A stretch of DNA of 45,777 bases from Candidatus Doudnabacteria bacterium (lineage in GTDB: Bacteria > Patescibacteriota > Doudnabacteria > UBA920 > O2-02-FULL-48-8). Numbering within the stretch: position 1 is the stretch's first letter; the number at the start of each line of letters is the position of its first letter. Shown one piece after another: positions 1 through 45,777 of this stretch. The translations under genes and the position numbers were made by a program. The stretch spans positions 1 through 45,777 of the forward strand of contig JACQHB010000005.1 of assembly GCA_016199215.1 (NCBI GenBank), written 5' to 3'. The notes beneath the pieces are model-generated. The model ran no database searches and was not told where the DNA came from. It saw only the letters and a program-made list of their open reading frames with translations.

Positions 1-657
1 CCCCTCATCGGCATCGCTTTGGTAATTTTTGAATTAGGATCATCACTTGTAAAGAGATTTCCAATGCTCATAAAATTGGCGATCGCCATTATTATTGTCA
101 TTGTCGTGTCGTTGTCAGCCCGAACCGTTATCCGAAACAATGACTGGGACAATTCCATAAAATTTTACAATCAAACTCTGGCTTACGCTCCAGATAGTTA
201 CCGGGTTGTTAATAATTTAGGCATGGAGTACTCTGAGCTCGGAATGCAAGACCAAGCAAAGGTTATTTATTACAAGGCCATAGCCTTGGACGACAAAAAT
301 CCTGTTGCCTACCACAATCTGGCAAACAGCTACCGCGACACGGATAAGCCGGAACTTGCGGAAAAATATTACAGGAAGGCGCTGGAGCTTGATCCGAAAT
401 TTTTATTTTCTTACGGCGCTTTGACGAATTTGTATACCAACCAAAAAAAATACGGCCCAGCCGAAACGGTTCTTGAGGATTACCTGAAAATTGTCCCGGA
501 TAATCTGGAGGTTTATGTGGTCTTGGTAAACCTGCTGACGTTGGAAAAAAAATATGACCAAGCCGTTGAAGTGATAAATAAGGGCCTGCAAATCTTCCCG
601 AAAAATCAAGAACTGCTTAATCAGTTGCAAAACGTCCAATCGCTCAAAACCTTATGA
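1..657 (+). CDS. TPR-repeat protein, C-terminal part (TMTC/O-mannosyltransferase-like), 5'-truncated by window edge
   Basis: Frame open from position 1; last TM helix then 'RNNDW' and several TPR units (NNLG...A...Y..AIALD, AYHNLA, YRKALELDP). Confidence 0.75.
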   Translation, partial: PLIGIALVIFELGSSLVKRFPMLIKLAIAIIIVIVVSLSARTVIRNNDWDNSIKFYNQTLAYAPDSYRVVNNLGMEYSELGMQDQAKVIYYKAIALDDKNPVAYHNLANSYRDTDKPELAEKYYRKALELDPKFLFSYGALTNLYTNQKKYGPAETVLEDYLKIVPDNLEVYVVLVNLLTLEKKYDQAVEVINKGLQIFPKNQELLNQLQNVQSLKTL

Positions 658-1319
658 CACTATCGATTATTATCCCGGTTTACAACGAAAGCGAAACTCT
701 GGAGGCAGTCCTTGAAAAGGTCAACAGGGCCGATACCAACGGATTTGAAAAAGAAATTATTATTATTGATGACGGATCCAACCCGTCGCTTCGTAAATCT
801 GATTTTAACGGCTATCTGTTTATCAAACACAGCAAAAATCTTGGCAAGGGCGCTGCCATAAAAACGGGCCTTGGCCTCGCCACCGGAGACATAGTATTGA
901 TACAGGACGCAGACCTTGAGTATGAACCGCAAGACTTCCCTTCCCTGCTTTCCCCTTTTTCAGATCCGAATGTTCAAGCGGTCTATGGCTACAGAACAAA
1001 GCCAGGCTACAAATCTTTTTACTTTGGCAATAAATTATTTACTGGATTCGTAAATATGCTTTTTGGCTCAAACTTAAGAGATCCTTACAGCGGATACAAA
1101 GCAATAAAAAAACCGCTGCTTGATTCCCTACAGCTGGTCAGCGACAAATTCGAGATTGAGGCGGAAATTACATCCAAATTGCTTAAGAAAAAAGTAAAAA
1201 TCCTGCAGGTTCCGATTGCTTACTATCCGCGGACCTTTGAGAAAGGCAAAAAAATTAAGTTTTTCAAAGACGGAGGCAAAGGCCTCTGGACGTTTCTAAA
1301 ATACCGGTTTCTTAAATAG
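654..1319 (+). CDS. Glycosyltransferase family 2 (DPM1/polyprenol-phosphate glycosyltransferase-like)
   Basis: LSIIIPVYNE, IIIDDGS, NLGKGAA, IQDADLEY, DPYSGYK, FEIEAEIT motifs. Confidence 0.9.
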   Translation: MTLSIIIPVYNESETLEAVLEKVNRADTNGFEKEIIIIDDGSNPSLRKSDFNGYLFIKHSKNLGKGAAIKTGLGLATGDIVLIQDADLEYEPQDFPSLLSPFSDPNVQAVYGYRTKPGYKSFYFGNKLFTGFVNMLFGSNLRDPYSGYKAIKKPLLDSLQLVSDKFEIEAEITSKLLKKKVKILQVPIAYYPRTFEKGKKIKFFKDGGKGLWTFLKYRFLK

Positions 1320-1332
1320 TTTGGATATACTC

Positions 1333-1370
1333 TGTACAACTTACTGCTCGATCGAGCAATGTTTTGTACA
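1333..1370. repeat. Palindrome family A, copy 1 (TGTACAA-N5-TGCTCGATCGAGCA-N5-TTGTACA, 38 bp)
   Basis: tgtacaa cttac tgctcgatcgagca atgtt ttgtaca. Confidence 0.95.
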
Positions 1371-1379
1371 AGCCAAAAC

Positions 1380-2075
1380 CTAAATAATTTTTTTCCTAAA
1401 AACCACATTCCATTGCCCAAGTTCTGTCGAACCATCTGGTTTGACTTTTTCGTCTACGGGACTCCCAACCAAGTCAAAACCGTTTTCGTCAGCAAGCTTC
1501 TGGATCTCTTCCAACGAAAAACGATGAACAATGACACTTGCCCCGCTTTCGTCCTTCTCTCTAAGCCAAGTTTCTTTTTCACCAGGCAATTCAACCGCTC
1601 CTTCTTGTGTCAAATTAGTTATAGAATTGACTCTAAAAAAGAAGAGGCCGCCGGGTTTTAAAATTCTAGCGGCTTCGCGGAACGCTTCAGCCCTCGATTC
1701 TTTTCTCCCGTTGTGCAGGGCTTGGATCGCTACGGCAGTATCAAAACTGCCATCAGCGAAAGGCAATTTTCTAAAATCAGCCTGAACTACATCCGCGTTA
1801 GGAAGCTGTTTTTTTATCTGTTCCAAGCCAACTTTTGAAGCATCAATGCCTGTTACTTGATAGCCCAGTTCAGCAAGAGGAACTAAATGCCTGCCGCCGC
1901 CTGTGCCAATATCCAAAATCTTTGGGCCAATCTCTTCTCGAAATTTTTCAACAAACTCCAAAAGCCTGGGCTCCGGAGATTTATCTTCTGACCATCCCTG
2001 TTCATGCCTAAAATCCCAACGCTTAATCACATTAGTTAATTCGTTGTCGGGAATATATTTAGGGTATTCTGACAT
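1380..2075 (-). CDS. Class I SAM-dependent methyltransferase
   Basis: ILDIGTGGG motif I, VTGIDAS, ADFRKLPFADGSFD, ILKPGGLF. Confidence 0.9.
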   Translation of the reverse strand: MSEYPKYIPDNELTNVIKRWDFRHEQGWSEDKSPEPRLLEFVEKFREEIGPKILDIGTGGGRHLVPLAELGYQVTGIDASKVGLEQIKKQLPNADVVQADFRKLPFADGSFDTAVAIQALHNGRKESRAEAFREAARILKPGGLFFFRVNSITNLTQEGAVELPGEKETWLREKDESGASVIVHRFSLEEIQKLADENGFDLVGSPVDEKVKPDGSTELGQWNVVFRKKII

Positions 2076-2093
2076 AATGATTTCCGGCTAACA

Positions 2094-2131
2094 TGTCCAA
2101 CTTCCTGCTCGATCGAGCGATGTTTTGTACA
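2094..2131. repeat. Palindrome family A, copy 2
   Basis: tgtccaa cttcc tgctcgatcgagcg atgtt ttgtaca. Confidence 0.92.
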
Positions 2132-2164
2132 ATAAGTTAAACCTGCCTATTACAAGGGATGTTT

Positions 2165-3040
2165 TTATATCTCTGGATAGCCGAGGATAGGAATTTCATA
2201 ATCACCATATCGCCATACGCGTTGGCTTTCGGCCGGAGCGGATATAAAAGTGTTGTCGATTGACGCAGCGCTTGATTCGGGGCTAATATAAACGCCATCG
2301 CCGCAATTTGTTATGGTGTTATTTTTAATAATCTGTGAGCCAGCGATAGACGCTATGCCGGTATGGCAATCGTCTATAATATTGCCCGCGACTTCTTGGC
2401 TGCCTTGGGATTTAAGATCAATTCCTTCGTGCCCCGCGTCAGATAAATGATTGTTTATTATTTTTATATTTGAATTGGCCGAGGATATAGCTCCCCACAG
2501 GGCATGTCTGGATATGGTATTTTGGATAACACTGTTCGGCTGTTTTCCCGTAGGATTAAGACCGTTGCGAGTATATTCAACAATAACGTTATCAATAATA
2601 CTTCCATCACCTCGAAAAATAATTGCTTCCCAATCGGCTAAATCTGGTTTTTGCGCCGCTGATGTAAAGGTGATCGGCTGGGTTTGAGTCCCTTTGGCAA
2701 TTAATTTTCTTAAGATAAAAAGGCTTGAATGGGTGGTTGAATATGATTTAAGCCGCGTTGGATCCTTGTCATTAAAGCCGTCCGGAGGCACTTCATCGCC
2801 CCAATGGCGGTCATCACCGATAGAGAACTTAATTGTTGTCCCAGACAAGACAGTAAGATTGCCAAAAATTTGAACGTCCCCGGTGACATCAATAGTACCG
2901 CTCCAAATCTGGTTGCCGATAAACCGCCCGCTTACGGAAGTATTAGATTTCTGCGTTGTCGAAAGAAATTTATAGACAATAATAACAAGTATGAGAGTTA
3001 TAATTACCGCTAGAATATATAAGATCTTTTTCCAGTTCAT
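2165..3040 (-). CDS. Membrane-anchored right-handed beta-helix (NosD/pectin-lyase-like) protein; likely start MNWKKILY at 3040, not 3331
   Basis: N-terminal TM (ILYILAVIITLILVIIVY), GTTIKF, PITFTS, repeated I.NN.I...GI units. Confidence 0.7.
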   Translation of the reverse strand: MNWKKILYILAVIITLILVIIVYKFLSTTQKSNTSVSGRFIGNQIWSGTIDVTGDVQIFGNLTVLSGTTIKFSIGDDRHWGDEVPPDGFNDKDPTRLKSYSTTHSSLFILRKLIAKGTQTQPITFTSAAQKPDLADWEAIIFRGDGSIIDNVIVEYTRNGLNPTGKQPNSVIQNTISRHALWGAISSANSNIKIINNHLSDAGHEGIDLKSQGSQEVAGNIIDDCHTGIASIAGSQIIKNNTITNCGDGVYISPESSAASIDNTFISAPAESQRVWRYGDYEIPILGYPEI

Positions 3041-3062
3041 AACAAAATTCTTTATTGGCTGG

Positions 3063-3331
3063 CGTGACCTGACGGTCATCGAACGGTGACCGCGGCGAAG
3101 GGTCAGCGGGAGAATCGGGAGATTCTCGCCGAGCGAACAGAGCGTCAAACGGCGGTCGCAGCGCGTAGCTGACGATCGCGCCCTTGTCCACTTTGAGAAC
3201 ACGATTCGCAGCAGCTGAGAGCGCCGCGCCAGGTCGAGTTGGTCGTACAGCGCGTAGATGTTTGGCGCATACCGTAAAATAGCCAGACCTAGCACACCCG
3301 AGCCGCCGAGCAAGAGAATCTTAGAACCCAT
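3063..3331 (-). pseudogene. Truncated NAD-binding (RmlD/epimerase-like) gene start within the foreign insert
   Basis: MGSKILLLGGSGVLG Rossmann GxxGxxG and 'QLDL', then loss of recognisable similarity. Confidence 0.4.
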
Positions 3332-3905
3332 AGAACCGCCGATACCGAATCTTTGCCCAGATAATGAAAGGCCACAAGTAGAATCTTTCCCCTACTCTAT
3401 ACGCAACGTTGTGTTTCCGATGGTATAGACAATAATTACGCAAATAGATCAGTACGCCGTGAACTCTCCTCTTCAATACCTCGGTACCCATCCGTGACAC
3501 CTGTTCGACAGTAATCCTGCCGTCCTCAACGATGTAGTAGTCCGCGGCAGTCGCACGAACCGAGTAGTCGACGTCGTCGAACCAGTACGGCTCGAACATT
3601 AAGTCTATACCTCCAATACGGTTCCACGCCTCACGGCGATAAATCGACGACCCTCCGTTGGCGTACGAAACCCGCCGCACGCTCCCAGTATTGCTCGACC
3701 CTGGTGAGAATGTTATTGCAAACAGTTTAGGGTCTTCGAACAGTCGCAAGGATTGCTCGAATCCTGAGACCTCGATATCAGAATTCAGGAGCATCACCAG
3801 ATCCGCGCGAGATGTGCGCATAGCCTCCTGCCGGCGACGCAGAAAGTGGGGTTCCAAATTTCCAATCTTACAAATATCGAATGTCATATACATTTCATAA
3901 GTCAC
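3321..3905 (-). CDS. GT2 glycosyltransferase, probably N-terminally truncated
   Basis: LVMLLNSDIEV and IGGIDLMFEPYWFDDVDYSVR; canonical first beta-strand absent. Confidence 0.65.
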   Translation of the reverse strand: MTYEMYMTFDICKIGNLEPHFLRRRQEAMRTSRADLVMLLNSDIEVSGFEQSLRLFEDPKLFAITFSPGSSNTGSVRRVSYANGGSSIYRREAWNRIGGIDLMFEPYWFDDVDYSVRATAADYYIVEDGRITVEQVSRMGTEVLKRRVHGVLIYLRNYCLYHRKHNVAYRVGERFYLWPFIIWAKIRYRRFYGF

Positions 3906-3918
3906 GGGTTAGAAAAAA

Positions 3919-4218
3919 TTAATAAACTCCATTGATGATGGCACCGCTGGTGACCGCTTGCAGGCTATTATAGATGGGGAACGAGCCGTCGGAAGTGATA
4001 GCGGTGATAATTCTGTGCGCATGGCAGTAGTCAGGCGTCAGGGCGCTTTGCTCAGTGTTCCAGAAGTATTTAACATGGCCGTGGAGTGTGTCTTTCACCG
4101 AGGAGAAAAAAGGCACGGCCGTACCGTACCACCATTCTGAATACTCCCAGTTATGGAGTCTCAACAGATCTAGCTTGGCTTGAAAGAAGTCAGCGTCAAG
4201 TCGCATCGCTAAATCCAT
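3919..4218 (-). CDS. Hypothetical protein or gene fragment in the foreign insert
   Basis: 99-aa ORF co-oriented with the GT2; no recognised motif. Confidence 0.35.
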   Translation of the reverse strand: MDLAMRLDADFFQAKLDLLRLHNWEYSEWWYGTAVPFFSSVKDTLHGHVKYFWNTEQSALTPDYCHAHRIITAITSDGSFPIYNSLQAVTSGAIINGVY

Positions 4219-4269
4219 CAGACGCTTGCGTCAGGATCGGCGACAGGTCGTGTTCGAGAATCGCCGTTA

Positions 4270-4344
4270 TGGCTGGGGAGGAAGGATTCGAACCTTCGAA
4301 TGGTGGATTCAGAGTCCACTGCCTTACCGCTTGGCTACTCCCCA
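4270..4344 (-). tRNA. tRNA-Gln (anticodon CTG), CCA encoded
   Basis: Minus strand TGGGGAGTAGCCAAGCGGTAAGGCAGTGGACT-CTG-AATCCACCATTCGAAGGTTCGAATCCTTCCTCCCCAGCCA; 75 nt cloverleaf with GGTTCGAATCC T-arm. Confidence 0.97.
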
Positions 4345-4677
4345 ATGTTTAATTCACAAAAAATTCTTTTAAGCTCTCGCCTGCCCGAACGAGATTTAAA
4401 ATATTTTTCTCTGAATCTAGCGCTCGTCAAATCGTCAAAGCTCTCAGTATATATTAGCTTAAGAGGTCTCCTATTTCTAGTTGATATATTTTTACCCGAG
4501 TTATGCTCCCCTAAACGTCTTGCTAAATTATCTGTTGAACCACAGTAGGTTCGCTTGTCCTTTTCGCTTAAAAGCAAATAAACGTAATACATAAATGTGC
4601 CTTATCCGCCTCGGCTCGACTCACAAAAGCGCTTATCACGAGCCGAGTCGAGACGGGCCGCTTGGCTACTCCCCAAT
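4327..4677. repeat. 20-bp direct repeat CCGCTTGGCTACTCCCCAAT (4327-4346 and 4658-4677) duplicating the tRNA-Gln 5' end
   Basis: Exact match read directly in both positions. Confidence 0.95.
4335..4592 (-). CDS. Small GIY-YIG nuclease (YhbQ/UPF0213-like)
   Basis: YYVYLL...TYCGST.NL.RRL.EHN.G...T..RRP.KLIYTE.F.....AR.RE.YFK. Confidence 0.9.
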   Translation of the reverse strand: MYYVYLLLSEKDKRTYCGSTDNLARRLGEHNSGKNISTRNRRPLKLIYTESFDDLTSARFREKYFKSRSGRRELKRIFCELNIGE

Positions 4678-4684
4678 ATGATTT

Positions 4685-4713
4685 ATTCTACAATTTTTTA
4701 TGATAATTTTCAA
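4685..4713 (-). promoter_or_regulatory. sigma70-type promoter for the GIY-YIG/tRNA-Gln unit
   Basis: TTGAAA-N17-TAGAAT on the minus strand; start site falls just before the upstream tRNA fragment. Confidence 0.75.
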
Positions 4714-4726
4714 TTAAATGAACGAG

Positions 4727-4767
4727 AAGAGGCCGAGCGTCAAGTGTGAACGCTTGGCCTCTTTTTT
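4727..4767. terminator. Intrinsic terminator-like hairpin
   Basis: aagaggccgagcgt / acgcttggcctctt stem followed by T-run. Confidence 0.7.
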
Positions 4768-4771
4768 GTTG

Positions 4772-5119
4772 TCAGATCGCCTTGGCTGGCGCGCGCTGCC
4801 TCGGCTCAATCCAATCTCGCCATACGAGAACGCGGCGAGACCAGTAAACCCAATCCGGTTGCCCAGGGTAGGTCACCAACCTTTCGCCGTCTATCAGATC
4901 AACCATGATTCCGGCAAGCATATAGCCCTTATCGAGCCCGAACGAAAGCCTGGTGCAACCGCAGAAGTTCACGGGCGGTCTTGTCACGCGATACCAGGTC
5001 AGGTTCGAAAGCCGCCAGACCAAGAACAGACGGCTTCCTTCAAATGTCGCCAGCAGGCTCAAGCCGGCAAAGGACACGCAACTGATGCATACGATCACGA
5101 TTGTCTTTCTGATCGACAC
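4772..5119 (-). CDS. Orphan protein with N-terminal hydrophobic segment
   Basis: GTG start with GGAGGG SD, own TTGACC-N17-TAAACT promoter and downstream hairpin. Confidence 0.55.
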   Translation of the reverse strand: MSIRKTIVIVCISCVSFAGLSLLATFEGSRLFLVWRLSNLTWYRVTRPPVNFCGCTRLSFGLDKGYMLAGIMVDLIDGERLVTYPGQPDWVYWSRRVLVWRDWIEPRQRAPAKAI

Positions 5120-5209
5120 GATTCCCTCCGTTTGACGTTGGCAGATTGCTTAAGTTTAACCAATCTGACTGCTTGGGTCAAAGCAGTATTGTTTTGATAT
5201 AATACGGCT

Positions 5210-6751
5210 ATGTCCAGTTCAAAAATTAAATGGTTTTTCCTGGTTCTGCTGCTTGTCTGGCTGGGAGTATTTTTTTCCCAAAAAATCAACCTTACAACCG
5301 CTGATTTGGGCAGGCATATTAAAAATGGCGAGATTGCTTACCAATCTCTTTTAAATTCTGACTATTCGGAGTTTAAAAAGATTTTAGAGACAAATTATTA
5401 TTCTTACACCAATCCTGATTTCCCTGTTTTCAACCACCATTGGGGGTCGGGTCTTGTTTTCTACTCACTCCACCAACTCGGCGGATTTACCCTGCTTTCA
5501 ATATTCGGGCTTCTGACCACGCTGAGCTCTTTCCTTTTAATATTCGATGTATCAAGAAAACTCGCCGGCTTCTGGCCGGCTTGGATTTCGGCTGTTTTCC
5601 TTATCCCCCTAATCGGCGAGCGGCAGGAGATAAGGCCGGAGATGTTCAGCTACCTTTTTACCGCGGCCTTTCTTTGGATTCTTTCGGAGCACAAAACCAA
5701 CCCCAAAAGAAAATATTTGCTTTATTTCCTTCCCCCTCTCTTGCTTCTCTGGGCCAACCTTCATATTTATTTTTTTCTCGGTTTTCTTTTGATTGGAATT
5801 TACGCGATTATGGCATTGACCAAGCGGCCTCTTTTTCTTACCGCCGCAGGCGGGCTTGTCCTGTCGCTTGCCAATCCGTTTGGCTATAAGGCGCTTGCCT
5901 ACCCTCTCCAAATTTTCCAAAACTATGGATATACAATTGTCGAAAACAAATCAGTATGGTTTCTGACAAATTTCGGCTTTAGCAATCCCAATCTGACTTT
6001 GATTAAAATTATTACTGCTGTTTTTTTAATTATGCTTGTCTTGGCAATCCGTAAAAGAAAATCCTATATTGATCACAGCCCCGAATTCTTGGCGATTGCC
6101 GCCATCTTCCTGGTTATGGCCTGGCTTGCTTTCCGGAATTTTTCCTTGTTCGGATTTTTCGCCCTGCCATTTTTAAGCGCGGGGACCGGTAATTTTCTTG
6201 CCCCAAAATTCTTAAAGTTTGAACCTGAAGAAAAATATTTGTCTTTGGCCGGAATAGGCGTTGCTACCATCATTCTTATCTACATTTATTCATACCGTTT
6301 GGCGAATTTCGGGTTTGGGCTGGTGGCGCAGGCGGATTCATCCGCGGATTTTTTCAAGTCGCAAGACGTCAAAGGCCCCATCTTTAATAATTACGATATC
6401 GGAAGCTTTTTAATTTACCATCTTCCAAACCAACAAAAAGTCTTCGTGGACAATCGTCCCGAAGCTTATCCTGCCGAATTCTTTGAAAAAACTTATATCC
6501 CTATGCAGGAAAAAGATGAAATTTGGAAGCAGCAAGCGGATAAATATGGTTTCAACTCCATCTACTTTGCAATCAACGACCTTACTAACTGGGGGCAAAA
6601 TTTTCTGACTAGCCGCGTCAAAGACCCAAACTGGGTTGCGGTTTATGCTGATTCATTCTCAATCATCTTTGTCAAAAGGAAAGAAGAAAACAAACAGCTG
6701 ATAGAAAAATTCGAAATTCCCAAGAACAACTTTAACATTATCCAGCCTTGA
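5210..6751 (+). CDS. Multi-pass membrane protein, probable GT-C-fold glycosyltransferase
   Basis: DLGRHIKNG loop, RPE and WANLH motifs, many TM helices, soluble C-terminal VFVDNRPEAYP domain. Confidence 0.6.
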   Translation: MSSSKIKWFFLVLLLVWLGVFFSQKINLTTADLGRHIKNGEIAYQSLLNSDYSEFKKILETNYYSYTNPDFPVFNHHWGSGLVFYSLHQLGGFTLLSIFGLLTTLSSFLLIFDVSRKLAGFWPAWISAVFLIPLIGERQEIRPEMFSYLFTAAFLWILSEHKTNPKRKYLLYFLPPLLLLWANLHIYFFLGFLLIGIYAIMALTKRPLFLTAAGGLVLSLANPFGYKALAYPLQIFQNYGYTIVENKSVWFLTNFGFSNPNLTLIKIITAVFLIMLVLAIRKRKSYIDHSPEFLAIAAIFLVMAWLAFRNFSLFGFFALPFLSAGTGNFLAPKFLKFEPEEKYLSLAGIGVATIILIYIYSYRLANFGFGLVAQADSSADFFKSQDVKGPIFNNYDIGSFLIYHLPNQQKVFVDNRPEAYPAEFFEKTYIPMQEKDEIWKQQADKYGFNSIYFAINDLTNWGQNFLTSRVKDPNWVAVYADSFSIIFVKRKEENKQLIEKFEIPKNNFNIIQP

Positions 6752-6776
6752 AAAACCCAAGCATTTGGGTTATAAT
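6748..6776 (+). promoter_or_regulatory. sigma70 promoter of hppA with palindromic spacer
   Basis: TTGAAA-aacccaagcatttgggt-TATAAT (17-nt spacer). Confidence 0.8.
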
Positions 6777-6802
6777 TGGCTGGTAATTCTTAATCCTCAT
6801 TT

Positions 6803-8806
6803 ATGTTGACTGAAAATAATATCGTGCTGTTCGCGACTGTTGCCGGGATCGCTGCCATTGCCTACGGCTTTTTTATTTCCCTTTGGGTCCTGCGCCAGCC
6901 CGCGGGTGATGAAAAAATGAAAAGTATTGCGTCTGCGATACAGGAAGGCGCGACTGCTTATTTGTCCCGCCAATACAAAACCGTCGGCGTGGTTGCCATA
7001 ATTTTGGCAATAGCCATCGGTTATTTCTTCAATGTCAAAACCTCGATCGGCTTCCTGATCGGAGCAATCGCGTCCGCCCTCGCGGGCTTCATCGGAATGT
7101 TCGTGGCGGTTCGAGCGAATCTTCGGACAGCCGAAGCTGCCAAATCAGGACTGAAAAATTCATTTAACCTTGCTTTCAAAGGCGGAGCCGTTACGGGATT
7201 GTTTGTGGTCGGCCTCGGCCTGCTGGCCGTAACCTGGTTTTTCAAATGGACAGGCAATGACATAAACTCATTAATCGGACTAGGTTTTGGAGCAAGCTTG
7301 ATCTCGGTTTTTGCCAGGCTCGGCGGCGGGATCTTTACCAAAGGCGCTGATGTCGGAGCTGATTTGGTTGGCAAAATTGAAGCCGGCATCCCGGAAGACG
7401 ATCCACGCAATCCGGCTGTGATAGCAGACAATGTCGGGGACAATGTGGGAGATGATGCCGGTATGGCAGCCGATTTGTTTGAAACTTACGCAGTCACTAT
7501 TATCGCCGCCATGCTTTTGGGCAGTATTCTTTTCCCGGGCAATTCAATGTTCGTATTTTATCCCCTGGTCTTGGGCGCGGTTTCTATTTTTGCGTCCATT
7601 ATCGGCACCTTCTTCGTCAGGCTCACAGGCAAAGGAATTATGGCAGCCCTTTATAAAGGACTTGCTGTTTCAGGAATTCTTGCGGCCATAGGGTTTTTCT
7701 ACGTCAGTAAATTTACTTTTAACGATCACTCGATTGGCTGGCCTTTGTTCCTCTCGACTCTGGTCGGTTTGGGCGTTACGGCTCTAATGATTGTTATTAC
7801 CGAATACTATACTTCCAAAAAATTCATGCCTGTGCAATCGATTGCCAAAGCCTCAACCACGGGGCACGGCACCAACATCATTACCGGGTTGGCTGTATCC
7901 ATGCAATCAACCGCCTTGCCGGTTCTGACCATCATCGCCGGAATCCTGATTTCCTATGAACTGGGGGGATTATACGGCTCAGCAATCGCCGTAGTGTCCA
8001 TGCTCTCCATGGCTGGGATAATCGTGGCAATCGACGCGTTTGGTCCAATCACGGACAACGCCGGGGGAATTGCCGAAATGGCAGGGCTCCCGCAGTCAGT
8101 CAGAGAATCAACTGACGCGCTTGACGCTGTGGGCAACACGACCAAAGCAGTAACCAAAGGCTATGCTATCGCATCCGCGGGTCTTGCCGCGGTCGTGCTC
8201 TTTGCTTCATACACCCAAGAGCTTGCGAGGCTTGGGCAAAATATTTCATTTGATCTTTCCGATGTCCAAGTTCTTGCTGGATTGCTGATTGGAGCGCTTC
8301 TTCCCTTCTTGTTTGGATCAATCGCGATGCAGGCCGTTGGCAAAGCAGGCCATGCCGTAGTGGAAGAAGTCCGAAGACAATTTAAGGAAATTCCCGGAAT
8401 CATGGAAGGCACTGCCAAACCTGATTACGGCAAAGCCGTAGACATAGTCACCAAAGCCGCGATTAAAGAGATGATTATCCCCGCTCTCCTTCCGGTGGTA
8501 GTTCCGATTCTGGTCGCGGTAATTCCGTTCCTGGGCCTTAAAGCTTTGGGCGGGGTTTTGGTAGGTTCAATCGTCACGGGACTTTTTGTGGCCATTTCCA
8601 TGACTTCAGGCGGCGCTGCCTGGGACAATGCAAAGAAGTATATTGAGGAAGGAAATTATGGCGGCAAAAAATCTTTCGCTCACCAAGCCGCTGTCACCGG
8701 CGACACAGTGGGAGATCCTTACAAAGACACAGCCGGCCCTGCCATTAATCCAATGATAAAAATCATCAACATCGTGGCATTGTTAATAATTAGTTTACTG
8801 CTCTAA
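6803..8806 (+). CDS. hppA: Membrane-bound H+-translocating pyrophosphatase, K+-independent type
   Basis: [44 protein letters not shown] (Lys signature), [14 protein letters not shown]. Confidence 0.96.
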
Positions 8807-8821
8807 ATAAAGCCTGCAAAC

Positions 8822-8856
8822 AAAAAGACCGAGGTCAGGGGGTTGACCTCGGTTTT
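8822..8856. terminator. Bidirectional intrinsic terminator
   Basis: aaaaag accgaggtca-gggggt-tgacctcggt ttt between convergent genes. Confidence 0.85.
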
Positions 8857-9041
8857 CCGATCAGACGACACAAATTGGCCGCGTGTTGATTGGGAAGAGG
8901 TTCGTCTTCCTCCCAGCATACGCGCGATACCAACTCGCGGTTGATCTCGATCCCTGGCGGGACCGAGAAATATCCGGTGGCGTCATCAGCCACCGGACGA
9001 AAGTAGGAAAGCATCTTCCTCTTGATCGCGGCGGCTGTCAT
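8835..9041 (-). CDS. Orphan small protein (68 aa)
   Basis: AGGAGG SD; TTGAAA-N17-TAGAAT promoter at 9079-9107. Confidence 0.55.
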   Translation of the reverse strand: MTAAAIKRKMLSYFRPVADDATGYFSVPPGIEINRELVSRVCWEEDEPLPNQHAANLCRLIGKPRSTP

Positions 9042-9168
9042 TCTCCCTCCTGAATTTTAGACCATTTTGCTGGTTTGAATTCTACCATATAATTCCGAAC
9101 TTTTCAAAAAATCAAAAGGGCCCATACAGGCCTCTTCTGCTTTTAACTTTAATAATTTCTGCGATGTC

Positions 9169-10272
9169 CTAAATAACTTTTATAATCCCGCCGCCAAGCA
9201 GTTCCTCTCCCTTGTAAATTACGGCAGCTTGGCCAATAGTAATCGCCCTCTGGGACTTTTTAAATTTGATTCCAAGATTCCCGTTCCTTTTCTTTCTGAT
9301 CTCTCCTGGATAATCAGGATGGTGGTATCGAATTGTAATTCCGGCCTTAAGCGGAAACTTTGGTTCAGTTCCGGTCCAGCTTACATCAGCAACTTCGAAC
9401 TCGCGCTTCCAGAGTTTTCCGTCTAAGACATTGTTTGTCACCACCAGCTGGTTCTTCTCCAATTTTTTTTCAGCCACATAATAAGGACCGTTGCCGCCCA
9501 GGCCAATTCCTTCCCGCTGGCCAATGGTGTAAAAAGGCAAGCCAATATGTTTGCCGACTACCTTTCCCGCGGTTGTGACAATCTCCCCTTTTCTTGCCTT
9601 AATGTGTCCCTGCAAAAACTCTCGCACGTTAATCTTACCGATAAAGCAAATCCCCTGGGAATCTTTTTTGGCAAAGTTAGGCAGCTTGAATTTTTTTGCA
9701 AGTTCCCTGACTTGGCTTTTTTTGTAATCGCCAATTGGAAATAAAATTTTTGAAAGCTGGTCTTGCTGTAATGTGTATAGAAAATAGCTCTGATCTTTTG
9801 CGGGATCGATGCCCTTCAAGAGTTTAATTTTGACTTTTGCATTGTCATTTTGACTTTTGATTTTTGACTTTTGAATTCTTGCGTAGTGCCCTGTAGCCAC
9901 AAAATCCGCGCCTAATGACAAGGCTTTTTCCAAAAAAACTTTGAACTTAATTTCCTTGTTGCACATCACATCAGGATTGGGGGTTCTGCCCGCTTTATAC
10001 TCGCGCAAAAAATATCCAACAACCCGCTTATAATATTCTTTTTCAAAATTCCAGACATAAAACGGGATTTTTAAAATCTCCGCCGCTTTTCGCGCGTCTT
10101 CCGCGTCAGCCGCCCAAGTGCAGCCGTAATCCCCCACGTCATCCGACCAGTTTTTCATAAACACGCCAATGACATGAAAACCTTGCTGTTTTAGCAAAGC
10201 CGCGGTAACAGAAGAATCAACGCCACCGCTCATTCCAACCACTACCTTTTTCTTCCTATTATTTTCCTTCAT
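9169..10272 (-). CDS. mnmA: tRNA-specific 2-thiouridylase
   Basis: GMSGGVDSS, PNPDVMCNKEIKF, ATGHYAR, KDQSYFL, KKDSQGICFIG, YTIGQR. Confidence 0.97.
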   Translation of the reverse strand: MKENNRKKKVVVGMSGGVDSSVTAALLKQQGFHVIGVFMKNWSDDVGDYGCTWAADAEDARKAAEILKIPFYVWNFEKEYYKRVVGYFLREYKAGRTPNPDVMCNKEIKFKVFLEKALSLGADFVATGHYARIQKSKIKSQNDNAKVKIKLLKGIDPAKDQSYFLYTLQQDQLSKILFPIGDYKKSQVRELAKKFKLPNFAKKDSQGICFIGKINVREFLQGHIKARKGEIVTTAGKVVGKHIGLPFYTIGQREGIGLGGNGPYYVAEKKLEKNQLVVTNNVLDGKLWKREFEVADVSWTGTEPKFPLKAGITIRYHHPDYPGEIRKKRNGNLGIKFKKSQRAITIGQAAVIYKGEELLGGGIIKVI

Positions 10273-10310
10273 ATCTGGGATAGTTTAGCAAAATTTAAAA
10301 CACAAGTCCA

Positions 10311-10410
10311 CGAGCGAGACTTTTGGTAAAAACTAGGAAGCAGGTTGCAAAAAATCGGCTTCCATGCCGATTTTTTGACAACCGTTAGTTTTTATCCAAA
10401 AGTCGAGCGA
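10311..10410. mobile_element. MITE-like long imperfect hairpin (10318-10403) flanked by 7-bp direct repeat CGAGCGA
   Basis: acttttgg/ccaaaagt termini, taaaaacta/tagttttta, caaaaaatcggc/gccgattttttg; cgagcga at 10311-10317 and 10404-10410. Confidence 0.6.
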
Positions 10411-10413
10411 TAA

Positions 10414-12159
10414 TTAAAATTGTATCTTATCCCCCGGGCTCAATGTCCCAGTTTTGTCCTTCTCGTCAGGCTGCTCCACCTTCTGTATCGGCTTTGGAGG
10501 CTGGGGCATAATGGGTTTCTCCTGCTTTGGGGGGTCAGCAGGCTTTGGGTCTGGAAACGCTTTGGTGATCTGTTCTGCCGTTTTTTTGGCGTTTTCGTTA
10601 AACTTTTGGTCGGAAAGCTTGCTTACTGTTTGCCAAACAGGGTTTTCTTTTGGCTTGTCCTGGCTTTTCTTTTCATGTCCGTAGTTCGCATGGTGTTCCT
10701 GACCGTGCCGCTGCGCTCCCCTGTCCGTTCGCGGCTCAAGCGGGGCTGTCTGGCGTATTGTTTGGGAAGGCCCTGCAGTCGCTCTTTCCTGATATCGCAA
10801 ATTTTCCTGCATATCTTCCTGCTCTACCGCCGAACTTTCAATCTCGGCCGCGGCAGTGTGGAATTCCGCCCCCATCCATTTGTTGATTTTTTCCTCAACA
10901 CTTGCCCGGTTGTTGGCATATCTTTCCCTCGAAACTTTTATTACTTTTTCCTCGTTTCCCGTGGTAACAGAGATCGGGGGCAACGTTGTCGCTGAAAAGG
11001 GGCTGGAAGACACTCCATTGATCATCAGCTTCAAGTAAATCTGGTATTTGGCCAAGTTAAGCAAATCGTTTGGGGTATAAGTAGGCTCGAACTCGGTTTC
11101 CAAAAACTCGGCGTCATCAGCCCCGACCCTGAATATGATCAAAGTGCCAACGTTGCCGAAAATCGCGTCCCGAACAACCGTATTCTTTTCGCGGACCAGC
11201 TGGCCTATGTATTGGTGGGCCACGATCAGGTTCAGCCGATATTTTCTTGCCTCGGACAAGATATTGGCAAAAGACTCCGTGGCAAAATTCTGGAACTCGT
11301 CCACATAGAGATAAAAATCCTTGCGATCTGCTTCCGGTATATCAACACGACTCATCGCGGCCAGCTGCAGCTTGGTAATCAGCATGGCCCCCAACAATCC
11401 TGAATTGTCTTCGCCGATCCGTCCCTTGGACAAGTTGATCAAAAAAATCTTCCGGTTGTCCATAATATCGCGAAGGTCAATCGAACTTTTTGTCTGTCCC
11501 ACTATATTGCGGATGATCGCTGACGACAAAAACTGTCCGACCTTGTTTTGAATCGGGGCGATTGCCTCATTCCGAAACTTGTCGTTGTAATTTGCAAACT
11601 CGTCCACCCAGAACGACTTAACAACAGGGTCCTTAATATTATCCACTATTTTTTTGCGGTAGGTTTTATTCACAAGCATTCTGGCCATTCCCATCATGGT
11701 ATTGCCAGGCGAATCAAGAAGCGCCAGGATTGTGTTTCCAAGAATATATTCCATTCTTGCCGACCAAACCCCGGCCCAAATTTTGGTAAACACGCCCATT
11801 AGGCCGGAAGCAACCAAATGCTTATATTGGGGATCAACCGATTCCAGCGGATTAAACGCGATAGGATAGTCAACGTCGGCAGGGTTGAAATAAACCACGT
11901 CGTTGATCCGGTTTGCGGGAATATAAGATAGAACTTTTTCAACTGAATCCCCGTGCGGGTCCACAAATGCAACTCCATGCCCGTCCTGAATATCCTGGAT
12001 CACCATATTTTCAATCAATGTCGTTTTGCCCATCCCGGTTTTCCCCATGATATACATATGCCTTCTGCGGTCATCTCTGCGAATGCCAAAAGGCACCTCT
12101 CTGTTGCGGAAGTTGGTTTTGGCAAACAAGGTTATGTCATTGTCTTGTGCTTGATCCAT
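10414..12159 (-). CDS. VirD4/TraG/HerA-like (DUF87) ATPase, CPR-type coupling-protein homolog
   Basis: Walker A GKTGMGKT, Walker B LYVDEFQNF, SEARKYRLNLIVAHQY; low-complexity C-tail. Confidence 0.88.
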   Translation of the reverse strand: MDQAQDNDITLFAKTNFRNREVPFGIRRDDRRRHMYIMGKTGMGKTTLIENMVIQDIQDGHGVAFVDPHGDSVEKVLSYIPANRINDVVYFNPADVDYPIAFNPLESVDPQYKHLVASGLMGVFTKIWAGVWSARMEYILGNTILALLDSPGNTMMGMARMLVNKTYRKKIVDNIKDPVVKSFWVDEFANYNDKFRNEAIAPIQNKVGQFLSSAIIRNIVGQTKSSIDLRDIMDNRKIFLINLSKGRIGEDNSGLLGAMLITKLQLAAMSRVDIPEADRKDFYLYVDEFQNFATESFANILSEARKYRLNLIVAHQYIGQLVREKNTVVRDAIFGNVGTLIIFRVGADDAEFLETEFEPTYTPNDLLNLAKYQIYLKLMINGVSSSPFSATTLPPISVTTGNEEKVIKVSRERYANNRASVEEKINKWMGAEFHTAAAEIESSAVEQEDMQENLRYQERATAGPSQTIRQTAPLEPRTDRGAQRHGQEHHANYGHEKKSQDKPKENPVWQTVSKLSDQKFNENAKKTAEQITKAFPDPKPADPPKQEKPIMPQPPKPIQKVEQPDEKDKTGTLSPGDKIQF

Positions 12160-12243
12160 ATGCGTTATAATCCGAAATTACGAACGTTTATCCGAATTTA
12201 CGAACCGTTCGTAGATTCGTCTCCGGTTCGTAGTTTCGCATTA
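12160..12243. repeat. Four-unit CGAAWYTACGAAC palindromic array
   Basis: cgaaattacgaac and cgaatttacgaac face gttcgtagattcg and gttcgtagtttcg (12/13 matches to the reverse complements). Confidence 0.75.
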
Positions 12244-12244
12244 A

Positions 12245-13555
12245 TTATCCCACTGGCAAATCGGGAGGAGGCGCGGACTTGACTGTCGTGACCCGCTCAA
12301 CTTGCGAAACCCGGACATTCGGCGCCTGCGGGAAATGATAAATAGTCGCCAATTCTTCCGTGTTAAAGTAAACATCGCCGCTGCCTTTCCAGAAACTCCT
12401 GCTGGTAAAAGCATGCCAGAAGTGCCTTTTGCGGGTCAAAATATTTTTCTGCAAATACGGTTTCTCCAATTGTTCGGAAAGTTTATACGCTTTGTCAGTC
12501 CATGTGTGCTTCATATCCGGCTTTGGTCCGTTCAACGCAACGTCGTCAAAATTCCTGACCGCCCCGATAATTTCCGGAAGGCGCAACCCTTTGTTAAATT
12601 TGTCCTTTGGCGCCATATAGAAAAGCCTGAATTTGGCTTCAAAATAAATTTTGGACAAAGCATGCTCAATGGAAGCGATAACTTGCTTTTCGCCCTCTGT
12701 CTTATGCAGCATCTGGCTTGGCGGCTCGTCTTTTTTTTGCTCTTTTTGAGGTTCTGCGGGGCCTGAAAAAATTGAAACAATTCCTTCCAACACATTTCCG
12801 GGCAAGTCCAAAAATATTTTGTCAAACAAATTCGATCCCGACTTAAGCGGGGCCCCTTTCAATTTATCAAGCAGGAGTTTTTTCGCAATCTTCCACTTGT
12901 CGTCGATGGGCCGGCAGACAATCTGGTAAACCATCAACTCATACGGCTGGAGATTTGACAAGACTTCAATAACATTGGCCAAAGGGTCAATGAATGTTTT
13001 TTGCTCGGGATGCTCGAAAATGCCGTAAGTCCGGATCGGGTAAGCATTGTCTTTTTTCTTCAAAAGCTGGGTCCCCCAAAAATCGAAATCTACCTCCTCA
13101 GGGAAATACTCCTTAGGCATATTTTTTAGATAATCTTCCACCTCGTTAATTTCCGCTTTCGGGTATTGAGCAAAAATCGCGCTTTCCAAAAGACTTTTAT
13201 ATTTATCGGGAATTTTGAAGATATATGAAACCTTGCCGCCAAAACTGACCAGTTCGGCCGAGAACCACATCAGAACTTTGCCATTGAATTTTTCGCCCCA
13301 AGTGAAATTTTGGTGAATCGCGTGAAGCGCGGCAAAGACCTGCTCCATTGCCAAAGGCGATCGTTCATTCAATTCCTCGACCCTTACTTCAAGGAAAATC
13401 CAATTAAAAGTTGCGATATATTTATTCTGGTTTTGGTTCCGGTGCAGCCAAAACAGCATATAAATCAGCACCCATAAAACAAAAAGCCAGCCAAACCAGT
13501 TGACCAAAACTATATTAAAGTATTGCCAAATTTCGCTAAACGTTTGCAGAATCAT
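12245..13555 (-). CDS. Conserved membrane-anchored partner of the VirD4-like ATPase
   Basis: N-terminal TM, 'ESAIFAQYPKAEINEVEDY', 'PIRTY..FE', 'NTEELATIYHFP' recognised as the CPR family upstream of this ATPase. Confidence 0.65.
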   Translation of the reverse strand: MILQTFSEIWQYFNIVLVNWFGWLFVLWVLIYMLFWLHRNQNQNKYIATFNWIFLEVRVEELNERSPLAMEQVFAALHAIHQNFTWGEKFNGKVLMWFSAELVSFGGKVSYIFKIPDKYKSLLESAIFAQYPKAEINEVEDYLKNMPKEYFPEEVDFDFWGTQLLKKKDNAYPIRTYGIFEHPEQKTFIDPLANVIEVLSNLQPYELMVYQIVCRPIDDKWKIAKKLLLDKLKGAPLKSGSNLFDKIFLDLPGNVLEGIVSIFSGPAEPQKEQKKDEPPSQMLHKTEGEKQVIASIEHALSKIYFEAKFRLFYMAPKDKFNKGLRLPEIIGAVRNFDDVALNGPKPDMKHTWTDKAYKLSEQLEKPYLQKNILTRKRHFWHAFTSRSFWKGSGDVYFNTEELATIYHFPQAPNVRVSQVERVTTVKSAPPPDLPVG

Positions 13556-14648
13556 TTGCCAAAGTGAATTTATCCTTATCGACTTTTTGGAAATATTTCT
13601 TGTTCGAAAGGCCCACCAAAATTGTGTTTCTTTTTACCTGTCGCTTCTTTAAAACCTGGTTCACGATCTCGTCTCTCGTCATTGGCCGGCCGAAGGACTT
13701 GATTATATCAGCGATTACGTCAGCAACCACTCCCTTTTTATAACCCCATTCCGAGAGCGCGTAAATTCCCCTCCCGATTAAGACAAACCGCTCGTCCTTA
13801 ATAAGTTCATTATGCACTGTCTCCTGATAAGCCACGCGGTCATCGAACTTGCTTTCATTGATCAGGTTGGTAATCGCCGAATAATGCTCCGGCTTGCCGT
13901 GGTGCTTAAGCACCAGGTATGCCTTGTCTCCTACGTCGCGAGGCTTGATTTCCGTCCAGTCGCCAAGACCCACCTCGTTAAACGGATTGACTTGAATTGA
14001 TTTAGCCAAGTTCAAATAAGTCTTAAGCACCTTATCCGCAAGCTCTGTTGAGTTCTGCTTGTAAAAATCCGTCTGCTTGATTTTTTCAAAAAGCTGGTCC
14101 TGAGGCATCGCGGATCCGGTTTGCTTGAGGATGCCGACAAATTGAGTCACAGCCTCGTCCAGTTTGGAAAAAACAAATCCCACAATATTCCAGGCTTCTT
14201 TATATTCGGAAGTTTCCCGCTGTTTGGTAAACTGGTCTCCGAGGCAAAGCAAAAATTTCACGGCCTGCCGCTCATCGCGGCTGTTTTTACCGGGAAGCAT
14301 CATGCCGATTAATTCATCTTCGGAAATTATGCTTCCGTGCTCAAAGATCGTGTCAAAAACCAACTGCAGAGCCTCGGAAAGCTCCGGCAGCTTTTTCTTT
14401 TTGATCAGATTAAGGGAGTCTTTTTCTATCTGGCGCACGCGTTCTCTGGTCAGATTATATTTCTTCCCGATTGCCTCAAGGGTCTCAATATTCTGGCCAT
14501 TCAAACCGAACCTCGCGCAGAGTATTTCCTTGTCGCGTTCTTTCAGAAGCGACAAAACATTTTGCACCAAAGGGATTGGTTCAAAATTGGTAAGGCTTGA
14601 TTGGGTTTGTGATCCGATAATCCTATCTAAAATGTTACCGTCTGGCAT
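13536..14648 (-). CDS. Sigma-70 region 4 HTH fused to C-terminal winged HTH (RNAP delta/HARE-HTH-like)
   Basis: RFGLNG...TLEAIGKKYNLTRERVRQIE; C-term HYSAIT.LIN...TVHNELIKDERFVLIGRGIYAL.EWG. Confidence 0.8.
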   Translation of the reverse strand: MPDGNILDRIIGSQTQSSLTNFEPIPLVQNVLSLLKERDKEILCARFGLNGQNIETLEAIGKKYNLTRERVRQIEKDSLNLIKKKKLPELSEALQLVFDTIFEHGSIISEDELIGMMLPGKNSRDERQAVKFLLCLGDQFTKQRETSEYKEAWNIVGFVFSKLDEAVTQFVGILKQTGSAMPQDQLFEKIKQTDFYKQNSTELADKVLKTYLNLAKSIQVNPFNEVGLGDWTEIKPRDVGDKAYLVLKHHGKPEHYSAITNLINESKFDDRVAYQETVHNELIKDERFVLIGRGIYALSEWGYKKGVVADVIADIIKSFGRPMTRDEIVNQVLKKRQVKRNTILVGLSNKKYFQKVDKDKFTLANDSANV

Positions 14649-14661
14649 ATTTTTTCTTACA

Positions 14662-14697
14662 TTGACAATAGTATAGCATAAATATTATAGTTTGTCA
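14662..14697. promoter_or_regulatory. Overlapping back-to-back sigma70 promoters
   Basis: Minus: TTGACA-N17-TATACT; plus: TTGACA-N18-TATAGT. Confidence 0.7.
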
Positions 14698-14726
14698 AGA
14701 TTGAAAAAATATGGCATAATTATTTT

Positions 14727-14939
14727 ATGGAAACACAACCGAAATTTGATTTTGAAAAGCTGCCGCAAAGTGAGATTCCTCTGCCGCCATATGTGCTGAA
14801 GTGGCCAGAAGATGAGCGGCAAGAATATATAGACGCGATGCGCGAAGGAAGAGGCTGGTGCGGCCAGTGCTCAAGCGCCAGAGGCAAAGGCAACTGCAGC
14901 GCCTGCCTTACCGAAAAACGCAAACGCGGAGAAAGCTAG
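14727..14939 (+). CDS. Orphan small protein with CxxC-x8-CxxC (putative Zn-binding)
   Basis: CGQC...CSAC; own promoter and terminator. Confidence 0.55.
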   Translation: METQPKFDFEKLPQSEIPLPPYVLKWPEDERQEYIDAMREGRGWCGQCSSARGKGNCSACLTEKRKRGES

Positions 14940-14944
14940 ACAGC

Positions 14945-14977
14945 AAAAAAAGCCCCGGATTAACCGGGGCTTTTTTT
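14945..14977. terminator. Bidirectional intrinsic terminator
   Basis: A7-gccccgg-attaa-ccggggc-T7. Confidence 0.92.
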
Positions 14978-14980
14978 GCT

Positions 14981-15877
14981 TTAGGCTCTGCGCCGCAAAT
15001 CCCATCTATGCCAGACATAAAGCAGAGGGCTTGCGATAAAAATCGATGAATAAGTCCCTGCCCCGATTCCAATCAACAAGGCGAGGACAAAATATCTGAT
15101 TGTTTCCCCACCGAACAGCAGAAGCGCCAACAGGACGAATATCACGGTCAGCGAAGTATTAATCGACCTGACCAGAGTCTGATTTACGCTGTCGTTTATC
15201 ACCTGCCCCAAATCATATCCGCCGCGGGTTTTTAGGTTTTCGCGTATCCGGTCAAAGACTACAATCGTATCGTGCACAGAAAACCCCAACACTGTCAAAA
15301 GAGCGGTTACAAACAAACTGTCAATCTGGACATCGAAAAATTTTCCAAGCAGGGAAAAAACGCCGACCACAATCAAGAGATCGTGAAGAAGAGCGGCTAT
15401 GGCGGAAATCCCGAATTTCCAGGAAGACACGGGCTTGGAAACTTTTCTGAAAGCGTACGCGATATAAAGCACGATTCCCAATGAAACCAGAAGCAGCTGC
15501 CATGCCGCATTCCGTCGAAGTTCTTTGCCAATCACGGGACCGATGGATGTAAATTGCTCTTCGGTAACGGGTCCGAACTTATCGTTCAAAATTTTTACCA
15601 GCTGGTCATGCCGCTCTTTTTCCATAGGCGGAGTCCTGATAATTACCGACTTCTCGGAGGCAGACTGTAGTGTCGCCTCAAATCCCGCGGAAGAAAGCTC
15701 TGCCCCAACCGCCTCCTGCGCCGGAAGGGCTTTTTCAAATTTGATTTGGCTCAATGTTCCCCCGCTAAAATCTATCCCCGTCTTGAGGCCAAAGGTGATC
15801 AGGGAAATAATCCCGATAAGCATGATTATCCCCGAAACAACAAACCAAAATTTATAATTCTTGATAATGTTAAGCAT
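14981..15877 (-). CDS. secF: Protein translocase subunit SecF
   Basis: GIDFSGG, IGPVIGKEL, LGFSVHDTIVVFDRIRENL, RSINTS, GTYSSIFIA. Confidence 0.97.
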   Translation of the reverse strand: MLNIIKNYKFWFVVSGIIMLIGIISLITFGLKTGIDFSGGTLSQIKFEKALPAQEAVGAELSSAGFEATLQSASEKSVIIRTPPMEKERHDQLVKILNDKFGPVTEEQFTSIGPVIGKELRRNAAWQLLLVSLGIVLYIAYAFRKVSKPVSSWKFGISAIAALLHDLLIVVGVFSLLGKFFDVQIDSLFVTALLTVLGFSVHDTIVVFDRIRENLKTRGGYDLGQVINDSVNQTLVRSINTSLTVIFVLLALLLFGGETIRYFVLALLIGIGAGTYSSIFIASPLLYVWHRWDLRRRA

Positions 15878-17216
15878 TTTGCTTCTCCTCGGACATTTTA
15901 GGAACTCCGTAAAGGGAATGGTTTACCAAATAATTATGGCCGACCAGCAAGCGCAGGAAAGTTCTGGTCACGGTAATCGCGGTAAACATGGACAAAAGAA
16001 TGCCTATGCTTAAAGTTACGGCAAACCCGCGCACTATGCTCGTGCCGAAATATCCCAGCAAAAAAGTGGTGATCAAGCTTGAGACATTGGAATCCCTGAT
16101 TGAAAGCCATGCCCGCGCAAAGCCGTCTTCCACGGCCTGCCGCAGAGTTTTGCCCCGGCGCAATTCTTCTTTCATGCGTTCGAATATAAGAATGTTGGCA
16201 TCAACTGCCATTCCGATGGAAAGAATAAAACCGGCGATCCCGGCAAGGGTCAGGGTGACATTAAGCATTTTAAACACCATCAAGCTTAAAGCGGTGTAAA
16301 TAGAAAGCGCGAGCACTGCAAGGAAGCCCGGCAGACGGTAATAAGCAACCATAAACAGCGCGACCAGGATAAATCCGATCAAACCCGCTATAACGCTTTT
16401 TTGCATGGAAGCAAGCCCTAAAGTCGCTCCGACATTTTGTTGAGAAATCAATTTGATCGGCACGGGCAAAGCGCCCGAATTCAGCCTGGTAACCAATTGC
16501 TTTGCCTCGTCCACGCTAAATTGGCCGGTAATCACGGCCCTCCCATCGGTGATAGCGCTTTGTACAGTTGGGGCTGATAAAATCTGGCCATCTAGAAATA
16601 TGGCAACGCGCTTTCCAATGTTGCGGCTGGTGATGTCTGAGAATTTTTTAGTGCCTTCCGCGTCAAACTGCAAAGAGATCTGCGGCGCCCCCGTGCGCTG
16701 CTCAAACTCCAAGCTCGCGCGCTTAAACTCTTTCCCGGTTAATCCGGTTGGCAAAAAAAGCTCGTTTGAATCAACATTGATCGTTCCGCTCGCGTCAGGA
16801 GCAACTTCCGGGGGATTCGGATTCTCTTCCTTAAACTCAAGGAAAGGGGTTTGGCCAATCTGGTTGATGGCTTCGTTTACATCTTTAATTCCCGGCAACT
16901 CAACAATTACCCGATCCGTGCCGGACAGTTGAATCACCGGTTCTGACACCCCAAAGGCGTTCACCCGGCGCTCAATCACATCGCGCGCGGATTCCATGGC
17001 TTGAGTCTTTGCGTCTGATGGAATGTCTTTTAAATCGCCCTGGTAAACCAAATGGGTTCCGCCCTGCAAATCCAAGCCCAAACGCAGGTCAAAAGCTTTT
17101 TGATAATTGATTTTTACAAAACTTAGATTGACGCTGGTTTGGGGAAGCGCAACAAAAACTGCCAGGGCCGCCAGCAGTATTATCAGGAAAAATTTAAAGT
17201 ATAGTCCTTTGCGCAT
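15870..17216 (-). CDS. secD: Protein translocase subunit SecD; likely start at 17216
   Basis: LGLDLQGG, RRVNAFGVSEP, LNSGALP, GMAVDANILIFER; a TTGCGT-N17-TATAAT promoter (17248-17276) lies inside the longer ORF's extension. Confidence 0.96.
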   Translation of the reverse strand: MRKGLYFKFFLIILLAALAVFVALPQTSVNLSFVKINYQKAFDLRLGLDLQGGTHLVYQGDLKDIPSDAKTQAMESARDVIERRVNAFGVSEPVIQLSGTDRVIVELPGIKDVNEAINQIGQTPFLEFKEENPNPPEVAPDASGTINVDSNELFLPTGLTGKEFKRASLEFEQRTGAPQISLQFDAEGTKKFSDITSRNIGKRVAIFLDGQILSAPTVQSAITDGRAVITGQFSVDEAKQLVTRLNSGALPVPIKLISQQNVGATLGLASMQKSVIAGLIGFILVALFMVAYYRLPGFLAVLALSIYTALSLMVFKMLNVTLTLAGIAGFILSIGMAVDANILIFERMKEELRRGKTLRQAVEDGFARAWLSIRDSNVSSLITTFLLGYFGTSIVRGFAVTLSIGILLSMFTAITVTRTFLRLLVGHNYLVNHSLYGVPKMSEEKQNA

Positions 17217-17287
17217 TAAATTTTCTTGAAGATGATTTACTCCGGATATTATAAGGGAAAATTGCTTAAAACGCAATATTAAGAAAG

Positions 17288-18364
17288 TTAAAAAAAGTTA
17301 TGCATTGGCCAGGTAAATGACTCGTAAATCTTATCAAGCAGGCGGCGTCTATTCCAGTCTTTGGCAATTATTTCCCTGCTCTCCGACAAGTCTTGCAAAA
17401 AATGCTTAAAAAGTTCGTTGTTAAACTCGGGGTTTGAGCTGACGATATTCCCTTCGTAATTATAACGAAAGCTTAAATTGTCCAGATTGGTGCTGCCAAC
17501 CGTCCCCCACAAATTGTCGACCACGCCTGTTTTGGCATGCAGGAAGCGATCCGGGCGGTACCGAAAGATCCTAATCCCCGCCTTCAATGCAAGCCCTATA
17601 TAAGAAGCGGAGGCAACATCCAGAATTTTGTGATCGGATTTCCCCGGAAGCAGCAATCTTACGTCAACTTTCCTTTTCGCGGCTGAAAGAAGTTTTTGAA
17701 AGAAGAACAAGTCAGGGACAAAGTAAGGCGTAGTCAGAAAAATAAAATCTTTGGCGGACTTAATCGCTGCCATAAAGGACTTACGGATAAATCTGTTTGC
17801 CTGATAGGGAGAATTGATCAAAAAACTGAATTCATCAGCAGGGTAAATTATTTTCTTAAACCTGAAAAATTTTTTATTAGTCTTGGCAGCAAGCCACATC
17901 TGATTAAAAGCATCTTTCATTTGCTCTACTACCGGACCGACAATTCTGACATGTGTTTCCCTCCAGCTTGTCATATGTTTCTTTATCCCCGCGCTTCCCG
18001 TATATCCGATACTTGAATCAATAACCGTGATTTTCCTGTGATCGCGCCAGAACCAAGAAGTAAAATTATAAAGCCGCCAGGGGCTGATCGGGTTGTAAAA
18101 AACGACCTCAATTCCCTTTTTTTCAAGCTCTCGGCTAAAGCCGGAAGTGATAAATCCCGCGCTTCCCGACGCGTCGCAGAGAAATCGCACCCGAACTCCT
18201 TCAGCGGCCTTGTCCAAAGCTGCCTCAATAAACCTGAAACCTACATCGTCCAGGGCAAAAATATATTGTTCAATATCAATTGAAGCTCGGGCTTGGCGCA
18301 TATCCGCAAGCATATCTGCCCAAAACAGGTCCGCTTCGGTGTAAAATTTCCAGTTGGTTTCCAT
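17288..18364 (-). CDS. cls: Cardiolipin synthase / phospholipase D family
   Basis: Two HKD motifs (HRKITVID, HAKTGVVD), GSTNLD..S.RYNYE. Confidence 0.88.
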   Translation of the reverse strand: METNWKFYTEADLFWADMLADMRQARASIDIEQYIFALDDVGFRFIEAALDKAAEGVRVRFLCDASGSAGFITSGFSRELEKKGIEVVFYNPISPWRLYNFTSWFWRDHRKITVIDSSIGYTGSAGIKKHMTSWRETHVRIVGPVVEQMKDAFNQMWLAAKTNKKFFRFKKIIYPADEFSFLINSPYQANRFIRKSFMAAIKSAKDFIFLTTPYFVPDLFFFQKLLSAAKRKVDVRLLLPGKSDHKILDVASASYIGLALKAGIRIFRYRPDRFLHAKTGVVDNLWGTVGSTNLDNLSFRYNYEGNIVSSNPEFNNELFKHFLQDLSESREIIAKDWNRRRLLDKIYESFTWPMHNFF

Positions 18365-18365
18365 T

Positions 18366-19124
18366 TTATAGGTCAAAACCAAGTTTATTAAATACTTCTT
18401 TTACCTGCCGGGCAAGTTCATCGATATCTTTGGCTTGCTGAGCTTCTTTGCCGAATATCCGGAAATGATAAACCGGCAAATAATCCGGCCCCTCGATAAA
18501 TATTCTATCTTCATACAGCAAAAAATCAAGTTCCTCGGAGGTTAGCTTGTTGCCGTATCGTTCTTTATAAGTTTCCTCATCTTGCAAAGACATTCTCTGC
18601 CCGCTTGCGTCGGAAAAAAGAGGAACGTCTTTTGATCTCGCTATCCCCCATGCTTTTTCAGCGGACTTGATTGCGGATCGTGGAAACCCGAGCAAAAACC
18701 CTCTCTTACTATGCCATTTTGGATCCTCTTCCCCACTGGGGCGAACATACAGATTATTAGAATTGATAAACTCTAAAATATTTTCACCTTTATCCCATCC
18801 AACATCACTGGCTAATTCTGGTTCTTCCATAACTCTTTTTTCCACCGCGCCAGGATTAATAATCATTCCGCCTGCAACTTGCAAATCAATACCTGATTTT
18901 CCCAAGGTTTCGGCAAGCGAAACAGGATCAACCCCCCTGCCTTCGATTTCCAACGCGGGCTTAACTCCTGCAAGCAACCCTATCAACCCCCCTCGATCTG
19001 TCGGGGAGAGTTCGGGAAGCGCGAATTCTTTTTGGCCATGGATAATGTCCTGGATCATTTCCCTTACTTCCCCGGCAGAAAAATCTCTTTTGTCTCCATC
19101 GGATCCCGTTTCAGAAAATCCCAT
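18366..19124 (-). CDS. Hypothetical protein
   Basis: 252-aa ORF tightly packed in the operon; no recognised motif. Confidence 0.7.
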   Translation of the reverse strand: MGFSETGSDGDKRDFSAGEVREMIQDIIHGQKEFALPELSPTDRGGLIGLLAGVKPALEIEGRGVDPVSLAETLGKSGIDLQVAGGMIINPGAVEKRVMEEPELASDVGWDKGENILEFINSNNLYVRPSGEEDPKWHSKRGFLLGFPRSAIKSAEKAWGIARSKDVPLFSDASGQRMSLQDEETYKERYGNKLTSEELDFLLYEDRIFIEGPDYLPVYHFRIFGKEAQQAKDIDELARQVKEVFNKLGFDL

Positions 19125-19125
19125 A

Positions 19126-19638
19126 TTATTTTCGTCCTTTGCTTCCTTTAATAGTTACAGCGATTTTACGCGGAGCGGTGCTCGCGGCTTTGTCCACCAA
19201 ATCGGAACTGGATTGGATCTTGCCGCCCCTGCCGATGTTAAAAACCATCCTGATTCCAAGTTTCCGGCAAGTTTTAATATCTTGATGCAGGGACGAGGAG
19301 GGGTGAACCGCGTCTTTTTTGTTCCTGTCTCCGCCGTTGGCAAATATGTCCGGCTTAAGCCTGGCGAGCGCCTCGGAAACGCTCATGTCTTGCGGGTCCT
19401 TTGGGTGTCTGGTGACAATCACCATATCAACCCAGCGGATCGCCTCCAAAACTTCCTTCCGCTCAACCACTGACATAAAATTGTATTTCTTTTTTTTCTT
19501 AAGCCAATTATCGTTGTTTAAAATTACAACCAGCTGATCGCCCAAGGCCCGGGCTTCTTTAAAAAGTCGAATATGCCCCGGATGTATGGGATCAAATCCC
19601 CCGCTTACGGCCACCACGACTTTTTTATTATCATTCAT
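19126..19638 (-). CDS. Cytidylyl/adenylyltransferase family (TagD/RfaE-like)
   Basis: GGFDPIHPGH (HxGH), ANGGDR, SSS motif. Confidence 0.88.
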   Translation of the reverse strand: MNDNKKVVVAVSGGFDPIHPGHIRLFKEARALGDQLVVILNNDNWLKKKKKYNFMSVVERKEVLEAIRWVDMVIVTRHPKDPQDMSVSEALARLKPDIFANGGDRNKKDAVHPSSSLHQDIKTCRKLGIRMVFNIGRGGKIQSSSDLVDKAASTAPRKIAVTIKGSKGRK

Positions 19639-20083
19639 TGTGATCAGTTTGATGAAAATTAATATTCTTCTCTATGAATGTTAATGACTCCAAGCTGTCT
19701 CTGGTTATATTTTCAGGAAGATTGTTAACATCGAACCACCCCAGTTCTGAACAAAGCCGAGGTTCTTTAATCTCTAGTTCTCTTTCCCAGCGGTGAATTT
19801 CAAAATATATATGCAAACGCGAATGATCACTCCTAAGCACGCTTCTTACGTGGACCAGCTTCGCCTCTCTCGGATCAATTTTTATTCCAAGCTCTTCTAA
19901 ACCTTCGCGCTTAAGCGCGTCCAAAACGAGCTCACCCTGATCCACGTGGCCCCCAAACAAATGAAATTTTCCATCCGCCCAGCCAGTGTTTTGCCTTTTG
20001 CCAAGCAATACCTTGCCGTCCTTTTTTAAAACCAAATGTACAGCAACAACAATTTTAAACCGATCTTTCGGGTCAATGCTCAT
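19631..20083 (-). CDS. NUDIX hydrolase
   Basis: GGHVDQGE...DALKREGLEELG Nudix box. Confidence 0.9.
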   Translation of the reverse strand: MSIDPKDRFKIVVAVHLVLKKDGKVLLGKRQNTGWADGKFHLFGGHVDQGELVLDALKREGLEELGIKIDPREAKLVHVRSVLRSDHSRLHIYFEIHRWERELEIKEPRLCSELGWFDVNNLPENITRDSLESLTFIEKNINFHQTDHNE

Positions 20084-20145
20084 GGTACTTCCTCAATTAA
20101 TTTTTTCGCCAGATCCTCTAGCAAACAATCTAATATAATTTTCAT
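20080..20145 (-). pseudogene. Internally deleted maf remnant (MKIILDCLLEDLAKKLIEEVP*)
   Basis: Matches both the start (MKIVL) and end (DLTKKLIEEA) of the intact maf; its TGA overlaps the NUDIX ATG (ATGA). Confidence 0.8.
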
Positions 20146-20168
20146 AGCTTATTTTGGCATGCCAGCGA

Positions 20169-20226
20169 CAAAAGGTCAAAAAACTACTTGTCCAATGTTG
20201 TGCTCGATCGAGCAATGTTTTGTACA
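20169..20226. repeat. 58-bp direct repeat, copy 1 (contains palindrome A copy 3 at 20189-20226)
   Basis: Identical to 20829-20886, offset 660 bp. Confidence 0.97.
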
Positions 20227-20227
20227 C

Positions 20228-20797
20228 TTATCCCACCGCTTCTTCGATTAATTTTTTCGTCAAGTCAACTGGGAGACCCGCGACACTTTCAATTGTTCCT
20301 TCCAGGCGATCAATAAACTTTGAAAAAGGTTCCTGTTCGGCGGCGAAACTTCCGGCATGCTCGAACACTTTACCGCTCTCCACAAATTGTTCGATGTCCT
20401 CTTTTCGAAAAGGCTTAAAATAAATTGTTACCACATCAACTCCTTCGACAATTTTGCCTGTTTTAATGTTTGTCACGACAACCGCAGCCACTGTCTGTAC
20501 TGGCTTATCTCTAAAACCCAATGCGATCCGGTAGGCTTCTTCTTTCGATTCCGGTTTTTCCAGAATTTCACCATCAAAAACTACCACCAAATCAGAGGTT
20601 ATTAGAATCGAATCAGAATCAATACTTGGAGTCAATGCCACTGCTTTCGCTCTGGCTAAAGTAAGAGTTAGTTCCTTAGGATCCCTACATCTTATTGATT
20701 TCTCATCAATATCAGCAGTAATCACTTCAAAGTCAAAGCCCATATCTTTTAAAATTTTCCTCCGCCTTGCCGAACCTGATCCTAACACAATTTTCAT
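20228..20797 (-). CDS. maf: Maf family nucleotide pyrophosphatase
   Basis: IVLGSGSARRRKIL, IDEKSI, ARAKA, TSDLVV, KPES.EEA, AG. Confidence 0.93.
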   Translation of the reverse strand: MKIVLGSGSARRRKILKDMGFDFEVITADIDEKSIRCRDPKELTLTLARAKAVALTPSIDSDSILITSDLVVVFDGEILEKPESKEEAYRIALGFRDKPVQTVAAVVVTNIKTGKIVEGVDVVTIYFKPFRKEDIEQFVESGKVFEHAGSFAAEQEPFSKFIDRLEGTIESVAGLPVDLTKKLIEEAVG

Positions 20798-20828
20798 AAT
20801 CGTTGAAGTTATTCTCTCACCAAATAAT

Positions 20829-20886
20829 CAAAAGGTCAAAAAACTACTTGTCCAATGTTGTGCTCGATCGAGCAATGTTTTGTACA
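20829..20886. repeat. 58-bp direct repeat, copy 2 (contains palindrome A copy 4 at 20849-20886)
   Basis: Identical to 20169-20226; encodes the last residues and stop of the PaaX-like ORF. Confidence 0.97.
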
Positions 20887-21377
20887 TGCTCGAGTCGACC
20901 GGAAAAAACCTTGACGTCATTCATCAATTTGAGTTCTTTTATCAAATCAGCGACATCATTTGAAATCTTAAAAGGGCTTATAAAAGCGCTTTTTTGAAAT
21001 TGAGTGTAACCATTTCTAACCAAAAAGCGGCGGAAAGAATCTCTTGCCTTATGTTTTTCTTCAGGAACGTCAAATAATACGACGGTAGACAACCCGTCTT
21101 TCCGTAAAACTTTCTTAACAGTACTCTTTCTTATTGTTTTAGCCTTTTCTGTTAATATATATGTACTTGGATATTTTTTTCGATCTTTTTTCACTAATCC
21201 TAACTTTACAAATTTTCTCAAACGGTAATAATACGTTTGCCGGGGAATGGTAAGAACTCTTAACTTGCCGTAAGGCGTAAAAGCAATTTCCTCTGCAAGC
21301 AGCCCCAGCTCCTTGATCATATCCCAAAGTTCCTCGGTCGCAATGCGAAGTATTTGCTTTGATGATAAATTCCTCAT
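20844..21377 (-). CDS. PaaX-like protein: winged HTH plus Cas2-like (PaaX central) domain
   Basis: wHTH (YYYRLRKFVKLGLV...YILTEK) then VVLFDVPEEKHKARDSFRRFL...GYTQFQKSAFISP. Confidence 0.82.
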   Translation of the reverse strand: MRNLSSKQILRIATEELWDMIKELGLLAEEIAFTPYGKLRVLTIPRQTYYYRLRKFVKLGLVKKDRKKYPSTYILTEKAKTIRKSTVKKVLRKDGLSTVVLFDVPEEKHKARDSFRRFLVRNGYTQFQKSAFISPFKISNDVADLIKELKLMNDVKVFSGRLEHVQNIARSSTTLDK

Positions 21378-21385
21378 AATTCAAT

Positions 21386-21423
21386 TGTACAACTTTGTGC
21401 TCGATCGAGCAATGTTTTGTACA
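21386..21423 (-). promoter_or_regulatory. Palindrome family A, copy 5, forming the promoter of the PaaX-like gene
   Basis: Minus strand TTGCTC-N17-TACAAT, 6 nt before the ATG. Confidence 0.8.
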
Positions 21424-21433
21424 TATTACATAT

Positions 21434-22396
21434 TTACCACGGTTTGTCCCAATCAAAACCGCGGCCGAAGTGCCCCCAAGAAGCCGTGTTTGCAAAAATC
21501 GGACGGTTAAGTTTCAACAATTTTTTAATTCCTGCGGGAGTCAGGTCATATTGCTTGCTGATATCCGTTATCTGATATCTACTATCTGATTTGAGGACTT
21601 CCGCTGTTGCCATAACCGGCAAGGGTTTCCCAATCGCGTAAGCCAGTTTTACTTTTACCTCTTTAGCTTTTTTCTTCTTTAAAAGGTCAACCGCTATTTT
21701 GCGGGCCATATAGGCTCCGCTGCGGTCAACTTTCGTGGCGTCCTTTCCCGAAAAACTCCCACCGCCCACGGAAATTTCAGGCCCATAAGCGTCAATCACT
21801 ATTTTACGCCCCGACAAGCCGGAATCCGCGTCAAAGCCGCCGAGAGTCCATTCGCCAGCCGGATTAACAAAATATTCCTCGGACTTAATAAGTTTTTTTG
21901 CAAGCTTCAACAGATCTTTAGTTTTTGAATTTTGAAAAGACGCGACAACAGCCAGGACTTTCTTCTCATCAACGGTCACTTGGACCTTGCCGTCAAACGG
22001 GTAGATTTTATAAATTTTTTGGCACAGTTCGCGCGCGAGATTGTATTCCTGCGGCATAAAATTTTCACTCTCTGCCGTGGCACAGCCAACCATGATTCCC
22101 TGATCCCCTGCTCCGCCCTGATCAACACCGCGAGCGATAAACGGGCTTTGATGAACCGTGTGCAAGTGAACGTGGTAACCCTTCCCAACGACTTTTTTAA
22201 CAACAGCTTCTATGTCAACTTTAGCTTTGCTTGTTATTTCGCCGCTTATAGAAACCCCTTTATGACCTCCCATAACCTCAACCGCCACCCTGGAATTCGG
22301 GTCTTTTTTTAAATAAGCGTCCAGAATGGAATCAGCAATAAAATCGCAAATTTTATCCGGATGCTTTGGGCTTACAAACTCGCAAGTTTTGATCAT
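21434..22396 (-). CDS. metK: S-adenosylmethionine synthetase (short form)
   Basis: TCEFVSPKHPDKICD, GAGDQG, NPAGEW..GG...DSGLSGRKI, GGGSFSGKDATKVDRSGAY, WGHFG. Confidence 0.96.
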   Translation of the reverse strand: MIKTCEFVSPKHPDKICDFIADSILDAYLKKDPNSRVAVEVMGGHKGVSISGEITSKAKVDIEAVVKKVVGKGYHVHLHTVHQSPFIARGVDQGGAGDQGIMVGCATAESENFMPQEYNLARELCQKIYKIYPFDGKVQVTVDEKKVLAVVASFQNSKTKDLLKLAKKLIKSEEYFVNPAGEWTLGGFDADSGLSGRKIVIDAYGPEISVGGGSFSGKDATKVDRSGAYMARKIAVDLLKKKKAKEVKVKLAYAIGKPLPVMATAEVLKSDSRYQITDISKQYDLTPAGIKKLLKLNRPIFANTASWGHFGRGFDWDKPW

Positions 22397-22415
22397 GTTT
22401 AGAAATTAGAAATTT

Positions 22416-22439
22416 AAAAACTTTCCAAAAGGAAAGTTT
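22416..22439 (-). terminator. Riboswitch expression-platform terminator
   Basis: aaactttcc/ggaaagttt stem plus U-run, between aptamer and metK ATG. Confidence 0.65.
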
Positions 22440-22446
22440 AGATCGC

Positions 22447-22628
22447 GTTATCTTTCCCTCTCGGGCTGGATTTGGCACCTTCTTATGTAGTCAGTCGATT
22501 TATCGACTCGGTTGAGCTGATAAATCAGCCCCGAACCAGACACTCCGTGTCGGTACGGGGCAGGCTGACTACGAAAGGGTTGCCGGACGGATCATAAGGC
22601 CAGAACCTTTCCCGTCACTCTTGATATT
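22447..22628 (-). ncRNA. SAM-I (S-box) riboswitch with an 86-nt insertion in P3
   Basis: Minus: ATATCAAGAG..GGGAAAGG..CTGGCC..ATGA...CGGCAACC [insert] GGTGCCAAATCC.GC....GAAAGATAA; upstream of metK; TTGCTT-N17-TATAAT promoter at 22643-22671. Confidence 0.9.
22487..22572. mobile_element. Palindromic element (family C) with GTAGTCAG/CTGACTAC termini inside the riboswitch
   Basis: Internal palindromes agtcgatttatcgact and gctgataaatcagc plus ccccg...cgggg hairpin. Confidence 0.75.
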
Positions 22629-22653
22629 ATTCAATTTTAAATATTATAGATCT

Positions 22654-23220
22654 TTACTCAGGCTTAAGCAATGGGGAAAACTTTTGCCGCAGTTTGGCAA
22701 GCTTGGGATTTATAACAACCTGGCAGTAAGGATTATTATCCTTATTTTTTTCGTAGTAGTTCTTGTGATAATCTTCCGCGATATAAAATTTATCCAAAGG
22801 TCGAAGTTCGGTCACAATCGGAGCATCAAAAATATTTTCTTTTTCTAGATTTGAAATATATTCCTCAGCTTCCCTCCTCTGATCATCATTGGCATAAAAG
22901 ATCACTGACTTGTATTGTTCACCCGCATCCGCTCCCTGGCGATTCATACTGGTTGGATCGTGAAGCGCAAAAAAAACATTCAAAAGGTCTTTGAAAATAA
23001 TAATGGACGGATTAAATTCAAATTTAACAACTTCCACATGGCCCGTCCGGCCGGAGGAAACTTGTTCATAGGTTGGATTAGGGACAGCGCCTCCAGCATA
23101 TCCTGGCAGAACAAAAATCACTCCCCGCAAGCGAAGGAAAATCGCTTCAGTACACCAGAAGCAGCCTCCTCCAAAGACAGCTATTTCTTGCCTAAAAGCA
23201 AACATGCTGAATTTATGCAA
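22654..23220 (-). CDS. msrA: Peptide-methionine (S)-S-oxide reductase
   Basis: FGGGCFWCTEA, GYAGG, YEQVSSG.TGH.EVV, AEDYH..Y, YC..VI.PK. Confidence 0.96.
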   Translation of the reverse strand: MHKFSMFAFRQEIAVFGGGCFWCTEAIFLRLRGVIFVLPGYAGGAVPNPTYEQVSSGRTGHVEVVKFEFNPSIIIFKDLLNVFFALHDPTSMNRQGADAGEQYKSVIFYANDDQRREAEEYISNLEKENIFDAPIVTELRPLDKFYIAEDYHKNYYEKNKDNNPYCQVVINPKLAKLRQKFSPLLKPE

Positions 23221-23579
23221 TAGCGCTTTCCACCGCGATCCTTTGGTCCGTCGTCAAAAACATGGCCCAGGTGCGAACCGCAATTTTTACACGCCACTTC
23301 GATTCGACGGCTTCCTTCCGAATAGTCGTCACGCAAATCTATATTTTTTAGATTCGCGGGTTCGGTAAAGGAAGGCCAACCCGTACCGGAATCAAATTTG
23401 GTCCCTGAAGAAAAAAGCTCAGCCCCACAGGCCGCGCAACGATACATCCCTTTTTCGTGCGAATCCAAATACTCCCCGGAAAACGGCGCTTCTGTGCCTT
23501 TTTCCCGGAGGATCCTGTATTGTTCCGGGCTAAGTTTTCGCTTCCACTCTTCTTCGGTTATTGGCATAAAATTATTCAA
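23181..23579 (-). CDS. msrB: Peptide-methionine (R)-S-oxide reductase
   Basis: GTEAPF, CAAC, KFDSGTGWPSF, C..CGSHLGHVFDDGP, RYCINS. Confidence 0.96.
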   Translation of the reverse strand: MNNFMPITEEEWKRKLSPEQYRILREKGTEAPFSGEYLDSHEKGMYRCAACGAELFSSGTKFDSGTGWPSFTEPANLKNIDLRDDYSEGSRRIEVACKNCGSHLGHVFDDGPKDRGGKRYCINSACLLLGKK

Positions 23580-23655
23580 TACTTGTGAATAATAACCCTA
23601 TCTCTGATATAATAAAAGCAATTTAAACGAGGACTCAATTCCAAAGGGGGTCGGC

Positions 23656-23898
23656 ATGCTGCTCTACCACCCGGTGGGAATTATCTGCGGCAACTGCGAC
23701 AAGATCTTTAAGTCGGGTGAGATTTCGGTCAGAGCCGATGGCGGAGTGCTTCTAACTGGCACCTGTCCGGACTGCAAAGAACCTCAGTGGCTGGAAACTG
23801 ACGTGCGCGAACTGGTGGAATCAAGAAGAAATCTACTATGGCCGTACGCCGAAGAGTTTGATCTCGACTGCTTCCCGCTCAAAGGAAAACCTCAGTAG
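23656..23898 (+). CDS. Orphan Zn-ribbon protein
   Basis: CGNC...CPDC; AAAGGGGG SD, TGnTATAAT upstream, hairpin 23910-23942 downstream. Confidence 0.6.
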   Translation: MLLYHPVGIICGNCDKIFKSGEISVRADGGVLLTGTCPDCKEPQWLETDVRELVESRRNLLWPYAEEFDLDCFPLKGKPQ

Positions 23899-23909
23899 CA
23901 ACTGCTTTA

Positions 23910-23942
23910 AAGGCCAACCCCGGCTTCGCCTGGGTTGGCCTT
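23910..23942. terminator. Terminator-like hairpin between convergent genes
   Basis: aaggccaaccc / gggttggcctt 11-bp stem. Confidence 0.7.
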
Positions 23943-23959
23943 GCTCTTTGAAAAAAATT

Positions 23960-24457
23960 TTAACCTCTGGCCAAAACAACAAAAAAATAAACAAGCATGG
24001 CAAGCACTATCGTTACCTTGATAAGAACAGCAGTGACATACCCTTTGAAAGCGCCATAAGATTTAAGCAGTGCTTCCTTATAATTGCGTTCAACCATATA
24101 TTCGCCGACAAAAGCTCCAACCAGGGGCCCGATCAAAATTCCCAACGGCCCAAACACGATAATCCCACCAATTGTTCCAAGTATCGCTCCAATTATCGCC
24201 CATTTTGACGCTTTCTTTCCGCTGCCCATGGTTCCCACAGCGGGACCCAGGAAATCAAGCACAAAAGCGAACAAGGCAAGCACTCCCCAGAACACAAGCC
24301 ATTGCCACGTAATAACCTCAAATCCCGTGGCCGCCGAGTATATAAAAAGCCCAAGCCAGGCCAAAGGCACATCAGGAAGGAACGGCAGGATCACCCCGAC
24401 CAGTCCGGCCACAAGCAAGGTTAGAGTCATCAAAAACAAACCGATTTGATTAAGCAT
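23960..24457 (-). CDS. DUF456-family membrane protein
   Basis: GVILPFLP.VPL, GAILG...G....P.G...GP.VGAFVGE. Confidence 0.8.
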   Translation of the reverse strand: MLNQIGLFLMTLTLLVAGLVGVILPFLPDVPLAWLGLFIYSAATGFEVITWQWLVFWGVLALFAFVLDFLGPAVGTMGSGKKASKWAIIGAILGTIGGIIVFGPLGILIGPLVGAFVGEYMVERNYKEALLKSYGAFKGYVTAVLIKVTIVLAMLVYFFVVLARG

Positions 24458-24603
24458 ACCAGGTAGTAGAAATTTGACTTAATTTTTCGACCATTTTTGT
24501 TGATCTAATGCCTGGTCGAAAATTATATTGCGATATGTTTTTGATTAAGAATTCTTGCCTGAAAAACATATCGCAGGTCAAATTTTCACTACCTGGCATG
24601 CTT
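24452..24603. other. 152-bp three-way-junction palindromic element (MITE-like or structured RNA)
   Basis: 27-bp terminal IR (24/27), internal 10-bp and 14-bp perfect stems. Confidence 0.8.
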
Positions 24604-25299
24604 CAAATATTTAAATCTTAATTTGGGCCCGAACCGCTCGATCGCATACCTCAAAGCTGTCCTCGGCATGACTTTATAATACTTGGCCAAAAATTTTCTT
24701 TCAACCCTTTGGTCTCGCTTGCCCACTTCCCTAAGCATCCAGCCAACTGCCTTATGGATAAGGTCATGCTTGTCCGAAAAAAGGATTTTGGCAATCTTGA
24801 GCGTATCATCGAACTGACCTGCCCTGATAAATTGCTGTGTGGCTATTATAGAAATTCTTTTCTCCCAAAGATTTTCTGATTTCGCAAGTCTATACAGGAC
24901 TTTTTTTCCTTTTTGGTTTTTTAAAAGAAACCCTCCCACGATTGTTGGCGCGCTTACGTCAACCAGGTCCCAGTTGTTCACGGATTTGGCATTGTCCAAA
25001 TAAAATGTATAAATTTTTTCTCTTTCAAACTCACCTGACTTTATAAACTTATAAACAAGGATTCTTGTGGCTGTCATCCGATCCTCATGAATCTTGGAAG
25101 ATAGGAGGGCTTTGACCCCTTTCAAATTTAGGTCCGAGTATTTTTTCGCGATCTTTTTTATTTGGTCCTGATTCAAACCCAAAAATTCATCGCCTTCGCC
25201 ATAGTCGCCTTTCCCCGTTTTGAAAAACCACTTGTAAACTTCGATTTTTTCAGGATTTTTAAGGGCTCTGAGTTCTTGTTTTATCTTTGCAACAGACAT
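24589..25299 (-). CDS. DNA alkylation repair protein (AlkD-like)
   Basis: FFKTGKGDYGEGDEFLG, NNWDLVD.SAP, LIHKAVGWMLREVGK, MPRTALRYAIE. Confidence 0.9.
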   Translation of the reverse strand: MSVAKIKQELRALKNPEKIEVYKWFFKTGKGDYGEGDEFLGLNQDQIKKIAKKYSDLNLKGVKALLSSKIHEDRMTATRILVYKFIKSGEFEREKIYTFYLDNAKSVNNWDLVDVSAPTIVGGFLLKNQKGKKVLYRLAKSENLWEKRISIIATQQFIRAGQFDDTLKIAKILFSDKHDLIHKAVGWMLREVGKRDQRVERKFLAKYYKVMPRTALRYAIERFGPKLRFKYLKHAR

Positions 25300-25401
25300 T
25301 AGTTGGATTAAGTATATACTTAGATATATACTTTTTAAATTCCTTAAAAGGGTCCGCTGGCTGCTGTGATGGTTGTCAACAGCAGCCAGGTTACGATTCC
25401 C

Positions 25402-25812
25402 TCATTTCAGCAAGACTATCGCCAGAATGGGAATGCATGGGAAGGCCGCCAAAGCAAAAACGACAAGCGGCACAAAACCATTGAAGAAGAGCCAGGAGAC
25501 CCCAACCCAGGCGGCCGCTACCAGGATCATGGAACTTACCCGCCGCAGCGTTGCCGCGATTCTTGACTCTCCCCTCCAAAACCTTACGACACCTCCCCAA
25601 GCGGCGTCCACAAATGCAGCAATAGTGAACACCGTTGCCAGGAATCCGAACGCGAGAACCAGGAACATGACAATGCCAACTTCCCTGGGGGTCAGCAGGT
25701 GCCGGGTAAACACGCTGACGGCGAAGTAACCGCCGACAACGAGCAGGCCGAGAACGGCCAGGGCTTTGGTCCACCACGCCAGCGCAAGAAGCCACGCCAG
25801 AGTATAGTCCAT
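25402..25812 (-). CDS. Orphan four-TM membrane protein; start at 25812
   Basis: AAGGAGG SD before ATG GAC TAT, TGnTATTAT upstream, hairpin 25357-25389 downstream. Confidence 0.6.
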   Translation of the reverse strand: MDYTLAWLLALAWWTKALAVLGLLVVGGYFAVSVFTRHLLTPREVGIVMFLVLAFGFLATVFTIAAFVDAAWGGVVRFWRGESRIAATLRRVSSMILVAAAWVGVSWLFFNGFVPLVVFALAAFPCIPILAIVLLK

Positions 25813-25859
25813 CTGATCCTCCTTGTATCCGTGACTAAATAATAGCAAAAAGCTCCCGA

Positions 25860-26483
25860 TTAAGGGAGCCTGAGAAAATCCATAAATTCTTTTTCCGAAA
25901 AGCCTTTTCTTGTCCTGGTTTTGTAAGGCAACGAAACAGTCGAATATTTTTTATATAATTTTTCGCGTGAAGCAAGAAGTTTTGGGTAACACCTCCTCAA
26001 CGCCTGCCAGTTTGTCTCATTTTTCTTTTTGGAAAAAAGTTTCTGCCAAACTACCGGCTTTGGATTAGTCATGTATTTTTGAAACATTTTTTTCCTGATT
26101 CCAAAGGGAGTCTCAAGATGCGCGACCACTGAATATTTATTAAGCTCGCTGCAGATTTTTTCCCCGGCGTAAACCGCGCTTCCGGTAGTATCAATCACCC
26201 AGTTTCCGGATAGGCCCTTCTTGAGCCTGTTTATGATTTCTGTAAAAACTTGGATTTCCAACGATAAATATATTGCCTGGTTCTTCGGCGAGAAGGGTTC
26301 AAACGGCTGTCCCATCCAGCAGGCAACGTCCTTAATTCCTTTATAACCCTGTTTTTTAAGAATTGGGCCTAATTTGTTTTCTATAAGGTCGTCGCAACAA
26401 ATTCGCCTGAATCCTATTTTTGCCAAGCGTTTGCTCCAAGAACTCTTACCGCTTCCCGACATCCCGATCAAAGTAATAACCAT
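25860..26483 (-). CDS. Shikimate-kinase-like P-loop kinase
   Basis: ITLIGMSGSGKS, VIDTTGS, R..LY.KY. Confidence 0.75.
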   Translation of the reverse strand: MVITLIGMSGSGKSSWSKRLAKIGFRRICCDDLIENKLGPILKKQGYKGIKDVACWMGQPFEPFSPKNQAIYLSLEIQVFTEIINRLKKGLSGNWVIDTTGSAVYAGEKICSELNKYSVVAHLETPFGIRKKMFQKYMTNPKPVVWQKLFSKKKNETNWQALRRCYPKLLASREKLYKKYSTVSLPYKTRTRKGFSEKEFMDFLRLP

Positions 26484-26486
26484 ATG

Positions 26487-26542
26487 CTATGCTTTTTGTG
26501 CCATAAGTTTTTGATGCTCTTGCGTATTCAATAATCCACACT
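26487..26542 (-). pseudogene. Displaced, diverged copy of the secA 3' end (CGLLNTQEHQKLMAQKA*)
   Basis: 25 bp identical to 26970-26994; continues in frame with similar residues to a TAG 3 nt before the next ATG. Confidence 0.85.
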
Positions 26543-26663
26543 CTTCTATTTCAAAACTAGTCCACAAGAAGCTGGCCATAACACAAACACCTGTCGTTTC
26601 TCCCGAGGCTTTACAACCCTGCAAATTCATAGTAGACTATTGAATCTACATAAGGAGGAAGCT

Positions 26664-26924
26664 ATGAGAATCGATTCGTACATCAAGCAATTGGTGGAAG
26701 AGGGCTGGCATGACAAGGAAACACTCGTTGTCCTCTGCGCGCGCCGGCTTGGACAAGAACTTTGGGATTACGATTCCATGTACGGCAGGAGACGCGACCG
26801 CGATGACCATGAAGCCAAGGTCGCTCGACTCGGATTCGCACTCGGGATATCCACAACTCCAAAGGAGTTCCTTGCAGCCATCGAGAAGATCGAAACTCTC
26901 GAGGACCAGAGGGCCCGCCGCTAA
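26664..26924 (+). CDS. Orphan small protein (MRIDSY...) between the secA-end duplicates
   Basis: TTTACA-N17-TAGACT promoter, AAGGAGG SD, hairpin 26910-26934. Confidence 0.65.
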   Translation: MRIDSYIKQLVEEGWHDKETLVVLCARRLGQELWDYDSMYGRRRDRDDHEAKVARLGFALGISTTPKEFLAAIEKIETLEDQRARR

Positions 26925-26938
26925 GGCTGGCCCTTTCA

Positions 26939-29557
26939 TTATGTTCTTTTTGCCATCAACTGCTGGTGTTCTTGCGTATTCAATAATCCACACTTTTTCC
27001 ATTTCTTTCCAGAACCGCAAGGGCAGGGGTCATTTCTACCAATATTTTGATCTTTGATATTTGAATTCTGATTTTGCGCCGCAGGCGCTTGGACAACATC
27101 AACTTTAAAAATCGTGTAAACCACTTGCCGATCTATTTCATCAAGCAGGCGCTGGAACAGCCCATAACCTTCATTTTTAAATTCAAGCAACGGGTCTCGC
27201 TGGCCATACCCTCGCAAACGGACTGAGTCGCGCAAATGCTCCATAGTATCCAAATGCTCCTGCCAAAGGGTGTCGATGGAGCGGAGGTAAACCAGCCTTT
27301 CGAGCTGGTTTATGAGTTGCGGCCCCAGTTTGTCTTTCTTGGCCTTGTAAAGTCTTTCTGCCACAGAAACAAAATGAGAAATCAATTTTTCCTGATCTTT
27401 CTCCTCGATTACATCCGATTGTTCAAGCGGCATCAGGCTTGCCATAACCTGATAAATTTCCTTATGATCAACCTCTTCCTGCGAGTAATGGAAATTTACA
27501 ACCTGCCTTATTTCTCCCTCGACAAGGTCCATGATTTTGTCGGACAAATCTGATTCCTGCTCAAGCAGTTCCCTTCTCTTTCCGTAAACAATCGTCCTTT
27601 GCTTGTTCATCACGTCATCATATTCCAACACGTGTTTTCGCATGTCAAAGTTTAATCCCTCAATCTTCCTTTGCGCCGATTCTATGGATTTGGAAACCAA
27701 ACCATGCTCAATCGGCTGATCTTCAGGAATCCCCAATGTCTGCATCAGTTTGCCTACCCTGTCTCCTCCGAACAGGCGCATTAGATCGTCTTCCAAAGAA
27801 AGAAAGAACTGCGAAGAACCGGGATCACCCTGGCGTCCGGATCGCCCGCGCAACTGGTTGTCAATGCGTCTTGATTCGTGTCGCTCCGTTCCAATCACCG
27901 CAAGTCCGCCAAACTCGATAACTTTTTTCTGCTCGTCAGGATCCGCGGGGTTTCCACCCAAAATAATGTCCACTCCTCGGCCAGCGATGTTTGTGGCAAG
28001 CGTAACCGCGCCCAATCTGCCGGCTTGAGAAATGATCTTTGCTTCTTTTTCATGGTTTTTGGCGTTCAAAAGCTCGTGTTCAACTCCGGCTTGCGTCAGC
28101 ATCTTTGAAAGAAGCTCGTTTTTTTCGATCGAGATTGTGCCGACCAAAACCGGCTGGCCTAATTTATTCTTTTCTTTTATGGTCTGGATTACGGCGGTGA
28201 ACTTGCCTTCCACGCTCTTATAAATCTGGTCAGCCAAATCTGTTCTGACCATTGGCTTGTTCGTCGGGATCACCACAACTTCCAGATTGTAAATTTTGTG
28301 GAATTCCTCAGCTTCTGTCTCCGCTGTTCCGGTCATTCCAGCTAATTTTTTATAAAGGCGAAAATAATTCTGGAAAGTGATTGTTGCCAGGGTCTTGCTT
28401 TCCTGCTGGATTTTTACCCCTTCTTTTGCTTCAATAGCCTGGTGCAACCCCTCGGAATAGCGGCGTCCGAACATAAGGCGTCCGGTAAATTCATCCACGA
28501 TCACTATCTCATCCTGCCTCACCACGTAATGAGTGTCTTTCTTAAACAAAGTTTTTGCCCTTAAGGCCTGCTCAATGTGATGGACCGTGGCAATCCCCTC
28601 TTTGTCATAAATATTTTTCACGCCAAGCATTTTCTCAAGCTTCTCAACGCCAGCTTCAGTTAGAGTCGCCGCTTTGTGCTTTTCATCCACGTTGTAATCA
28701 GTATTCTCTTCCAATTTTCCGACAAACTTCGCGAATTCATAATATTTGTTTGTCGGCTCCGTATCCGGGGCGGAAATAATCAGCGGGGTCCGGGCTTCGT
28801 CAATCAAAATCGAATCCACCTCGTCTACGATCGCAAAATGCAGATCCCTCTGCACCATCTGCTCTTTTTGCCAAACCATGTTGTCGCGAAGGTAATCAAA
28901 TCCGTATTCATTGTTGGTTCCATAAGTAATGTCAGCGGCGTAAGCCTGCCGGCGGCTGATCGGCCGCATGTGTTTAACGTCCAAAACCAATCCCTGAACC
29001 GCTGCTTCCACCTGTTTTACCTCTTCCTCCTCCGGTTCATAAGTTGGGTCATACAAAAAAGCGGCTTCGTGCTGAATAGAGGCCGTGGATAATCCCAAAT
29101 AGTGGTAAATCTGCCCCATCCAGGATGCCTGCCATCTGGCCAAATAATCGTTAACAGTAATTAAATGCGCCCCCCTTCCTGCTAACGCGTTGAGGTAAAG
29201 AGGAAGCGTTGCGACCAAAGTTTTTCCTTCCCCTGTCTTCATTTCGGCAATTGCTCCGGAATGCAGGACCATACCGCCGACCAGCTGGACGTCGTAATGC
29301 CGCTGGCCAATGGTTCTTTTGGCCGCTTCCCTAACCGCGGCGTAAGCTTGGGGCAAAATTTTATTCAAATATTCTTTTTGCTCATTCAAATCCAAATCCG
29401 CCAATTGTTTCTTCCAATCAGCGCTGGTTGCCCTAAGCTCATCCTGGGTTTTTTTCTCAAACTCGGCTTCCAGCGAATTGACCTGATCAACCAGCTTTTG
29501 ATACTTCGACACCACAGCCTCATTTGAAGCCCCAAACAGTTTTCCAAAAATTGCCAT
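26939..29557 (-). CDS. secA: Protein translocase subunit SecA
   Basis: EMKTGEGKT, IVDEVDSILIDEARTPLIIS, ATNIAGRGVDI, SEC-C motif GRNDPCPCGSGKK. Confidence 0.98.
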   Translation of the reverse strand: MAIFGKLFGASNEAVVSKYQKLVDQVNSLEAEFEKKTQDELRATSADWKKQLADLDLNEQKEYLNKILPQAYAAVREAAKRTIGQRHYDVQLVGGMVLHSGAIAEMKTGEGKTLVATLPLYLNALAGRGAHLITVNDYLARWQASWMGQIYHYLGLSTASIQHEAAFLYDPTYEPEEEEVKQVEAAVQGLVLDVKHMRPISRRQAYAADITYGTNNEYGFDYLRDNMVWQKEQMVQRDLHFAIVDEVDSILIDEARTPLIISAPDTEPTNKYYEFAKFVGKLEENTDYNVDEKHKAATLTEAGVEKLEKMLGVKNIYDKEGIATVHHIEQALRAKTLFKKDTHYVVRQDEIVIVDEFTGRLMFGRRYSEGLHQAIEAKEGVKIQQESKTLATITFQNYFRLYKKLAGMTGTAETEAEEFHKIYNLEVVVIPTNKPMVRTDLADQIYKSVEGKFTAVIQTIKEKNKLGQPVLVGTISIEKNELLSKMLTQAGVEHELLNAKNHEKEAKIISQAGRLGAVTLATNIAGRGVDIILGGNPADPDEQKKVIEFGGLAVIGTERHESRRIDNQLRGRSGRQGDPGSSQFFLSLEDDLMRLFGGDRVGKLMQTLGIPEDQPIEHGLVSKSIESAQRKIEGLNFDMRKHVLEYDDVMNKQRTIVYGKRRELLEQESDLSDKIMDLVEGEIRQVVNFHYSQEEVDHKEIYQVMASLMPLEQSDVIEEKDQEKLISHFVSVAERLYKAKKDKLGPQLINQLERLVYLRSIDTLWQEHLDTMEHLRDSVRLRGYGQRDPLLEFKNEGYGLFQRLLDEIDRQVVYTIFKVDVVQAPAAQNQNSNIKDQNIGRNDPCPCGSGKKWKKCGLLNTQEHQQLMAKRT

Positions 29558-29576
29558 AAATCCTATTAAGTATAAT

Positions 29577-29607
29577 AAAAACAGGGCTTTTTGGAAAGCC
29601 CTGTTTT
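29577..29607 (-). terminator. Intrinsic terminator after the polyamine cluster
   Basis: aaaacagggcttt / aaagccctgtttt 13-bp stem. Confidence 0.85.
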
Positions 29608-29617
29608 GAAAACTACT

Positions 29618-30838
29618 TTATGCCGCTACTGGTTCGAGTAATTTGCTGGTTTCTTTCTTTTTCGCTTGTTTGCTCAATTTTCCTTTGCCATTGATCTTTA
29701 TCCCATTCTCATAAATCCAGATCTTTCTTTTGCCCAATTCCTCGAAAAACGGCTCTGGCGGGACTACAAATTCTGGAGCAAACACACCGACTTCCGAAAT
29801 CAGCCCGCTCTTGATCATTTGGGCGGTAATTGATACGGGCATGCCGGTATCAACATTGCAAGTGGCGTCTTCCCAGCCTGGCAAGGTTCCGGCGATCGCG
29901 TCCATTTCAACTACTTTCTCTTTGCCGTCCTTGGATCCGTAGACCTTAAGCCAAATATTTTCCTTTTCCTTGTATCCGGCAGGAATCGGAGTTCTGCGCA
30001 AAACTTCGATTGAATAATCCAAAGGGCTTACCGCAACACCTTCAATGTCAATTTTATCCTTCTTCGTAAAGCCAAGTTCAATCAGTTTCATGATCGCTTC
30101 CCTGGAATGATCGGGAAAACTTGAACAGACCATAATGTTTTTGATCCCGGCTCCCTTAAGATACTCGTAAAAAGTATAATGCTCAACGTGCGCGGTATAG
30201 AAAGTTTTTAACTTGCCGACTTCCCGGTAATCATAGTTAATTTTGCATTCTTCCGGGGCCCGCAGCACGAATTTTCCGTTTTCAAAAACTTTGGCTTTTT
30301 CCGTAAACTCCCAAGAAATAGCATCAAGAGAAAATGGCGGCACAAATACCGGCATGTTTGAATTCCAGGCAAATCCCAAATGGACCGTATGAATCTTGTC
30401 GAACTGGGGCCGGACATATCGAAGCATCACATTATTAATGCCCGGAGTGGAACCCATGCCCGTAATCCCTATAATTTTCTTTTCCGCGAATTCATCGCTC
30501 ATTCTAAACTGGCCGTAAGTCATTTCCTCGTCAACCGAGCCCAAATCAATATAATTGACTCCCAAATCCAAACAGAGCTTGGTGACAACCAAGTTATAAT
30601 CGTCCACTGCGCAATTAATCACTGTGGCGGCGCCGGATCTTTTTACGACTTTTTTGACCCGTTCAATTTTCCTAAGGTCAATTTGGGCAAAATCCGCCTT
30701 CTTATTCTCAAGCAGAGGATCAAGGTTGTAGTCGTCAGTGGCCGCAAGCAATACGCTAAAGCCGCTCTCCAATAAATCTCTCGAAACTATTCGCCCCTGC
30801 ATCCCATTGGCGCCGATTACAACAAAATCATAATTCAT
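29618..30838 (-). CDS. Saccharopine dehydrogenase-family oxidoreductase (carboxyspermidine dehydrogenase/homospermidine synthase superfamily)
   Basis: VIGANGMQG, GVNYIDLG, GMGSTPGINNV, TGMPVSITAQMI..G.I...GVFAPE. Confidence 0.75.
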   Translation of the reverse strand: MNYDFVVIGANGMQGRIVSRDLLESGFSVLLAATDDYNLDPLLENKKADFAQIDLRKIERVKKVVKRSGAATVINCAVDDYNLVVTKLCLDLGVNYIDLGSVDEEMTYGQFRMSDEFAEKKIIGITGMGSTPGINNVMLRYVRPQFDKIHTVHLGFAWNSNMPVFVPPFSLDAISWEFTEKAKVFENGKFVLRAPEECKINYDYREVGKLKTFYTAHVEHYTFYEYLKGAGIKNIMVCSSFPDHSREAIMKLIELGFTKKDKIDIEGVAVSPLDYSIEVLRRTPIPAGYKEKENIWLKVYGSKDGKEKVVEMDAIAGTLPGWEDATCNVDTGMPVSITAQMIKSGLISEVGVFAPEFVVPPEPFFEELGKRKIWIYENGIKINGKGKLSKQAKKKETSKLLEPVAA

Positions 30839-30891
30839 GATTTTATTTCTCCTCGGATGAACTTTTTTTCATTCTACACAAGTATAAAAAA

Positions 30892-31809
30892 TTACGCAAG
30901 TTTTTTTGCGCGAAATTTGTATAAAATCATTTTCATCAAAAGTTTTGCCGCTAAAAAATCAGGTGCGTGAAAATTTTCAATCGGCGCAAGCTCCACCAAA
31001 TCCATGCCAATTACATTCTTTTTCGCGCAAACCTCGCGCAAAACAGAAAGCGTTTCATTCCAGAAAAGTCCTCCAGGCTCCGGAGTGCCGGTTGCCGGCA
31101 TTACGGATGAATCAAAAGCGTCAATATCAAAACTGATAAAAACATTTTCCGTGAGGGAATCAAGAATCGATTCTGTCTGCCAGCTTGCTTTTTCTTTTGC
31201 CAAAAAAACGGAAACTTTTTCTTTGTTTTCCATCCAATATTTATACTCAAGTTTGTTGAAATTTCTAATCCCGAACAGAGCCGCTTTCCGTATATTTGGC
31301 AAAGAAAGCGAATATTTAAGCCAGGAGGCGTGGGTAAAATCCCCTTTTGACCATTGGTCGCCCAAATCCATGTGCGAATCAAAAACTAAAACGGAGATGT
31401 CTTTATAATTTTTGCTTAAGGCCTGAGCAAACCCGTAACTAATGCTGTGCTCGCCTCCGATTAAGACCGGAAATTTCCGTTTGGAAATTAAATCAGAAAC
31501 AATCCCGGCCAAAAGATTGCACGCTTCTTCCGGTTCTTTGGGCAAATCAGGCTGCGGCGTTGTCCAAATTTTTATTTGGTTGTGAATGTCATCAAGCAGT
31601 TCGTCATCAAATGTTTCGACCTGCGCTGAAGCTTGGATCAATCCTGCCGGACCCTTGTCAGTTCCGTGGCCAAAAGTAACAGTCCCTTCGTAGCCGAAAG
31701 GGATTATTACCGCATCCGAGTTTTCAAACGTCACAGGCTCCTTCAGATCCAGACTGAATAAATCCAAAAAAGGCTTTGGCTCATATAACTTGGTGGGGTC
31801 GAATGGCAT
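30892..31809 (-). CDS. speB: Agmatinase (ureohydrolase)
   Basis: GGEHSIS, FDSHMDL, FTHAS, SFDIDAFD, ATGTPEPGGL, DLVELAP. Confidence 0.9.
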   Translation of the reverse strand: MPFDPTKLYEPKPFLDLFSLDLKEPVTFENSDAVIIPFGYEGTVTFGHGTDKGPAGLIQASAQVETFDDELLDDIHNQIKIWTTPQPDLPKEPEEACNLLAGIVSDLISKRKFPVLIGGEHSISYGFAQALSKNYKDISVLVFDSHMDLGDQWSKGDFTHASWLKYSLSLPNIRKAALFGIRNFNKLEYKYWMENKEKVSVFLAKEKASWQTESILDSLTENVFISFDIDAFDSSVMPATGTPEPGGLFWNETLSVLREVCAKKNVIGMDLVELAPIENFHAPDFLAAKLLMKMILYKFRAKKLA

Positions 31810-31815
31810 CTTTTT

Positions 31816-32910
31816 TTAAAGCCCAAGCAAAACCGCGGCGATCCAAGGGAAGGCAAGATTGGCATCGCTTTGGATAATTTGATAATAACTTTCGGGCGAA
31901 AGCTTATCCCACGTGATTTTTTCCTTGCCGCCAGCGCCAGAATACGAGCCGTATGACATGGGAGACGAACCGATCTCAATAAACCCCGCCCAGTCCCGGA
32001 CTTTTCCATGGAGCTTCAAATCATGTTTCAGCGAAGGCACGGTGCAAATTGGAAAATCAGCCGCTATTCCTCCACCCAGTTGCAAAAAAGCAATCGGCGA
32101 TTTTTTGCTTTCTTTCATATACCAATCGTACATCAAATGAAAATATTCAAGACCGGTTTTCATCACATTGCCGTCCAAAACCACATCGCCTTTTTTCTTA
32201 TGCGCGCCTTTGTAAGTGTAGCTGGCAAAAATGTTCCCCATTGTGGAATCTTCAAACCCCGGAACCACAATGGGAATGTTTTTTTGAAAAGCCGCGTAAG
32301 CCCAACAATCCTCCGGGTTCGCCTGTGGGTCAGGCTTAATAAGCTTGTCCTTAAAAAGCCTGCGGAAATATTCATGAGGAAAAAAACGCTGACCTTTTAA
32401 AGAAGCGTCTTTCCACATTTTTACCAAAGGCGGCTCCATAATCCGCACACTTTCATCTTCCGGCAAAAAAGTGTCGGTAATCCGCCTAAGTCCGGCGTCT
32501 CTCAATTCGGCTTCCTGCTTTGGAGTGAGTTCCGTGTAGCGCGGGATATAGGCGTAATGGGAATGAGCTACATATCGGTAATAAGATTCTTCGTGATTTG
32601 CGCCTGTTGCGGATACAAGATGAACCTTGTTTTTTCGAATCAACTCCGCAAGCATTACGCCGATCTGGAAGGAGCTTAAGGCCCCGGCCAGCGTCACCAC
32701 GATTTTACCGCCGTTCTTCAGGTGTTTTCTAAGCCACAAGGCCGCCTCAAGCGTGGCTCCGGCATTCGTATGATTAAGCGTCTTTTGCGCGTATTTGCTT
32801 ACAACTCCAGCGCTTCCTTTCATTGCGTCCGCGAGAGAACCGGTGGCTTTGCCGTTATCCGGCACGATCAACTTCCTAAGCCCTGGGGAAAGTTTGTCTA
32901 ATTTTTTCAT
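31816..32910 (-). CDS. Deoxyhypusine-synthase-like protein (SpeY-type homospermidine biosynthesis); start at 32910
   Basis: TLAGALSS, SATGANHEE, RITDTFLPE, PGFEDST, GGGIAADFPIC, YGSYSGA...EKITWDK; AAAGGAG SD. Confidence 0.88.
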   Translation of the reverse strand: MKKLDKLSPGLRKLIVPDNGKATGSLADAMKGSAGVVSKYAQKTLNHTNAGATLEAALWLRKHLKNGGKIVVTLAGALSSFQIGVMLAELIRKNKVHLVSATGANHEESYYRYVAHSHYAYIPRYTELTPKQEAELRDAGLRRITDTFLPEDESVRIMEPPLVKMWKDASLKGQRFFPHEYFRRLFKDKLIKPDPQANPEDCWAYAAFQKNIPIVVPGFEDSTMGNIFASYTYKGAHKKKGDVVLDGNVMKTGLEYFHLMYDWYMKESKKSPIAFLQLGGGIAADFPICTVPSLKHDLKLHGKVRDWAGFIEIGSSPMSYGSYSGAGGKEKITWDKLSPESYYQIIQSDANLAFPWIAAVLLGL

Positions 32911-32954
32911 AATTGCTCCTTTTAATTCTCTAGCGCCAAAAGCCGAGCGCCTCC

Positions 32955-34325
32955 TCACCATCCAAATTGCCTGCCAACCTCTTCCGAAGTTTCTCTGCGG
33001 CGAGCCAGCCTCACTTCTCCGTTTTGGCAAATAATTTTTGCCGGAGAAGACAACAAGCAGTGATGGCTGGCAAGCGGATCCTGGTAAGCTCCGGTGTCAT
33101 AAAACGCCACGTACAACGGTTCGCCATTTAGTTCTTCAAACTTCGGCATCCAGATGTTTCCTCCACCCGCGGTATATTTGTCGTCCGAATCACAGGAAGA
33201 GCCCGCAAACCAAGCGCTCTGCAATTTGCCGACTTTCATGTAATTTACGGGCGTCACGTGCCATTTCCATTTGATCGCCCAGGTATCAAGAAGGTCGTTC
33301 ATAAAACTGCCGTCAATCACATACCATTTGCGCTTGCCGCCTTCGGACACGGATTTTTCCGCCAATATTTTAAAAATTGTGATTTGCGCGGGCGAAGCGA
33401 CATATCTTCCCCACTCCACGATCAAATTCGGATGTTTGATCCCGTTTTTATCGCAGAATTTTTTGGCAGTGCGCACAATTTGGTTAATCGCGGTTTTGGC
33501 CGAGTAAAATTTTCCCCGCTTCTCGTAAGGCACGCCAGCGCCCCCGCCCATATCAATAGTATCAAGCCCCGGGTTGTACTGTCTCAACTTGGCGTAAATC
33601 TCCAAAGCGCGCTTAAACGGCTGAACCAGCCCGTCCACTCTTTCTATTTGGGATGAGATGTGGTAGTGGAGCACCGAAAGATTCCTGATCCTCCCAAGCT
33701 TCAAAATTTCTTCTTCCGAAAATCCGTAGCGGTTAAACCTTTTATCCCAGTGGGACCGGACTTTCAGGTTCATATTCAGGCGGATGCCCGTTTCGCCCTT
33801 AAACTTACGCAGCCGCTCCAGTTCCCGGTAGTCTTCAATAATCGGGATTACAATCAGCCCTTTTGCCTTAAGCTCCTCAATTAATTTAATATACGCTTCT
33901 GTTTTTGGCCCGTTGCAGATTACCCTTATTTTAGGGTTAAATTTCTCTTGTTCAAGCATTTTTTTGACCAGCCACAGCTCATTGACCGAGGCCACGTCGA
34001 AGTGCCCGCCTTCGGACACAACCGGCAGGACGAACTCCTTATTCTGGTTCACCTTCATTGCGTAATGGTAATTGAAACGGCCCTTGTAGCCATGAAGCTT
34101 GATATAGGCGTTGAAAATATCAATTAAGTCGCGGACGCGGTTTTCCAAAATGAAAGGAAAAACAATTTCAAGAGGCGAACCGTATTTTTTTATCAGTTCG
34201 TGAATGTTGTATTGATAGTTCCCTTCCTTCACCAGCAACTCACCGTCTGAGGTGATGTCAAAAAATTGCGTGTTGAATTCCTCGAATCCGAGTTTCCAAA
34301 ACCGCCTGAAATTTTTTTTGGTCAA
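32955..34325 (-). CDS. speA: PLP-dependent fold III decarboxylase, arginine decarboxylase-like
   Basis: YAMKVNQ (PLP Lys), S..EL, CNGPK, LHYHISSQI, DMGGGAGV, EWGRY, SSCDSDD, TGAYQD; GAGGAG SD. Confidence 0.78.
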   Translation of the reverse strand: MTKKNFRRFWKLGFEEFNTQFFDITSDGELLVKEGNYQYNIHELIKKYGSPLEIVFPFILENRVRDLIDIFNAYIKLHGYKGRFNYHYAMKVNQNKEFVLPVVSEGGHFDVASVNELWLVKKMLEQEKFNPKIRVICNGPKTEAYIKLIEELKAKGLIVIPIIEDYRELERLRKFKGETGIRLNMNLKVRSHWDKRFNRYGFSEEEILKLGRIRNLSVLHYHISSQIERVDGLVQPFKRALEIYAKLRQYNPGLDTIDMGGGAGVPYEKRGKFYSAKTAINQIVRTAKKFCDKNGIKHPNLIVEWGRYVASPAQITIFKILAEKSVSEGGKRKWYVIDGSFMNDLLDTWAIKWKWHVTPVNYMKVGKLQSAWFAGSSCDSDDKYTAGGGNIWMPKFEELNGEPLYVAFYDTGAYQDPLASHHCLLSSPAKIICQNGEVRLARRRETSEEVGRQFGW

Positions 34326-34383
34326 CTAGTTCTCCTCACGGAAAAAATTATACAAGATAATGATAAAACAATCAGATTTGTTG

Positions 34384-34722
34384 TCAAGTCTTTCTCTTCG
34401 CGCTGCGGGCCCCGCGTTTCTGCAAAGTCGCCCGTCTGTCTTTAAATTTGGAGATTTGTTCTCTAAGTTTGGGGATCGCGAGATCTATCGCCGCGTAAAT
34501 ATCTTCGCCGTCCGCTTCCGCGCGCATTATTTTGCCGCCAACGATCAGCATCAACTCAGCGCGGAAAATTTCTCCACTGCGGTGCTTTCTTGACCGCTCA
34601 AGCTCAATTTTTGCCTCTATCGGCCCCGAAATATACTTTTCCATCCCCCTGACCTTCTCTTCAGCGTATTGTTTTATCGAAGATATCAACGGCAAATGCG
34701 TTGACTTTATTGAAATGTTCAT
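34384..34722 (-). CDS. hpf: Ribosome hibernation factor HPF/RaiA
   Basis: IKQYAEEKV, AEADGEDIYAAIDLAI.KL.EQI.K.K. Confidence 0.92.
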   Translation of the reverse strand: MNISIKSTHLPLISSIKQYAEEKVRGMEKYISGPIEAKIELERSRKHRSGEIFRAELMLIVGGKIMRAEADGEDIYAAIDLAIPKLREQISKFKDRRATLQKRGARSAKRKT

Positions 34723-34825
34723 CCCGTTTAGAAATTTTTGATTAATTATTTACAAAGATAATTTATAATTTCCCGCTAGATTATAATACTAGAATTATTT
34801 GCCGCATTCAAATTTCTAACGGGAT
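34721..34825. repeat. Inverted pair of CCCGTTAGAAA motif (family B), pair 1
   Basis: atcccgtttagaaattt ... aaatttctaacgggat; left arm supplies the hpf ATG. Confidence 0.8.
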
Positions 34826-34834
34826 TCATATATT

Positions 34835-35872
34835 TTAATTGTTAAAATTCCCCACGTAAATTATCTCTTCTTCTAAATTAAGGCCAAATTTTTCCTTCAC
34901 AGCTTGTCGGATATTCGAGGTAAACGCCCTGATATCCGAAGCTTTGGCTCCGCCTAAATTAACCACAGTTAAGGCTTGCCGCGAAGAAATGCCGACCTTG
35001 CCCAAAGCATATCCCTTGCTAAAACCCGCCGATTCAATTAGCGCGGCCGCGGCTACCTTTACCTTGTCCCCTACATCCCAAAACCATGGAGGTTTGCACT
35101 TTTGCAGTTCTTCTTTTATCTTATCAAATTTTTTTTGCTCAACAACAGGGTTTTTGAAATAAGAACCGGCTGAATTGTATGATTCAAACCCGGGCATGAT
35201 CAAATGGCCTTTTCGCGCCCGAACGCTTAACACCGCGTCCCTGACAAGCGCTAAGGTTGGCGCTTGTTTATTGCTTTGGAAAAATTTAATGATATCCGGA
35301 TAAGTAACCGTTGGCAAACCGCCAGGCTTGAGCGCGAACTTAACAGAGGTCAACAGATATTTCCCGGGGTTCTGCTTCAAAAAGCTTGTCCGATAACCAA
35401 AACCGCAGTCTTTGGCAGAAAGAGTCTTGATTTCGAAGGCTCGCATATCTATTGCGGTCACGCTTTCAACCACATCGCCCACTGTCTGTCCGTAAGCGCC
35501 AATATTTTGCACTATCGCCCCTCCCAATGAGCTGGGAATCCCGGAAAGCGTTTCAATTCCGGCAAAACGACCCTCAACAGACTTTTGCACCGCCAAATCC
35601 CAAGCCTCGCCTGCTCCCCCTTCCAAAACTCCTTCTTGAGTTATTGACAATCCTAATATTTCGTTTTTGATTACTAATCCGTCAAAGCCTTTGTCGCTGA
35701 CCAAAATATTGCTGCCTCCGCCCAGAACAAACACTCCCAACTTGTTTTCAGCGGCAAACGACAATGCTTCCCTTGCCTCTTCCAGATTCTTTACTGAAAC
35801 AAAAAATCGGGCAGGCCCTCCAACCCTCATCGTCGTAAACAGCGCCAACTCTTTATTTTTTTCTATCTGCAT
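34835..35872 (-). CDS. murB: UDP-N-acetylmuramate dehydrogenase
   Basis: TTMRVGGPA, LGGGSNILVSD, GIPSSLGGA..QNIGAY, FGYRTS, SAGSYFKNP. Confidence 0.96.
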   Translation of the reverse strand: MQIEKNKELALFTTMRVGGPARFFVSVKNLEEAREALSFAAENKLGVFVLGGGSNILVSDKGFDGLVIKNEILGLSITQEGVLEGGAGEAWDLAVQKSVEGRFAGIETLSGIPSSLGGAIVQNIGAYGQTVGDVVESVTAIDMRAFEIKTLSAKDCGFGYRTSFLKQNPGKYLLTSVKFALKPGGLPTVTYPDIIKFFQSNKQAPTLALVRDAVLSVRARKGHLIMPGFESYNSAGSYFKNPVVEQKKFDKIKEELQKCKPPWFWDVGDKVKVAAAALIESAGFSKGYALGKVGISSRQALTVVNLGGAKASDIRAFTSNIRQAVKEKFGLNLEEEIIYVGNFNN

Positions 35873-35875
35873 ATT

Positions 35876-36610
35876 TTATTCTTCAAACCTGAATCTCCAC
35901 ACGGCCAAGGCATAAGCACCCACAGCCCAAATCAGGAGAAAGACTAAATCAAGCAAAATAGTCTGCCAGTTTCCAGGGGTCAAATAAATATTCCTTAAAC
36001 CATCAGCCAGATAAGTTGTCGGCAAAATTCTGCTTAGGGATTGAAGCGCAGAGGGAATTACTTCTATGGGATAAAAAATATTGCTCAGAAATCCAAAAAC
36101 AAATCCAATACCCGCGGTAATCGGCGCTACTGCTTCATAAGTCCCGCCAAAAGTGGAAATAACCAGGCCCAGCGGAAGGAACACGAACGCTCCAACTATT
36201 ACGAATAGAAGAATCAAAAGTAAATTTCCCTCAATAGGAGCGTTAAACATGAAAACCCCGATCAGAGTCAAAAGAAGCACTTGTACAAGCATAACTACGG
36301 ATCGCGCGGCTACCAGGCTTAGAATAAGCTCTGATTTTTTTATAGGCGTTGCCTGAAACCTTTTGATCACTCCTCTTGAGCGTAGATCAACAAACCAATA
36401 AGCCAGAGTATAAATCCCCCCTTGCATGATCGCAAACGCTGCGACCCCCGGCAAAATATAATCGGAATAATTTATCCTCATCAAGGAATCCAAAGGCAAA
36501 ACAGAAAGCACCACGTACATCCCCAAAGGCATGATCACAGTCCAAAAAAATCCCGAACGGTTGCGGTAAACGACCTTAAGATGACAGAGGAATAATTGCC
36601 AAAAACTCAT
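35876..36610 (-). CDS. ABC-2 type transporter permease
   Basis: RGVIKRFQATP, six TM, P.TY...GLR. Confidence 0.88.
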   Translation of the reverse strand: MSFWQLFLCHLKVVYRNRSGFFWTVIMPLGMYVVLSVLPLDSLMRINYSDYILPGVAAFAIMQGGIYTLAYWFVDLRSRGVIKRFQATPIKKSELILSLVAARSVVMLVQVLLLTLIGVFMFNAPIEGNLLLILLFVIVGAFVFLPLGLVISTFGGTYEAVAPITAGIGFVFGFLSNIFYPIEVIPSALQSLSRILPTTYLADGLRNIYLTPGNWQTILLDLVFLLIWAVGAYALAVWRFRFEE

Positions 36611-37518
36611 GACGTAAACTCCCTTCCTGTTAAGTCAAGATAAACATCTTCCAATGTAGCTGTTTTAACCATGAACCCGCTGAATTCAATATGGTTTGCT
36701 CTTAAAATCTCAAGTACTTTCGGAATTATCTCCAGAGAAGTAATTTCCAAAATGACTTTGGGGTAACTGCTGTACATCTTTTCCACATCCTTGACCAAAG
36801 ACCAAATCGAGGCGTCAATCTCCTCTTTTACAAAAAAAGAAACTTGAGTTGTCTGCCTAAGATTGTCAATTAACGTCCTTGGCTCGTTGATAGTAAGAAT
36901 CTCGCCTCGATCCATGATTGCTACCCGATCGCAAAGATATTCAGCCTCCTCCATATAGTGTGTTGTCAGCACTATTGTCGCGCCTTGATTTTTGATGTCC
37001 CTGATCAATTGCCAAAGCCCTCGTCTTGCTTTCGGGTCAAGCCCAGTGGTCGGTTCGTCCAAAAAAATAAGTTTCGGCCTATGGACCAAACTGGTCGCAA
37101 TGGTAAACCTTTGCTTCTGGCCGCCGGACAAGTTCTGATAAACTTCCGCCGACTTGTCTTCAAGCCCGACTAGCTTTAAAAGCTCGCTGTTGCCGCTGCT
37201 TTTATATAAAGAGGCAAATAACCTGATCAATTCTTTAAGGGTAAGAAAATCGAAGTAGCCGCTGGTTTGCAGCTGGACCCCAATCAGGCGTTTTACTTCC
37301 GTCGGATGATTTTCAATATCCAATCCCAAAATTTGGACATTCCCTGAAGTCTTTTTTTTAATTCCTTCCAAAATTTCAAGCGTGGTTGTTTTTCCCGCCC
37401 CGTTAGGGCCCAGAATCCCAAAAATCTCTCCTTCAAAAACTTCAAACGATATCCCTCTGACAGCTTCAAAGGAAAAATAATTTTTTATTAGATTTTTTAC
37501 CTCAATAACGTTAGCCAT
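36607..37518 (-). CDS. ABC transporter ATP-binding protein
   Basis: GPNGAGKTT, LSGGQ, LDEPTTGLD, TTHYMEEAE. Confidence 0.96.
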   Translation of the reverse strand: MANVIEVKNLIKNYFSFEAVRGISFEVFEGEIFGILGPNGAGKTTTLEILEGIKKKTSGNVQILGLDIENHPTEVKRLIGVQLQTSGYFDFLTLKELIRLFASLYKSSGNSELLKLVGLEDKSAEVYQNLSGGQKQRFTIATSLVHRPKLIFLDEPTTGLDPKARRGLWQLIRDIKNQGATIVLTTHYMEEAEYLCDRVAIMDRGEILTINEPRTLIDNLRQTTQVSFFVKEEIDASIWSLVKDVEKMYSSYPKVILEITSLEIIPKVLEILRANHIEFSGFMVKTATLEDVYLDLTGREFTS

Positions 37519-38902
37519 GTGCTATTTTTCTCGCGAGTTGGTCTATATCGCCGGCGCCCATAAAGATAATCATATCAAAATTATCCGCCTCCTGTCTCGC
37601 CATGTTTTCCGTTTCCGCAAGATTGGGAGCAAACCTTGCCCGAACCCCCAATTTTGTAAGTTCAGAGACCAGGTTTGCGGAGCTGATATCTTCCCCGTGC
37701 TCGCGTCCAGCGACGTCAAAAATTTCCGGGATAATCACGTCATCCGCGTTTCGCAAGGCTTCCACAAAATCACCGAACAATTTTTGCGTCCGGTTCCTAT
37801 GGTGCGGCTGGAAAACCAGCAAAATCTTTTTTTGCGGGTAAAATTCCTTTGCCGCCGAAAGCGTGGCAGTAATCGCGGCTGGGTGGTGTCCGTAATCCGT
37901 CACAATCGTTGCCTTTCCCGTCTTGCCCAAAATTTCGAATCTCCGCCAGGTTCCGGCAAATTCCTTCAAAACTTGTTCTATCACCGAAACATCGGCGCCC
38001 AGTCTGATTGCCGCAAGGACTGCTCCCAACGCGTTTGAAACATTAAATTTACCAGGGACGGCCAGTTCGAATTTCCCGATAAGGTGATCCTTATAGTGCA
38101 AATCAAAACTTTGTTTCCCCAAAGATACTTTCATGTTCATTGCCTGAAGATCCGCGTAATGATGGATCCCAAAAGTAAATTTATGCCCGCCAAATGCCCT
38201 TCCGATTTGAACCGCGTGCTCATCATCGGCATTGTAAATCAGCACTCCGCCATCCGGAAGACTTTTGACAAACTGCGTAAACGCTTCCTTTATTTCCGCC
38301 AGGTCCCTGTAATAATCCAGGTGGTCCTCCGCAACGTTAGTCAAAATAATCATGGAGGGATGAAGATTAAGCATATGCCGAAAATACTCGTCCGCTTCAG
38401 CGACAAATATCTTGGAATCGCCCAGCCGGGCGTTTGCCTGAAAACCGTCATTCTCGTTCTGTGATGAGAGTTTTGTCCCGATTACCACGGTGGGGTCAAA
38501 CCCTGCCGCGTCTAAAATTAGGCCAAGCATTGCGGTAGTTGTGGATTTGCCGTTTGTTCCACTAACAGCAACCCCAAACTTTCCTTCCATGAGCAAGCCG
38601 AGTGTTTGAGCGTAAGTCAAGGTTTGGATATTCTGCTGTTTTGCGATTTCTACTTCGATTATTCCCTGTCCCTTCGCAACATCCTCGCTATACACAACCA
38701 ATTCAGGTTTACGGATATTTGCCTGGCTGTGGCCGATAAAAATTACGGCCCCCAAGCGCTCCAGGTCTTGGGTAATCTTGGAAGCGCGAAGATCCGAGCC
38801 GGTTACTTTCTTGCCCATTGCCAAAAACAAACGGCCAAGAGCAGAAACCCCAATCCCGCCGATTCCTACAAAATGGACCCGGTTTATTTTTTTGACATCC
38901 AT
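37511..38902 (-). CDS. murC: UDP-N-acetylmuramate-L-alanine ligase; likely start MDVKK at 38902
   Basis: HFVGIGGIGVSAL, SGTNGKSTT, EADEY, DHLDYY, DYGHHP, FQPH. Confidence 0.95.
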   Translation of the reverse strand: MDVKKINRVHFVGIGGIGVSALGRLFLAMGKKVTGSDLRASKITQDLERLGAVIFIGHSQANIRKPELVVYSEDVAKGQGIIEVEIAKQQNIQTLTYAQTLGLLMEGKFGVAVSGTNGKSTTTAMLGLILDAAGFDPTVVIGTKLSSQNENDGFQANARLGDSKIFVAEADEYFRHMLNLHPSMIILTNVAEDHLDYYRDLAEIKEAFTQFVKSLPDGGVLIYNADDEHAVQIGRAFGGHKFTFGIHHYADLQAMNMKVSLGKQSFDLHYKDHLIGKFELAVPGKFNVSNALGAVLAAIRLGADVSVIEQVLKEFAGTWRRFEILGKTGKATIVTDYGHHPAAITATLSAAKEFYPQKKILLVFQPHHRNRTQKLFGDFVEALRNADDVIIPEIFDVAGREHGEDISSANLVSELTKLGVRARFAPNLAETENMARQEADNFDMIIFMGAGDIDQLARKIAHG

Positions 38903-39021
38903 CCCGTTAGAAATTCCAGTTTTAATATTAGCAATCTTGTAATTTTCCATAATGCCCACTAGGATTAGAAAACACCATTCTATTTTTTAATTTTAGGATT
39001 TTTATCTATTTCTAACGGGAT
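38901..39021. repeat. Inverted pair of family B motif, pair 2
   Basis: atcccgttagaaat ... atttctaacgggat; atccat on both outer sides. Confidence 0.85.
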
Positions 39022-39999
39022 CCATTGTTTTTGTTTCTGATGACTCTTAATCAAGTTTACTATTTTAGGCACGGCTTCCAGGGCGGCTCTTCGCCCTTCC
39101 TTATAAATCACTTGAAGGTTATCCGAATTCAGCTCTGTCTTTCTCCACTGTCTCACTTTAGGGGTAATCATCAAATCACAAGCCATATCGGCATCAGTCC
39201 ATCTGTCGGATATTTCCATCGAATGATCCAACGCCTTAGTCAAAATTTTAATGATTCCGGGATTTTTGCGCTTAGCTTCCGGGTTCTTGACGAGGTCCAG
39301 AATTTTTTTCATAAGCGTCATCTGCTTGCGCGTAAAATAAGAAAGTCCGGTATACTTTGTGACCATCCTGTATAATCTCCAATAAGGCAGTTTTTTTTCA
39401 TAAATAAAACGAGCGCCTGAAACATTGACTCCTATAACTATATCAGCACCCATTTCCCGAACCGGCAAGGTAGGAACTATGTTTACCAATCCGCCATCTA
39501 CCAAAAGCTTGCCCCCTAAAACTATGGGCGGGAACAGTCCTGGAACTGCCGTGGATGCTTTGACCGCCGTGATTATCTCTCCCCAACTCACAGTGACCAA
39601 CTCGCCCGTATTTACGTCAGCCGCCGTGAAACCAAGTTTAGGGTAACTGTTTTGGAAAGTTAAGCCATCTGATAATTTTTTAAGCACTTCTTCACCCTTG
39701 CCAAATTCAAAAATTCCGCCTTTTTTGCTCGTCAGCGACCACATGCCAACCAGCTTCTGCAGGCTGATGCTGTGCATGAATTTTTTAAAATAATCCAATT
39801 TATTATTGGCGTAAGCCACTGCCACAAGCGCGCCGGAAGAGCACCCAATCATGTAATCAATCGGGATTTTGTGCTCCTTAAAAACTTCCAGCACTCCAAC
39901 TTCGGTAATTGCCCTGCTTGATCCTCCAGACAAGGCTATACCGATCGTGGGCCTATTTAAGTTGTCCTGCGACAACTGATGCAATTTTGTCTTCTGCAT
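38980..39999 (-). CDS. Patatin-like phospholipase
   Basis: ALSGGSSRA, GCSSG (GxSxG), AVPGLFPP, LVDGG. Confidence 0.9.
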   Translation of the reverse strand: MQKTKLHQLSQDNLNRPTIGIALSGGSSRAITEVGVLEVFKEHKIPIDYMIGCSSGALVAVAYANNKLDYFKKFMHSISLQKLVGMWSLTSKKGGIFEFGKGEEVLKKLSDGLTFQNSYPKLGFTAADVNTGELVTVSWGEIITAVKASTAVPGLFPPIVLGGKLLVDGGLVNIVPTLPVREMGADIVIGVNVSGARFIYEKKLPYWRLYRMVTKYTGLSYFTRKQMTLMKKILDLVKNPEAKRKNPGIIKILTKALDHSMEISDRWTDADMACDLMITPKVRQWRKTELNSDNLQVIYKEGRRAALEAVPKIVNLIKSHQKQKQWIPLEIDKNPKIKK

Positions 40000-41059
40000 T
40001 TTGTGGCATTAGGTTCTTAATATTTTTGGAAAGTAGTTTCTGCCGCTGGGGATTAAACTTTATGATCGTGATCACTTTAAGAAACTGCTGGGGAATGGCC
40101 TCGTCTTTTTCCAAGACAATGGCCGCATGGGCGTCCTTGAGTATTTTAGCATTTTCTTCCTGATGGCTCCCGGGCATGGGCAAAATAATGGAGGCCTTGC
40201 CAGCGGCGGAAAGCTCCGCTATGGTCGAAAGCCCGGCTCTGGCCACAACAATATGGGCAAGGTTCAAAATAGCGGCATAAGGACCAAATGGGATTAATTC
40301 ATAAGGGTGGTAATTCGGGTGGGTAAAACTGATCAAATTTTTGCCTTTTCCAGTTTGGTGGATCACTTGGTGGGAAGATACCAGGCTTGAAAAAGTTTGG
40401 GCAACAAGCTGGTTGATTTGGGAAGCTCCGGTCGCCCCGCCCAACACCAGCAGAATCGGGAGCTGGTCATGGATGCCAAAAAACTCTTTTTGCGAAAGAT
40501 CGGGTTTTTTGACTTCCGAACGGACTGGATTGCCAACCCATTCGGGAACTGATATTTTCTCCTTTTTAAAAAGACCGGATCCAGAATGAAAATTTTTGGC
40601 AGTCTGTTCGAAGGCCGTGGTGATTGCTGAAGCCATGGGGATAACTAACTTGTTTGCAAGTCCTACTCTCGCGTCCTGCTGGTGAATGACGATTTTGGTT
40701 CCCATCATTTTCCCCACCCAGCACAATGGCACAGCGACAAAGCCTCCCGCGGAAAAAATCAGGTCAGGCCTGAATTTTCTCAAAATTTTCCAGCTGGAAA
40801 CCAGGCTTAACAAAAAAACAAAAACATCCGCTACGTTCATTAAAGAAAAATATCTCCGGAGCCTCGCTGCTCTGATTCCTACAAAATTTATTCCAGTCTC
40901 GGCAACCAAGATTTTTTCCGGCCCATTTTTGGTTCCGACAAATAAAAACTTCACGCCTGGAATTTGCTTTTTTAATTCTTCAGCCACGGCCAAAACAGGA
41001 CTCACCGGCCCGCCAGTTCCCCCGCCCGCCAATAGTATCTTAAACTGTTTTGATCCCAT
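39953..41059 (-). CDS. murG: Undecaprenyl-PP-MurNAc-pentapeptide GlcNAc transferase
   Basis: AGGGTGGPVSP, GGFVAVP, HQQD...GLANK, GNPVR, GGATGA, RAG.STIAE, HQEENA. Confidence 0.95.
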   Translation of the reverse strand: MGSKQFKILLAGGGTGGPVSPVLAVAEELKKQIPGVKFLFVGTKNGPEKILVAETGINFVGIRAARLRRYFSLMNVADVFVFLLSLVSSWKILRKFRPDLIFSAGGFVAVPLCWVGKMMGTKIVIHQQDARVGLANKLVIPMASAITTAFEQTAKNFHSGSGLFKKEKISVPEWVGNPVRSEVKKPDLSQKEFFGIHDQLPILLVLGGATGASQINQLVAQTFSSLVSSHQVIHQTGKGKNLISFTHPNYHPYELIPFGPYAAILNLAHIVVARAGLSTIAELSAAGKASIILPMPGSHQEENAKILKDAHAAIVLEKDEAIPQQFLKVITIIKFNPQRQKLLSKNIKNLMPQNAEDKIASVVAGQLK

Positions 41060-41081
41060 GTAGTCAGCCGATTTATCGGCT
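41060..41081. repeat. Palindrome family C copy abutting the murG start codon
   Basis: gtagtcagccgatttatcggct. Confidence 0.8.
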
Positions 41082-41098
41082 TCGTAGAGGCTTTTTAA

Positions 41099-42208
41099 TC
41101 AGCCAACTACGGAACCGTATAAATTAATAGTTTCTTGTGCTGCCATTTTCCAATTAAAATGCTTTGACCGCGATAACCCCAAGTTCGCCAGCTCTTCCAA
41201 CCGCTTTTCGTTTTTGAGCAAATTTTCTAGCACATCAGTCATATTTTCCAAATTATTCGGATCAAAATATTCCGCGCCCTGGCCCAAAATTTCTCGAAGC
41301 GTTGGTATATCGGAAGAAACAATAGGGACGCCGCACGATGCGGCTTCAAGAGCCGTAAGCCCGAATCCTTCTGACAAAGATGGCAGGACAAACAAGGTTG
41401 CTGCATTATACAAAGCCTGCATATCAGAATCAGAAACCCTGCCAGGGCAAACAATATGATCTGAATGGTTTACGCTTAAAATCTGTTGCTTAATTTCCGG
41501 ATAAAAAGGATCAGGCTCGCCTGCCAATACTAATTGCAGGTCCAGTCCCTTATCAATCATCCGGCTGAAGGCGCGGGCAAGCATTGGGAGATTTTTATAC
41601 CGCCTCCAAACTCCAACATAAAGTATAAAGGGTTTGGATATCCCGAATCTATTGGCTATTTGATCGAAGGCTTCCTGCTTATCCATCATCCTAAACGAAT
41701 CATTTGCCCCTTCGTAAATTGTCACTGTTTTGTCGTCTACATTTCCAAATACTTCCTGGATTTCGTTTTTCGTCCCATTGGAAACGGCGATAATTTTTTT
41801 TGCGGATTTAATCGCGTTCGACAAGACAAAATTATACGCTAGGCGGTGAAAAAAATGGGATTTTTTTCGGCCGGGAAATTTGGAGTGCGTCAAATCATGG
41901 ATTGTGACTATAAAAGGCTTGCGATAAAAAATAGGAACGTTGAAATGCGGAAAATGAACTAAATCCAAATTCTCTTTGTTCAAAACCCGCGGCAGTCTCA
42001 ACTGCTCCGCAACCGAGTAATGAGGAATGCCTGTAATAACAATTTTGCGGTTAAATTTTTTGTAGTCAGCCGATTCATCGGCTCTTCTAAAAAACAAAAC
42101 GTATTCGTTTTTCTTATCCATTTCCAAAATCTTCTGAGACAACTCAAAAATATACCTCGAAATCCCCGACCCCCCTCCCAGCATCCTTAAATCTAATCCA
42201 ATTCTCAT
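41099..42208 (-). CDS. GT4 (GT-B) glycosyltransferase
   Basis: RIGLDLR, VTIHDL, YVGV..RYKN, PSLSEGFGLTALEA..CG.P..SSD. Confidence 0.92.
   Translation of the reverse strand: MRIGLDLRMLGGGSGISRYIFELSQKILEMDKKNEYVLFFRRADESADYKKFNRKIVITGIPHYSVAEQLRLPRVLNKENLDLVHFPHFNVPIFYRKPFIVTIHDLTHSKFPGRKKSHFFHRLAYNFVLSNAIKSAKKIIAVSNGTKNEIQEVFGNVDDKTVTIYEGANDSFRMMDKQEAFDQIANRFGISKPFILYVGVWRRYKNLPMLARAFSRMIDKGLDLQLVLAGEPDPFYPEIKQQILSVNHSDHIVCPGRVSDSDMQALYNAATLFVLPSLSEGFGLTALEAASCGVPIVSSDIPTLREILGQGAEYFDPNNLENMTDVLENLLKNEKRLEELANLGLSRSKHFNWKMAAQETINLYGSVVG
42062..42083. repeat. Palindrome family C copy in frame inside the GT4 gene
   Basis: gtagtcagccgattcatcggct, encoding RADESADY. Confidence 0.75.
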
Positions 42209-42254
42209 AGTTTCTGAATCTTGCTTAACACTTCAAAATTCTACCGAATACTTT

Positions 42255-42289
42255 TAATACTGCAATACGAGAAAGTATTGCAGTATTAA
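42255..42289. repeat. Palindrome family D, copy 1 (TAATACTGCAATAC-gagaaa-GTATTGCAGTATTA)
   Basis: 14-bp perfect stem; 34 bp identical to 42804-42837. Confidence 0.95.
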
Positions 42290-42777
42290 ATCGGCAGTTG
42301 TTTTTTTCCTGTAGATTTCCTAATCGCTCCCCTAATCACATTCCTAGCACCCCTCAAGCCAGCTTTGGCCAAATTCTCTACCAAAACTTGTTCTCTAAAT
42401 TTTGGAAACCTTTTCCTTTCCAAAAAATCTTGATACTTATCTCTCCTCGCCTGATAGGCTTTGCCCAATGCTTGTAACTTTGCATGAGCAACTCTCAACC
42501 CCTTACCATCTCGAGCTAGAGTATTACTAACAGTTGCAATAGTGTGCTCTGTCACTTTTAGATCACTAGAAATCTCTTCGTAAGTTTGCCCTTCCAGTAA
42601 CCTCCTCGCTATCTCTAGTCTCTTTGCAAACATTTTATACTCAGTATGAGTAAAGAGATCCCGAAACAACAATCGAATATCTTCTTTTTTATCGATTAAT
42701 GTAAAAACAGACCAAAGGTTATTAATATAATAGCCAAAATCCTTAGGATCTAAATTCAGTCTAGACAGTTTCGTCAT
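42286..42777 (-). CDS. TrpR-like YerC/YecD family DNA-binding protein
   Basis: LFRDLFTHTEYKMFAKRLEIARRLLEGQTYEEI...L.V...TIATVSN.L. Confidence 0.88.
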   Translation of the reverse strand: MTKLSRLNLDPKDFGYYINNLWSVFTLIDKKEDIRLLFRDLFTHTEYKMFAKRLEIARRLLEGQTYEEISSDLKVTEHTIATVSNTLARDGKGLRVAHAKLQALGKAYQARRDKYQDFLERKRFPKFREQVLVENLAKAGLRGARNVIRGAIRKSTGKKQLPI

Positions 42778-42803
42778 CTAATAAATTATAGCTTGCGCTT
42801 TCG

Positions 42804-42837
42804 AATACTGCAATACGAGAAAGTATTGCAGTATTAA
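42804..42837. repeat. Palindrome family D, copy 2; supplies the -35 of the YerC-like promoter
   Basis: Minus TTGCAG-N17-TATAAT, 7 nt before the ATG. Confidence 0.93.
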
Positions 42838-43937
42838 GACGCTAAATGTTTAAAGTCCTGATACTTCCCTTCTACAAATTCCTTAATCTTCTTCTGGAAA
42901 ATCTTCTTATCGAAATTTTGGGCGTGCTGGCGGATGATATTTGGATCAAACTTCGCAGTATCAAAGCTTTGAATCGCCTGCTTTATCGATTCCGAAGATT
43001 GGGTTTCAAAAAACTTCCCAGTTACTCCTTCCTTGACAATCTCAACAGCACCTCCGGCTCTGTAAGTGATCACCGGCGTGCCGCAGGCTTGCGCTTCCAA
43101 CATCATAATCCCGGCGTCCTCTTCGGCTGGAAAAATGAATGCCTGGGCTTCCGAATATCTTTTCCGAAGCTCCTCGTCCGAAACACGACCCAAAAACTCA
43201 ATATTGCTCCTGGCCATTGCCCGAAGTTTTTCGGAGTTTGTACCAGACCCGGCAACTTTCAAGGGCAAACCAAGTTCGTTAAATGCGGAAACAACTAATT
43301 CAATTTTTTTATAAGGCTCAAGCCTTGAGGCCACAAAAAAATAATTCTCTTTCTTCCCTTCCGGATGGAAAAGTTCAGTATCTACAGGAGGCCAGATCAC
43401 CTCTGCGTCGCGCTTGTAATATTTCTTGATACGATTTTTCACGTTTTCTGAATTGCAAACAAAAAAATCAGGGCCTTGCGCGGCAAAATAATCCCATTTC
43501 TTCAAAACCTTAAGCACGGGACGCGCCAACCACTTGGCCCAAAAGGGATAAGGCTGGCTTGCTAAATAATCTTCTTGCTCTGTCCACAAAAATCTGGTTG
43601 GAGTATGGCAATAGCAAATATGAAGCTTACCCTTGGCTTTCACGCCTTTCGCAAACGAAGAGGCGTCTGAAAGAATTAAATCGTAATCTGAAAAATCAAA
43701 AGTCCTGACAGCGGAAGGCATAAGCGCCAAAAACCAGCGGTGATGATTTTTTGCCAAAGGAAGCCTCTCCAAAAAACTTATCCGCTTGTCATAAGCCTCA
43801 AAAATCCCTTTGGTTTTGTCTTTGTCATATATCAAAACATGGATCGTGGCATGCGGCCAGATCTCGAGAAAATTTTGGAGAACCCTTTCGGCTCCTCCAA
43901 GCTGCGTTAAAAATTCGTGAACTAAAGCTATTTTCAT
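42834..43937 (-). CDS. GT4 glycosyltransferase
   Basis: KIALVHEFL...GGAERVL, YCHTPTR, SRLEPYK, EEDAGI..LEAQACG.PVI. Confidence 0.92.
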   Translation of the reverse strand: MKIALVHEFLTQLGGAERVLQNFLEIWPHATIHVLIYDKDKTKGIFEAYDKRISFLERLPLAKNHHRWFLALMPSAVRTFDFSDYDLILSDASSFAKGVKAKGKLHICYCHTPTRFLWTEQEDYLASQPYPFWAKWLARPVLKVLKKWDYFAAQGPDFFVCNSENVKNRIKKYYKRDAEVIWPPVDTELFHPEGKKENYFFVASRLEPYKKIELVVSAFNELGLPLKVAGSGTNSEKLRAMARSNIEFLGRVSDEELRKRYSEAQAFIFPAEEDAGIMMLEAQACGTPVITYRAGGAVEIVKEGVTGKFFETQSSESIKQAIQSFDTAKFDPNIIRQHAQNFDKKIFQKKIKEFVEGKYQDFKHLAS

Positions 43938-43970
43938 AGTTAGATCCCCGATTGCTTGTCCTAACCTTCG

Positions 43971-45389
43971 CTAATAATCCACCTTTGACTTACGGCCCAT
44001 TAGGATCAAGATTGTTTTGAAAATTATGTAAAAATCAAGCCAGATGGACCAGTTTTCGATATAGAAAGAATCAAGGCGGATTTCTTCTTCAAATGAAAGC
44101 TCCGGGTTATAAGCTTGGGTAATCTGGGTCAAGCCTGTTGCGCCTGGCTTAATGATAAAAATTTTCTTGTAATTATCCTGGAATTTTTCCACTTCTTTGA
44201 CCATATGGACCCTAGGGCCAACCAAACTCATCTGCCCCCGCAATATATGCCAAAGCTGGGGAAGCTCGTCGATCTTTGTCCGTCGAATAAATCTTCCCAC
44301 TTTGGTAACCCTCGGATCGTTTTTGATTTTTACAAACGGTCCTTGTCTGGAATTCTGTTTCTCAAGCTCGGCCCGAAGTCTATCCCCACTCTCCGTGCCC
44401 TCGCTCATCTCGTAAAACATTGACCGGAATTTGTAGCATTCAAAAGAGGCTAAGCGGGCGGCCCTTGGCTGATGGAAAAATATCGGCCCCTTTGATTCCA
44501 GTTTAATCGCAATAGCTGTAAGTAATATGATCGGACTTGAAAGAATTAATCCTAGAAGTGAAATAATCACATCCATCAGCCTTTTGATGGCTCTTCCCCA
44601 CCCTTCAAGCGGGGTTCCTTTCAAAACTATGATCGGCATCCCGGAAATCGTTTCGACGCTGACATTGGTGGTGGAAGTTTCAAAAAGGTTCGGGACAAAA
44701 TTGAACCGAATCCCATAATCGCGGCAAAACAGCAGAATCCGCGCGGCGATTTCCTGGTCCAAAAAAGGATCTGCCTGCAGCAGTTCATCTATCCCCGTAT
44801 TAATCCTCAACTCCTCCAACTTCCGAATCAGTTCCTGCGGATCCGTTTGGGAATCAAACAATCCCACCGCTCTGAATCCCGTCTCCGGACGGGACTTTAT
44901 TTGATAAACTAAATCTTCTTTCTTATCCTCACCCACGATTACCGCAAGCCTGTGCAATCCAATCCCTTGTCGCAGCATCTGTACCTGGACTATACGAAGG
45001 ACAATCCTTCCCAGGCTGATGAAAACAATAGTTAGAACCCAAGTCAACAAAATAATAAGCCTGGACGGAAAAACTGTTTGGTTGAAAAAAAACAAAACCA
45101 CCACCAGCAAAAGCGCAGAGGAGGTGGAAAGCGTGATCCTGGAAAGTTCGTGCACGATCCGACGGGTACCTTTGAGATTGTAAAGCCCGGCGATTGCCAG
45201 CAAGCAGATAATTATGGGGCTGACAAGAATCAAAATCCTTAAATAATCAGCAAACAGCAAATTGTAAAGTATTGGCCGGACTTCTTCCAATTCGAAGCGT
45301 AAATAAAAAGCGGCAGTGCCTGCCAGGATTATCATCAAAAAATCCACCACAATCGAGATTAAATTGAAGAGAAGTTCAGAGCGCTTCAT
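43971..45389 (-). CDS. Undecaprenyl-phosphate sugar phosphotransferase (WcaJ/WbaP family)
   Basis: KRLMDV, KFRSM, KNDPRVTKVGRFIR...DELPQLW..L.G.MSLVGPR. Confidence 0.94.
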   Translation of the reverse strand: MKRSELLFNLISIVVDFLMIILAGTAAFYLRFELEEVRPILYNLLFADYLRILILVSPIIICLLAIAGLYNLKGTRRIVHELSRITLSTSSALLLVVVLFFFNQTVFPSRLIILLTWVLTIVFISLGRIVLRIVQVQMLRQGIGLHRLAVIVGEDKKEDLVYQIKSRPETGFRAVGLFDSQTDPQELIRKLEELRINTGIDELLQADPFLDQEIAARILLFCRDYGIRFNFVPNLFETSTTNVSVETISGMPIIVLKGTPLEGWGRAIKRLMDVIISLLGLILSSPIILLTAIAIKLESKGPIFFHQPRAARLASFECYKFRSMFYEMSEGTESGDRLRAELEKQNSRQGPFVKIKNDPRVTKVGRFIRRTKIDELPQLWHILRGQMSLVGPRVHMVKEVEKFQDNYKKIFIIKPGATGLTQITQAYNPELSFEEEIRLDSFYIENWSIWLDFYIIFKTILILMGRKSKVDY

Positions 45390-45502
45390 CCCGTTAAAAA
45401 TTGATTACGCTTAAGAATATGCGTTATTAGCAAAAATCCCGTTTAAGACCATGCATCGCAGGCTTACGCTTTTTATTGAGAATTAGCTATTTCTAACGGG
45501 AT
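45388..45502. repeat. Inverted pair of family B motif, pair 3
   Basis: atcccgttaaaaat ... atttctaacgggat; left arm supplies the ATG. Confidence 0.8.
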
Positions 45503-45522
45503 TCATCCCTATCATTATAATC

Positions 45523-45556
45523 AAAAGACCCGCGTTTATCAACGCGGGTCTTTTTT
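45523..45556 (-). terminator. Intrinsic terminator after the RRM gene
   Basis: aaaagacccgcgtt-tatc-aacgcgggtctttt. Confidence 0.9.
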
Positions 45557-45566
45557 GATTCAAAAA

Positions 45567-45776
45567 TTATCGATCTCTGAATCCGCCTCGTCCACCACCA
45601 CCGCCGCCAAATCCTCGACCGCTCCCACCTCGTGGGCCTTCGGTTCTGGGTCTGGCTTCGTTGACAGCGAGCGTACGACCGCCAAAGTCAGTTCCGTTCA
45701 GCATTTGGACTGCCTTGTCTGCTTCCTCATCGGAAGACATCTCGACAAAACCAAAGCCTTTGGATCGTCCCGAAAA
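45567..45776 (-). CDS. RRM RNA-binding protein, C-terminal part (5' end outside window)
   Basis: [10 protein letters not shown] (RNP1), [18 protein letters not shown], Gly-rich tail; absent from the ORF track. Confidence 0.92.
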
Positions 45777-45777
45777 C

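Follow-up and report, generated by a model that had tools for sequence, protein, structure and literature searches.

Five copies of a 38-bp dyad with the motif TGTACAA-N5-TGCTCGATCGAGCA-N5-TTGTACA lie in the window, a stretch of 45,777 nucleotides from Candidatus Doudnabacteria bacterium (GCA_016199215.1 JACQHB010000005.1:1-45777) that was analysed as a whole. An earlier, sequence-only reading had placed co-oriented copies at 1333, 2094, 20189, 20849 and 21386, and all five were recovered there on the + strand with 0–2 mismatches. Its further statements on the motif also hold: the arm–core–arm distances are the same in 5/5 copies, and the left spacer varies (CTTAC, CTTCC, ATGTT, ATGTT and CTTTG), the right (+ strand) spacer being ATGTT in every copy. 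The three site–gene–site units that it described, containing a methyltransferase, maf and a PaaX-like gene, are real (Table 1). The motif had no matches in 100 dinucleotide shuffles (chance expectation, 0), and the 521-kb genome holds seven dyads in total, the five in the window and two elsewhere. In all six full copies, the direction of the dyad is that of local transcription.

Table 1 Dyads, units and associated genes (positions in the window unless a contig is given)
Feature	Position	Strand	Remarks
Dyad	1333..1370	-	Between convergent genes
Methyltransferase, class I SAM-dependent	1380..2075	-	Pfam Methyltransf_11/25; dyad-bracketed
Dyad	2094..2131	-	One core mismatch; right arm TTGGACA
maf relic	20080..20145	-	21-codon ORF MKIILDCLLEDLAKKLIEEVP, then stop; maf N terminus fused to maf C terminus
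58-nt repeat copy B	20169..20226	-	Dyad 20189-20226 plus identical 20 nt
maf, intact (nucleotide pyrophosphatase)	20228..20797	-	PF02545, E = 4e-42; TIGR00172
58-nt repeat copy A	20829..20886	-	Dyad 20849-20886 plus 20 nt
mini-PaaX gene	20844..21377	-	PF20803 PaaX_M
5′ dyad of mini-PaaX	21386..21423	-	Putative operator; holds the gene's own predicted promoter
Unit 1	2131-2094 / 2075-1380 / 1370-1333		Site / SAM methyltransferase / site
Unit 2	21423-21386 / 21377-20844 / 20886-20849		Site / PaaX_M protein / site
Unit 3	20886-20849 / 20797-20228 / 20226-20189		Site / Maf / site
Extra dyad	C8:56055-56092		Inside tsaD; genome-wide motif search
Extra dyad, variant	C4:34100-34131		Perfect palindrome, 4-nt spacers; between convergent genes

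Genes between the dyads

The methyltransferase is a rare accessory gene, with homologues of 35–40% identity in 2 of 40 relatives; the homologues examined in the database (46% and 41% identity; database best, 50%) have no flanking dyads. Its upstream dyad lies 33 nt past the stop of a beta-helix gene and 18 nt ahead of the methyltransferase ATG. The downstream copy is 9 nt past the methyltransferase stop and 13 nt past that of a GT2 gene and, because these neighbours are convergent, it cannot be the promoter of a downstream gene.

The dyad at 20849–20886 is shared by two units, as the 3′ bracket of the PaaX-like gene, whose last 13 codons fall within it, and as the 5′ bracket of maf; its right arm is spoiled (TTGGACA). 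Intact maf is flanked by a perfect direct repeat of 58 nt (20169–20226 and 20829–20886), in which the identity reaches 20 nt past the dyad. The 20-nt tail of copy A carries the −35 box TTGACC of a predicted maf promoter (TTGACC-17-GAGAAT, 20839–20811). The dyad of copy B begins 1 nt past the maf stop, and a second predicted promoter (TTGACC-17-CAAAAT, 20179–20151) precedes the operon formed by a maf relic and a NUDIX gene. The relic stop overlaps the NUDIX ATG (ATGA), as does the stop of intact maf with the next ATG in two relatives (G009 and G002). Among 24 relatives, maf is present in 10 and dyad-flanked in none, and the gene order maf, NUDIX/cytidylyltransferase, secDF is ancestral and site-free in relatives.

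The same-genus genome G001 lacks the site–PaaX–site–maf–site block that follows metK, and also a second site–regulator–site unit located between rseP and proS. Upstream of rpsL, a solo dyad is found in the present genome (G000) and none in G001; the same holds after fmt.

A small PaaX-like protein with a Cas2-like domain

The product of 20844–21377 is a 'mini-PaaX', comprising a predicted winged helix and a Cas2-like domain without the PaaX C-terminal domain (177 aa, compared with about 305 aa for PaaX). PF20803 (PaaX_M) matches residues 98–166 with 59.3 bits (cut-off 24), and the cas2 model TIGR01573 scores 30.0 (cut-off 24.5) over residues 99–152, a partial match covering model positions 4–58 of 96. 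The full-length PaaX model TIGR02277 reaches 30.2 bits, far under its cut-off of 264.55; the Pfam scan returned no match to PF08223 (PaaX_C), nor to the N-terminal winged-helix family PF07848 at E ≤ 0.01. In the AF2 model (pLDDT 71), the N-terminal region shows a helix/hairpin/helix/wing pattern (pLDDT 55–77), and Foldseek aligned the model with PaaX 8a39 over 136 columns that include this region. PaaX reference structures are PDB 8A39 and 3L09. Foldseek also matched the Cas2 structures 5xvn, 5zyf, 8ia4 and 3exc (E = 1e-3 to 4e-3). The Cas2-like domain has the beta-alpha-beta-beta-alpha-beta ferredoxin fold and carries the motif hhhFDhP...R..FRR.L...GY..hQ.S.F with the Asp that ends strand 1, and residues D103, R112, R116, R117, Q128 and S130 are invariant among ten homologues. 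The Cas2 Asp motif retained here, for which a pure dimerisation module would have no need, counts against the regulatory reading given below.

Bracketed regulators in relatives

Homologous loci were compared across 40 relatives, a shared dyad being scored when the 5′ and 3′ flanks exceeded the 99th percentile of shuffled pairs. The regulator is patchily distributed, and at 32 of 52 loci the gene has its own lineage-specific dyad both 5′ and 3′, with cores that vary by lineage (CGATCG, CGGCCG, CGTACG and CATATG). The core was found in 8/8 genomes with a close orthologue, compared with 5/16 without (Fisher p = 0.002). Consistent with a gene-specific site, the second mini-PaaX paralog of the present genome (C4:65452–65973) is bracketed by another dyad, identical over about 45 nt. 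Around orthologous regulators, the 5′ copy and the 3′ copy have kept distinct centres (AT versus TA) across two genera, indicating that the copies do not recombine often. The window also encodes a TrpR-like regulator, unrelated to mini-PaaX, that has an identical bracket layout, and each of its palindromes provides a −35 box.

The comparative evidence for a cognate dyad–protein pair is strong. Two copies of the 38-bp palindrome enclose the gene of the small PaaX/Cas2-like protein, and the palindrome is most likely where this protein docks on DNA. The sequence-only reading had assigned the site to this wHTH/Cas2-like protein. As a pairing of site and gene, that assignment gains support from the co-varying dyads in other genera, the separate dyad of the paralog and the PaaX operator-like arms; binding itself is predicted. 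The arrangement of a gene between its own sites recurs throughout related ultra-small (CPR) bacteria and seems to be undescribed in print.

A predicted promoter within the 5′ dyad

The 5′ dyad of mini-PaaX begins 10 nt past the metK stop and contains a −35-like TTGCTC (21412–21407), a 17-nt spacer and a −10-like TACAAT (21389–21384), followed after 6 nt by the ATG at 21377. As the ATG is just 6 nt beyond the −10 box, the mRNA is predicted to be leaderless. A generic promoter scanner missed this promoter because TTGCTC agrees with the consensus at only 3/6 positions. That the organism has sigma-70-type promoters is indicated by the rpsL promoter (TTGACA-17-TATTAT), which is kept between the present genome and G001. 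In two other genera (G021 and G011), orthologues of 53–54% identity likewise have the centre of the core TGCTCGATCGAGCA 27 nt before the ATG. Across the family, a −10-like TANNNT at +14 to +23 occurs in 16/21 5′ copies compared with 7/21 3′ copies (p = 0.012) and with 4/21 in the reverse orientation (p = 5e-4); an ATG stands at +26 to +28 in 9/21. In silico, then, the putative operator overlaps the gene's own promoter, with geometry and directionality kept at 21 loci.

Given that the bracket layout is conserved and directional family-wide, autorepression is its best reading. We put a probability of about 60% on the 38-bp dyad being the cognate DNA site of mini-PaaX and acting in gene regulation, by which the bracketed gene would shut itself off. 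A mini-PaaX dimer would sit on the dyad, its two winged helices touching the outer arms (TGTACA-N26-TGTACA) and its Cas2-like pair covering the 14-bp central palindrome. At 21386–21423 this would place the protein over the predicted promoter, whose −35 box occupies the core's left half and whose −10 box is in the right arm, so that an occupied site would block mini-PaaX transcription, as PaaX does at Px. The remaining copies, which have a spoiled −10 box (TTGGACA) and lie just past stops or just before the predicted maf and NUDIX operon promoters, would serve as extra operators or as boundary (roadblock) sites; they would link maf, the NUDIX operon, the methyltransferase and tsaD to mini-PaaX. 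A simple regulon does not account for the copies between convergent genes (1333, C4:34100 and several in relatives), because no gene lies downstream. In three relatives (G010, G011 and G022), the constant 3′ copy faces a convergent gene, which the regulatory reading also leaves unaccounted for.

The tsaD copy is translated in-frame within a variable surface segment, to which it adds four residues. Three other lineages (G001 and two metagenome contigs) carry it at identical codons, and it is conserved at the nucleotide level: codons are identical at 8/10 conserved columns inside the site compared with 42/187 outside (p = 3e-4). Symmetric changes in the G001 core have left it perfectly palindromic. 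This constancy at synonymous positions across lineages suggests that the copy is used, not merely tolerated. No mini-PaaX homologue was detected in G001 (79% complete), though dyads remain there, which weighs against the regulatory reading.

Comparison with known systems

PaaX of E. coli and Pseudomonas is a phenylacetyl-CoA-responsive repressor with the operator TGATTC-N27-GAATCA, and it autorepresses Px by occluding RNA polymerase (PMC9493321). In PaaX, a winged helix precedes a Cas2-like middle domain; mini-PaaX shares this order, its winged helix being predicted, and both sites have two 6-bp inverted arms (TGTACA-N26-TGTACA here). By contrast, mini-PaaX lacks the PaaX_C ligand domain and has no paa genes nearby; its site contains, in addition, a conserved central palindrome of 14 bp; its gene is bracketed on both sides, with several paralogs per genome that each have their own site; and one copy of the site falls within a coding gene.

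REP elements are imperfect palindromes of about 20–40 bp that lie past stops or between convergent genes, and the RAYT gene is flanked by its own repeats. They number tens to hundreds, are inverted around RAYT (a Y1/HUH transposase, PF01797) and vary in position and copy number between close relatives. The dyads resemble them in being palindromic, in their post-stop and convergent positions, in flanking their partner gene, and in the variation of their number and positions between close relatives. However, the partner is PaaX_M/Cas2-like rather than a Y1/HUH transposase, the flanking dyads are direct rather than inverted, there are seven copies and the 5′ copy doubles as a predicted promoter. 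Integrons share co-oriented single-gene units split by imperfect palindromes, and flanked genes that are accessory. Yet the 38-bp dyad has no R''-L''...L'-R' boxes or GTTRRRY core, attC sites being 57–141 bp, and the dyads are fixed in place across genera, with no empty or rearranged arrays seen; scanning of 46 window ORFs revealed no IntI tyrosine recombinase and no integrase or recombinase domain.

The likeness to Cas2 consists of the ferredoxin fold, the motif and a TIGR01573 score above cut-off, but here the domain follows a predicted winged helix within one polypeptide. The same 46 ORFs include no cas1 or other cas gene, and the window has no CRISPR array; unlike CRISPR repeats, the dyads around a gene are 537–761 bp apart with whole genes between them. 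Regarding the tsaD copy, Rickettsia palindromic elements (RPEs) are in-frame palindromic insertions in genes and lac O2 is an auxiliary operator inside lacZ. The translated tsaD copy resembles the former, although RPEs are 100–150 bp and the dyad 38 bp, and it would resemble the latter as an operator within a coding region.

Gene regulation or gene capture

The sequence-only reading saw the site as a portable docking point for gaining genes, an idea that has only circumstantial support. It had asked whether the flanked genes are the variable ones, and they are, given the distributions of the methyltransferase, maf and the regulator described above; the PaaX–maf block is also missing from G001. 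What failed to appear is the single-copy empty allele expected in relatives: none was found, the G001 contigs breaking at this place and the databases holding no closer strain, and the synteny around maf is ancestral. In a REPtron-like or cassette system, mini-PaaX would nick or recombine the dyad, possibly as a hairpin or cruciform, using either its Cas2-fold domain or a host enzyme that it recruits; dyads would be copied to new places, and dyad-bounded maf, methyltransferase and mini-PaaX itself would have moved in and out. We regard this as unlikely. The accessory character of all three flanked genes, the absence of both regulator units from G001, the different locations of solo dyads in G000 and G001, the seven copies here compared with 1–4 in those relatives having any, and the in-frame copy in tsaD would fit such a system, as would the retained Cas2 Asp motif, the above-threshold Cas2 model and the REP-like preference for post-stop and convergent positions. 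So would an intact maf between 58-nt repeats with unrelated leaders beside a decayed resident maf, an arrangement that a circle integrating at the site would be expected to leave; the 20-nt extension past the dyad, however, fits gene conversion or RecA-type exchange equally. No circular junction, target duplication or recombinase was found, and the Pfam scan of 46 window ORFs, which took in the majority of those with 150 aa or more, agreed with the earlier statement that the window has no integrase or transposase. Moreover, the AT and TA centres kept across two genera speak of long-term stability without homogenisation or deletion, and the tsaD copy keeps its position across lineages rather than being gained and lost. 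The maf–NUDIX/cytidylyltransferase–secDF order is ancestral and site-free elsewhere, methyltransferase and maf homologues elsewhere are never dyad-flanked, the TrpR-like regulator has the identical bracket with no nuclease fold, and the 5′ copy carries a predicted promoter. Slightly less likely still is a 'keeper plus repeat' system of the REPtron kind built on a Cas2 fold, which would nick or recombine at the CGATCG centre, seed dyads and swap genes. If this were true, the CGATCG centre would lie beneath paired Cas2-type aspartates, new dyads would have been seeded, including the in-frame tsaD copy, and the repeat-flanked maf and rare methyltransferase would be captured cassettes. Overall, the layout has the look of a regulatory arrangement rather than of machinery for capturing genes.

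An action at the RNA level, with the dyads transcribed as stem–loops at mRNA 3′ ends (terminators, stabilisers or processing sites), appears improbable. Some Cas2/VapD-fold RNases bind RNA or single-stranded hairpins, and any protein involved here would do likewise. Every intergenic copy lies 1–33 nt past the stop of a co-oriented gene (4/13 between convergent genes), all copies point along transcription, the symmetric core change in G001 could be read as compensatory base-pair changes, and on the + strand the core hairpin with ATGTTTTGTA after it has a terminator-like score. The hairpin would be weak, however: none of the six full copies has complementary 5+5-nt spacers, and in three copies the arms contain a non-wobble mismatch, leaving a 5-bp stem and a 7-bp outer stem across a 5 × 5 internal loop. 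One spacer (AACAT) is conserved and the other free, unlike a symmetric stem, and the arm geometry is that of a known double-stranded DNA operator. The 5′ copies keep a constant spacing from centre to ATG and a directional −10 box, features that point to a DNA-level promoter. An ordinary selfish REP- or MITE-like repeat, or a parS/matS-like chromosome-organising site with no special protein link, is very improbable. The sites are palindromic and few, 5/7 copies are clustered in 20 kb of a single contig, and another is in a coding region, as parS can be, but CGATCG is not over-represented genome-wide (124 observed, 128 expected) and the core is missing from 11/25 genomes of the family. Also counting against such a repeat or site are the gene–site link at 32/52 loci, its lineage-specific co-variation and the presence in a single genome of two paralogs that have a separate dyad each.

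A low-copy palindrome brackets a small Cas2-fold protein

The five co-oriented 38-bp dyads (arm-core-arm palindromes) that the sequence-only reading had picked out were confirmed at 1333, 2094, 20189, 20849 and 21386, all on the plus strand. They fit the pattern TGTACAA-N5-TGCTCGATCGAGCA-N5-TTGTACA with 0-2 mismatches each, and 100 shuffles gave 0 matches. All adjoining genes lie on the minus strand; in gene direction the site reads TGTACAAAACAT-TGCTCGATCGAGCA-N5-TTGKACA, with a constant upstream and a variable downstream spacer. As had been claimed, the dyads delimit three site-gene-site units, and a 58-nt perfect direct repeat includes the copies at 20189 and 20849 (Table). A search of the whole source genome (521 kb, 79% complete), which the same reading had called for, returned just two further members of the site family outside the window, one of them within tsaD. 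The dyad is a low-copy site and forms no REP-like swarm. All 13 intergenic dyads of the four families in this genome sit 1-33 nt past a stop codon. The copy at 1333, the one at C4:34100 and several in relatives stand between convergent genes; they have no downstream gene to regulate, and may be roadblocks or insulators, or relics of spread. The exact 26-nt half-site had no match in metagenome and genome collections, in which a looser core-plus-arm pattern retrieved three metagenome contigs and one relative, G011.

Several familiar repeat types were considered and set aside. A HIP1-like or restriction-site origin is at odds with the counts of CGATCG (124 observed versus 128 expected) and TGTACA (34 versus 31), and a CRISPR array with copies 537-761 bp apart that have whole genes in between. 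As an intrinsic terminator the dyad would have a stem of just 5 bp, unpaired spacers and a T-rich tail on the strand opposite the genes. It departs from integrons in every structural criterion, with no integrase among the window ORFs scanned and no attC boxes; the layout resembles that of REP/RAYT systems, but the RAYT protein and the REP copy number are both lacking.

The 177-aa protein scores well over the threshold of PF20803 and passes the cut-off of the NCBIfam Cas2 model on residues 99-152. Its AlphaFold model (pLDDT 71) has a helix/hairpin/helix/wing in the N-terminal half and a beta-alpha-beta-beta-alpha-beta fold in the C-terminal half. Foldseek matched the C-terminal half to Cas2 chains; E. 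coli PaaX (8a39) and Rv0674 aligned with both halves. Given this fold, the Cas2 and PaaX_M matches and the lack of a PaaX_C domain, we refer to the protein as mini-PaaX. The E. coli PaaX operator is TGATTC-N27-GAATCA, and PaaX controls Px by occlusion (PMC9493321); the outer arms of the dyad, TGTACA-N26-TGTACA, reproduce the geometry of that operator. Mini-PaaX and its site are thus PaaX-like in fold and site geometry, although the protein falls far under the cut-off of the PaaX equivalog model. A Cas2-type FD(I/V)P aspartate and an R..FRR...GY..Q.S motif are invariant in ten homologues; a model of binding alone leaves the conserved aspartate without a function. A look-up found no exact match to the protein, and its closest homologues among 5.8 billion proteins are just 55-57% identical.

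Sites and proteins are paired across relatives

The sequence-only reading had taken the dyad both as the site of the winged-helix/Cas2-like protein and as a docking point for gaining genes. A family-wide comparison of sites and genes supports the first part; for the second, neither an empty allele nor a recombinase was found. In other genera, the genes of the best homologues (53-54% identity) are preceded by the same 14-bp core, equally far from the start codon, and a closely related core comes directly past the stop codon. We compared the 5' flank of each gene with its own 3' flank at 52 homologous loci in 40 relatives. At 32 of the 52 loci the flanks have in common a direct repeat above the 99th percentile of shuffled flank pairs. 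Almost every such repeat is a dyad, with the centre CGATCG, CGGCCG, CGTACG or CATATG depending on lineage. The TGCTCG-NN-CGAGCA core was present in all eight family genomes with a close orthologue versus 5 of 16 without one (p = 0.002). The same-genus sister genome, G001, keeps dyads, and mini-PaaX was not detected in its 79%-complete assembly. A second mini-PaaX of the source genome (paralog 2) is flanked on both sides by another dyad, ATACGT-N-GACGATCGTC-N-ACGTAT. The identity between its two copies spans about 45 nt, its right arm abuts the start codon, and two diverged solo copies lie elsewhere.

In other genera, solo copies of the same core adjoin or lie inside tRNA-modification, tRNA and DNA-repair genes, and the sites of the source genome touch metK, the SAM methyltransferase gene, maf, the NUDIX gene and tsaD. 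These neighbours may point to a nucleotide/tRNA-modification theme, or merely mirror the gene content of tiny genomes.

The dyad in tsaD occupies TsaD codons 238-251, within a segment that has 4 residues more than its counterpart in 12 other relatives. In G001 it has the same place and the same arms, and the core carries four mirror-symmetric changes, two per half (GCTCGATCGAGC to GTCCGATCGGAC), that alter amino acids and leave a perfect palindrome. An identical core recurs at those codons in two metagenome contigs with TsaD just 64-67% identical. Where all three genomes agree on the amino acid, they also agree on the codon in 8/10 columns inside the site versus 42/187 elsewhere (p = 3e-4). 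The symmetric core change and the codon conservation argue for selection of this copy as DNA, that is, for a site in use and not a tolerated scar.

A predicted leaderless promoter overlaps the 5' copy

Read in gene direction, the copy upstream of mini-PaaX (21423-21386) has TTGCTC in the left half of the core and, after a 17-nt spacer, TACAAT in the right arm. The ATG follows 6 nt on, and a -10-like box this close to the start codon predicts a leaderless mRNA. Of the six -35 consensus bases TTGCTC has just three, and a generic scanner missed this promoter. Of the loci compared, 21 have a matched pair of 5' and 3' dyads. In these, the -10-like element occurs in 16 of the 5' copies, compared with seven 3' copies (p = 0.012) and four reverse orientations (p = 5e-4), and nine loci have the ATG 26-28 nt from the dyad centre. 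Divergent loci have a TAnnnT hexamer at +16 to +21. The 3' copies, including the three TTGGACA copies of the window, often have GACA where the 5' copy has TACA. The rpsL promoter, TTGACA-17-TATTAT, is conserved between the source genome and its sister species, and sigma-70-type promoters are, on this sequence evidence, in use in the organism. The scanner called TTGACC-17-GAGAAT before maf and TTGACC-17-CAAAAT before the NUDIX operon, both with a TG extension and with the -35 box inside a 20-nt extension of the 58-nt repeats.

In the model that we favour, mini-PaaX would occlude and so repress its own predicted leaderless promoter, in the way that PaaX controls Px, and would also sit just 5' of the predicted promoters of the next two transcription units. 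Autocontrol and an upstream seat at both units by one protein is the simplest reading of the sites. Mini-PaaX and the dyad would then be a putative autoregulated repressor-operator pair, unusual in its conserved self-bracketing and its Cas2 fold.

Gene capture at the site is unlikely

That the dyad-bounded genes are captured or moved at the site, as cassettes or as a REPtron, seems to us unlikely, even though the flanked genes are the variable ones, a point that the sequence-only reading had proposed to test. Homologues of the methyltransferase occur in just 2 of 40 relatives and maf in 10 of 24, and the mini-PaaX regulator is likewise patchy. In G001, about 190 nt separate metK from a NUDIX-like start, with mini-PaaX, maf and the dyad all missing between them; rseP abuts proS without the paralog-2 unit, and solo dyads lie at different loci in the two genomes. 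Moreover, a maf relic next to an intact, repeat-flanked maf is what would be expected if a circle had integrated at the site. In this relic the maf N-terminus is joined in frame to the maf C-terminus; the intact gene lies one slot 5' of it, between the 58-nt repeats and with an unrelated leader. The stop codon of the relic overlaps the NUDIX ATG (ATGA), as that of intact maf overlaps the next ATG in relatives, and the relic is predicted to be still translationally coupled to the NUDIX gene. The G001 spacer after metK did not align with the relic.

Against capture, the analysis turned up neither an empty allele with a single site nor a junction, a target duplication or a recombinase, and the window ORFs scanned include no integrase or transposase, as had been noted before. 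In relatives, maf, the NUDIX/cytidylyltransferase gene, two further genes and secDF stand in an ancestral, site-free order, and maf and methyltransferase homologues elsewhere are never dyad-flanked. Orthologous regulators in two genera keep distinct centres in their 5' and 3' copies (AT versus TA), which implies long coexistence without homogenising or gene deletion. Synteny at the methyltransferase slot speaks for neither side: in G001 the contig breaks off within the TPR gene, and in G002, another relative, the orthologue of the GT2 glycosyltransferase gene next to the 1333 copy has other neighbours.

An unrelated TrpR/YerC-like regulator in the same window has the same bracket layout, which also speaks against capture. 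Each of its two palindromes supplies a TTGCAG -35 box: the regulator gene has TTGCAG, 17 nt, TATAAT, 7 nt and ATG, apparently giving a leaderless mRNA, and the downstream GT4 gene has the other TTGCAG, 16 nt and TAGAAT. The layout therefore seems to be general and not a property of a Cas2-fold enzyme; it looks like a general wiring of small regulators in these genomes.

To our knowledge, almost nothing is known about gene control in ultra-small CPR/Patescibacteria. A full-text literature search (PaaX with Cas2-like or Patescibacteria; CPR palindromic repeats) returned no description of the mini-PaaX/dyad design, and a truncated Cas2-fold PaaX-type protein between its own palindromes is a compact and apparently unpublished one, with a predicted promoter in one copy and more copies at gene boundaries and inside the essential tsaD. 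The pair is directly testable, given base-exact sites, a natural specificity variant in the sister species and a predicted transcription start, and it bears on the roles of Cas2-like domains outside CRISPR. Even on the conservative reading, the rule of a regulator gene bracketed by its own operators, seen for the TrpR-like protein too, would help to annotate CPR genomes; were capture true, bacteria without classical mobile-element machinery would have a new way to acquire genes.

Other repeats and loci

The stretch between the two site clusters includes genes for a VirD4/TrwB-like coupling-ATPase homologue and a sigma-70 region 4 plus HARE-HTH protein. The core TGGCGATCGCCA and ACATAAA-type arms define a third dyad family, one copy of which is inside an ORF. 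Between a membrane-protease gene and the rpsL promoter, the source genome has about 95 extra bases with a fourth dyad, which is missing at rpsL in G001; a 94%-identical copy lies elsewhere in G001. Of two short repeats with three copies each, TGTAGTCAGCCGATTTATCGGCT forms the hairpin AGCCGAT-TT-ATCGGCT, has at least two copies at gene ends and is unrelated to the dyad family; the other ends in CAT, a minus-strand ATG. In G006, a relative without detectable mini-PaaX, two TGCTCGGCCGAGCA dyads (arms ATCTTCA/TGAAGAT) bracket a 1.27-kb segment with an XRE-type HTH gene and an unknown 223-aa gene, and a third copy adjoins tRNA-Trp on another contig. Both congeners have a prolyl-tRNA synthetase gene after rseP, and tblastn of the source-genome enzyme against the G001 locus gave no match. 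The former starts MVKTYEKKGLTKK, which we take to resemble the archaeal/eukaryote-type enzyme, and the latter MKQSELFTKTLR, presumably a bacterial-type start; the locus seems to have stayed fixed while the gene underwent non-orthologous replacement.

Table. Positions of genes and repeats (bare numbers, window, which is contig C2 of the source genome; C, contig; G001 and G006, relatives; L, locus in a relative)
Feature	Position	Strand	Context
Class I SAM methyltransferase	1380-2075	-	dyad-delimited
maf	20228-20797	-	dyad-delimited
Mini-PaaX, 177 aa, Pfam PaaX_M 'central Cas2-like' domain	20844-21377	-	dyad-delimited
maf relic, 21 codons, MKIILDCLLEDLAKKLIEEVP	20080-20145	-	between 20189 copy and NUDIX start
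Full dyad copy	C8:56055-56092		within tsaD
Variant dyad, perfect 32-nt palindrome, 4-nt spacers	C4:34100-34131		between convergent genes
Paralog 2	C4:65452-65973	-	bracketed by its own dyad
Paralog-2 unit, dyad ATACGTCAAATCGACGATCGTCTAAAACACGTAT	C4:65408-66005
Paralog-2 dyad, solo copies	C1:30948, C14:5529		each between convergent genes
Solo cores in relatives	L018; L015; L026; L023; L020		miaA; tRNA-Asp/cca; prmC; uvrB/uvrA; ruvC
TrpR/YerC-like protein, PF01371 E = 3e-10	42286-42777	-	between two glycosyltransferase genes
34-bp palindrome TTAATACTGCAATACTTTCTCGTATTGCAGTATT, two copies	42254-42287, 42804-42837		bracket TrpR-like gene
VirD4/TrwB-like coupling-ATPase homologue	10414-12159	-	between two site clusters
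Sigma-70 region 4 + HARE-HTH protein	13536-14648	-	between two site clusters
Third dyad family	C10:18916-18949, C15:12256-12289
Looser relative of third family	62-103		inside TPR gene
Fourth dyad TATTCAAAATTGACCGATCGGACAAAAGTGAATA	C3:3470-3505		upstream of rpsL promoter
Fourth dyad, 94%-identical copy	G001:C19:1757-1787
TGTAGTCAGCCGATTTATCGGCT, three copies	22486-22508, 41059-41081, 42061-42083
ATTTCTAACGGGAT(T/C)CAT, three copies	34806-34829, 39002-39025, 45483-45506
TGCTCGGCCGAGCA-bracketed segment (L013)	G006:C28:12-1295
Prolyl-tRNA synthetase, source genome	C4:63807-65279		after rseP
Prolyl-tRNA synthetase, sister genome	G001:C100:353-1639		after rseP

Follow-up and report, generated by a model that had tools for sequence, protein, structure and literature searches.

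The locus analyzed here raises the question of why the gene for a small GIY-YIG nuclease is lodged inside a tRNA-Gln gene, between a stranded piece of the tRNA 5' end and a complete tRNA, and whether such an arrangement represents a mobile element. The window, i.e., the whole stretch of DNA that was analyzed, consists of 45,777 nucleotides of contig JACQHB010000005.1 from an ultra-small Candidatus Doudnabacteria bacterium, and the locus lies near its start.

Organization of the tRNA-Gln locus

The following features were assigned, all on the minus strand and given in the direction of reading:

4685..4713, minus strand: tRNA-Gln promoter, TTGAAA-17 nt-TAGAAT (10 of 12 consensus matches)
4658..4675, minus strand: stranded copy of tRNA-Gln nt 1-18 (part A, the left copy), an exact repeat of 4327-4344
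4605..4657, minus strand: hairpin H (53 nt), following nt 18 of the stranded copy, within its D-loop
4598..4604, minus strand: part B, the stranded copy continued, TAAGGCA, equal in sequence to tRNA nt 19-25
4335..4592, minus strand: GIY-YIG nuclease gene, 85 aa, single domain (Pfam PF01541)
4270..4344, minus strand: intact tRNA-Gln(CUG) with encoded CCA, the right copy (ARAGORN; Rfam tRNA 68.4 bits, full length)

An earlier note on this DNA had described a promoter at 4685-4713 facing a stranded tRNA 5' fragment, and this promoter was present and strong; its -10 box was separated from the fragment by 9 nt, the same as the spacing between the -10 box and the tRNA in the empty loci of relatives. 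The fragment was also present, while the length of 17 nt previously given to it (4674-4658) had to be corrected to 18 nt (4675-4658). Together with two leader bases (4676-4677 = 4345-4346), tRNA nt 1-18 formed an exact direct repeat of 20 nt (4658-4677 = 4327-4346), for which the chance expectation within 400 nt in 45.8 kb was ~1e-5. The described order of a GIY-YIG gene (ORF 4592-4335) followed by a complete tRNA (4344-4270) beginning with the same 20 bp was reproduced, and the proposal that this gene interrupts the D-arm of a tRNA-Gln gene and is followed by a rebuilt tRNA 5' end was supported. The right copy of tRNA-Gln(CUG) is the functional one.

The cassette enclosed by the two tRNA-Gln 5' ends measured 331 bp and contained the GIY-YIG gene as its sole ORF. 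This ORF had no stop codon of its own: its last three codons and the stop were encoded by tRNA nt 1-10, with the TAG at 4337-4335 corresponding to nt 8-10. Part B contains an AAGG that lies 7 nt upstream of the ATG and is probably used as the ribosome-binding site. The earlier description lacked part B, the stop codon borrowed from the tRNA, and hairpin H, which is more conserved than any other part of the element.

Because scanning of the locus found no promoter above a weak 9/12 match and no minus-strand terminator between the tRNA-Gln promoter and the tRNA, it is plausible that the fragment, the GIY-YIG gene, and the tRNA form one transcript from the tRNA-Gln promoter. The layout is not an assembly artefact, since independent assemblies (L068-L072, L148, L192-L200, and L221-L222) carried the same anatomy. 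An exact search of genome contigs for the promoter/tRNA junction gave 0 matches. A group I intron or other known RNA was rejected, Rfam at E<=1 returning the tRNA alone; furthermore, insertion in the D-loop and duplication of the 5' exon did not conform to a group I intron. A leader that hides the GIY-YIG start codon was also rejected: the predicted leader fold did not sequester the start.

Hairpin H

H was predicted to fold into 20 bp including 5 G.U pairs (z=-4.3), with an energy of -28.9 kcal/mol for the sense strand vs -22.9 for the antisense strand. This sense-strand bias of hairpin stability was found in 24 of 28 cases, with many G.U pairs. A homologous H occurred in every cassette of the Gln clade, throughout which the basal stem (CCGTCTCG/CGAGGCGG) was conserved. 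In five cassettes, the short form of H was identical at 34/34 nt, and the third codon positions were 41-57% identical (synonymous sites saturated); by this alignment comparison, selection on H has been shown to be stronger than that on the protein. No covariation was detected in the basal stem, which was nearly invariant and contained one-sided T.G to C.G changes only. Part B of sister cassettes was 7-28 nt in length and matched the local tRNA.

Several identities for H were rejected. No T-run followed H and no minus-strand terminator was called from the promoter to the tRNA, in disagreement with a terminator. An independent dispersed hairpin repeat did not fit either: H was present as a single copy in the 521-kb genome, and the exact short form occurred three times in 185,579 species genomes, all inside the cassette. 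Site-specific ssDNA nucleases (Ssn; cd10448), such as SsnA of Neisseria meningitidis, are accompanied by NTS/SRM hairpin repeats (PMC11893778). The published SRM pattern (HGTCWYN(0-2)YYVSBRHN(0-5)WNVSBRGN(0-2)RNCYNB) was not matched by either strand of H or its surroundings, and its three matches in the whole genome compared with 1.2 expected.

GIY-YIG protein

The protein matched the Pfam GIY-YIG family (PF01541) over residues 1-71 with 64.3 bits (cut-off 22.6; E=1.3e-17), and the catalytic residues Y5, Y16, R26, and E62 were invariant in 44 sequences. They are spaced as Y19/Y29/R39/E76 are in UvrC. The AF2 model (pLDDT 92.7), with E2-9, E15-20, H23-32, H36-41, E44-52, and H55-66, had the beta-beta-alpha-alpha-beta-alpha core fold of GIY-YIG. 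The best sequence and fold matches were 1ywl and 1zg2 (E 7e-7 to 8e-6), and Foldseek gave a probability of 1.0 to UPF0213 and Slx1 as the best folds, with a TM score of 0.64-0.67 and 28-33% identity for Slx1; the values for the catalytic domain of I-TevI were 0.50 and 15%, respectively. TIGR01453 (group I intron endonuclease family) was a weak match (18.6 bits vs a cut-off of 56). A search of the 85-aa protein against NCBIfam returned no family. Membership of a defence or phage family was rejected, as PHROGs gave no match and PADLOC gave weak partial GIY-motif matches only. A DNA-binding domain was absent, the protein stopping after the catalytic domain. Between the window cassette and L068, a cassette at a UUG locus, dN/dS was 0.11 (dS 0.87), and purifying selection on the nuclease protein has been shown at the level of codon substitution.

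The earlier note had proposed a minimal homing-like element, with cleavage of the uninterrupted allele as a test. A classic homing endonuclease that cuts this allele is unlikely because the protein is a bare Slx1/UPF0213-like domain without a DNA-binding domain; a hairpin- or ssDNA-directed, Ssn-like activity would fit the sequence and the model better.

Recurrence at other tRNAs and genomes

Seven GIY-YIG genes were found in this 521-kb genome, and three of them were followed within 0-40 nt by a tRNA on the same strand, in the A-hairpin-B layout; the chance of such tRNA proximity was ~1e-3 per GIY-YIG gene. The two cassettes other than that of the window were located in the anticodon loop of a tRNA-Ser (C1) and in the T-loop of a tRNA-Ser (C6). 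In relatives, 12 of 30 loci had a tRNA <=60 nt downstream, and among 120 metagenome and genome loci, 28 were on the 5' side and 34 on the 3' side of a tRNA. The cassette layout was hosted by 13 tRNA types in relatives and metagenomes, and ~15 cassettes closely related to that of the window (61-86% protein identity) were found, all at tRNA-Gln with a homologous H. The ORF ended on tRNA nt 8-10 in 14 of 40 5'-side cassettes, distributed over five tRNA types. Sister lineages were bounded by inverted repeats, with identical copies in different gene contexts, and the same layout was present in a cultured member of Flavobacteriaceae, Gillisia sp. JM1 (L164). On this comparative evidence, the window cassette is a member of a widespread, selfish-looking family in tRNA genes, of which we found no published description. 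Recurrence, on which the earlier reading had depended, was observed at many tRNAs and genomes, whereas the proposed targeting of the 5' end did not hold as a general rule: sister cassettes were found in anticodon loops, T loops, and on the tRNA 3' side.

Empty, occupied, and relic alleles

The earlier reading had also depended on empty alleles, and promoter-tRNA alleles lacking the cassette were found at 21 of 22 CUG loci in related genomes, the remaining one being occupied. At the UUG locus, 20 alleles were empty, four were occupied by GIY-YIG, and at least four were relics. One truncated GIY relic, at the UUG locus of G021, was spotted by eye, and the empty UUG locus of the genome studied here itself contained a relic (ATTGGGGAGTAG). 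No empty allele was found in a genome of the same species or genus (the G001 assembly was without the locus).

The window cassette (CUG) and L068 (UUG, dnaX locus) were sisters with a support of 99/96, and L069, at the orthologous CUG locus, was placed outside. Because the AU test rejected a single CUG-locus clade (p=0.0012), this phylogeny has shown that the cassette moved between two tRNA-Gln genes (CUG and UUG) over evolutionary time. The CUG-UUG interleaving could have resulted from gene conversion between two resident cassettes, not from new insertions. On the family tree, cassettes at the same tRNA grouped together apart from occasional switches, and several unrelated GIY lineages occupied tRNA-Gln. 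On the other hand, no recent copy was found, the nearest relative being 86% identical (dS 0.87), which counts against mobility. The CUG cassette of L069 was about as diverged as the flanking gene (78% vs 73% at the nucleotide level), and inheritance at the CUG locus has been mostly vertical since the split from L069.

The left copy was identical to the local tRNA at 20/20 positions here and at up to 28/28 after H in L070; this identity needs gene conversion, selection, or turnover. In G008, a tRNA-Gln 5' half was followed by hairpins, GIY, and a divergent complete tRNA-Gln, after which further hairpins preceded the 3' half; we read this arrangement as the fossil of a primary insertion. Two features of L068 were considered and set aside: an A9/C9 difference, taken as proof of an imported right 5' end, was weakened by the presence of both A9 and C9 among the UUG tRNAs of relatives, and the 23 nt before the left copy were not an insert, being a longer resident leader also found in the empty locus of G010.

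Comparison with known systems

Integrative elements that target tRNA genes (tyrosine-integrase prophages and islands) carry a replacement tRNA part, so that the tRNA stays functional, and leave a partial repeat at the far end; the integrase-type islands are kilobases long, encode a recombinase, and duplicate the 3' part of the tRNA. The cassette shares with them insertion into a tRNA with replacement of the displaced part, but is 331 bp in length, lacks a recombinase, and restores the 5' part (the 3' part in sister lineages). In the mORFs of fungal mitochondria (atp6 of Allomyces macrogynus), an endonuclease ORF is inserted together with a foreign gene end, leaving a stranded remnant; they differ in an organellar protein-coding host gene, the lack of a hairpin, and full-length endonucleases. 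Slx1/UPF0213 (YhbQ-type) structure-specific nucleases provided the best sequence and fold matches and have the same Tyr-Tyr-Arg-Glu residues, although Slx1 depends on Slx4 and has an additional RING/PHD domain. To our knowledge, the genes for UPF0213 proteins are single and of the housekeeping type, with neither a hairpin beside them nor a tRNA gene around them.

IS200/IS605 and REP/RAYT elements (PMC11893778) are likewise very small and recognize hairpins of a single DNA strand; the cassette insertions prefer loops of foldable sequence. These elements differ in using an HUH Y1 transposase in place of GIY-YIG, in having sub-terminal hairpins at both ends, and in not rebuilding the target gene. 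SegB is a free-standing GIY-YIG homing endonuclease of the T4/T6 tRNA gene cluster, in which recombination between the segB 3' end and a tRNA 5' end yields repeat units of tRNA plus nuclease (PMC2330249; PMC13096335). A GIY-YIG gene among or next to tRNA genes is common to both systems, and SegB cuts inside tRNA genes; however, SegB is a multi-domain, duplex-cutting phage enzyme encoded between tRNA genes, whereas a bare 85-aa domain is encoded here by a cellular genome inside a tRNA, in a cassette that also carries a conserved hairpin and duplicates the tRNA 5' part. Compared with Seg/I-TevI-type elements in general, the DNA-binding domain was lacking, and both occupied and empty alleles were found.

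The likeness to Ssn includes a single-domain GIY-YIG protein (~90 aa; 85 aa here) and a sequence-constrained hairpin adjoining the gene, with a strand-specific structure (on the sense strand). Ssn nucleases cut ssDNA only, a few nt from the hairpin on its upstream side, and the sense-strand bias (24 of 28 cases) may point indirectly to a like activity here. An IS-like layout, NTS-ssnA-NTS, was remarked on by the Ssn authors (PMC11893778), and another GIY-YIG gene in the present genome (C4:10228-10443) was preceded by an NTS-like ATTCCCG...CGGGAAT ~90 nt upstream. H lies outside the published SRM pattern, the gene here being directly preceded by a different, strongly conserved hairpin, and is single copy, whereas Ssn hairpins are dispersed in tens to hundreds of copies. 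Furthermore, the cassette lies within a tRNA gene one end of which is rebuilt, and PMC11893778 makes no mention of tRNA.

Discussion

The explanation that we favor, with a probability of roughly 0.6, is an evolutionarily mobile, tRNA-resident nuclease cassette, in which H, the GIY-YIG gene, and the first part of the tRNA would constitute a selfish element. Its unit would be a sequence-constrained H, a stand-alone gene for a Slx1/UPF0213/Ssn-like nuclease, and the first tRNA part, with position 18/19 of the D-loop as its point of entry into the tRNA-Gln gene. The 18 nt next to the promoter would represent the old tRNA 5' end, plugged by H, and reconstitution of the working tRNA downstream would preserve a tRNA that is essential and single copy. 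Expression of the cassette would start from the tRNA promoter, its GIY-YIG frame running into the tRNA to be closed by nt U8-A9-G10. This lineage would be specific for tRNA-Gln, moving from genome to genome and between the isoacceptor genes for CUG and UUG, and would degenerate and then be lost in some lineages, as in the life cycle of a selfish element. The nuclease may resemble Ssn, which acts on cognate hairpins, in having ssDNA or hairpin DNA as its substrate (either H or loops of the folded tRNA gene), and may provoke short-homology, recombination-dependent copying, unlike a classical duplex-cutting homing endonuclease. If the locus is co-transcribed, processing of the tRNA by RNase P would remove the stop codon of the ORF, so that nuclease levels would stay low. 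The rebuilt tRNA recreates any target within the tRNA, which counts against mobility of the cassette.

Classical free-standing homing would require the GIY-YIG protein to cut the duplex of uninterrupted tRNA-Gln near 18/19, with double-strand-break repair copying the cassette and H destroying the site in the stranded copy. The presence/absence polymorphism at a conserved site, the specificity of the lineage for tRNA-Gln, and the position of H exactly at the junction agree with this mechanism, and T4/T6 SegB offers a precedent, being a GIY-YIG enzyme with cleavage sites within tRNA genes, with microhomology between the segB 3' end and the tRNA 5' end (PMC2330249, PMC13096335). It is nevertheless very unlikely: the protein consists of the 85-aa catalytic domain only and is nearest to Slx1/UPF0213, with I-TevI reaching only TM 0.5 and 15% identity; the whole presumed target is still contained in the intact downstream tRNA; and the sister cassettes, which use D, anticodon, and T loops and are spread over 13 tRNA types, suggest recognition of structure rather than sequence. 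Somewhat more credible, though still unlikely, is a passive hitch-hiker that is spread, or only shuffled, by homologous or homology-facilitated recombination (e.g., after natural transformation) through the conserved tRNA sequence, with the nuclease serving the cell or the cassette in another way (e.g., Ssn-like control of incoming ssDNA, or repair). tRNA-Gln nt 1-25 were identical across the genomes involved, the tracking of the local tRNA by left copies points to gene conversion, the left copy differed from the resident tRNA at some UUG loci (L059 and L207) as if imported, duplications without GIY exist (L213 and L215), and SsnA of Neisseria limits transformation and does not move DNA (PMC11893778). 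However, the homology flanking H is only <=18 nt and ~16 nt, which would be short for RecA-dependent exchange; the extreme, cassette-only constraint on H suggests a cis-acting site coupled to the nuclease; and the association between the protein family and tRNA breakpoints was far stronger than chance.

The least probable of these alternatives is a non-mobile host module that would couple expression of a small nuclease gene to that of the tRNA, with the fragment and hairpin forming an RNA leader, stabilizing the mRNA or competing for the acceptor 3' strand and setting the ratio of tRNA to translatable mRNA. An RNA function would be compatible with the greater stability of hairpins on the sense (RNA) strand (24/28) and their many G.U pairs, with a left copy that begins exactly at tRNA +1 and remains identical to the tRNA, with the AAGG supplied by part B 7 nt before the ATG, and with vertical inheritance at the CUG locus since the L069 split. 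When whole transcripts were folded, the acceptor 3' strand was also paired to the left fragment in 29 of 31 cassettes (P=0.99), but the same fold was obtained in 38 of 40 controls with shuffled interiors. Because shuffled interiors paired alike, this preference is generic, a property of the energy model and no evidence for competition. The patchy distribution (1 of 22 CUG loci occupied), the relics and truncated gene, the switching between loci with multiple unrelated GIY lineages at tRNA-Gln, and the sister lineages with inverted-repeat bounds and identical copies in different gene contexts all argue against a host module.

A bolder form of the mobile-cassette explanation is possible, and we offer it tentatively: H and a minimal GIY-YIG protein may define a new class of ~330-bp autonomous elements without transposase or recombinase, recognizing H and the loops of ssDNA-folded tRNA genes, inserting there with the displaced tRNA part (or a whole spare tRNA, as in G008), and borrowing both the promoter and the stop U8-A9-G10. 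If so, these would be among the smallest known autonomous mobile elements.

The cassettes account for many "tRNA fragments", pseudo-tRNAs, and tRNA-overlapping ORFs in the annotation of metagenome-assembled genomes, and the layout in Gillisia sp. JM1, a cultured member of Flavobacteriaceae, makes the cassette testable at the bench. If H and the nuclease act as a pair, such pairs would be candidate sequence- and structure-specific ssDNA cutters, and the hairpin-nuclease principle of Ssn would be extended from dispersed repeats to tRNA genes. Mobility of the cassettes, if true, would explain the multi-copy small genes for "GIY-YIG nuclease family protein" in streamlined CPR genomes; movement driven by one hairpin and the 85-aa nuclease that they encode would be a new and extremely compact way of colonizing essential genes without death of the host.

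Structure of the tRNA-Gln(CUG) cassette

The GIY-YIG cassette at the tRNA-Gln(CUG) gene consisted of the following features:

4713-4685, minus strand: near-consensus promoter (TTGAAA-17-TAGAAT), from a promoter scan
4675-4658, minus strand: stranded copy TGGGGAGTAGCCAAGCGG, identical to nt 1-18 of tRNA-Gln(CUG), 9 nt behind the promoter
4657-4605, minus strand: hairpin H (53 nt), interrupting the stranded copy after nt 18
4604-4598, minus strand: continuation of the stranded copy, TAAGGCA, corresponding to tRNA nt 19-25
From 4592, minus strand: GIY-YIG ORF of 85 codons (Pfam E=1.3e-17), starting five bases after TAAGGCA
4344-4270, minus strand: complete tRNA-Gln(CUG) gene

The stranded 18 nt and two leader bases formed an exact direct repeat of 20 nt, and the two copies of the tRNA 5' end were 331 bp apart. 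The earlier note had described a GIY-YIG gene followed by a complete tRNA that opens with the same 20 bp, and this was confirmed; the stranded 5' fragment that it placed behind the promoter was also present, and was longer than noted owing to its 18th nucleotide and its resumption beyond H. The GIY-YIG ORF had no stop codon of its own: its end read AAC-ATT-GGG-GAG-TAG, in which the last three codons and the stop were encoded by tRNA nt 1-10.

The genome (521 kb in 16 contigs, 79% complete) shared its GTDB family with a Candidatus Doudnabacteria MAG. GC-rich stretches (50-60% vs. approximately 40% in the surroundings) flanked the tRNA locus on both sides (3056-4269 and 4714-5200); none of their ORFs had a Pfam match, and an apparent truncated GT2 glycosyltransferase ORF was located at 3321-3905 inside the former. 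A bidirectional terminator-like hairpin was found at 4727-4763. Between the common flank gene and the cassette, the sequences of the window and of L069 (the cassette of a relative, at the ortholog of the CUG locus) differed.

Recurrence at other tRNA genes

Of seven small GIY-YIG genes in the genome, three immediately preceded a tRNA on their own strand and repeated this anatomy; with 20 tRNA genes in 521 kb, a gene would fall in such a position by chance with a probability of ~1e-3. On contig C1, at tRNA-Ser(GCU), the left copy spanned 35 nt and its anticodon loop held a hairpin of 30 nt, followed by CTAAAC; on contig C6, at tRNA-Ser(CGA), the left copy spanned 72 nt, its T-loop held a double hairpin of 40 nt, and the continuation was decayed.

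The 41 relatives provided 30 loci, 12 of which had a tRNA no more than 60 nt downstream of the GIY-YIG gene. The tRNA was directly downstream in 28 of 120 metagenome and species-genome loci, and within 300 nt upstream in 34, some of which were mirror images of the layout in which a 3' fragment was stranded. The order of a stranded tRNA part (A), hairpin(s), and a second stranded part (B) was observed at Gln, Ser, Pro, Glu, Asn, Val, Trp, Met, Lys, Arg, Ala, Tyr, and Leu tRNAs, with hosts in Patescibacteria and Flavobacteriaceae (including the cultured Gillisia sp. JM1). The recurrence at other tRNAs and genomes on which the earlier note had made its reading depend was, therefore, found at 13 tRNA types, in relatives and in metagenomes. 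Nucleotides 8-10 are TAG in most tRNAs, and 14 of 40 different cassettes on the 5' side, from five tRNA types, had an ORF ending on them. Full-text searches of the published literature returned no account of GIY-YIG cassettes embedded in tRNA genes.

Conservation in the Gln clade

The closest proteins (86, 78, 73, 71, 71, and 70, down to 61% identity) were all encoded at a tRNA-Gln gene. Each locus of this Gln clade had the 18-nt left copy, a homolog of H with the basal stem CCGTCTCG/CGAGGCGG, and TAAGGCA, and in most of them the ORF ended on the tRNA as ...IGE*. H followed tRNA nt 18 with the sole exception of locus L197 (after nt 11), and B, whose sequence was that of the local tRNA, was 7-28 nt long. 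A search of 185,579 species genomes found the exact short form of H (34 nt) at three sites, all in a cassette context. Since this short form was letter-for-letter equal in five cassettes despite an ORF identity of 63-74% (41-57% at third codon positions), these comparisons indicate that H is the most constrained part of the element, in sequence as well as in structure. The GIY-YIG protein was under purifying selection against the nearest cassette, L068 (dN/dS 0.11, dS 0.87); synonymous sites were saturated in most other pairs.

A Gln-clade cassette was also found at a dnaX-tRNA-Gln(UUG) junction, as in CPR genomes, in a contig labeled uncultured Bdellovibrionales (L148; CAZTBI010000001.1): either a cross-phylum transfer occurred or the taxonomic label is questionable. 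A conserved motif, AGGATTCGAACGGG(T/C)TGAAG(T/C)GAGGCAAG, was present just downstream of tRNA-Gln in many relatives (20-60 nt past it at L043, L050-L053, L070, L192, and L196; weak at 4240-4262 of the window). Because its reverse complement resembles a T-arm, the motif may be what is left of an antisense tRNA or the terminal part of a convergent gene for a structured RNA.

Occupancy and history of the tRNA-Gln loci

Of 22 related genomes, 21 had a tRNA-Gln(CUG) gene with no insertion, beginning 9-13 nt past the -10 box, which is precisely the position taken in the window by the stranded fragment. Empty promoter-tRNA alleles, the absence of which the earlier note had regarded as contradicting its proposal, thus exist. 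The tRNA-Gln(UUG) gene was empty in 20 genomes and carried GIY-YIG genes of another lineage in four. Relics at the UUG gene of related genomes were as follows:

G017: fragment and hairpin abutting the tRNA directly
G009: fragment with hairpin
G015: fragment without hairpin
G003: 10-nt fragment and hairpin
G021: cassette with a truncated nuclease gene

Because the cassette (78% nucleotide identity) and the flanking gene (72.7%) were similarly diverged between the window and L069, the comparison argues for vertical descent at the CUG locus. The closest relative was L068 (84% nucleotide identity), located at dnaX-tRNA-Gln(UUG). The ortholog of the latter locus in the window's genome (C4:17072-17146) was empty, but was preceded 29 nt upstream by ATTGGGGAGTAG, an apparent remnant of a cassette that has been lost. 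This sequence (within C4:17147-17190) has A at position 6, at which the resident tRNA-Gln(UUG) has C. A DNA tree placed the window cassette and L068 as sisters (99/96) with L069 outside (96/97), and a single clade of CUG-located cassettes was rejected by the AU test (p=0.0012), indicating that the cassette was copied between both paralogous tRNA-Gln genes at least two times, by new insertion or by conversion between resident cassettes. In a tree of 134 family proteins, tRNA identity was strongly clustered (44 changes vs. 70 in shuffles), and tRNA switches were found inside well-supported small clades.

Locus L220 of the related genome G008 (G008:C8:59600-61500) contained a family-typical tRNA-Gln(UUG) split in the anticodon loop with both halves kept, in the order of 5' half, two hairpins, GIY-YIG gene, complete tRNA-Gln(UUG), GCCTTT with the same two hairpins, and 3' half; the inner tRNA was divergent and Glu-like-bodied. 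This arrangement is regarded as a fossil of the primary insertion, in which the incoming unit evidently carried a whole spare tRNA; both old halves remain because the spare was too different for recombination with the resident gene. If spare and resident tRNAs were alike, recombination would delete the redundant part and yield exactly the layout in the window; we infer that the common cassette architecture arises in this manner.

Other GIY-YIG lineages and hairpins

Other GIY-YIG lineages of the genome appear to behave like mobile DNA. The gene at C4:86928-87202 had perfect 15-bp inverted repeats at both ends (ATCCCGTTAGAGACA), the right one of which encoded the protein C-terminus (...SLTG*); the ending ...LTG* was also found in relatives G008, G009, G010, and G013. 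The core of these repeats, CCCGTTAGAAAT/ATTTCTAACGGG, also bracketed at least 11 short elements (34-117 nt) with variable interiors, including those at 38903-39019, 34815, and 45388-45502 of the window. The lineage of the gene at C5:10004 was bounded by CCCAGTAAT...ACTGGG repeats, and an identical 94-aa member occurred between different gene pairs in metagenome contigs (L224-L233). The 94-aa gene was bounded by CCCAGTAATTCAACTTC/GAAGTTGAATTAACTGGG and was placed precisely at the start codon (ATG) of the gene that follows, with GGDEF or 5'-3' exonuclease genes upstream and EamA or a 110-aa ORF downstream; these varied contexts point either to recent insertion in multiple copies or to chimeric contigs induced by repeats. 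Neisseria NTS/dRS3-like hairpins, TGTCATTCCCG...CGGGAATCCAG, were found at C4:10444-10559, C11:15440, and C12:20692; two of the three matched the published Ssn-related motif, and the third was ~90 nt upstream of the GIY-YIG gene C4:10228-10443.

Expression of the locus

Since a sequence scan detected no terminator or convincing promoter between the tRNA promoter and the tRNA, the stranded fragment, GIY-YIG gene, and tRNA are likely on one transcript. B contributed AAGG, 7 nt ahead of the GIY-YIG ATG. RNase P, by cutting at the 5' end of the tRNA, would deprive the GIY-YIG mRNA of its final codons and stop, so that full-length nuclease would be produced from unprocessed transcripts only and processed transcripts would be non-stop mRNAs; a tmRNA was encoded in the genome. 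Folding also predicted that the stranded fragment pairs with the 3' strand of the acceptor stem, but controls showed this to be generic to the model, and it was given no weight.

Putative activity of the protein

The AF2 model of the 85-aa protein was confident (pLDDT 92.7), with UPF0213 proteins and the Slx1 nuclease domain as the best matches (TM 0.64-0.67, 28-33% identity); the I-TevI catalytic domain was distant. Y5, Y16, R26, and E62 were invariant, and the chain was too short to include a DNA-binding domain. Among stand-alone GIY-YIG proteins of such a size, only Ssn nucleases have been characterized; these bind a cognate hairpin as ssDNA and cleave a few nucleotides upstream, and their genes are typically flanked by the hairpin (PMC11893778). 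The cassette may work like an Ssn-hairpin pair, but was not assigned as a member because H did not match the published SRM pattern (the Ssn hairpin motif) and was not dispersed in the window's genome. In 24 of the 28 cases (13 of 16 outside the Gln clade), the hairpin in the stranded tRNA copy folded more stably as the sense than as the antisense strand; G.U pairs were frequent in these hairpins, and most breakpoints fell within a D, anticodon, or T loop or at the nt 7-12 junction. The strand bias and loop breakpoints fit a single-strand-specific structure, in DNA or in the transcript.

The observation in the earlier note was, overall, confirmed and extended, and its interpretation as a minimal homing-like element targeting the tRNA 5' end was partly supported. 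Movement would depend more probably on a nuclease directed at hairpins or ssDNA than on a homing endonuclease of the classical type. The best explanation for these sequences is an evolutionarily mobile, tRNA-Gln-specific cassette of hairpin and nuclease, with which the tRNA would be rebuilt.

Follow-up and report, generated by a model that had tools for sequence, protein, structure and literature searches.

The window, the whole 45,777-nt stretch of DNA analyzed here, belongs to the 0.52-Mb genome (79% complete) of a CPR bacterium. It carries an intact maf gene between two perfect 58-nt repeats and, 82 nt downstream of this gene, a 21-codon open reading frame (ORF) that we read as the residue of another maf. 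We consider it likely that the maf formerly resident in this operon slot collapsed in frame to the 21-codon relic after a second, repeat-bounded maf of the same clade came to lie upstream of it.

A 21-codon ORF with the two ends of a maf

The ORF (20080..20145, minus strand) has an ATG start in the ORF listing and translates as MKIILDCLLEDLAKKLIEEVP, followed by a stop codon. It begins with MKIIL, as a maf does, and its last ~15 codons (ending in LLEDLAKKLIEEVP and the stop codon) are those of a maf end; ~167 internal codons are lacking, the loss being in frame. The first 15 nt are identical to those of the intact maf at 13 of 15 positions, and the last 39 nt align with the intact gene in frame and in the same order at 74% identity; the likeness is confined to maf residues 1-5 and ~174-187. 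When the relic was subjected to 100,000 composition-preserving shuffles, its match to maf was equalled by 1,127 shuffles (1.1%) at the N-terminus, by 14 (0.014%) at the C-terminal tail and by none at both ends, which bears out the proposal of an earlier note that this ORF fuses a maf-like start to a maf-like end. Among the 912 ORFs of 18-25 aa in the genome, the relic obtained the top score against maf (38; next 31).

The deletion junction corresponds to codons 6-7 (GAT TGT), where the maf family has GS.S (N-terminal end) and GLP (C-terminal end), and the GLP motif is already altered to CLL in the relic. With ~20 of 189 residues left, the ~185-residue Maf domain (PF02545) and the catalytic core are missing. 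By its sequence, the ORF is to be regarded as the descendant of a maf that cannot be an enzyme. Its TGA stop codon overlaps the ATG of the following NUDIX hydrolase gene in the ATGA that the same note had described (20080-20083, minus; tcat on the plus strand), and its terminal codons contain GAGGA, 6 nt ahead of the NUDIX ATG.

The maf slot in relatives

On the minus strand, the genes and elements are arranged in the order metK (21434..22396), a palindromic site, a PaaX_M-like regulator gene, the repeat R2, a 31-nt spacer, the intact maf, 1 nt and the repeat R1. Beyond R1 follow a 23-nt spacer, the relic, the NUDIX hydrolase gene (19631..20083, minus; 150 aa; Pfam PF00293, 3.9e-16), which is the first intact gene of the old maf operon, a cytidylyltransferase-like gene (CTase; 19126..19638, minus; Pfam PF01467) that shares 8 nt with the end of NUDIX, an ORF of 252 aa (18366-19124) for which Pfam gave no match, a PLD-type gene and secD.

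In the relatives L115, L118 and L119, a full 188-aa maf lies directly upstream of the orthologous NUDIX gene with a 4-nt stop/start overlap. The maf of L115 ends in LTQKLIKEVL and is joined by GTGA to a NUDIX start of VIISPNDRYK; in L118, LTKKLIQEVSA is joined by ATGA to MTIAPADRFK, and in L119, LTKKLIEAVSV by ATGA to MTISPSDRFK. The corresponding junction of the window consists of the relic end LAKKLIEEVP, ATGA and the NUDIX start MSIDPKDRFK. The NUDIX orthologues with shared synteny are 58-63% identical. After NUDIX, all three relatives continue with CTase, sortase and SecDF. In L118 and L119, metK is found 2.4 kb upstream of the slot, as in the window, and anchors the synteny MetK ... maf-NUDIX-CTase ... 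SecDF. The order maf-CTase or maf-NUDIX-CTase was observed in 12 relatives. Where maf directly precedes CTase, the two genes overlap in G009 and G002 (ATGA) and in G011 and G022, and are separated by 2 nt in L135 and 15 nt in L136. Every relative examined has one maf only.

Because the relatives hold a full maf there with the same junction, the position of the mini-ORF is the ancestral maf slot. The comparison of maf-NUDIX junctions that had been suggested as a check thus returned a full maf with a GTGA or ATGA overlap in L115, L118 and L119, and upheld the claim that a resident maf had lost ~500 internal bp. We interpret the 21-codon ORF as the slot-resident maf, orthologous in position, that has shrunk from ~188 codons by an in-frame loss of ~500 bp.

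No genome closer than ~60% protein identity shows an intermediate state. In G001, the only genome of the same genus, maf, the PaaX-like gene and the palindromic site are all missing, and NUDIX has no close orthologue (the best match has 30% identity). The G001 contig breaks at the locus: metK appears to be followed after ~170 nt by the start of CTase (MPKDKPIVV..) at the contig end, and the next contig starts inside CTase and continues straight into PLD (loci L112 and L113). G001 thus seems to lack the 252-aa ORF as well as the regulator, maf and NUDIX. The search for comparable relics covered three places, the gap separating MetK from NUDIX in L114, the sequence that follows MetK in G001 and the 48 nt between maf and NUDIX in G014, and gave only noise.

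Several other features of this region were observed in relatives. The 252-aa ORF is not found at the CTase-PLD junction of G001 and L114, and in G014 an ORF of PLD length follows right after CTase. L114 keeps the synteny of metK, NUDIX, CTase and PLD, but has no maf ahead of NUDIX; a visibly G+C-rich stretch of 0.75 kb (2233-3000) is present instead, with an ORF of 131-133 aa on the opposite strand. The old maf promoter may be represented by AATTTTGACG-16-AAAATA, ahead of the L114 NUDIX gene. In G014, the 48 nt between maf and NUDIX (L023, 1444-1491) contain a 5-codon ORF, MTTRT and a stop codon, with an ATGA overlap onto the annotated NUDIX start, which may be due to chance.

Divergence between the relic and the intact maf

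Over the terminal 13 codons of the relic, 28/39 nt are shared with the intact maf, and 27/39 nt with each of the mafs of L117 and G007, which belong to other genera. The mini-ORF differs from the intact copy, as the earlier note had stated, and is as distant from it as from the mafs of other genera. The spacers before the relic (23 nt) and before the intact maf (31 nt) are unrelated, and with these values the two copies are too diverged for a recent in-genome duplicate. A codon-by-codon reading of the codon table identified 6 of 11 differences between the relic and the intact maf as synonymous, and 4 of 5 in the DL.KKLIEE block, a pattern that would be expected if both genes were coding during divergence. 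Since the divergence equals the distance to other genera and about half of the changes are synonymous, the relic can be taken not to be a recent (partial) copy of the intact maf. The relic tail scores best against the maf tails of clade A (described below).

These data also bear on the idea that the mini-ORF is not a maf remnant, but a leader peptide or upstream ORF (uORF), or a small copy made secondarily from the two ends of the intact maf, with a likeness due to chance or convergence. It is indeed short and A/T-rich, and begins 5 nt past a -10-like box, where a regulatory uORF could sit. Such an origin does not account for the joint N- and C-terminal match, reached in 0 of the 100,000 shuffles, or for the exact correspondence in position and junction with the full-length maf in three relatives. 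The start MKIIL is moreover shared with L115, L116, L117 and G007, unlike the MKIVL of the intact neighbor, and the nucleotide divergence from the intact maf argues against a recent partial copy of it. We therefore regard the leader, uORF or chance-likeness reading as largely refuted, with hardly any probability left to it.

Phylogeny of the intact maf

The intact maf (20228..20797, minus) encodes 189 aa and matches the Pfam Maf profile over its full length (PF02545, 4.1e-42; 144.4 bits, gathering cut-off 27; positions 1-186 of the 187 in the profile). Pfam gave no other Maf match in the genome. When 35 mafs were placed in a maximum-likelihood tree, two supported clades emerged. Clade B (99/98) contains the NUDIX- or CTase-coupled copies of L115, L118, L119, G002, G009, G011 and G022, and clade A (97/90) contains the intact maf of the window together with those of G007, G014, L135 and L136 and a subclade that includes L116 and L117. 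These two are the members of the subclade with a known context, and both sit in a sugar-transferase/GT4 locus. In the SecD tree, which was used as a proxy for the species tree, the window and G001 (99/99) fall within a group of G014, G007/G021 and L135 (94/98), and the holders of clade-B mafs lie outside this group. The CTase tree was too poorly resolved to place the window.

The intact maf is accordingly classified, by its place in the tree, as the type expected for the species group of the window. There is no sign of a distant transfer, because the maf and SecD trees agree, and horizontal transfer from a distant donor was ruled out on this congruence. The intact maf does not show the discordance with the species tree that marks xenologous displacement (maf clade A 97/90, SecD group 94/98).

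The closest homologues of the intact maf (62-63%) are those of L116 and L117, located between Bac_transf and GT4 genes. The equivalent junction of the window (43938..43973, minus) is a short gap without a maf. A move of the gene from the sugar-transferase/GT4 locus is unlikely, as its promoter, TTGACC-17-TGAGAGAAT, resembles that of the slot-type maf of L135 and not those of L116/L117. The locus itself (42385-45776; RRM, Bac_transf, GT4 and TrpR) is conserved in L116 and L117 at 63-83% identity. Between Bac_transf and GT4, L116 has GIY-YIG and maf as extra genes, and L117 has a TrpR fragment, maf and an IS200-type Y1 transposase.

The repeats, the palindromic site and the PaaX_M-like regulator

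R1 (20169..20226) begins 1 nt past the stop codon of the intact maf, and R2 (20829..20886) takes in the final 14 codons and the stop codon of the gene for a regulator with a PaaX_M / Cas2-like domain (20844..21377, minus; 177 aa; Pfam PF20803, 4.2e-16). The PaaX_M-like homologues are 164-169 aa long and stop just ahead of their site. The two repeats are direct, identical at 58/58 nt and 660 nt apart, and they bound a 602-nt unit made up of the promoter -10 region and maf. The first 38 nt form an imperfect palindrome, TGTaCAA-N5-TGCTCGATCGAGCA-N5-TTGkACA (20189-20226 in R1), followed on the minus strand by AGTAG, the -35 box TTTTTTGACC and TTTTG; the last 20 nt (AGTAGTTTTTTGACCTTTTG) contain the regulator stop codon (in R2) and the -35 box. 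An upstream copy of the 38-bp site is located at 21386..21423, 8 nt before the regulator ATG, and would constitute the operator/promoter of the regulator.

The site was counted 7 times in the genome of the window and 3-5 times in relatives. Two sites flank the PaaX_M-like gene, one before the start and one after the stop, in L120, L121, G021, G011, G022, G017 and G010, with cores that vary by lineage (TGCTCGATCGAGCA, TGCTCGTACGAGCA, TGCGCGGCCGAGCA and TGCTCGGCCGAGCA). In the 152 loci of relatives, sites were found only around PaaX-like genes, and across genomes the site co-varies with the PaaX_M-like gene, as an operator should. We infer that the 38-bp site is the regulator's own binding site. 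No exact copy of it was present in 185,579 species genomes. A high-copy REP/MITE-like element was ruled out by the low number of sites and their location around the PaaX-like gene, and an intrinsic terminator by the RNA fold of R1, which is no better than that of shuffles (z = -0.33). Paired sites around PaaX-like genes in other genomes share only ~26 nt; the identity of 58/58 nt extends ~31 nt past this usual sharing and therefore points to recent recombination or conversion across the segment.

The PaaX_M module occurs in unrelated gene neighborhoods (L120, L121, L123-L126 and L128), and the PaaX_M-like family has several paralogues per genome, some of the matches containing in-frame stops. 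A second paralogue (C4:65464-65934) is accompanied by 40-nt perfect direct repeats, 564 nt apart (C4:65407-66010). At the other end of the window, an ORF whose class was read from its sequence as SAM-methyltransferase-like (1380-2075, minus) is bounded by sites at 1333-1370 and 2094-2131, which differ at 4 positions; the one at 1333 is flanked by convergent genes, a position in which an operator would hardly be expected. A further copy (C8:56055-56092) is situated inside the coding region of tsaD. Translated there, it gives VQNIARSSKKLD, a peptide almost identical to VQNIARSSTTLDK, which forms the C-terminal extension of the PaaX-like protein. In an alignment to solved TsaD structures, the position of this copy corresponds to a variable loop with a surplus of 7 residues. 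It is conceivable, though in our judgment improbable, that the unit of site, PaaX_M-like gene and site goes beyond an autoregulated repressor and is a small cassette-exchange system of CPR bacteria, in which the sites capture or shuffle single genes, and that the maf/relic pair is a fresh product of it. Were this true, the maf and the methyltransferase gene at 1380-2075 would each be captured between two sites, with another site in tsaD.

Other regulators were observed ahead of maf in relatives. L115 has an ArsR-type HTH_20 gene (270-570), and the motif ATTCGTACGAA[AT]GGTACT is found before both this regulator and maf; the same motif also precedes the maf of G007 (L024). G014 (L023) has a TrpR-like gene, with a repeat of its own before the regulator and before maf (2098-2120 and 2589-2611). 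Together with the PaaX_M-like gene of the window, the ArsR-type gene of L115 and the TrpR-like gene of G014 show that, within this family, at least three exchanges of the regulator ahead of maf have taken place.

Assembly and depth at the repeats

The relic and all four repeat junctions were recovered without mismatches in independent Logan contigs from four groundwater metagenome runs. These contigs break at the repeats and overlap by 30 nt, and cannot span 58 nt, so that the four junctions are compatible with either path through the repeat. An assembly artefact might thus be suspected, in which a wrong path was taken and the true arrangement is paaX-R-relic-NUDIX with a separate maf-R on a circle or at another locus, or in which two strains were merged. 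The contig-end overlaps in the assembly of the window, 110-119 nt, speak against it, since they imply a final k well above the 58-nt repeat and an order chosen by spanning reads. The depth of maf relative to its flanks was likewise ~1:1 in the four runs (9.8 vs 9.15, 13 vs 12.3, 7.85 vs 8.21 and 3 vs 4.4). An artefact is thus very improbable, and the relic itself would stand even if there were one.

In run X2, a low-depth contig of 151 nt was found that is 82% identical to the 5' part of NUDIX (window 19940-20035). It shows that the same aquifer samples harbor a closer relative than any of the genomes in the databases.

Origin of the maf/relic pair

In the ancestral state, maf would have been the first gene of a maf-NUDIX-cytidylyltransferase operon, its stop codon overlapping the NUDIX start by 4 nt. 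A second maf of the same family-level clade, with a maf-type promoter of its own, would then have been placed directly upstream of the slot, bounded by two identical 58-nt copies of the regulator site and -35 box. The donor of this second copy may have been a related Doudnabacteria lineage, with recombination taking place at the conserved site/-35 sequence. With two mafs present, redundancy would have allowed the downstream slot copy to lose ~167 internal codons in one in-frame deletion, leaving a relic with the promoter-proximal ATG, an open frame, the terminal codons with GAGGA and the ATGA overlap.

The arrival of the second copy is the weaker part of this scheme. The earlier note had proposed a divergent maf arriving in a repeat-flanked cassette: the flanking by perfect 58-nt repeats was found, but the intact gene belongs to the clade expected for the species group and has a promoter of the type seen ahead of the slot-resident maf of L135. 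Its phylogenetic position, where the species' own maf should be, is evidence against an outside origin, and the perfect identity of the repeats is odd for a donor diverged by ~25%, unless they were homogenized later.

These same observations would suit an old tandem duplication of the segment [site / -35 / maf] within the lineage, after which the two copies diverged while long remaining functional and the downstream one then collapsed, nothing having arrived; the 58-nt repeats would have been kept identical by selection on the site and -35 box together with gene conversion. Both maf copies have maf-type promoters and are clade-A-like, the intact maf is congruent with the clade of the species, and paired sites that are partly or wholly identical within a genome are known from elsewhere (26-27 nt in several genomes; 40 nt, perfect, in C4). 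On the other side, every relative examined has a single maf, and the relic and the intact copy have diverged as far as mafs of different genera, so that a duplication would have to predate the splits and be followed by many independent losses. The ~31 nt of the repeat beyond the conserved half-site are identical as well. We consider such a duplication unlikely, although it is the most probable of the alternatives, and prefer the collapse of the resident maf next to a second copy of the same clade.

Promoters and translational coupling

The 31 unique nt before the intact maf (20798..20828, minus) contain TGAGAGAAT, an extended -10 (20811-20816), and the 23 unique nt before the relic (20146..20168, minus) a -10-like CAAAAT (20151-20156) that ends 5 nt before the relic ATG. 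A consensus promoter scan gave TTGACC-17-GAGAAT for the intact maf and TTGACC-17-CAAAAT with TG for the relic. The promoter of the intact maf, TTGACC-17-TGAGAGAATAA, resembles that of the slot-type maf of L135, TTGACT-17-TGAGAGAATAA, and the -35 box TTTTTTGACC is also that of maf in L115. Both copies, the living and the dead, are thus preceded by a site and a maf-type promoter, with identity limited to the site/-35 part. The relic transcript is predicted to start from TTGACC-17-CAAAAT at or very near the relic ATG.

ATGA overlaps can give translational coupling, and short upstream ORFs can feed ribosomes to the next gene. The overlap between the relic and NUDIX is like that between the full maf and NUDIX in relatives, the upstream cistron here being a 21-codon leftover. 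SD-like motifs were present upstream of 15% of the long ORFs in the genome, against a background of 11%; since they are barely enriched, SD-independent initiation or coupling is plausible in this genome. The mini-ORF may be translated, and ribosomes ending at its UGA would restart on the overlapping AUG of NUDIX. The scarcity of SD-like motifs and the predicted transcription start at or beside the relic ATG both make this a reasonable route to NUDIX translation. The surviving parts of the relic would then be those that serve NUDIX expression, and translational coupling as the reason for the persistence of the mini-ORF fits the sequence. Against it, a deletion has a probability of 1 in 3 of being in frame by chance, and the GAGGA ahead of the NUDIX ATG could act alone.

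Discussion

In-place gene displacement and pseudogene relics are both well-known phenomena, and no new mechanism is established here. What is unusual is the neatness of the relic and the presence of perfect repeats containing the predicted site of a regulator. Mosaic operons were reportedly the subject of work by Omelchenko et al. in 2003. Pseudogene remnants with internal deletions occur in reduced genomes, such as those of Rickettsia, Mycobacterium leprae and insect endosymbionts. The relic resembles these in being a short gene residue at a syntenic position in a very small genome, and differs from them in an in-frame deletion that spared exactly the start, the stop and the 4-nt overlap, with a working copy only 82 nt away.

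The concept of gene displacement in situ, or xenologous displacement, within conserved operons has been reviewed by Koonin & Wolf 2008 (PMC2588523). As in such cases, the gene of an operon slot was here replaced by an adjacent copy of the same family with the operon context retained. Unlike xenologous displacement, the replacing maf is of the same clade as the host at the available resolution, and unlike most in situ displacements, a trace of the displaced gene can still be seen here, which is rare. The 602-nt unit between identical direct repeats is also reminiscent of Campbell-type (single-crossover) integration or unequal recombination, with integron cassettes as a distant analogy, and a circle of 660 bp could in principle integrate or excise via the 58-nt repeats. 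In contrast to the Campbell and integron cases, the repeat of the window is the predicted site of a regulator together with a promoter -35 box, and there are 3-7 copies per genome.

Maf proteins (YhdE/YceF/Maf) are nucleotide pyrophosphatases that act on modified nucleotides (Tchigvintsev et al. 2013, PMC3899018), and the pairing of maf with NUDIX would fit a role in nucleotide house-cleaning. The locus provides a dated-looking snapshot of an ultra-small CPR genome in which, within a conserved operon, one housekeeping gene copy takes the place of another while the downstream genes are undisturbed. The old maf has been reduced to the pieces that touch its neighbor, namely the start, the frame, the last codons and the ATGA overlap. 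Provided that the idea of coupling is true, it would show that residues of pseudogenes can be kept as expression signals.

Follow-up and report, generated by a model that had tools for sequence, protein, structure and literature searches.

A perfect 58-nt repeat around maf in a Doudnabacteria genome and its possible origin as a duplicated mini-PaaX operator-promoter segment

The maf gene in this contig of a Candidatus Doudnabacteria genome lies between two identical direct repeats of 58 nt. On balance, we lean to the view that the repeat is a duplicated operator-promoter segment of the adjacent regulator, a shortened PaaX-like protein that we call mini-PaaX; that its two copies head an intact and a ghost maf unit; and that the copies were made identical later. 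Each 58-nt copy would then combine a 38-nt site (S) that is recognized by the adjacent mini-PaaX with the -35 box of the promoter downstream. The anatomy of the repeat, the geometry of the promoters, and the ghost can all be read directly from the DNA.

The repeat and the two maf units

A repeat search of the window (the whole stretch of 45,777 nt that we analyzed) found two copies of 58 nt with 100% identity, whose starts are 660 nt apart (Table 1). This confirms the perfect repeats around maf that an earlier note on this DNA had described. There is also a partial third copy at 21366-21423, which is 74% identical overall and identical across its final 30 nt. Each 58-nt copy consists of a 38-nt composite palindrome, S, and 20 nt on one side only, which contain a -35 box (TTGACC). 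On the plus strand, the S of the repeat pair reads TGTCCAATGTTG-TGCTCGATCGAGCA-ATGTTTTGTACA, with outer arms TGTnCAA/TTGTACA, a 14-nt core palindrome, and 5-nt non-symmetric spacers. The 28-nt core pattern occurs five times in the window, versus none expected from shuffles of the window, so the repeat is far beyond chance. The complete identity is special to the maf pair, since the other S copies in the genome match it less well, at 33-36 of the 38 positions of the palindrome and at 5-10 of the 20 in the extension. The 20-nt extension is common to the two maf-flanking copies only.

All of the genes at this locus are on the minus strand, and the order is metK, S3, regulator, copy 2, maf, copy 1, NUDIX, nucleotidyltransferase-like gene. 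Copy 1 begins 1 nt past the maf stop and heads the ghost-maf/NUDIX unit. Copy 2 is the 3' site of the regulator module and heads the maf unit; the regulator's reading frame runs through it (VQNIARSSTTLDK, then the stop), and its 20-nt extension holds the regulator's TAG stop (20844-20846) and 15 nt of 3' flank. The earlier note had taken these 20 bp for the stop and 3' flank of the PaaX-like gene, and the unit between the repeats for maf plus one site; both readings hold, as this unit is exactly one gene plus one site.

Table 1. Features of the maf locus and of the second S-bracketed unit, in window coordinates
Feature	Coordinates	Strand	Details
Repeat copy 1	20169..20226		S 20189-20226; extension 20169-20188; -35 TTGACC 20174-20179, minus strand
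Repeat copy 2	20829..20886		S 20849-20886; extension 20829-20848; -35 TTGACC 20834-20839, minus strand
S3, 5' promoter copy of the regulator (putative operator)	21386..21423		palindrome centre 27 nt before ATG
Mini-PaaX regulator, 177 aa	20844..21377	-	winged helix and Cas2-like PaaX_M; domain search, predicted structure
Intact maf, 189 aa, between the 58-nt copies	20228..20797	-	PF02545, TIGR00172
Ghost of an earlier maf, 21 codons	20080..20145	-	MKIILDCLLEDLAKKLIEEVP, then stop
NUDIX hydrolase and cytidylyl/adenylyl-transferase-like gene	19126..20083	-	NUDIX 19631-20083; transferase-like gene 19126-19638
metK	21434..22396	-	upstream anchor of the region around maf, conserved in relatives
Second S-bracketed unit	1333..2131	-	S5 2094-2131; methyltransferase 1380-2075; S4 1333-1370

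The maf gene is intact: its product matches PF02545 with 144 bits across positions 1-186 of 187 and reaches 124.9 bits for TIGR00172 (the cut-off is 117.15). The ghost that lies directly downstream, before NUDIX, retains 5 N-terminal and about 12 C-terminal codons of maf, and its TGA overlaps the ATG of NUDIX. This position of the ghost implies that the intact maf is the extra copy. In both units, TTGACC is 17 nt from a TG-extended -10 hexamer: TGnGAGAAT for the intact maf (hexamer at 20811-20816) and TGcCAAAAT for the ghost (hexamer at 20151-20156), which is 17 nt from the -35 box in copy 1. The ghost spacer reads TCGCTGGCATGCC and the maf spacer ATTATTTGGTGAGAG. The locus is thus made up of two homologous site-promoter-maf units, one of which has decayed.

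Beyond the 58 nt, the two units align at 8/11 positions in the -10 region, 15/19 at the start of the gene, and 21/24 at its C-terminus, or 73-88%. The ghost agrees with the intact maf at 24/31 and 14/18 positions, and with the maf of another genus at 22/31 and 12/18. By these alignments, the two units appear to be about as diverged outside the 58 nt as maf genes of different genera are. The closest homologues of maf are 60-63% identical, and none of these has flanking palindromes. Looking up the exact maf product gave no record, and there were no closer copies in the databases that we searched.

The surroundings of maf are conserved in relatives, where the NUDIX and nucleotidyltransferase-like genes are its usual downstream partners. 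The order metK-x-maf-(NUDIX)-nucleotidyltransferase-secD is kept in genomes G014, G011, G002, G022, and G009 and in a Logan contig (P0017). In G014, the order is maf-NUDIX-nucleotidyltransferase-PLD, and our ghost sits at the position of G014's maf. In G011, G002, and G022, the order is metK-x-maf-nucleotidyltransferase-secD, and G009 and P0017 are similar. We found the regulator module between metK and maf in this genome only. Because maf belongs between metK and the nucleotidyltransferase gene in the relatives, the regulator module is the newcomer here. A pair of maf genes at this position was seen in no other genus. In G001, a genome of the same genus, nothing matches the regulator, maf, or S, and the contig breaks off within the nucleotidyltransferase gene, which leaves no close comparison for the locus.

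Upstream of metK, there is a SAM riboswitch (22445-22630, minus strand) in which all 108 model positions are matched; its score of 40.4 bits, versus the Rfam gathering cut-off of 44.4, is consistent with an insertion in one arm.

The mini-PaaX regulator and its palindromes

The regulator contains a PaaX_M domain (PF20803; 59.3 bits versus a gathering cut-off of 24; residues 98-166), and a second paralogue in the genome has the same Cas2-like middle domain (62.4 bits). Pfam gave no match to a PaaX_C domain in the regulator, and the PaaX equivalog model TIGR02277 scores just 30.2 bits, far below its cut-off of 264.55, which is why we speak of mini-PaaX and not of PaaX proper. The cas2 model TIGR01573 scores 30 bits, just over its cut-off of 24.5, and the Cas2 model in PADLOC matches as well. 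In Foldseek, the top matches for the C-terminal domain of the model were Cas2 chains. The AlphaFold model has moderate confidence (pLDDT of 71). It aligns with the PaaX structure 8a39 across 136 columns (TM of 0.48, on the query), with 3kfw across 134 columns, and with Rv0674. In the model, an N-terminal winged helix leads into the middle domain, the same architecture as in the solved PaaX structure. Homologues of the regulator stop at around query residue 164-166, so the last 13 residues (VQNIARSSTTLDK) are a read-through into S2, the palindrome of copy 2.

We found no Cas1 (PF01867) in the 521-kb assembly, which is 79% complete; the controls were positive. The only match to an Rfam CRISPR family is below the threshold and lies inside metK. 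A CRISPR remnant was rejected, as Cas1 is missing and the sites enclose genes. The full-length form of the regulator was not found in any other assembly by exact look-up, and a metagenome scan found one locus, at 49% identity, and no close relative. We found no paper on PaaX together with Cas2, or on PaaX together with Cas2-like proteins in the CPR.

To see how sites of this kind are arranged around related genes, we collected 31 loci of the regulator family from 15 of the 25 genomes in the taxonomic family, and one metagenome contig in addition. The upstream and downstream flanks share a private palindrome at 24 of the 31 loci (score of at least 16) or 28 of the 31 (at least 12). For comparison genes from the same loci, the counts were 7/137 and 18/137, and several of the seven were neighbors sharing a site or window genes that were fetched twice. 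In at least 10 loci, exactly 27 nt separate the centre of the upstream palindrome from the ATG, and hexamers similar to TACAAT or TATAAT come after the palindrome. By its position, the upstream copy would be a promoter-operator overlap with an essentially leaderless start; its role as an operator is a prediction. S3 has this geometry too, with TTGCTC-N17-TACAAT on the gene strand and the ATG 6 nt further on. In most loci, the downstream palindrome is centred 20-32 nt after the stop, typically about 22 nt, and the two flanking copies are in direct orientation. Orthologues of the regulator from five other genera (43-54% identity; in G021, G011, G022, G017, and G010, and also in the metagenome contig) have both sites, 537-558 nt apart, with cores that are specific to each genome and centres such as GATC, GTAC, or GGCC. 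Because the genes of this family are bracketed in the same way, the site at the 3' end of our regulator is an old, standard part of the module and not an integration scar.

That each paralogue has its own palindrome, placed 27 nt before its ATG, is indirect evidence that S is the site of the adjacent mini-PaaX; we infer binding and repression from this arrangement. The S copies would form, with the regulator gene between them, a conserved operator-gene-operator module, to which a further copy has been added past maf in this genome. The second mini-PaaX paralogue (173 aa; C4:65464-65934, in locus L029 at C4:65408-66005) illustrates the module as well. It is bracketed by a perfect 40-nt pair, the last three bases of whose repeat are the gene's ATG, and two further solo copies of its palindrome are at C1:30948 and C14:5529. 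Perfect 40-nt and 30-nt pairs at other sites indicate that neighboring sites stay identical in this genome.

The neighborhoods of the regulator module differ between genera. Arrays of S-gene-S-gene-S with other cargo are present in G010 (a 192-aa protein) and in G007 (an HD-domain protein, adjoining NUDIX), which suggests a recurrent regulatory layout, not a one-off accident. From this cargo, the family may have a recurrent link to enzymes of nucleotide house-cleaning (maf, NUDIX, HD). At one G007 locus (L031, on C4 at 1309-3050), a regulator paralogue is convergent to HD-domain and NUDIX genes, with S-like sites between them. At locus L026 of G017 (contig C1), the place of the usual palindrome is taken by tandem repeats of a 13-nt unit (ATGATTAAATATG), which make up the 90 nt before the ATG of a regulator paralogue.

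We searched the whole genome (521 kb in 16 contigs, a metagenome bin with 45% GC) for S and found seven copies, six full and one variant. Three are at the maf locus, two surround a methyltransferase gene, one is in the frame of tsaD on contig C8, and the variant is on C4. All of the full copies have one orientation relative to minus-strand genes and the common non-symmetric spacer AATGT. Since the non-symmetric bases are shared, the copies must descend by copying and not by convergent point mutation. They enclose genes at distances of 537-761 bp. No Rfam family matches S.

The other enclosed gene encodes a class I SAM-dependent methyltransferase. It has no orthologue in the 24 related genomes of the family (the best hit is 35% identical in those genomes and 50% anywhere), and its best match in PADLOC is mad2, with 79.6 bits. 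Its downstream site, S4, occupies the spacer that separates it from a convergent GT2 glycosyltransferase gene. Like S4, the 3' sites of loci L014, L015, and L016 are in convergent intergenic spacers, and another copy is inside tsaD. As these copies have no gene to regulate, S may do more than serve as an operator.

The tsaD copy (C8:56055-56092, locus L006/L047) reads VQNIARSSKKLD and is in frame. In G001, there is a palindrome at the same tsaD codons with the core GTCCGATCGGAC instead of GCTCGATCGAGC; the two differences are symmetric, compensatory changes, and they alter the protein too. A recent insertion of S into tsaD, similar to an RPE, was therefore rejected. Judging from these changes, selection acts on palindromy itself inside tsaD.

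The S variant at C4:34095-34130 is a perfect 30-nt palindrome (ACAATTTTTGCTCGATCGAGCAAAAATTGT) at a gene's end. Beyond it, at C4 34200-36400, Arg, Ala, and Gly are abundant in the open frames, a sign that the G+C content may exceed that of the rest of the genome; this stretch may be foreign or mis-binned DNA. The genome contains other private palindromes as well: TCCGCC..GGCGGATCCGCC..GGCGGA (three copies), ACATAAA..TGGCGATCGCCA..TTTATGT (two copies), and CACTTGCTTACGGGCCCGTAAGCAAGTG (two copies). In G002, a solo S-type palindrome with the TGCTCGATCGAGCA core lies directly past the valS stop in a convergent spacer (C38:735-772, locus L007); the two G002 regulator genes that we examined carry other cores.

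The genes that lie between S copies have an unusual composition. Among the 396 long ORFs of the genome, the GC3 of maf (0.347), the regulator (0.365), and the methyltransferase (0.384) is at the 4th, 7th, and 8th percentiles, versus 0.46-0.54 for the backbone genes metK, the nucleotidyltransferase gene, and secD. These values, together with the lack of methyltransferase orthologues in the 24 related genomes, make the S-bracketed genes look acquired.

How the identical copies may have arisen

The explanation that we favor, duplication of the operator-promoter segment followed by homogenization, would run as follows. The identical copies head tandem units, of which one is S, -35, -10, and maf and the other is S, -35, -10, ghost maf, NUDIX, and nucleotidyltransferase. 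The extra site-promoter-maf unit, compositionally foreign, would have come in upstream of the resident maf via recombination in the site-promoter segment. The resident maf would then have collapsed through an internal deletion, and the neighboring site-promoter segments would later have been homogenized by gene conversion of the RecA type; the genome does encode RecA. The regulator would bind all of the copies, would repress its own leaderless promoter at S3, and would co-regulate maf and the NUDIX operon, possibly via looping between sites that are 537 and 660 bp apart.

The step of homogenization matters for the age of the event. Several positions of S can differ between copies, and little in the extension apart from the -35 box is needed. 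Because the flanks have diverged while S tolerates changes, the identity at 58/58 positions does not give the age of the duplication. As the units outside the 58 nt are as diverged as between genera, the perfect identity is younger than the duplication. We infer gene conversion between the neighboring sites as its most likely source, and the foreign origin of the intact maf unit is likewise our interpretation. Otherwise, the segments must be the crossover tract between partners that were already identical, and diverged donors would not have supplied such partners. The identity ends sharply, which a crossover or an integration would explain as well as a conversion tract does. A recent tandem duplication of the whole unit was rejected, as the spacers and gene remnants are diverged and the 58 nt are perfect.

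The earlier note had proposed a recent integration, at the downstream end of the PaaX-like unit, of a 660-bp circle that consisted of maf and one 58-nt site; a single crossover would have inserted the circle, and it could excise again. Part of this stands: the intact maf, beside its ghost, is an added unit, and the structure, one gene and one site with sharp boundaries, is exactly what a single crossover inside the 58 nt would produce. Also, 58 nt of identity can support recombination at low frequency, RecA is present, the three S-bracketed genes have their aberrant GC3 (and the methyltransferase its lack of orthologues), the regulator module turns up in varying neighborhoods across genera, and several downstream sites lie in convergent spacers with nothing to regulate. 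The arrangement of regulator, maf, and repeats is not fixed across distant relatives, being absent from the other 24 genomes of the family. But the recency does not follow from the perfect repeats, as the units are just 73-88% identical beyond them, and the supposed point of integration is an ancient, conserved part of the module (24-28 of 31 loci). A circle would have needed the resident's same 58 nt, including 20 nt that are common to no other S copy, and since its maf and promoter differ from the resident unit by 12-40%, conversion would still be required and the event would be undated. Furthermore, maf sits where it lies in five other genera, its closest homologues lack flanking palindromes (for which reason we rejected maf as a travelling cassette), and three-site arrays recur elsewhere with other cargo. 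A 660-bp circle would have no replication function. There is no integrase or other dedicated recombinase near the locus; the genome has one Xer-like tyrosine recombinase, on contig C12, outside the window. No contig with an empty site is on record, and exact look-up found the full-length regulator in no other assembly. A hopping circle of 660 bases is possible, and we consider it unlikely that a recent integration of this kind explains the locus.

We are a little more doubtful of an old, endogenous tandem duplication of the site-promoter-maf segment, in which the downstream copy decayed, and conversion and selection kept the segments identical, all without foreign DNA. Everything that is retained of the two units is collinear and homologous, and the syntenic maf homologue of P0017 (60%) is as close as the homologues outside this synteny (63%), so these identities do not mark the intact maf as foreign. 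However, the intact maf and the maf of another genus resemble the ghost to a similar degree, which implies that either both copies were functional for a very long time or they have different origins; also, no other genus has two maf genes here, and maf is at the 4th percentile of GC3, unlike metK, the nucleotidyltransferase gene, and secD. A different reading would take the S sites to be both operators and joints of a small cassette system of the CPR, in which gene-plus-site units (the regulator itself, maf, and the methyltransferase) are moved by recombination or cleavage at the palindrome. The Cas2-fold domain, with the invariant aspartate of its FD[IV]PE motif, would possibly help the exchange, and the 58-nt pair around maf would be a fresh joint. 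This would explain the foreign composition, the identical non-symmetric spacers, the varied neighborhoods, and the copies at gene ends, in convergent spacers, and in tsaD; we think it quite improbable. Least credible is an assembly artefact, that is, a repeat loop that was traversed or strain variants that were joined, with just one copy in the real chromosome. The assembly is a metagenome bin of 16 contigs and 79% completeness, and if reads do not span the repeat, a de Bruijn loop A-R-B-R-C looks the same as A-R-C plus a circle R-B. Yet building the contig requires both junctions (maf stop to S, and S to the ghost spacer) to be in the reads, and 58 nt is less than the read length, so ordinary reads span the repeat. 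In addition, Logan contig L104, from an independent run (SRR12113385), is 100% identical to 20198-19144 of the window and begins 30 nt inside the repeat. With k=31 in the Logan graph, 30 nt is k-1, as expected at a true branch; the repeat is thus not peculiar to this assembly. Looking up the methyltransferase, NUDIX, and metK gave only short Logan contigs that are 100% identical to the window and cannot span the 58-nt repeat. An artefact is very improbable.

Significance and comparison with known systems

If the duplicated operator-promoter segment is indeed what the repeat represents, it would be an example of a regulatory site that acts as a hot spot for in-place gene replacement: the operator-plus-promoter segment stays identical while the genes behind it turn over. 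The module would widen from a regulator between two of its own sites to a regulator plus cargo genes, each between sites. We found no paper describing a palindrome-bracketed mini-PaaX module. The sites predict a small regulon (maf, NUDIX, nucleotidyltransferase, SAM-dependent methyltransferase, and tsaD) in a host that cannot be cultivated. And if the sites also turn out to be recombination joints, ultra-small bacteria would have a gene-cassette mechanism of a new kind.

Among the closest known systems is PaaX (E. coli W; structure 8a39), which represses the paa operons and responds to phenylacetyl-CoA. Both proteins have a winged helix and a Cas2-like middle domain, and a palindrome over the regulator's own promoter is as expected for a repressor. 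Mini-PaaX is about half the size, lacks PaaX_C, and scores 30 bits for TIGR02277, against a cut-off of 264. Also, its gene lies between two direct, 38-nt composite palindromes at fixed distances, and there are no paa genes here. Mini-PaaX also matches models of Cas2, but we found neither Cas1 nor a CRISPR match above the Rfam threshold in this assembly, which is 79% complete.

In-situ displacement of a gene by a xenologue or paralogue is known to leave a pattern similar to ours, with an intact maf directly upstream of a 21-codon maf remnant. The difference is that both units here share the regulator's site and the -35 box, with 58 nt identical and the rest diverged, which points to recombination or conversion that was centred on the regulatory site.

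In REPIN-RAYT systems, or REPtrons, a single-copy gene is likewise flanked by its own palindromes and each paralogue has a private repeat family; more copies are found at gene ends, and vertical inheritance and concerted evolution of the repeats are shared features too (PMC3116915, PMC3337134). Mini-PaaX is not a Y1/HUH transposase (in Pfam it matches PaaX_M only, and no His-hydrophobic-His motif is visible), the flanking S copies are direct and not inverted, there are only 2-7 copies per genome, and the upstream copy is built into the promoter.

An integron cassette is an ORF plus attC, which is integrated at attI or attC by IntI. The resemblance is that the regulator, maf, and the methyltransferase are each followed by one imperfect palindrome in the same orientation. 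However, there is no IntI here, S lacks the R''/L''-L'/R' organization of attC, the S units carry their own promoters, and the site co-varies with the adjacent regulator paralogue. Integrons, REPIN-RAYT, and IS200-like elements were all rejected because their defining enzymes are absent.

Finally, auxiliary operators and repression loops are known from lac (O1, O2, and O3) and gal (OE and OI). As in those systems, a few hundred bp separate the several copies of the putative operator, and one copy is located past a coding sequence or within it. In contrast to lac and gal, the second putative operator of mini-PaaX lies at a fixed distance past the regulator's own stop in most members of the family.

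Follow-up and report, generated by a model that had tools for sequence, protein, structure and literature searches.

The window, the whole 45,777-nt stretch of DNA analysed here (contig JACQHB010000005.1 of Candidatus Doudnabacteria bacterium, assembly GCA_016199215.1), carries two neighbouring minus-strand genes, msrA (22654-23220) and a 320-aa metK (21434-22396), and the 257-nt gap between them holds a riboswitch. The metK product is matched by TIGR01034 at E 9.7e-78, with a score of 261.7 bits that lies below the cut-off of 309.4, and the gene is present as a single copy in the assembly. The protein is a short form of MetK (320 aa), and the relatives found for it, all labelled as candidate-phyla-radiation or Patescibacteria groups, share 52-79% identity with it across 296-319 of its residues. 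By its MetK the genome belongs to the Candidatus Doudnabacteria (Patescibacteria) lineage. The gene and the parts of the switch are as follows.

21434..22396, minus strand: metK, S-adenosylmethionine synthetase, 320 aa, with the Pfam S-AdoMet_synt N, M and C domains; the predicted target gene of the switch
22643..22671, minus strand: promoter-like TTGCTT (22671..22666), 17-nt spacer and TATAAT (22648..22643), read by eye
22445..22630, minus strand: SAM-I (S-box) aptamer with P1-P4 and pseudoknot, 186 nt including the insert, RF00162 model positions 1-108
22487..22572, minus strand: insert in the P3 loop, 86 nt, an insert in the Infernal alignment and missing from the same-genus ortholog
22431..22458, minus strand: antiterminator predicted from a prefix fold, GGGAAAG (22458..22452, P4/P1 3' side) with CUUUCC (22436..22431, terminator 5' arm)
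22410..22439, minus strand: intrinsic terminator from a terminator scan, AAACUUUCC-UUUU-GGAAAGUUU followed by a U-tract

The metK leader and its aptamer

A permissive search of 22350-22700 places the SAM-I model RF00162 on the minus strand at 22630..22445 (model positions 1-108, 40.4 bits, E 5.8e-8), and a search of the whole 521-kb genome returns the same aptamer as the sole SAM-I match (E 2e-8). Infernal accommodates one 86-nt insert, which it assigns to the P3 terminal loop at exactly 22487-22572. The gathering threshold that Rfam sets for RF00162 is 44.4 bits, and because the aptamer scores only 40.4 bits with its insert, a standard Rfam search misses it: at gathering thresholds the whole window yielded only a tRNA and no SAM match. 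A preliminary description of the locus had proposed a SAM-I riboswitch at 22447-22628 that carries an 86-nt element in its P3 arm, with promoter, terminator and metK in place, and had warned that covariance searches could miss it. All of this is borne out, with the addition that the switch lies on the minus strand, which had been left unstated; promoter-like boxes (TTGCTT-17-TATAAT) were read by eye, the terminator came from the scan and metK was identified by its three MetK Pfam domains.

The core of the aptamer was examined with the insert set aside, by alignment with 14 relatives (15 sequences in total). All 23 tested pairs form across P1, P2, P3, P4 and the pseudoknot between the P2 loop and J3-4, and 98% of the cells in the alignment are paired, compared with 28-45% for slid controls. 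The pseudoknot (CUGG/CCAG) shows covariation at each of its 4 pairs, and 35 columns are invariant across the 15 aptamers, the window's own included. The P1-P4 four-way junction, the conserved core and the pseudoknot expected of a SAM-I riboswitch are hence all found here. P1 is short, with 4 Watson-Crick pairs and further mismatches in the Infernal alignment, and the outer P2 pair is G-C where the same-genus relative has A-U.

The expression platform and the target in sulfur/SAM metabolism that go with SAM-I are also present, in the form of the terminator, the antiterminator and metK, which begins at 22396. The terminator scan gives a hairpin at 22439..22418 with 9 pairs, a loop of 4 and a T-rich tail, and the antiterminator is the MFE helix of a 210-nt prefix fold, just ahead of synthesis of the terminator 3' arm. 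The same-genus relative has the same antiterminator/terminator design, and the metK start is conserved there as well. At the other end of the leader, the -35 box of the putative metK promoter overlaps the final codons of msrA, and the relative has a comparable putative promoter (TTGTTA-17-TATAAT) at the equivalent position. The promoter of the window is absent from the listing of a consensus scan because its -35 hexamer, TTGCTT, agrees at 3 of 6 positions.

We infer the ON/OFF mechanism of the metK switch from the SAM-I family. On binding SAM the aptamer would lock P1 and hold the GGGAAAG-AUA strand, and with this strand held the CUUUCC-UUUU-GGAAAG hairpin and its U-tract would terminate transcription ahead of metK. 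Without SAM, GGGAAAG would pair with CUUUCC as the antiterminator and metK would be transcribed. Familiar members of the SAM-I or S-box class (RF00162) are the Bacillus subtilis metK and yitJ leaders and the Thermoanaerobacter tengcongensis metF aptamer (PDB 2GIS). With this class the locus shares the P1-P4 four-way junction, the P2-loop/J3-4 pseudoknot, the conserved core, the terminator/antiterminator pair and metK as target, whereas its P3 ends in an 86-nt branched domain rather than a short loop and its score of 40.4 bits is under the curated 44.4.

The insert and its repeat families

The 86-nt insert resolves into four annotated parts.

22487..22508, plus strand: REP unit 1, GTAG head and hairpin (GTAGTCAG TCGATTTATCGA CT), exact match to the family pattern
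22515..22528, minus strand: hairpin of REP unit 2 (CTGATTTATCAG plus CT), with the nested repeat between it and its GTAG head, from doublet comparison
22529..22564, minus strand: nested 'hairpin A' repeat, 36 nt (minus strand CCTGCCCCGTACCGACACGGAGTGTCTGGTTCGGGG), with a 92% identical copy at C12:18126-18162
22565..22572, minus strand: GTAG head (GTAGTCAG) of REP unit 2, from the family pattern and doublet comparison

Read along the plus strand, head 1 (GTAGTCAG) and hairpin 1 (tcgatttatcga) are followed by a spacer (ctcggttgag) and hairpin 2 (ctgataaatcag), then by the nested 36 nt (CCCCGAACCAGACACTCCGTGTCGGTACGGGGCAGG) and the reversed head 2 (CTGACTAC). The ends of the insert, GTAGTCAG...CTGACTAC, give one match in the window, with 0 expected from 100 shuffles. 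A GTAG head beside a palindrome is the signature of REPs, and inverted doublets of such units are REPINs or BIMEs (Di Nocera 2013, PMC3733652; Bertels & Rainey 2011, PMC3116915). Once the nested 36 nt are taken out, what remains of the insert is 50 nt long, two GTAG-headed hairpins that form an inverted doublet of this REP/REPIN type, and an intact sister doublet elsewhere in the same genome (C1:17374-17423) is identical to it at 45 of 50 positions. The hairpin variant TCGATTTATCGA (TCGA) is also found at C1:17402-17423 and, among the matches listed, is limited to this genome. Hairpin A splits REP unit 2 between head and hairpin. As read from these comparisons, the locus is three layers deep, a repeat in a repeat in a riboswitch helix. 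The 86-nt composite was considered as a propagating unit in its own right and rejected, given that the fusion of REP head and hairpin A has no second occurrence in 146 genomes of the order. Neither the insert nor its other copies match an Rfam family.

The nearest public genome, a groundwater MAG of the same genus whose MetK is 79% identical, keeps the empty site. Its gene order is the same (msrA end, promoter, aptamer, terminator, metK), its aptamer is insert-free at 101 nt and 59.9 bits, and in a pairwise alignment of the two leaders its P3 loop shows one clean gap of 85 nt between conserved flanks. In 18 other relatives the aptamer measures 99-121 nt, and the length of the P3 tip varies among relatives. 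Since the orthologous leader of the genus-mate is insert-free, the insertion most likely postdates the split of the two species. This empty site and the sister doublet that shares a genome-specific variant are indirect evidence of REP mobility. Its junction is resolvable only to a few bases because TAG stands at the site in the filled and the empty sequences alike. Most REP copies have a T before GTAG and an A after CTAC (T-GTAG...CTAC-A), and comparison of these copies and of the filled and empty riboswitch sites established neither a target-site duplication nor a defined target motif.

The REP unit, GTAGTYAG-nnGATTTATCnn-CT, has 8 copies in this genome, and its family was found in 57 of the 146 genomes of the order with at most 31 units, where a reversed-pattern control gave 0-1. 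Inverted, head-outward doublets of 50-55 nt with compensatory stem changes occur in many genera; besides the sister doublet, this genome has them at C2:41060-41110 and C1:19247-19297, and 15 loci were recorded in other genomes. The family of the insert thereby shows both dispersed GTAG-headed palindromes and inverted doublets, as REPs do.

Inverted units also flank a 137-aa Y1/HUH transposase on both sides in 8 of 8 genomes inspected (L074-L081, for example L078:245-658, minus strand), at 20-45 nt from both ORF ends in all 8 genes. The transposase carries the motifs PNHVHIIF and NYYEHVIRNE, and its best NCBIfam match is REP_Tyr_transpos, the REP-associated tyrosine transposase (77.4 bits, E 1e-21, against a cut-off of 80). 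Homologs (E <= 1e-15) are present in 21 of the 146 genomes, and their presence tracks repeat copy number, with a median of 8 REP units in genomes with the gene and 0 in genomes without it (p ~1e-8, uncorrected for phylogeny). Judged by protein family and flanking units, this is the REP-RAYT ('REPtron') arrangement in a Patescibacteria order; the literature searched held no published link of RAYT or REPIN elements to Patescibacteria. A cognate RAYT flanked by matching units is found in relatives, and none was detected in this 79%-complete genome (G000) or in the genus-mate (G001). Because its REP unit is interrupted and the RAYT is missing, the inserted element is probably immobile now.

The sole Y1 gene of this genome, C12:9179-9820 on the minus strand, was rejected as the cognate RAYT: it encodes a distant 213-aa paralog (Pfam Y1_Tnp, 42.8 bits) with a different flanking palindrome (GTGGAGG..CCTCCAC). 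Palindromes of that type follow the gene closely on its downstream side, and the N-terminal residues of the protein hint at a further one at the 5' end; the paralog and its palindromes may form a separate repeat system.

Other REP copies in the window lie in and around coding sequence. The doublet at 41060-41110 fills the gap between two minus-strand ORFs, abutting the ATG at 41059 and containing the stop codon of the ORF at 41099-42208. A single unit at 42062-42083 lies inside this last ORF, which is 369 aa long and glycosyltransferase-like, and is read through in frame as RADESADY. Elsewhere in the order, REP doublets of one genome (G046; L045, L046, L058 and L059) are embedded in a longer repeated unit whose flanks, CTCAAAAC...GTTTTGAG, are conserved, which suggests that repeats are nested or combined at a further level.

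Hairpin A (GCCTG CCCCGTACCGAnnC GAA GnnTCTGGTnCGGGG) is a second dispersed repeat, present in 10 of 25 genomes of the family. Copies in the 9 other genomes (L021-L033, around 1501-1540) are 82-87% identical to the nested copy, and the distal stem covaries between GACAC/GTGTC, GAAAC/GTTTC and GACGC/GCGTC. For 6 of 13 copies a tRNA gene is no more than ~100 nt away, and the one in L027 lies inside an apparent broken tRNA 5' half.

Both parts of the locus belong to known kinds, the riboswitch being SAM-I by structure and context and the insert a GTAG-REP/REPIN. The preliminary description had supposed that a selfish repeat landed where it is tolerated, in the variable distal P3, and may alter switching. 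That it is a selfish repeat agrees with the dispersed families (8 units here, up to 31 in relatives) and with the units flanking a RAYT-type gene in relatives, with the refinement that a second repeat is nested in the REP doublet, which makes the element composite. That it landed there as an insertion is matched by the empty orthologous leader with its clean 85-nt gap, and that the site is permissive by the varying P3 tip of relatives and by published, tolerated 'variable insertions' (PMC2258182).

Possible effect of the insert on the switch

Folded on its own, the insert has an MFE of -45.8 kcal/mol (z -7.5), and 0 of 200 shuffles were as stable. An 8-bp closing stem, GUAGUCAG/CUGACUAC, lengthens P3 and leads into a branched fold. 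In the MFE structure of the full leader this end stem stacks on P3 over a small internal loop, and the native P2, P3, P4 and terminator are all present. SAM-I structures hold SAM between the minor grooves of P1 and P3 near the junction, which leaves the P3 tip free. The insert would fold on itself, its GUAGUCAG/CUGACUAC ends extending P3 and joining both P3 strands, and the SAM pocket would therefore be left alone. The insertion was most likely a tolerated, near-neutral event. We think it probable that the locus is an ordinary metK SAM-I transcription-termination riboswitch with a tolerated, nested REP insertion, and on the folding models the best reading of its present state is most likely a SAM-I OFF switch that works, or comes close to working, and bears a neutral passenger.

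The insertion might instead have damaged the switch. While synthesis of the P3 3' strand is delayed, the 5' strand would invade P2, and the misfolding would leave metK constitutive or shift its response to SAM; the locus would then be a recent casualty that has not yet decayed. The insertion is young, being missing from the genus-mate, and in prefix folds of the leader the native P2 is missing from the MFE at all 84 lengths of 66-149 nt, over which the insert is being transcribed, and is never missing when the insert is deleted in silico. The likely cause of this loss is base pairing between GGGAAAGG in P2 and CCUUUC in the P3 strand that still awaits its partner, as a 6-bp GAAAGG/CCUUUC alternative helix; in these prefix folds the P3 5' strand sits on the 5' strand of P2. 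With metK as sole copy, a leader locked OFF should be lethal or strongly counterselected, so that only a leaky or ON broken state would survive. However, a prefix MFE is a noisy equilibrium proxy, and for the naturally insert-free relative, too, the MFE lacks P2 at 35 prefix lengths. P2 is moreover finished before the competing strand emerges, the full-length MFE is native, and the conserved core positions, pseudoknot and terminator are all intact. Folding kinetics may be disturbed by the insert in these models, and because the prefix proxy is noisy we regard a damaged switch as unlikely.

A passenger could also have been recruited, with the REP-derived three-way junction on P3 acting as a protein platform or as an RNase or stability element through which metK would gain a further input or its leader RNA would become more stable. 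Effects of REP hairpins on mRNA stability and on termination have been reported for other bacteria (PMC3733652), and the hairpins of both repeat families keep their pairing through compensatory changes across genera, which implies that the fold is recognised. Recognition of DNA by the transposase alone predicts the same conservation, though, and the insert is a one-off: its REP-head/hairpin-A fusion recurs nowhere else, and no other SAM-I aptamer with this insert was seen in the 146 genomes of the order or in a metagenome scan, which makes co-option very improbable. That scan, for GGCAACC followed by a REP head within 3-10 nt, gave 3 loci, of which 0 had a SAM riboswitch, and a separate metagenome scan for an exact 22-mer of this leader had no match. 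Although the assembly has 16 contigs and is 79% complete, and metagenome data yielded no independent contig that carries this leader, we consider it barely credible that the insert is an assembly artefact of the MAG, such as a palindrome-driven chimera. An artefact needs two exact breakpoints in a loop of 4-5 nt with the aptamer continuing perfectly on both sides, and the insert carries its own substitutions when compared with all other copies in the genome (identity at 45 of 50 positions for the doublet and of 92% for hairpin A), so it was not copied from another contig.

Beyond the tolerated insertion that we favour, a wider generalisation can be framed, which we take to be a long shot. Small hairpin repeats of ultra-small bacteria might preferentially land in or beside hairpin-forming DNA, such as other repeats, tRNA gene edges and the loops of genes for structured RNAs, and mobile repeats would then regularly give rise to 'variable insertions' and expansion domains in riboswitches and other structured RNAs; the three nested layers of this locus would be a case in which the inserted domain measurably retunes co-transcriptional folding.

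Relation to known insertions and repeats

Riboswitches tolerate long, self-folding 'variable insertions', which lower their covariance scores (Barrick & Breaker 2007, PMC2258182). The insert in metK P3 resembles these: it is long, lacks conservation, folds on itself as a stem-loop and occupies a permissive site within a genuine low-scoring match. It differs in that its origin is identifiable, as a REP doublet plus a second repeat, and datable to after the split from the genus-mate. The locus hence offers a concrete, datable origin of such an insertion in mobile REP DNA, with a sister species that keeps the empty site, and through an insertion of this kind standard Rfam thresholds can miss a genome's only SAM riboswitch. 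It is also a natural construct for asking how much of an 86-nt delay within one helix the folding pathway of an aptamer tolerates.

The closest published parallel found is a BOX element between two T-box riboswitches in the trp leader of Streptococcus pneumoniae, for which regulation is reported to be retained (Croucher 2011, PMC3049150). In both cases the transcribed riboswitch leader includes a small mobile repeat with a structure of its own, but the BOX element stands between two complete riboswitches whereas the repeat described here is situated within a single aptamer helix. Selfish palindromes likewise survive as Rickettsia palindromic elements and in-frame intragenic REPs (PMC3733652), at places where their host molecule can accommodate an additional surface domain; there the hosts are proteins, and here the host is a ligand-sensing RNA. 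A published REP inside an aptamer helix was not found in the literature searched on riboswitches with REP or MITE, and the REP survey paper does not mention riboswitches.

With GTAG-REPs, BIMEs and REPINs and their RAYT 'REPtrons' (PMC3733652, PMC3116915) the repeat family shares the unpaired GTAG head, the short palindrome, the inverted doublets, the dispersed copies (some of them intragenic) and, in relatives, the flanked Y1/HUH gene. It differs in its Patescibacteria host, its few copies (8; at most ~31), its AT-rich 5-bp stems and the lack of a cognate RAYT in this genome, and this particular REP copy, an interrupted one, is located within an RNA aptamer. The work thereby points to a REP-RAYT system in Patescibacteria.

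Several expanded SAM-I aptamers of the order score under the Rfam threshold. One, in G046 (L016 1501-1681), is 181 nt long and scores 31.8 bits, with extra hairpins in P2 and P4 that are not REPs. Another, in G033 (L014 1501-1621), has its P3 lengthened by TTACGTGATA repeats, also of a non-REP kind.

What the first reader, a model, noticed from the sequence alone, without database searches (positions are those of the whole stretch)
26484..26994. Insertion into the secA 3' end with a replacement C-terminus
Seen: secA ends KCGLLNTQEHQQLMAKRT*; 452 bp away lies ECGLLNTQEHQKLMAQKA* (25 bp identical), 3 nt before the kinase ATG, with an orphan gene between. Known: integrative elements that target gene 3' ends supply a substitute end. 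Inference: the downstream copy is the original end, and secA is either an att site or the anchor of homology-facilitated illegitimate recombination.
Basis: partly seen in the sequence, partly recalled or inferred. Interest (0 to 1): 0.66.

Follow-up and report, generated by a model that had tools for sequence, protein, structure and literature searches.

The report
Mobile gene cassette inside secA's end
A 452-base, one-gene mobile cassette has inserted into the last codons of the essential secA gene of a tiny groundwater-type (Patescibacteria) bacterium. It brought a substitute gene end with it, and relatives show that this spot is a regular landing site for prophages, defence genes and other small cassettes.

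Summary
secA (26939-29557, minus strand) ends KCGLLNTQEHQQLMAKRT*. A second copy, ECGLLNTQEHQKLMAQKA*, lies 452 bp downstream. The two share a 25-nt identical block, and the second copy stops 3 nt before the next gene's ATG. The second copy is longer than reported (26487-26610) and includes a decayed zinc-finger part.

Between the copies sits a real 86-aa gene on the opposite strand, with its own promoter, Shine-Dalgarno site and hairpin. Its homologues (69-80% identical) lie in the same arrangement after secA in other hosts. Their synonymous divergence is far lower than that of the flanking secA (25/33 against 10/39 fourfold sites identical, p=4e-5), so the cassette moves horizontally. The two closest relatives checked (one of the same genus) have an empty site.

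About one genome in eight of the order carries extra secA tails downstream of secA. These bracket one-gene cassettes, restriction-modification genes and, in four genomes, prophages or prophage ends with one clade of tyrosine integrase next to the remnant tail. Two of those phages give SecA a different C-terminus.

It is not settled whether this integrase-less cassette was moved by a phage integrase or by RecA. This is a new member of a known kind. Interest is moderate.

The parts
26939..29557 (-). secA, intact, 872 aa. Its last 10 codons and stop (26939-26969) are read as supplied by the inserted cassette.
   Evidence: All SecA Pfam domains and the SEC-C motif are present. It is 87% identical to same-genus G001. 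The post-core segment is 0.83 identical to the cassette-linked ends of L035/L039 against 0.63 to G001.
26939..27046 (-). attL-like copy: the zinc-finger and tail codons of the active secA end.
   Evidence: nhmmer tail profile, E=4.6e-26.
26970..26994 (.). 25-nt block identical to 26518-26542. The switch from host-like to cassette-like sequence lies in it or at its edges, and its secA-upstream edge is the AAGTG of the Lys-Lys-Cys codons.
   Evidence: AAGTG is contained in, or abuts, the longest identical block of most repeat pairs in relatives.
26908..26936 (.). G+C-rich hairpin between the convergent stops of secA and the orphan. It overlaps the orphan's last codons and is conserved in all copies of the cassette.
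   Evidence: RNA fold -22.8 kcal/mol, z=-2.8. Conserved in L034-L039. The consensus terminator scan did not call it.
26664..26924 (+). Cargo gene: 86-aa protein of unknown function, predicted to consist of four helices. GC 0.50-0.55 against about 0.42-0.45 in the flanks.
   Evidence: AAGGAGG at 26652-26658, 5 nt before the ATG. Homologues 69-80% identical. AlphaFold pLDDT 81. No Pfam, PHROG or PDB match. GC profile.
26610..26638 (+). Promoter-like site of the cargo gene (TTTACA-17-TAGACT), conserved among copies of the cassette.
26543..26610 (-). Cassette-borne arm: a decayed, frameshifted copy of the secA zinc-finger codons. It shares its indels with the same arm in L039, L034 and L037.
   Evidence: Alignment. 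The nhmmer hit extends to model position 5.
26487..26542 (-). Displaced secA tail (attR-like, host-type): CGLLNTQEHQKLMAQKA*, in frame, with its stop 3 nt before the next ATG.
25860..26483 (-). P-loop kinase-like gene (weak AAA_33/SKI match) that abuts the displaced tail. It is an accessory gene, found in only 2 of 146 genomes of the order.

Best explanation
SHOWN. A 452-bp unit is inserted in the 3' end of secA. In secA direction it reads: shared core, 10 new tail codons plus stop, hairpin, an 86-aa gene on the other strand with its own Shine-Dalgarno site and promoter, a decayed zinc-finger-like arm, then the core again. The insertion leaves secA intact with a substituted C-terminus (QQLMAKRT* in place of QKLMAQKA*). 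The old tail is stranded 452 bp downstream, in front of the kinase-like gene.

The same cassette occurs after secA of other, distantly related hosts. There it is much less diverged at synonymous sites than the host gene, so it moves horizontally. Once it sits behind a decayed tail and non-secA DNA rather than next to an intact secA, which suggests a later place in an array. Across the order, the last ~100 nt of secA are a recurrent insertion site. They bracket one-gene cassettes, toxin-antitoxin and restriction-modification modules, arrays of two cassettes, and prophages that carry a dedicated clade of tyrosine integrase next to the remnant tail.

INFERRED. The secA tail is the attB of these temperate phages. 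Their attP mimics the secA end, so integration rebuilds the gene. The window's cassette is a non-autonomous derivative that keeps both att copies and lacks a recombinase (a cis-mobilizable element, CIME-like). It would be moved when a secA-targeting integrase is present: in tandem with a phage (accretion, as seen in G009) or in trans. The crossover would lie at or just 3' of the Lys-Lys-Cys codons (AAGTG).

The cargo protein's function is unknown. My guess, from what the other cassettes carry, is a small regulator or an anti-phage or addiction factor.
For: - Anatomy and repeat.
- Empty site in G001 and G021.
- Cassette homologues always follow secA in convergent orientation (L034, L035, L036, L039). 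L039 is colinear through the remnant.
- L038 has the cassette behind a decayed tail and non-secA DNA.
- Fourfold-site identity between the window and L035: orphan 25/33 against flanking secA 10/39. Composition predicts 0.29 and 0.24. Fisher p=4e-5.
- Mosaic of host-like and cassette-like segments on either side of the block.
- Extra tails, always co-oriented with secA, in about 20 of 146 genomes of the order and in other Patescibacteria.
- Cargo: AlbA_2 + Eco57I-type methylase + BsuBI/PstI endonuclease in G002. By eye: a HicA/HicB-like pair, a PaaX-like gene and an ATPase + exonuclease.
- Prophage in G116 with integrase PF00589 beside the remnant.
- Related integrases (51-62% identical) beside remnant tails in G078, G094 and G009.
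- G009 has prophage - tail - R-M cassette - tail, that is, accretion.
- G009 and G094 belong to different families but share a nearly identical phage-supplied end, CHGK* plus following sequence.
- AAGTG lies within or at the edge of the identical block in most repeat pairs; the blocks are only 9-12 nt for the phages and 8 nt for the same cassette in L039.
Against: - The 452-bp unit has no recombinase. G000 (79% complete) has only one tyrosine recombinase, Xer-like, 29% identical to the phage integrases and on another contig.
- None of the cassette-only genomes has a close homologue of the phage integrase.
- The 25-nt identical block in the window, and blocks of 44-45 nt in G024 and L064, are longer than a tyrosine recombinase needs. 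They are about the length RecA needs.
- The left limit of homology in remnants varies between elements.
- Cargo-less end replacements (G013, G041, L142) join further upstream, inside the zinc finger.
- The segment comparisons rest on 27-48 nt each.
Confidence: 0.6

Rival explanations
1. RecA-dependent insertion without a site-specific recombinase. A circular or linear piece of foreign DNA carrying a secA tail as portable homology entered by DNA uptake. It then recombined with the chromosomal tail by a single (Campbell-type) crossover, or by homology-facilitated illegitimate recombination. The tail is a hotspot only because it is conserved in sequence.
For: - No integrase lies in or near the cassette or in the cassette-only genomes.
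- Identical blocks of 25, 44 and 45 nt in the window, G024 and L064 are about the minimal length for RecA pairing.
- Homology limits and join points vary between elements.
- An earlier unchecked note reports perfect 58-bp direct repeats around maf in the same genome, read there as a single-crossover insertion.
Against: - The same cassette in L039 shares only 8 identical nt (AAGAAGTG) with its remnant. The phage cases share 9-12 nt, too short for RecA, and at the same Lys-Lys-Cys position.
- A dedicated integrase clade sits at this very site in four genomes.
- Tails of different hosts differ at about 30% of positions, which would strongly depress homologous recombination between hosts.
- Long identity between neighbouring copies can also come from later gene conversion.
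Confidence: 0.25
2. An in-place relic. A full prophage or island once integrated here and was almost wholly deleted. The 452 bp are its last fragment and are not mobile as such.
For: Prophages do use this site. CIMEs are defined as decayed elements (PMC5704250).
Against: - The same unit with the same limits (tail, hairpin, gene, promoter, decayed arm) occurs in at least four different host backgrounds. Its synonymous divergence is far below that of the hosts, and once it is not next to an intact secA. Independent deletions would not give identical ends.
- The orphan has no homologue in the prophages fetched.
Confidence: 0.1
3. A local tandem duplication of the secA end, followed by divergence and birth of a new ORF between the copies. 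No foreign DNA is involved.
For: Direct repeats lie close together. The orphan has no known family.
Against: - The interval has higher GC than its flanks.
- The orphan has a 55%-identical relative in a G+C-rich contig beside a STAS-domain-like gene (domain read by eye).
- The cassette is shared horizontally.
- The closest relatives have an empty site.
Confidence: 0.03

Closest known systems
CIMEs (cis-mobilizable elements) and tandem accretion at the 3' end of fda in Streptococcus thermophilus (ICESt1/ICESt3; Pavlovic 2004 and Bellanger 2011, as reviewed in PMC5704250)
   Same: An element integrated in the 3' end of a protein gene, flanked by attL and attR copies of that end. It has no integration or transfer genes of its own and is stacked in tandem with autonomous elements that use the same site (G009: prophage + R-M cassette).
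   Different: The target is secA and the hosts are Patescibacteria. The autonomous partners seen are prophages, not conjugative elements. The unit is far smaller than CIMEs as I recall them (452 bp, one gene). Mobilisation is inferred from sequence only.
Tycheposons and their cargo-only remnants in Prochlorococcus genomic islands (bioRxiv 10.1101/2020.12.28.424599)
   Same: Streamlined genomes in which tyrosine-recombinase elements integrate at a gene's 3' end, leaving arrays of partial target copies that separate small cargo modules.
   Different: Tycheposons target tRNA genes, whereas here the target is the coding end of an essential protein gene. No relationship between the integrases was tested.
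Temperate phages and islands whose attP carries the 3' end of the target gene, so that integration rebuilds it (general principle; tRNA, tmRNA, guaA, fda and similar targets)
   Same: The element supplies a substitute end. The displaced end stays at the far junction. The integrase lies next to one att site (G116, G078, G094, G009).
   Different: The substitute is not a faithful copy. Two phages exchange the order's long CG..EH tail for a canonical CHGK* end, which changes the metal-binding C-terminus of SecA.
Integron gene cassettes
   Same: Arrays of one-gene units, each bounded by a copy of a recombination site.
   Different: There is no intI, attI or attC-type imperfect palindrome. The cassettes carry their own promoters. 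The repeated site is the coding end of a gene.
IMEX elements at dif (for example CTX-phi, GGI)
   Same: Integrase-less elements that stack at one chromosomal site and duplicate it.
   Different: There is no GC-skew switch at the site, so it is not the terminus, and no dif-like architecture was recognised.

Membership tests
Site-specific integrative element in the 3' end of a protein gene | The insert is flanked by direct repeats derived from the target gene's 3' end | tested here: met
   58-nt repeat (up to 120 nt by profile), spacing 452, 25 nt identical.
Site-specific integrative element in the 3' end of a protein gene | The target gene is kept intact by an element-supplied end | tested here: met
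   secA is full length with all domains. The segment after the core is cassette-like.
Site-specific integrative element in the 3' end of a protein gene | The site is unoccupied in close relatives | tested here: met
   G001 (same genus) and G021 have one tail and no orphan.
Site-specific integrative element in the 3' end of a protein gene | The element encodes its own integrase | tested here: not met
   There is no recombinase in 26487-27046. G000 has one Xer-like gene, on C12. The feature is met only for the prophages of G116, G078, G094 and G009.
Site-specific integrative element in the 3' end of a protein gene | Excision to a circle and an empty site within a population | not testable with these tools
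CIME (cis-mobilizable element) | Retains attL and attR but lacks integration and transfer genes | tested here: met
   Both tail copies are present. The only gene is an 86-aa orphan.
CIME (cis-mobilizable element) | Autonomous elements with the same site specificity exist and occur in tandem with such units | tested here: met
   Prophages sit at the secA tail. G009 has prophage - tail - R-M cassette - tail. This was seen in other genomes of the order, not in G000.
CIME (cis-mobilizable element) | Derived by decay from an integrase-bearing element | tested here: inconclusive
   The orphan was not found in the prophages fetched. The cassette arm resembles the phage arm only in the part that also matches secA.
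Integron cassette | intI with attI next to the array; attC sites with imperfect inverted repeats | tested here: not met
   There is no integrase near the array, and no inverted repeat in or around the tail copies.
IMEX at dif | The site is the chromosome dimer resolution site at the replication terminus | tested here: not met
   GC skew is uniformly negative over all 45.7 kb, with no switch at 26.5-27 kb.
Homology-facilitated illegitimate recombination | One homologous anchor and one illegitimate joint at microhomology | tested here: inconclusive
   Both junctions lie in homologous tail sequence, which fits a single reciprocal crossover better. The cargo-less replacements in G013, G041 and L142 could be of this kind.

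The most novel reading that the evidence does not exclude
Patescibacteria may have an integron-like but integron-unrelated cassette system anchored on an essential gene. In this reading, many different one- to three-gene units (orphans, toxin-antitoxin pairs, restriction-modification and other defence genes) each carry a copy of the secA tail as their recombination site. They are stacked at the secA-proximal position and shuffled between distantly related hosts by the integrases of secA-targeting phages acting in trans. As a by-product, the elements would rewrite the metal-binding C-terminus of SecA (long CG..EH tail, canonical CHGK, or the AINPDTGKVY-insert allele) and would sometimes donate a SEC-C tail to cargo proteins.
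Probability: 0.3. Interest if true: 0.75.

Novelty: new member of a known kind. Interest (0 to 1): 0.55.

Why it matters
Patescibacteria (CPR) have tiny genomes, few recognisable mobile elements and few known prophages, and how they gain genes is poorly understood.

- **A visible route of gene flow.** A defined landing site in the end of an essential gene collects phages, defence modules and orphan genes in about one genome in eight of this order. That gives a concrete route of gene flow that can be searched for.
- **A host-assignment handle.** A phage whose attP carries a secA tail can be assigned to its host lineage.
- **An annotation warning.** Short SEC-C-like fragments downstream of secA are att remnants, not genes.
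- **A functional question.** Integrating elements can change the C-terminal metal-binding domain of SecA, which in E. coli modulates SecA activity (PMC6620043).

I found no paper that names secA as an integration site. The library searched is incomplete.

Tried and rejected
- **dif/IMEX idea:** rejected, because there is no GC-skew switch at the site.
- **Integron idea:** rejected, because there is no intI and no attC-like inverted repeat.
- **Known RNA in the region:** none. The only Rfam match is a chance one (E=0.58).
- **Further decayed tails elsewhere in the window or genome,** in particular between the AlkD-like gene and DUF456, which would have shown that the kinase block is an older cassette: none found.
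- **Kinase-like gene next to secA in relatives:** it is absent from 144 of 146 genomes, and its one distant homologue lies on another contig than secA.
- **Function of the orphan:** no Pfam, PHROG or PDB fold match. A profile search of 1.8 billion representatives gave one further small protein and one repeat artefact.
- **More contexts for the cassette:** the JGI metagenome scans gave nothing. The kinase search gave no relatives. A 20-mer from the orphan gave 15 chance hits with no orphan and no tail. A genome-contig search with the orphan profile gave one weak partial hit.
- **Viral contig L031:** it matched the degenerate pattern, but the reading-frame scan found no tail-like peptide at the match, so I treated it as a chance hit.
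Full report
**1. What is in the window**

secA lies at 26939..29557 on the minus strand. It is 872 aa, has all SecA domains and a SEC-C motif, and ends ...CPCGSGKKWKKCGLLNTQEHQQLMAKRT*.

A direct repeat of its last 58 nt lies 452 bp downstream (26488-26545 against 26940-26997, 81% identical). The repeat contains a 25-nt identical block at 26518-26542 and 26970-26994. The downstream copy reads ECGLLNTQEHQKLMAQKA*. Its stop is 3 nt before the ATG of a P-loop kinase-like gene at 25860..26483.

I built a nucleotide profile from the last 108 nt of secA of 26 relatives. It hits the downstream copy over nearly its whole length (26487-26610, E=1.8e-11) and hits nothing else in the 0.52-Mb genome. So the remnant also contains a decayed, frameshifted copy of the zinc-finger codons.

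**2. What lies between the copies**

On the opposite strand there is an 86-aa ORF (26664..26924). It has AAGGAGG 5 nt before its ATG, a promoter-like TTTACA-17-TAGACT (26610-26638) and a G+C-rich hairpin over its stop. The interval has GC 0.50-0.55 against about 0.42-0.45 around it.

The protein has no Pfam or PHROG match. AlphaFold models four helices (pLDDT 81), with no PDB fold match. A profile search of 1.8 billion representatives finds only one further small relative (55% identical). That relative lies directly downstream of what I read by eye as a STAS-domain gene, on a G+C-rich 530-bp contig. It is a real gene of unknown function and probably of foreign origin.

**3. The cassette moves**

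Four metagenome homologues of the orphan (69-80% identical) were looked up on six contigs.

- On every contig that reaches far enough, the gene lies in convergent orientation directly after secA (L034, L035, L036, L039).
- L039 is colinear with the window from secA through the orphan to a second tail.
- L034 and L037 have more decayed remnants.
- In L038 the cassette is preceded by a decayed tail (CGLLNTQQH*) and about 190 nt of non-secA DNA. It therefore does not abut an intact secA and probably sits at a later place in an array.

All copies share the same limits: new tail, hairpin, gene, promoter, and a decayed zinc-finger-like arm with shared indels.

Between the window and L035, 25 of 33 fourfold-degenerate sites of the orphan are identical. 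In the adjoining secA only 10 of 39 are. Composition predicts 0.29 and 0.24, and Fisher's p is 4e-5. The secA of these hosts is only 63-76% identical in protein to the window's. The cassette has therefore been exchanged between hosts long after they diverged.

The closest genomes held, G001 (same genus, secA 87% identical) and G021 (same family, 83%), have one tail and no orphan.

**4. Which copy is the original**

I split the tail into zinc-finger codons, a 27-nt core and the 30 nt after the core.

| Segment | Most similar to | Identity |
|---|---|---|
| Active copy, before the core | host relatives (G001) | 0.79, against 0.69 to L035 |
| Active copy, after the core | ends linked to the same cassette elsewhere (L035/L039) | 0.83, against 0.63 to G001 |
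| Remnant, before the core | the cassette arm of L039 | by alignment |
| Remnant, after the core | G001 | 0.73; 16 nt identical; both end LMAQKA* |

This is the attL/attR mosaic expected from one reciprocal crossover in or at the edge of the shared block. The segments are short, so the pattern is suggestive rather than statistically strong.

One caveat concerns the kinase-like gene. It occurs in only 2 of 146 genomes of the order, and in other cassettes a co-oriented first gene abuts the supplied tail (G002, G009, G020). The remnant could therefore be the end supplied by an older cassette that brought the kinase-like gene. I found no further remnant downstream that would prove this.

**5. The site in relatives**

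The long tail KKCG[LM]LNTxEH... is conserved through the order. It is a variant of the SEC-C zinc finger in which the usual His after the third Cys is replaced by Gly and a conserved Glu-His follows.

Extra tails, always co-oriented with secA and downstream of it, occur widely:

- in G020, G003, G013, G024 (two cassettes), G002, G085, G019, G119, G041 and others;
- in about 20 of 146 genomes by a peptide profile, three of which are unrelated SEC-C proteins;
- in other Patescibacteria among a sample of GTDB species (L064, L073, L076, L103, L142).

The cargo between copies includes:

- small ORFs of 52-99 aa;
- by eye, a HicA/HicB-like pair plus an ASCH-like gene, a PaaX-like gene, and an ATPase with an exonuclease;
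- in G002, an AlbA_2 protein with an Eco57I-type methylase and a BsuBI/PstI endonuclease.

**6. Integrase-bearing elements at the same site**

- **G116.** A 31-kb prophage starts right after the secA stop. It is the same sequence as two IMG/VR contigs that begin at the tail. It ends with a 302-aa tyrosine integrase (PF00589, 2.5e-28) and a remnant tail, KKYKKCGLANTAEHQRNLAKQ*. Host genes follow.
- **G078, G094 and G009.** Integrases 51-62% identical to it sit next to remnant tails.
- **G009 and G094, attL side.** secA is followed by phage or phage-derived sequence: phage genes in G009, and the same attL sequence up to the contig end in G094. The two hosts belong to different families, yet the active secA end and the sequence after it are nearly identical: AAGTG(C/T)CATGGGAAGTAG GAGCTGACAAATAGAGCC.... 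This phage family therefore supplies a canonical CHGK* end in place of the long tail.
- **G009, attR side.** The prophage is followed by tail - AlbA_2/R-M cassette - tail. Its AlbA_2-containing segment is 82% identical in DNA over 1,063 bp to that of G002. This is tandem accretion of an autonomous and a non-autonomous unit.

**7. Mechanism**

The secA 3' end is an att site for a clade of phage tyrosine integrases. I regard this part as well supported.

For the window's cassette I favour (about 0.6) the CIME-like reading. The cassette keeps both att copies, has no recombinase, and is moved together with, or by, a secA-targeting element.

In favour:
- The longest identical blocks between paired copies are 9-12 nt for the phages and 8 nt (AAGAAGTG) for the same cassette in L039.
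- In most pairs AAGTG, from the Lys-Lys-Cys codons, lies within the block or at its edge. The window's 25-nt block starts with the last four of these bases.

Against, and in favour of RecA (about 0.25):
- G000 and the other cassette-only genomes have only a Xer-like recombinase.
- The identical blocks of 25-45 nt in the window, G024 and L064 are about what RecA needs, though gene conversion between close repeats would also produce them.
- Join positions differ between element families.

The dif/IMEX and integron readings were tested and rejected.

**8. Comparison with what is known**

The closest known systems are:

- CIMEs and site-specific accretion at the 3' end of fda in Streptococcus thermophilus (reviewed in PMC5704250);
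- arrays of tycheposon remnants with partial tRNA copies in Prochlorococcus (bioRxiv 10.1101/2020.12.28.424599);
- the general rule that elements targeting a gene's 3' end carry a substitute end.

What is new here is the target (the coding end of secA), the lineage (Patescibacteria), the very small one-gene units, and the fact that some substitutes alter SecA's C-terminal metal-binding domain. Searches for secA as an integration site found nothing.

**9. Verdict**

This is a new member of a known kind, of moderate interest (0.55). The more novel reading is an integron-like cassette system anchored on the secA tail and driven by phage integrases. It is not excluded (about 0.3).

Noticed in passing
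L190:1023-1841 (G119:C7): A 272-aa cargo ORF directly after secA runs in frame into the remnant zinc finger and tail (...CPCESGKKWKRCGLINSSEHQNNLAK*). An att remnant appears to have been taken over as the SEC-C-type C-terminus of another protein. G012, G054, G055 and G076 also have ORFs of about 183-195 aa with this tail.
   Followed up: partly
L182:148-224 (G009:C8), L189:879-955 (G094:C1): Two prophages in hosts of different families supply a nearly identical canonical ...KKWKKCHGK* end to secA, while the displaced long tails lie at the far end of the prophage. Variation in SecA's C-terminus in this order may be partly driven by these elements.
   Followed up: partly
L045:2612-2826 (G013), L191:825-1036 (G041), L142:2475-2680: Three genomes (G013 and G041 from different families; L142 not placed) share a variant secA end with an insert in the zinc finger (CPCGAINPDTGKVYKYKKCG.INA..HK.*). 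It is followed about 35 nt later by a remnant of the ordinary tail, and there is no cargo between the two.
   Followed up: partly
window 25402-25848 (-): A 148-aa predicted membrane protein gene has GC 0.56-0.60 in a genome of about 0.44, between the kinase-like gene and the AlkD-like gene. The whole stretch from the secA stop to DUF456 (about 2.5 kb) is absent in same-genus G001, where secA is followed by DUF456 after 60 nt.
   Followed up: partly
window 25860-26483 (-): The P-loop kinase-like gene that abuts the remnant tail is found in only 2 of 146 genomes of the order (34% identical in G007, on another contig than secA).
   Followed up: yes
L186:1-518: The only distant homologue of the orphan (55% identical) overlaps by 4 nt the end of a gene that looks by eye like a STAS-domain (anti-sigma-factor antagonist-like) gene, on a G+C-rich contig. 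This hints at a non-Patescibacteria origin and a possible regulatory role.
   Followed up: no
L049 end (G019:C41) and L048 end (G019:C31): Two contigs of G019 end in the same 27-nt tail core, one as the end of secA and the other as a remnant before the thermonuclease-like and metK genes. The assembly seems to have broken at an occupied secA site.
   Followed up: no
L034 (distal ~700 nt, opposite strand): Downstream of the cassette and a NUDIX gene, a sequence that looks like a SAM riboswitch precedes metK. metK also lies shortly downstream of the secA-tail remnant in G002 and G019 and next to the integrases in G078, so metK may be an ancestral neighbour of secA.
   Followed up: no
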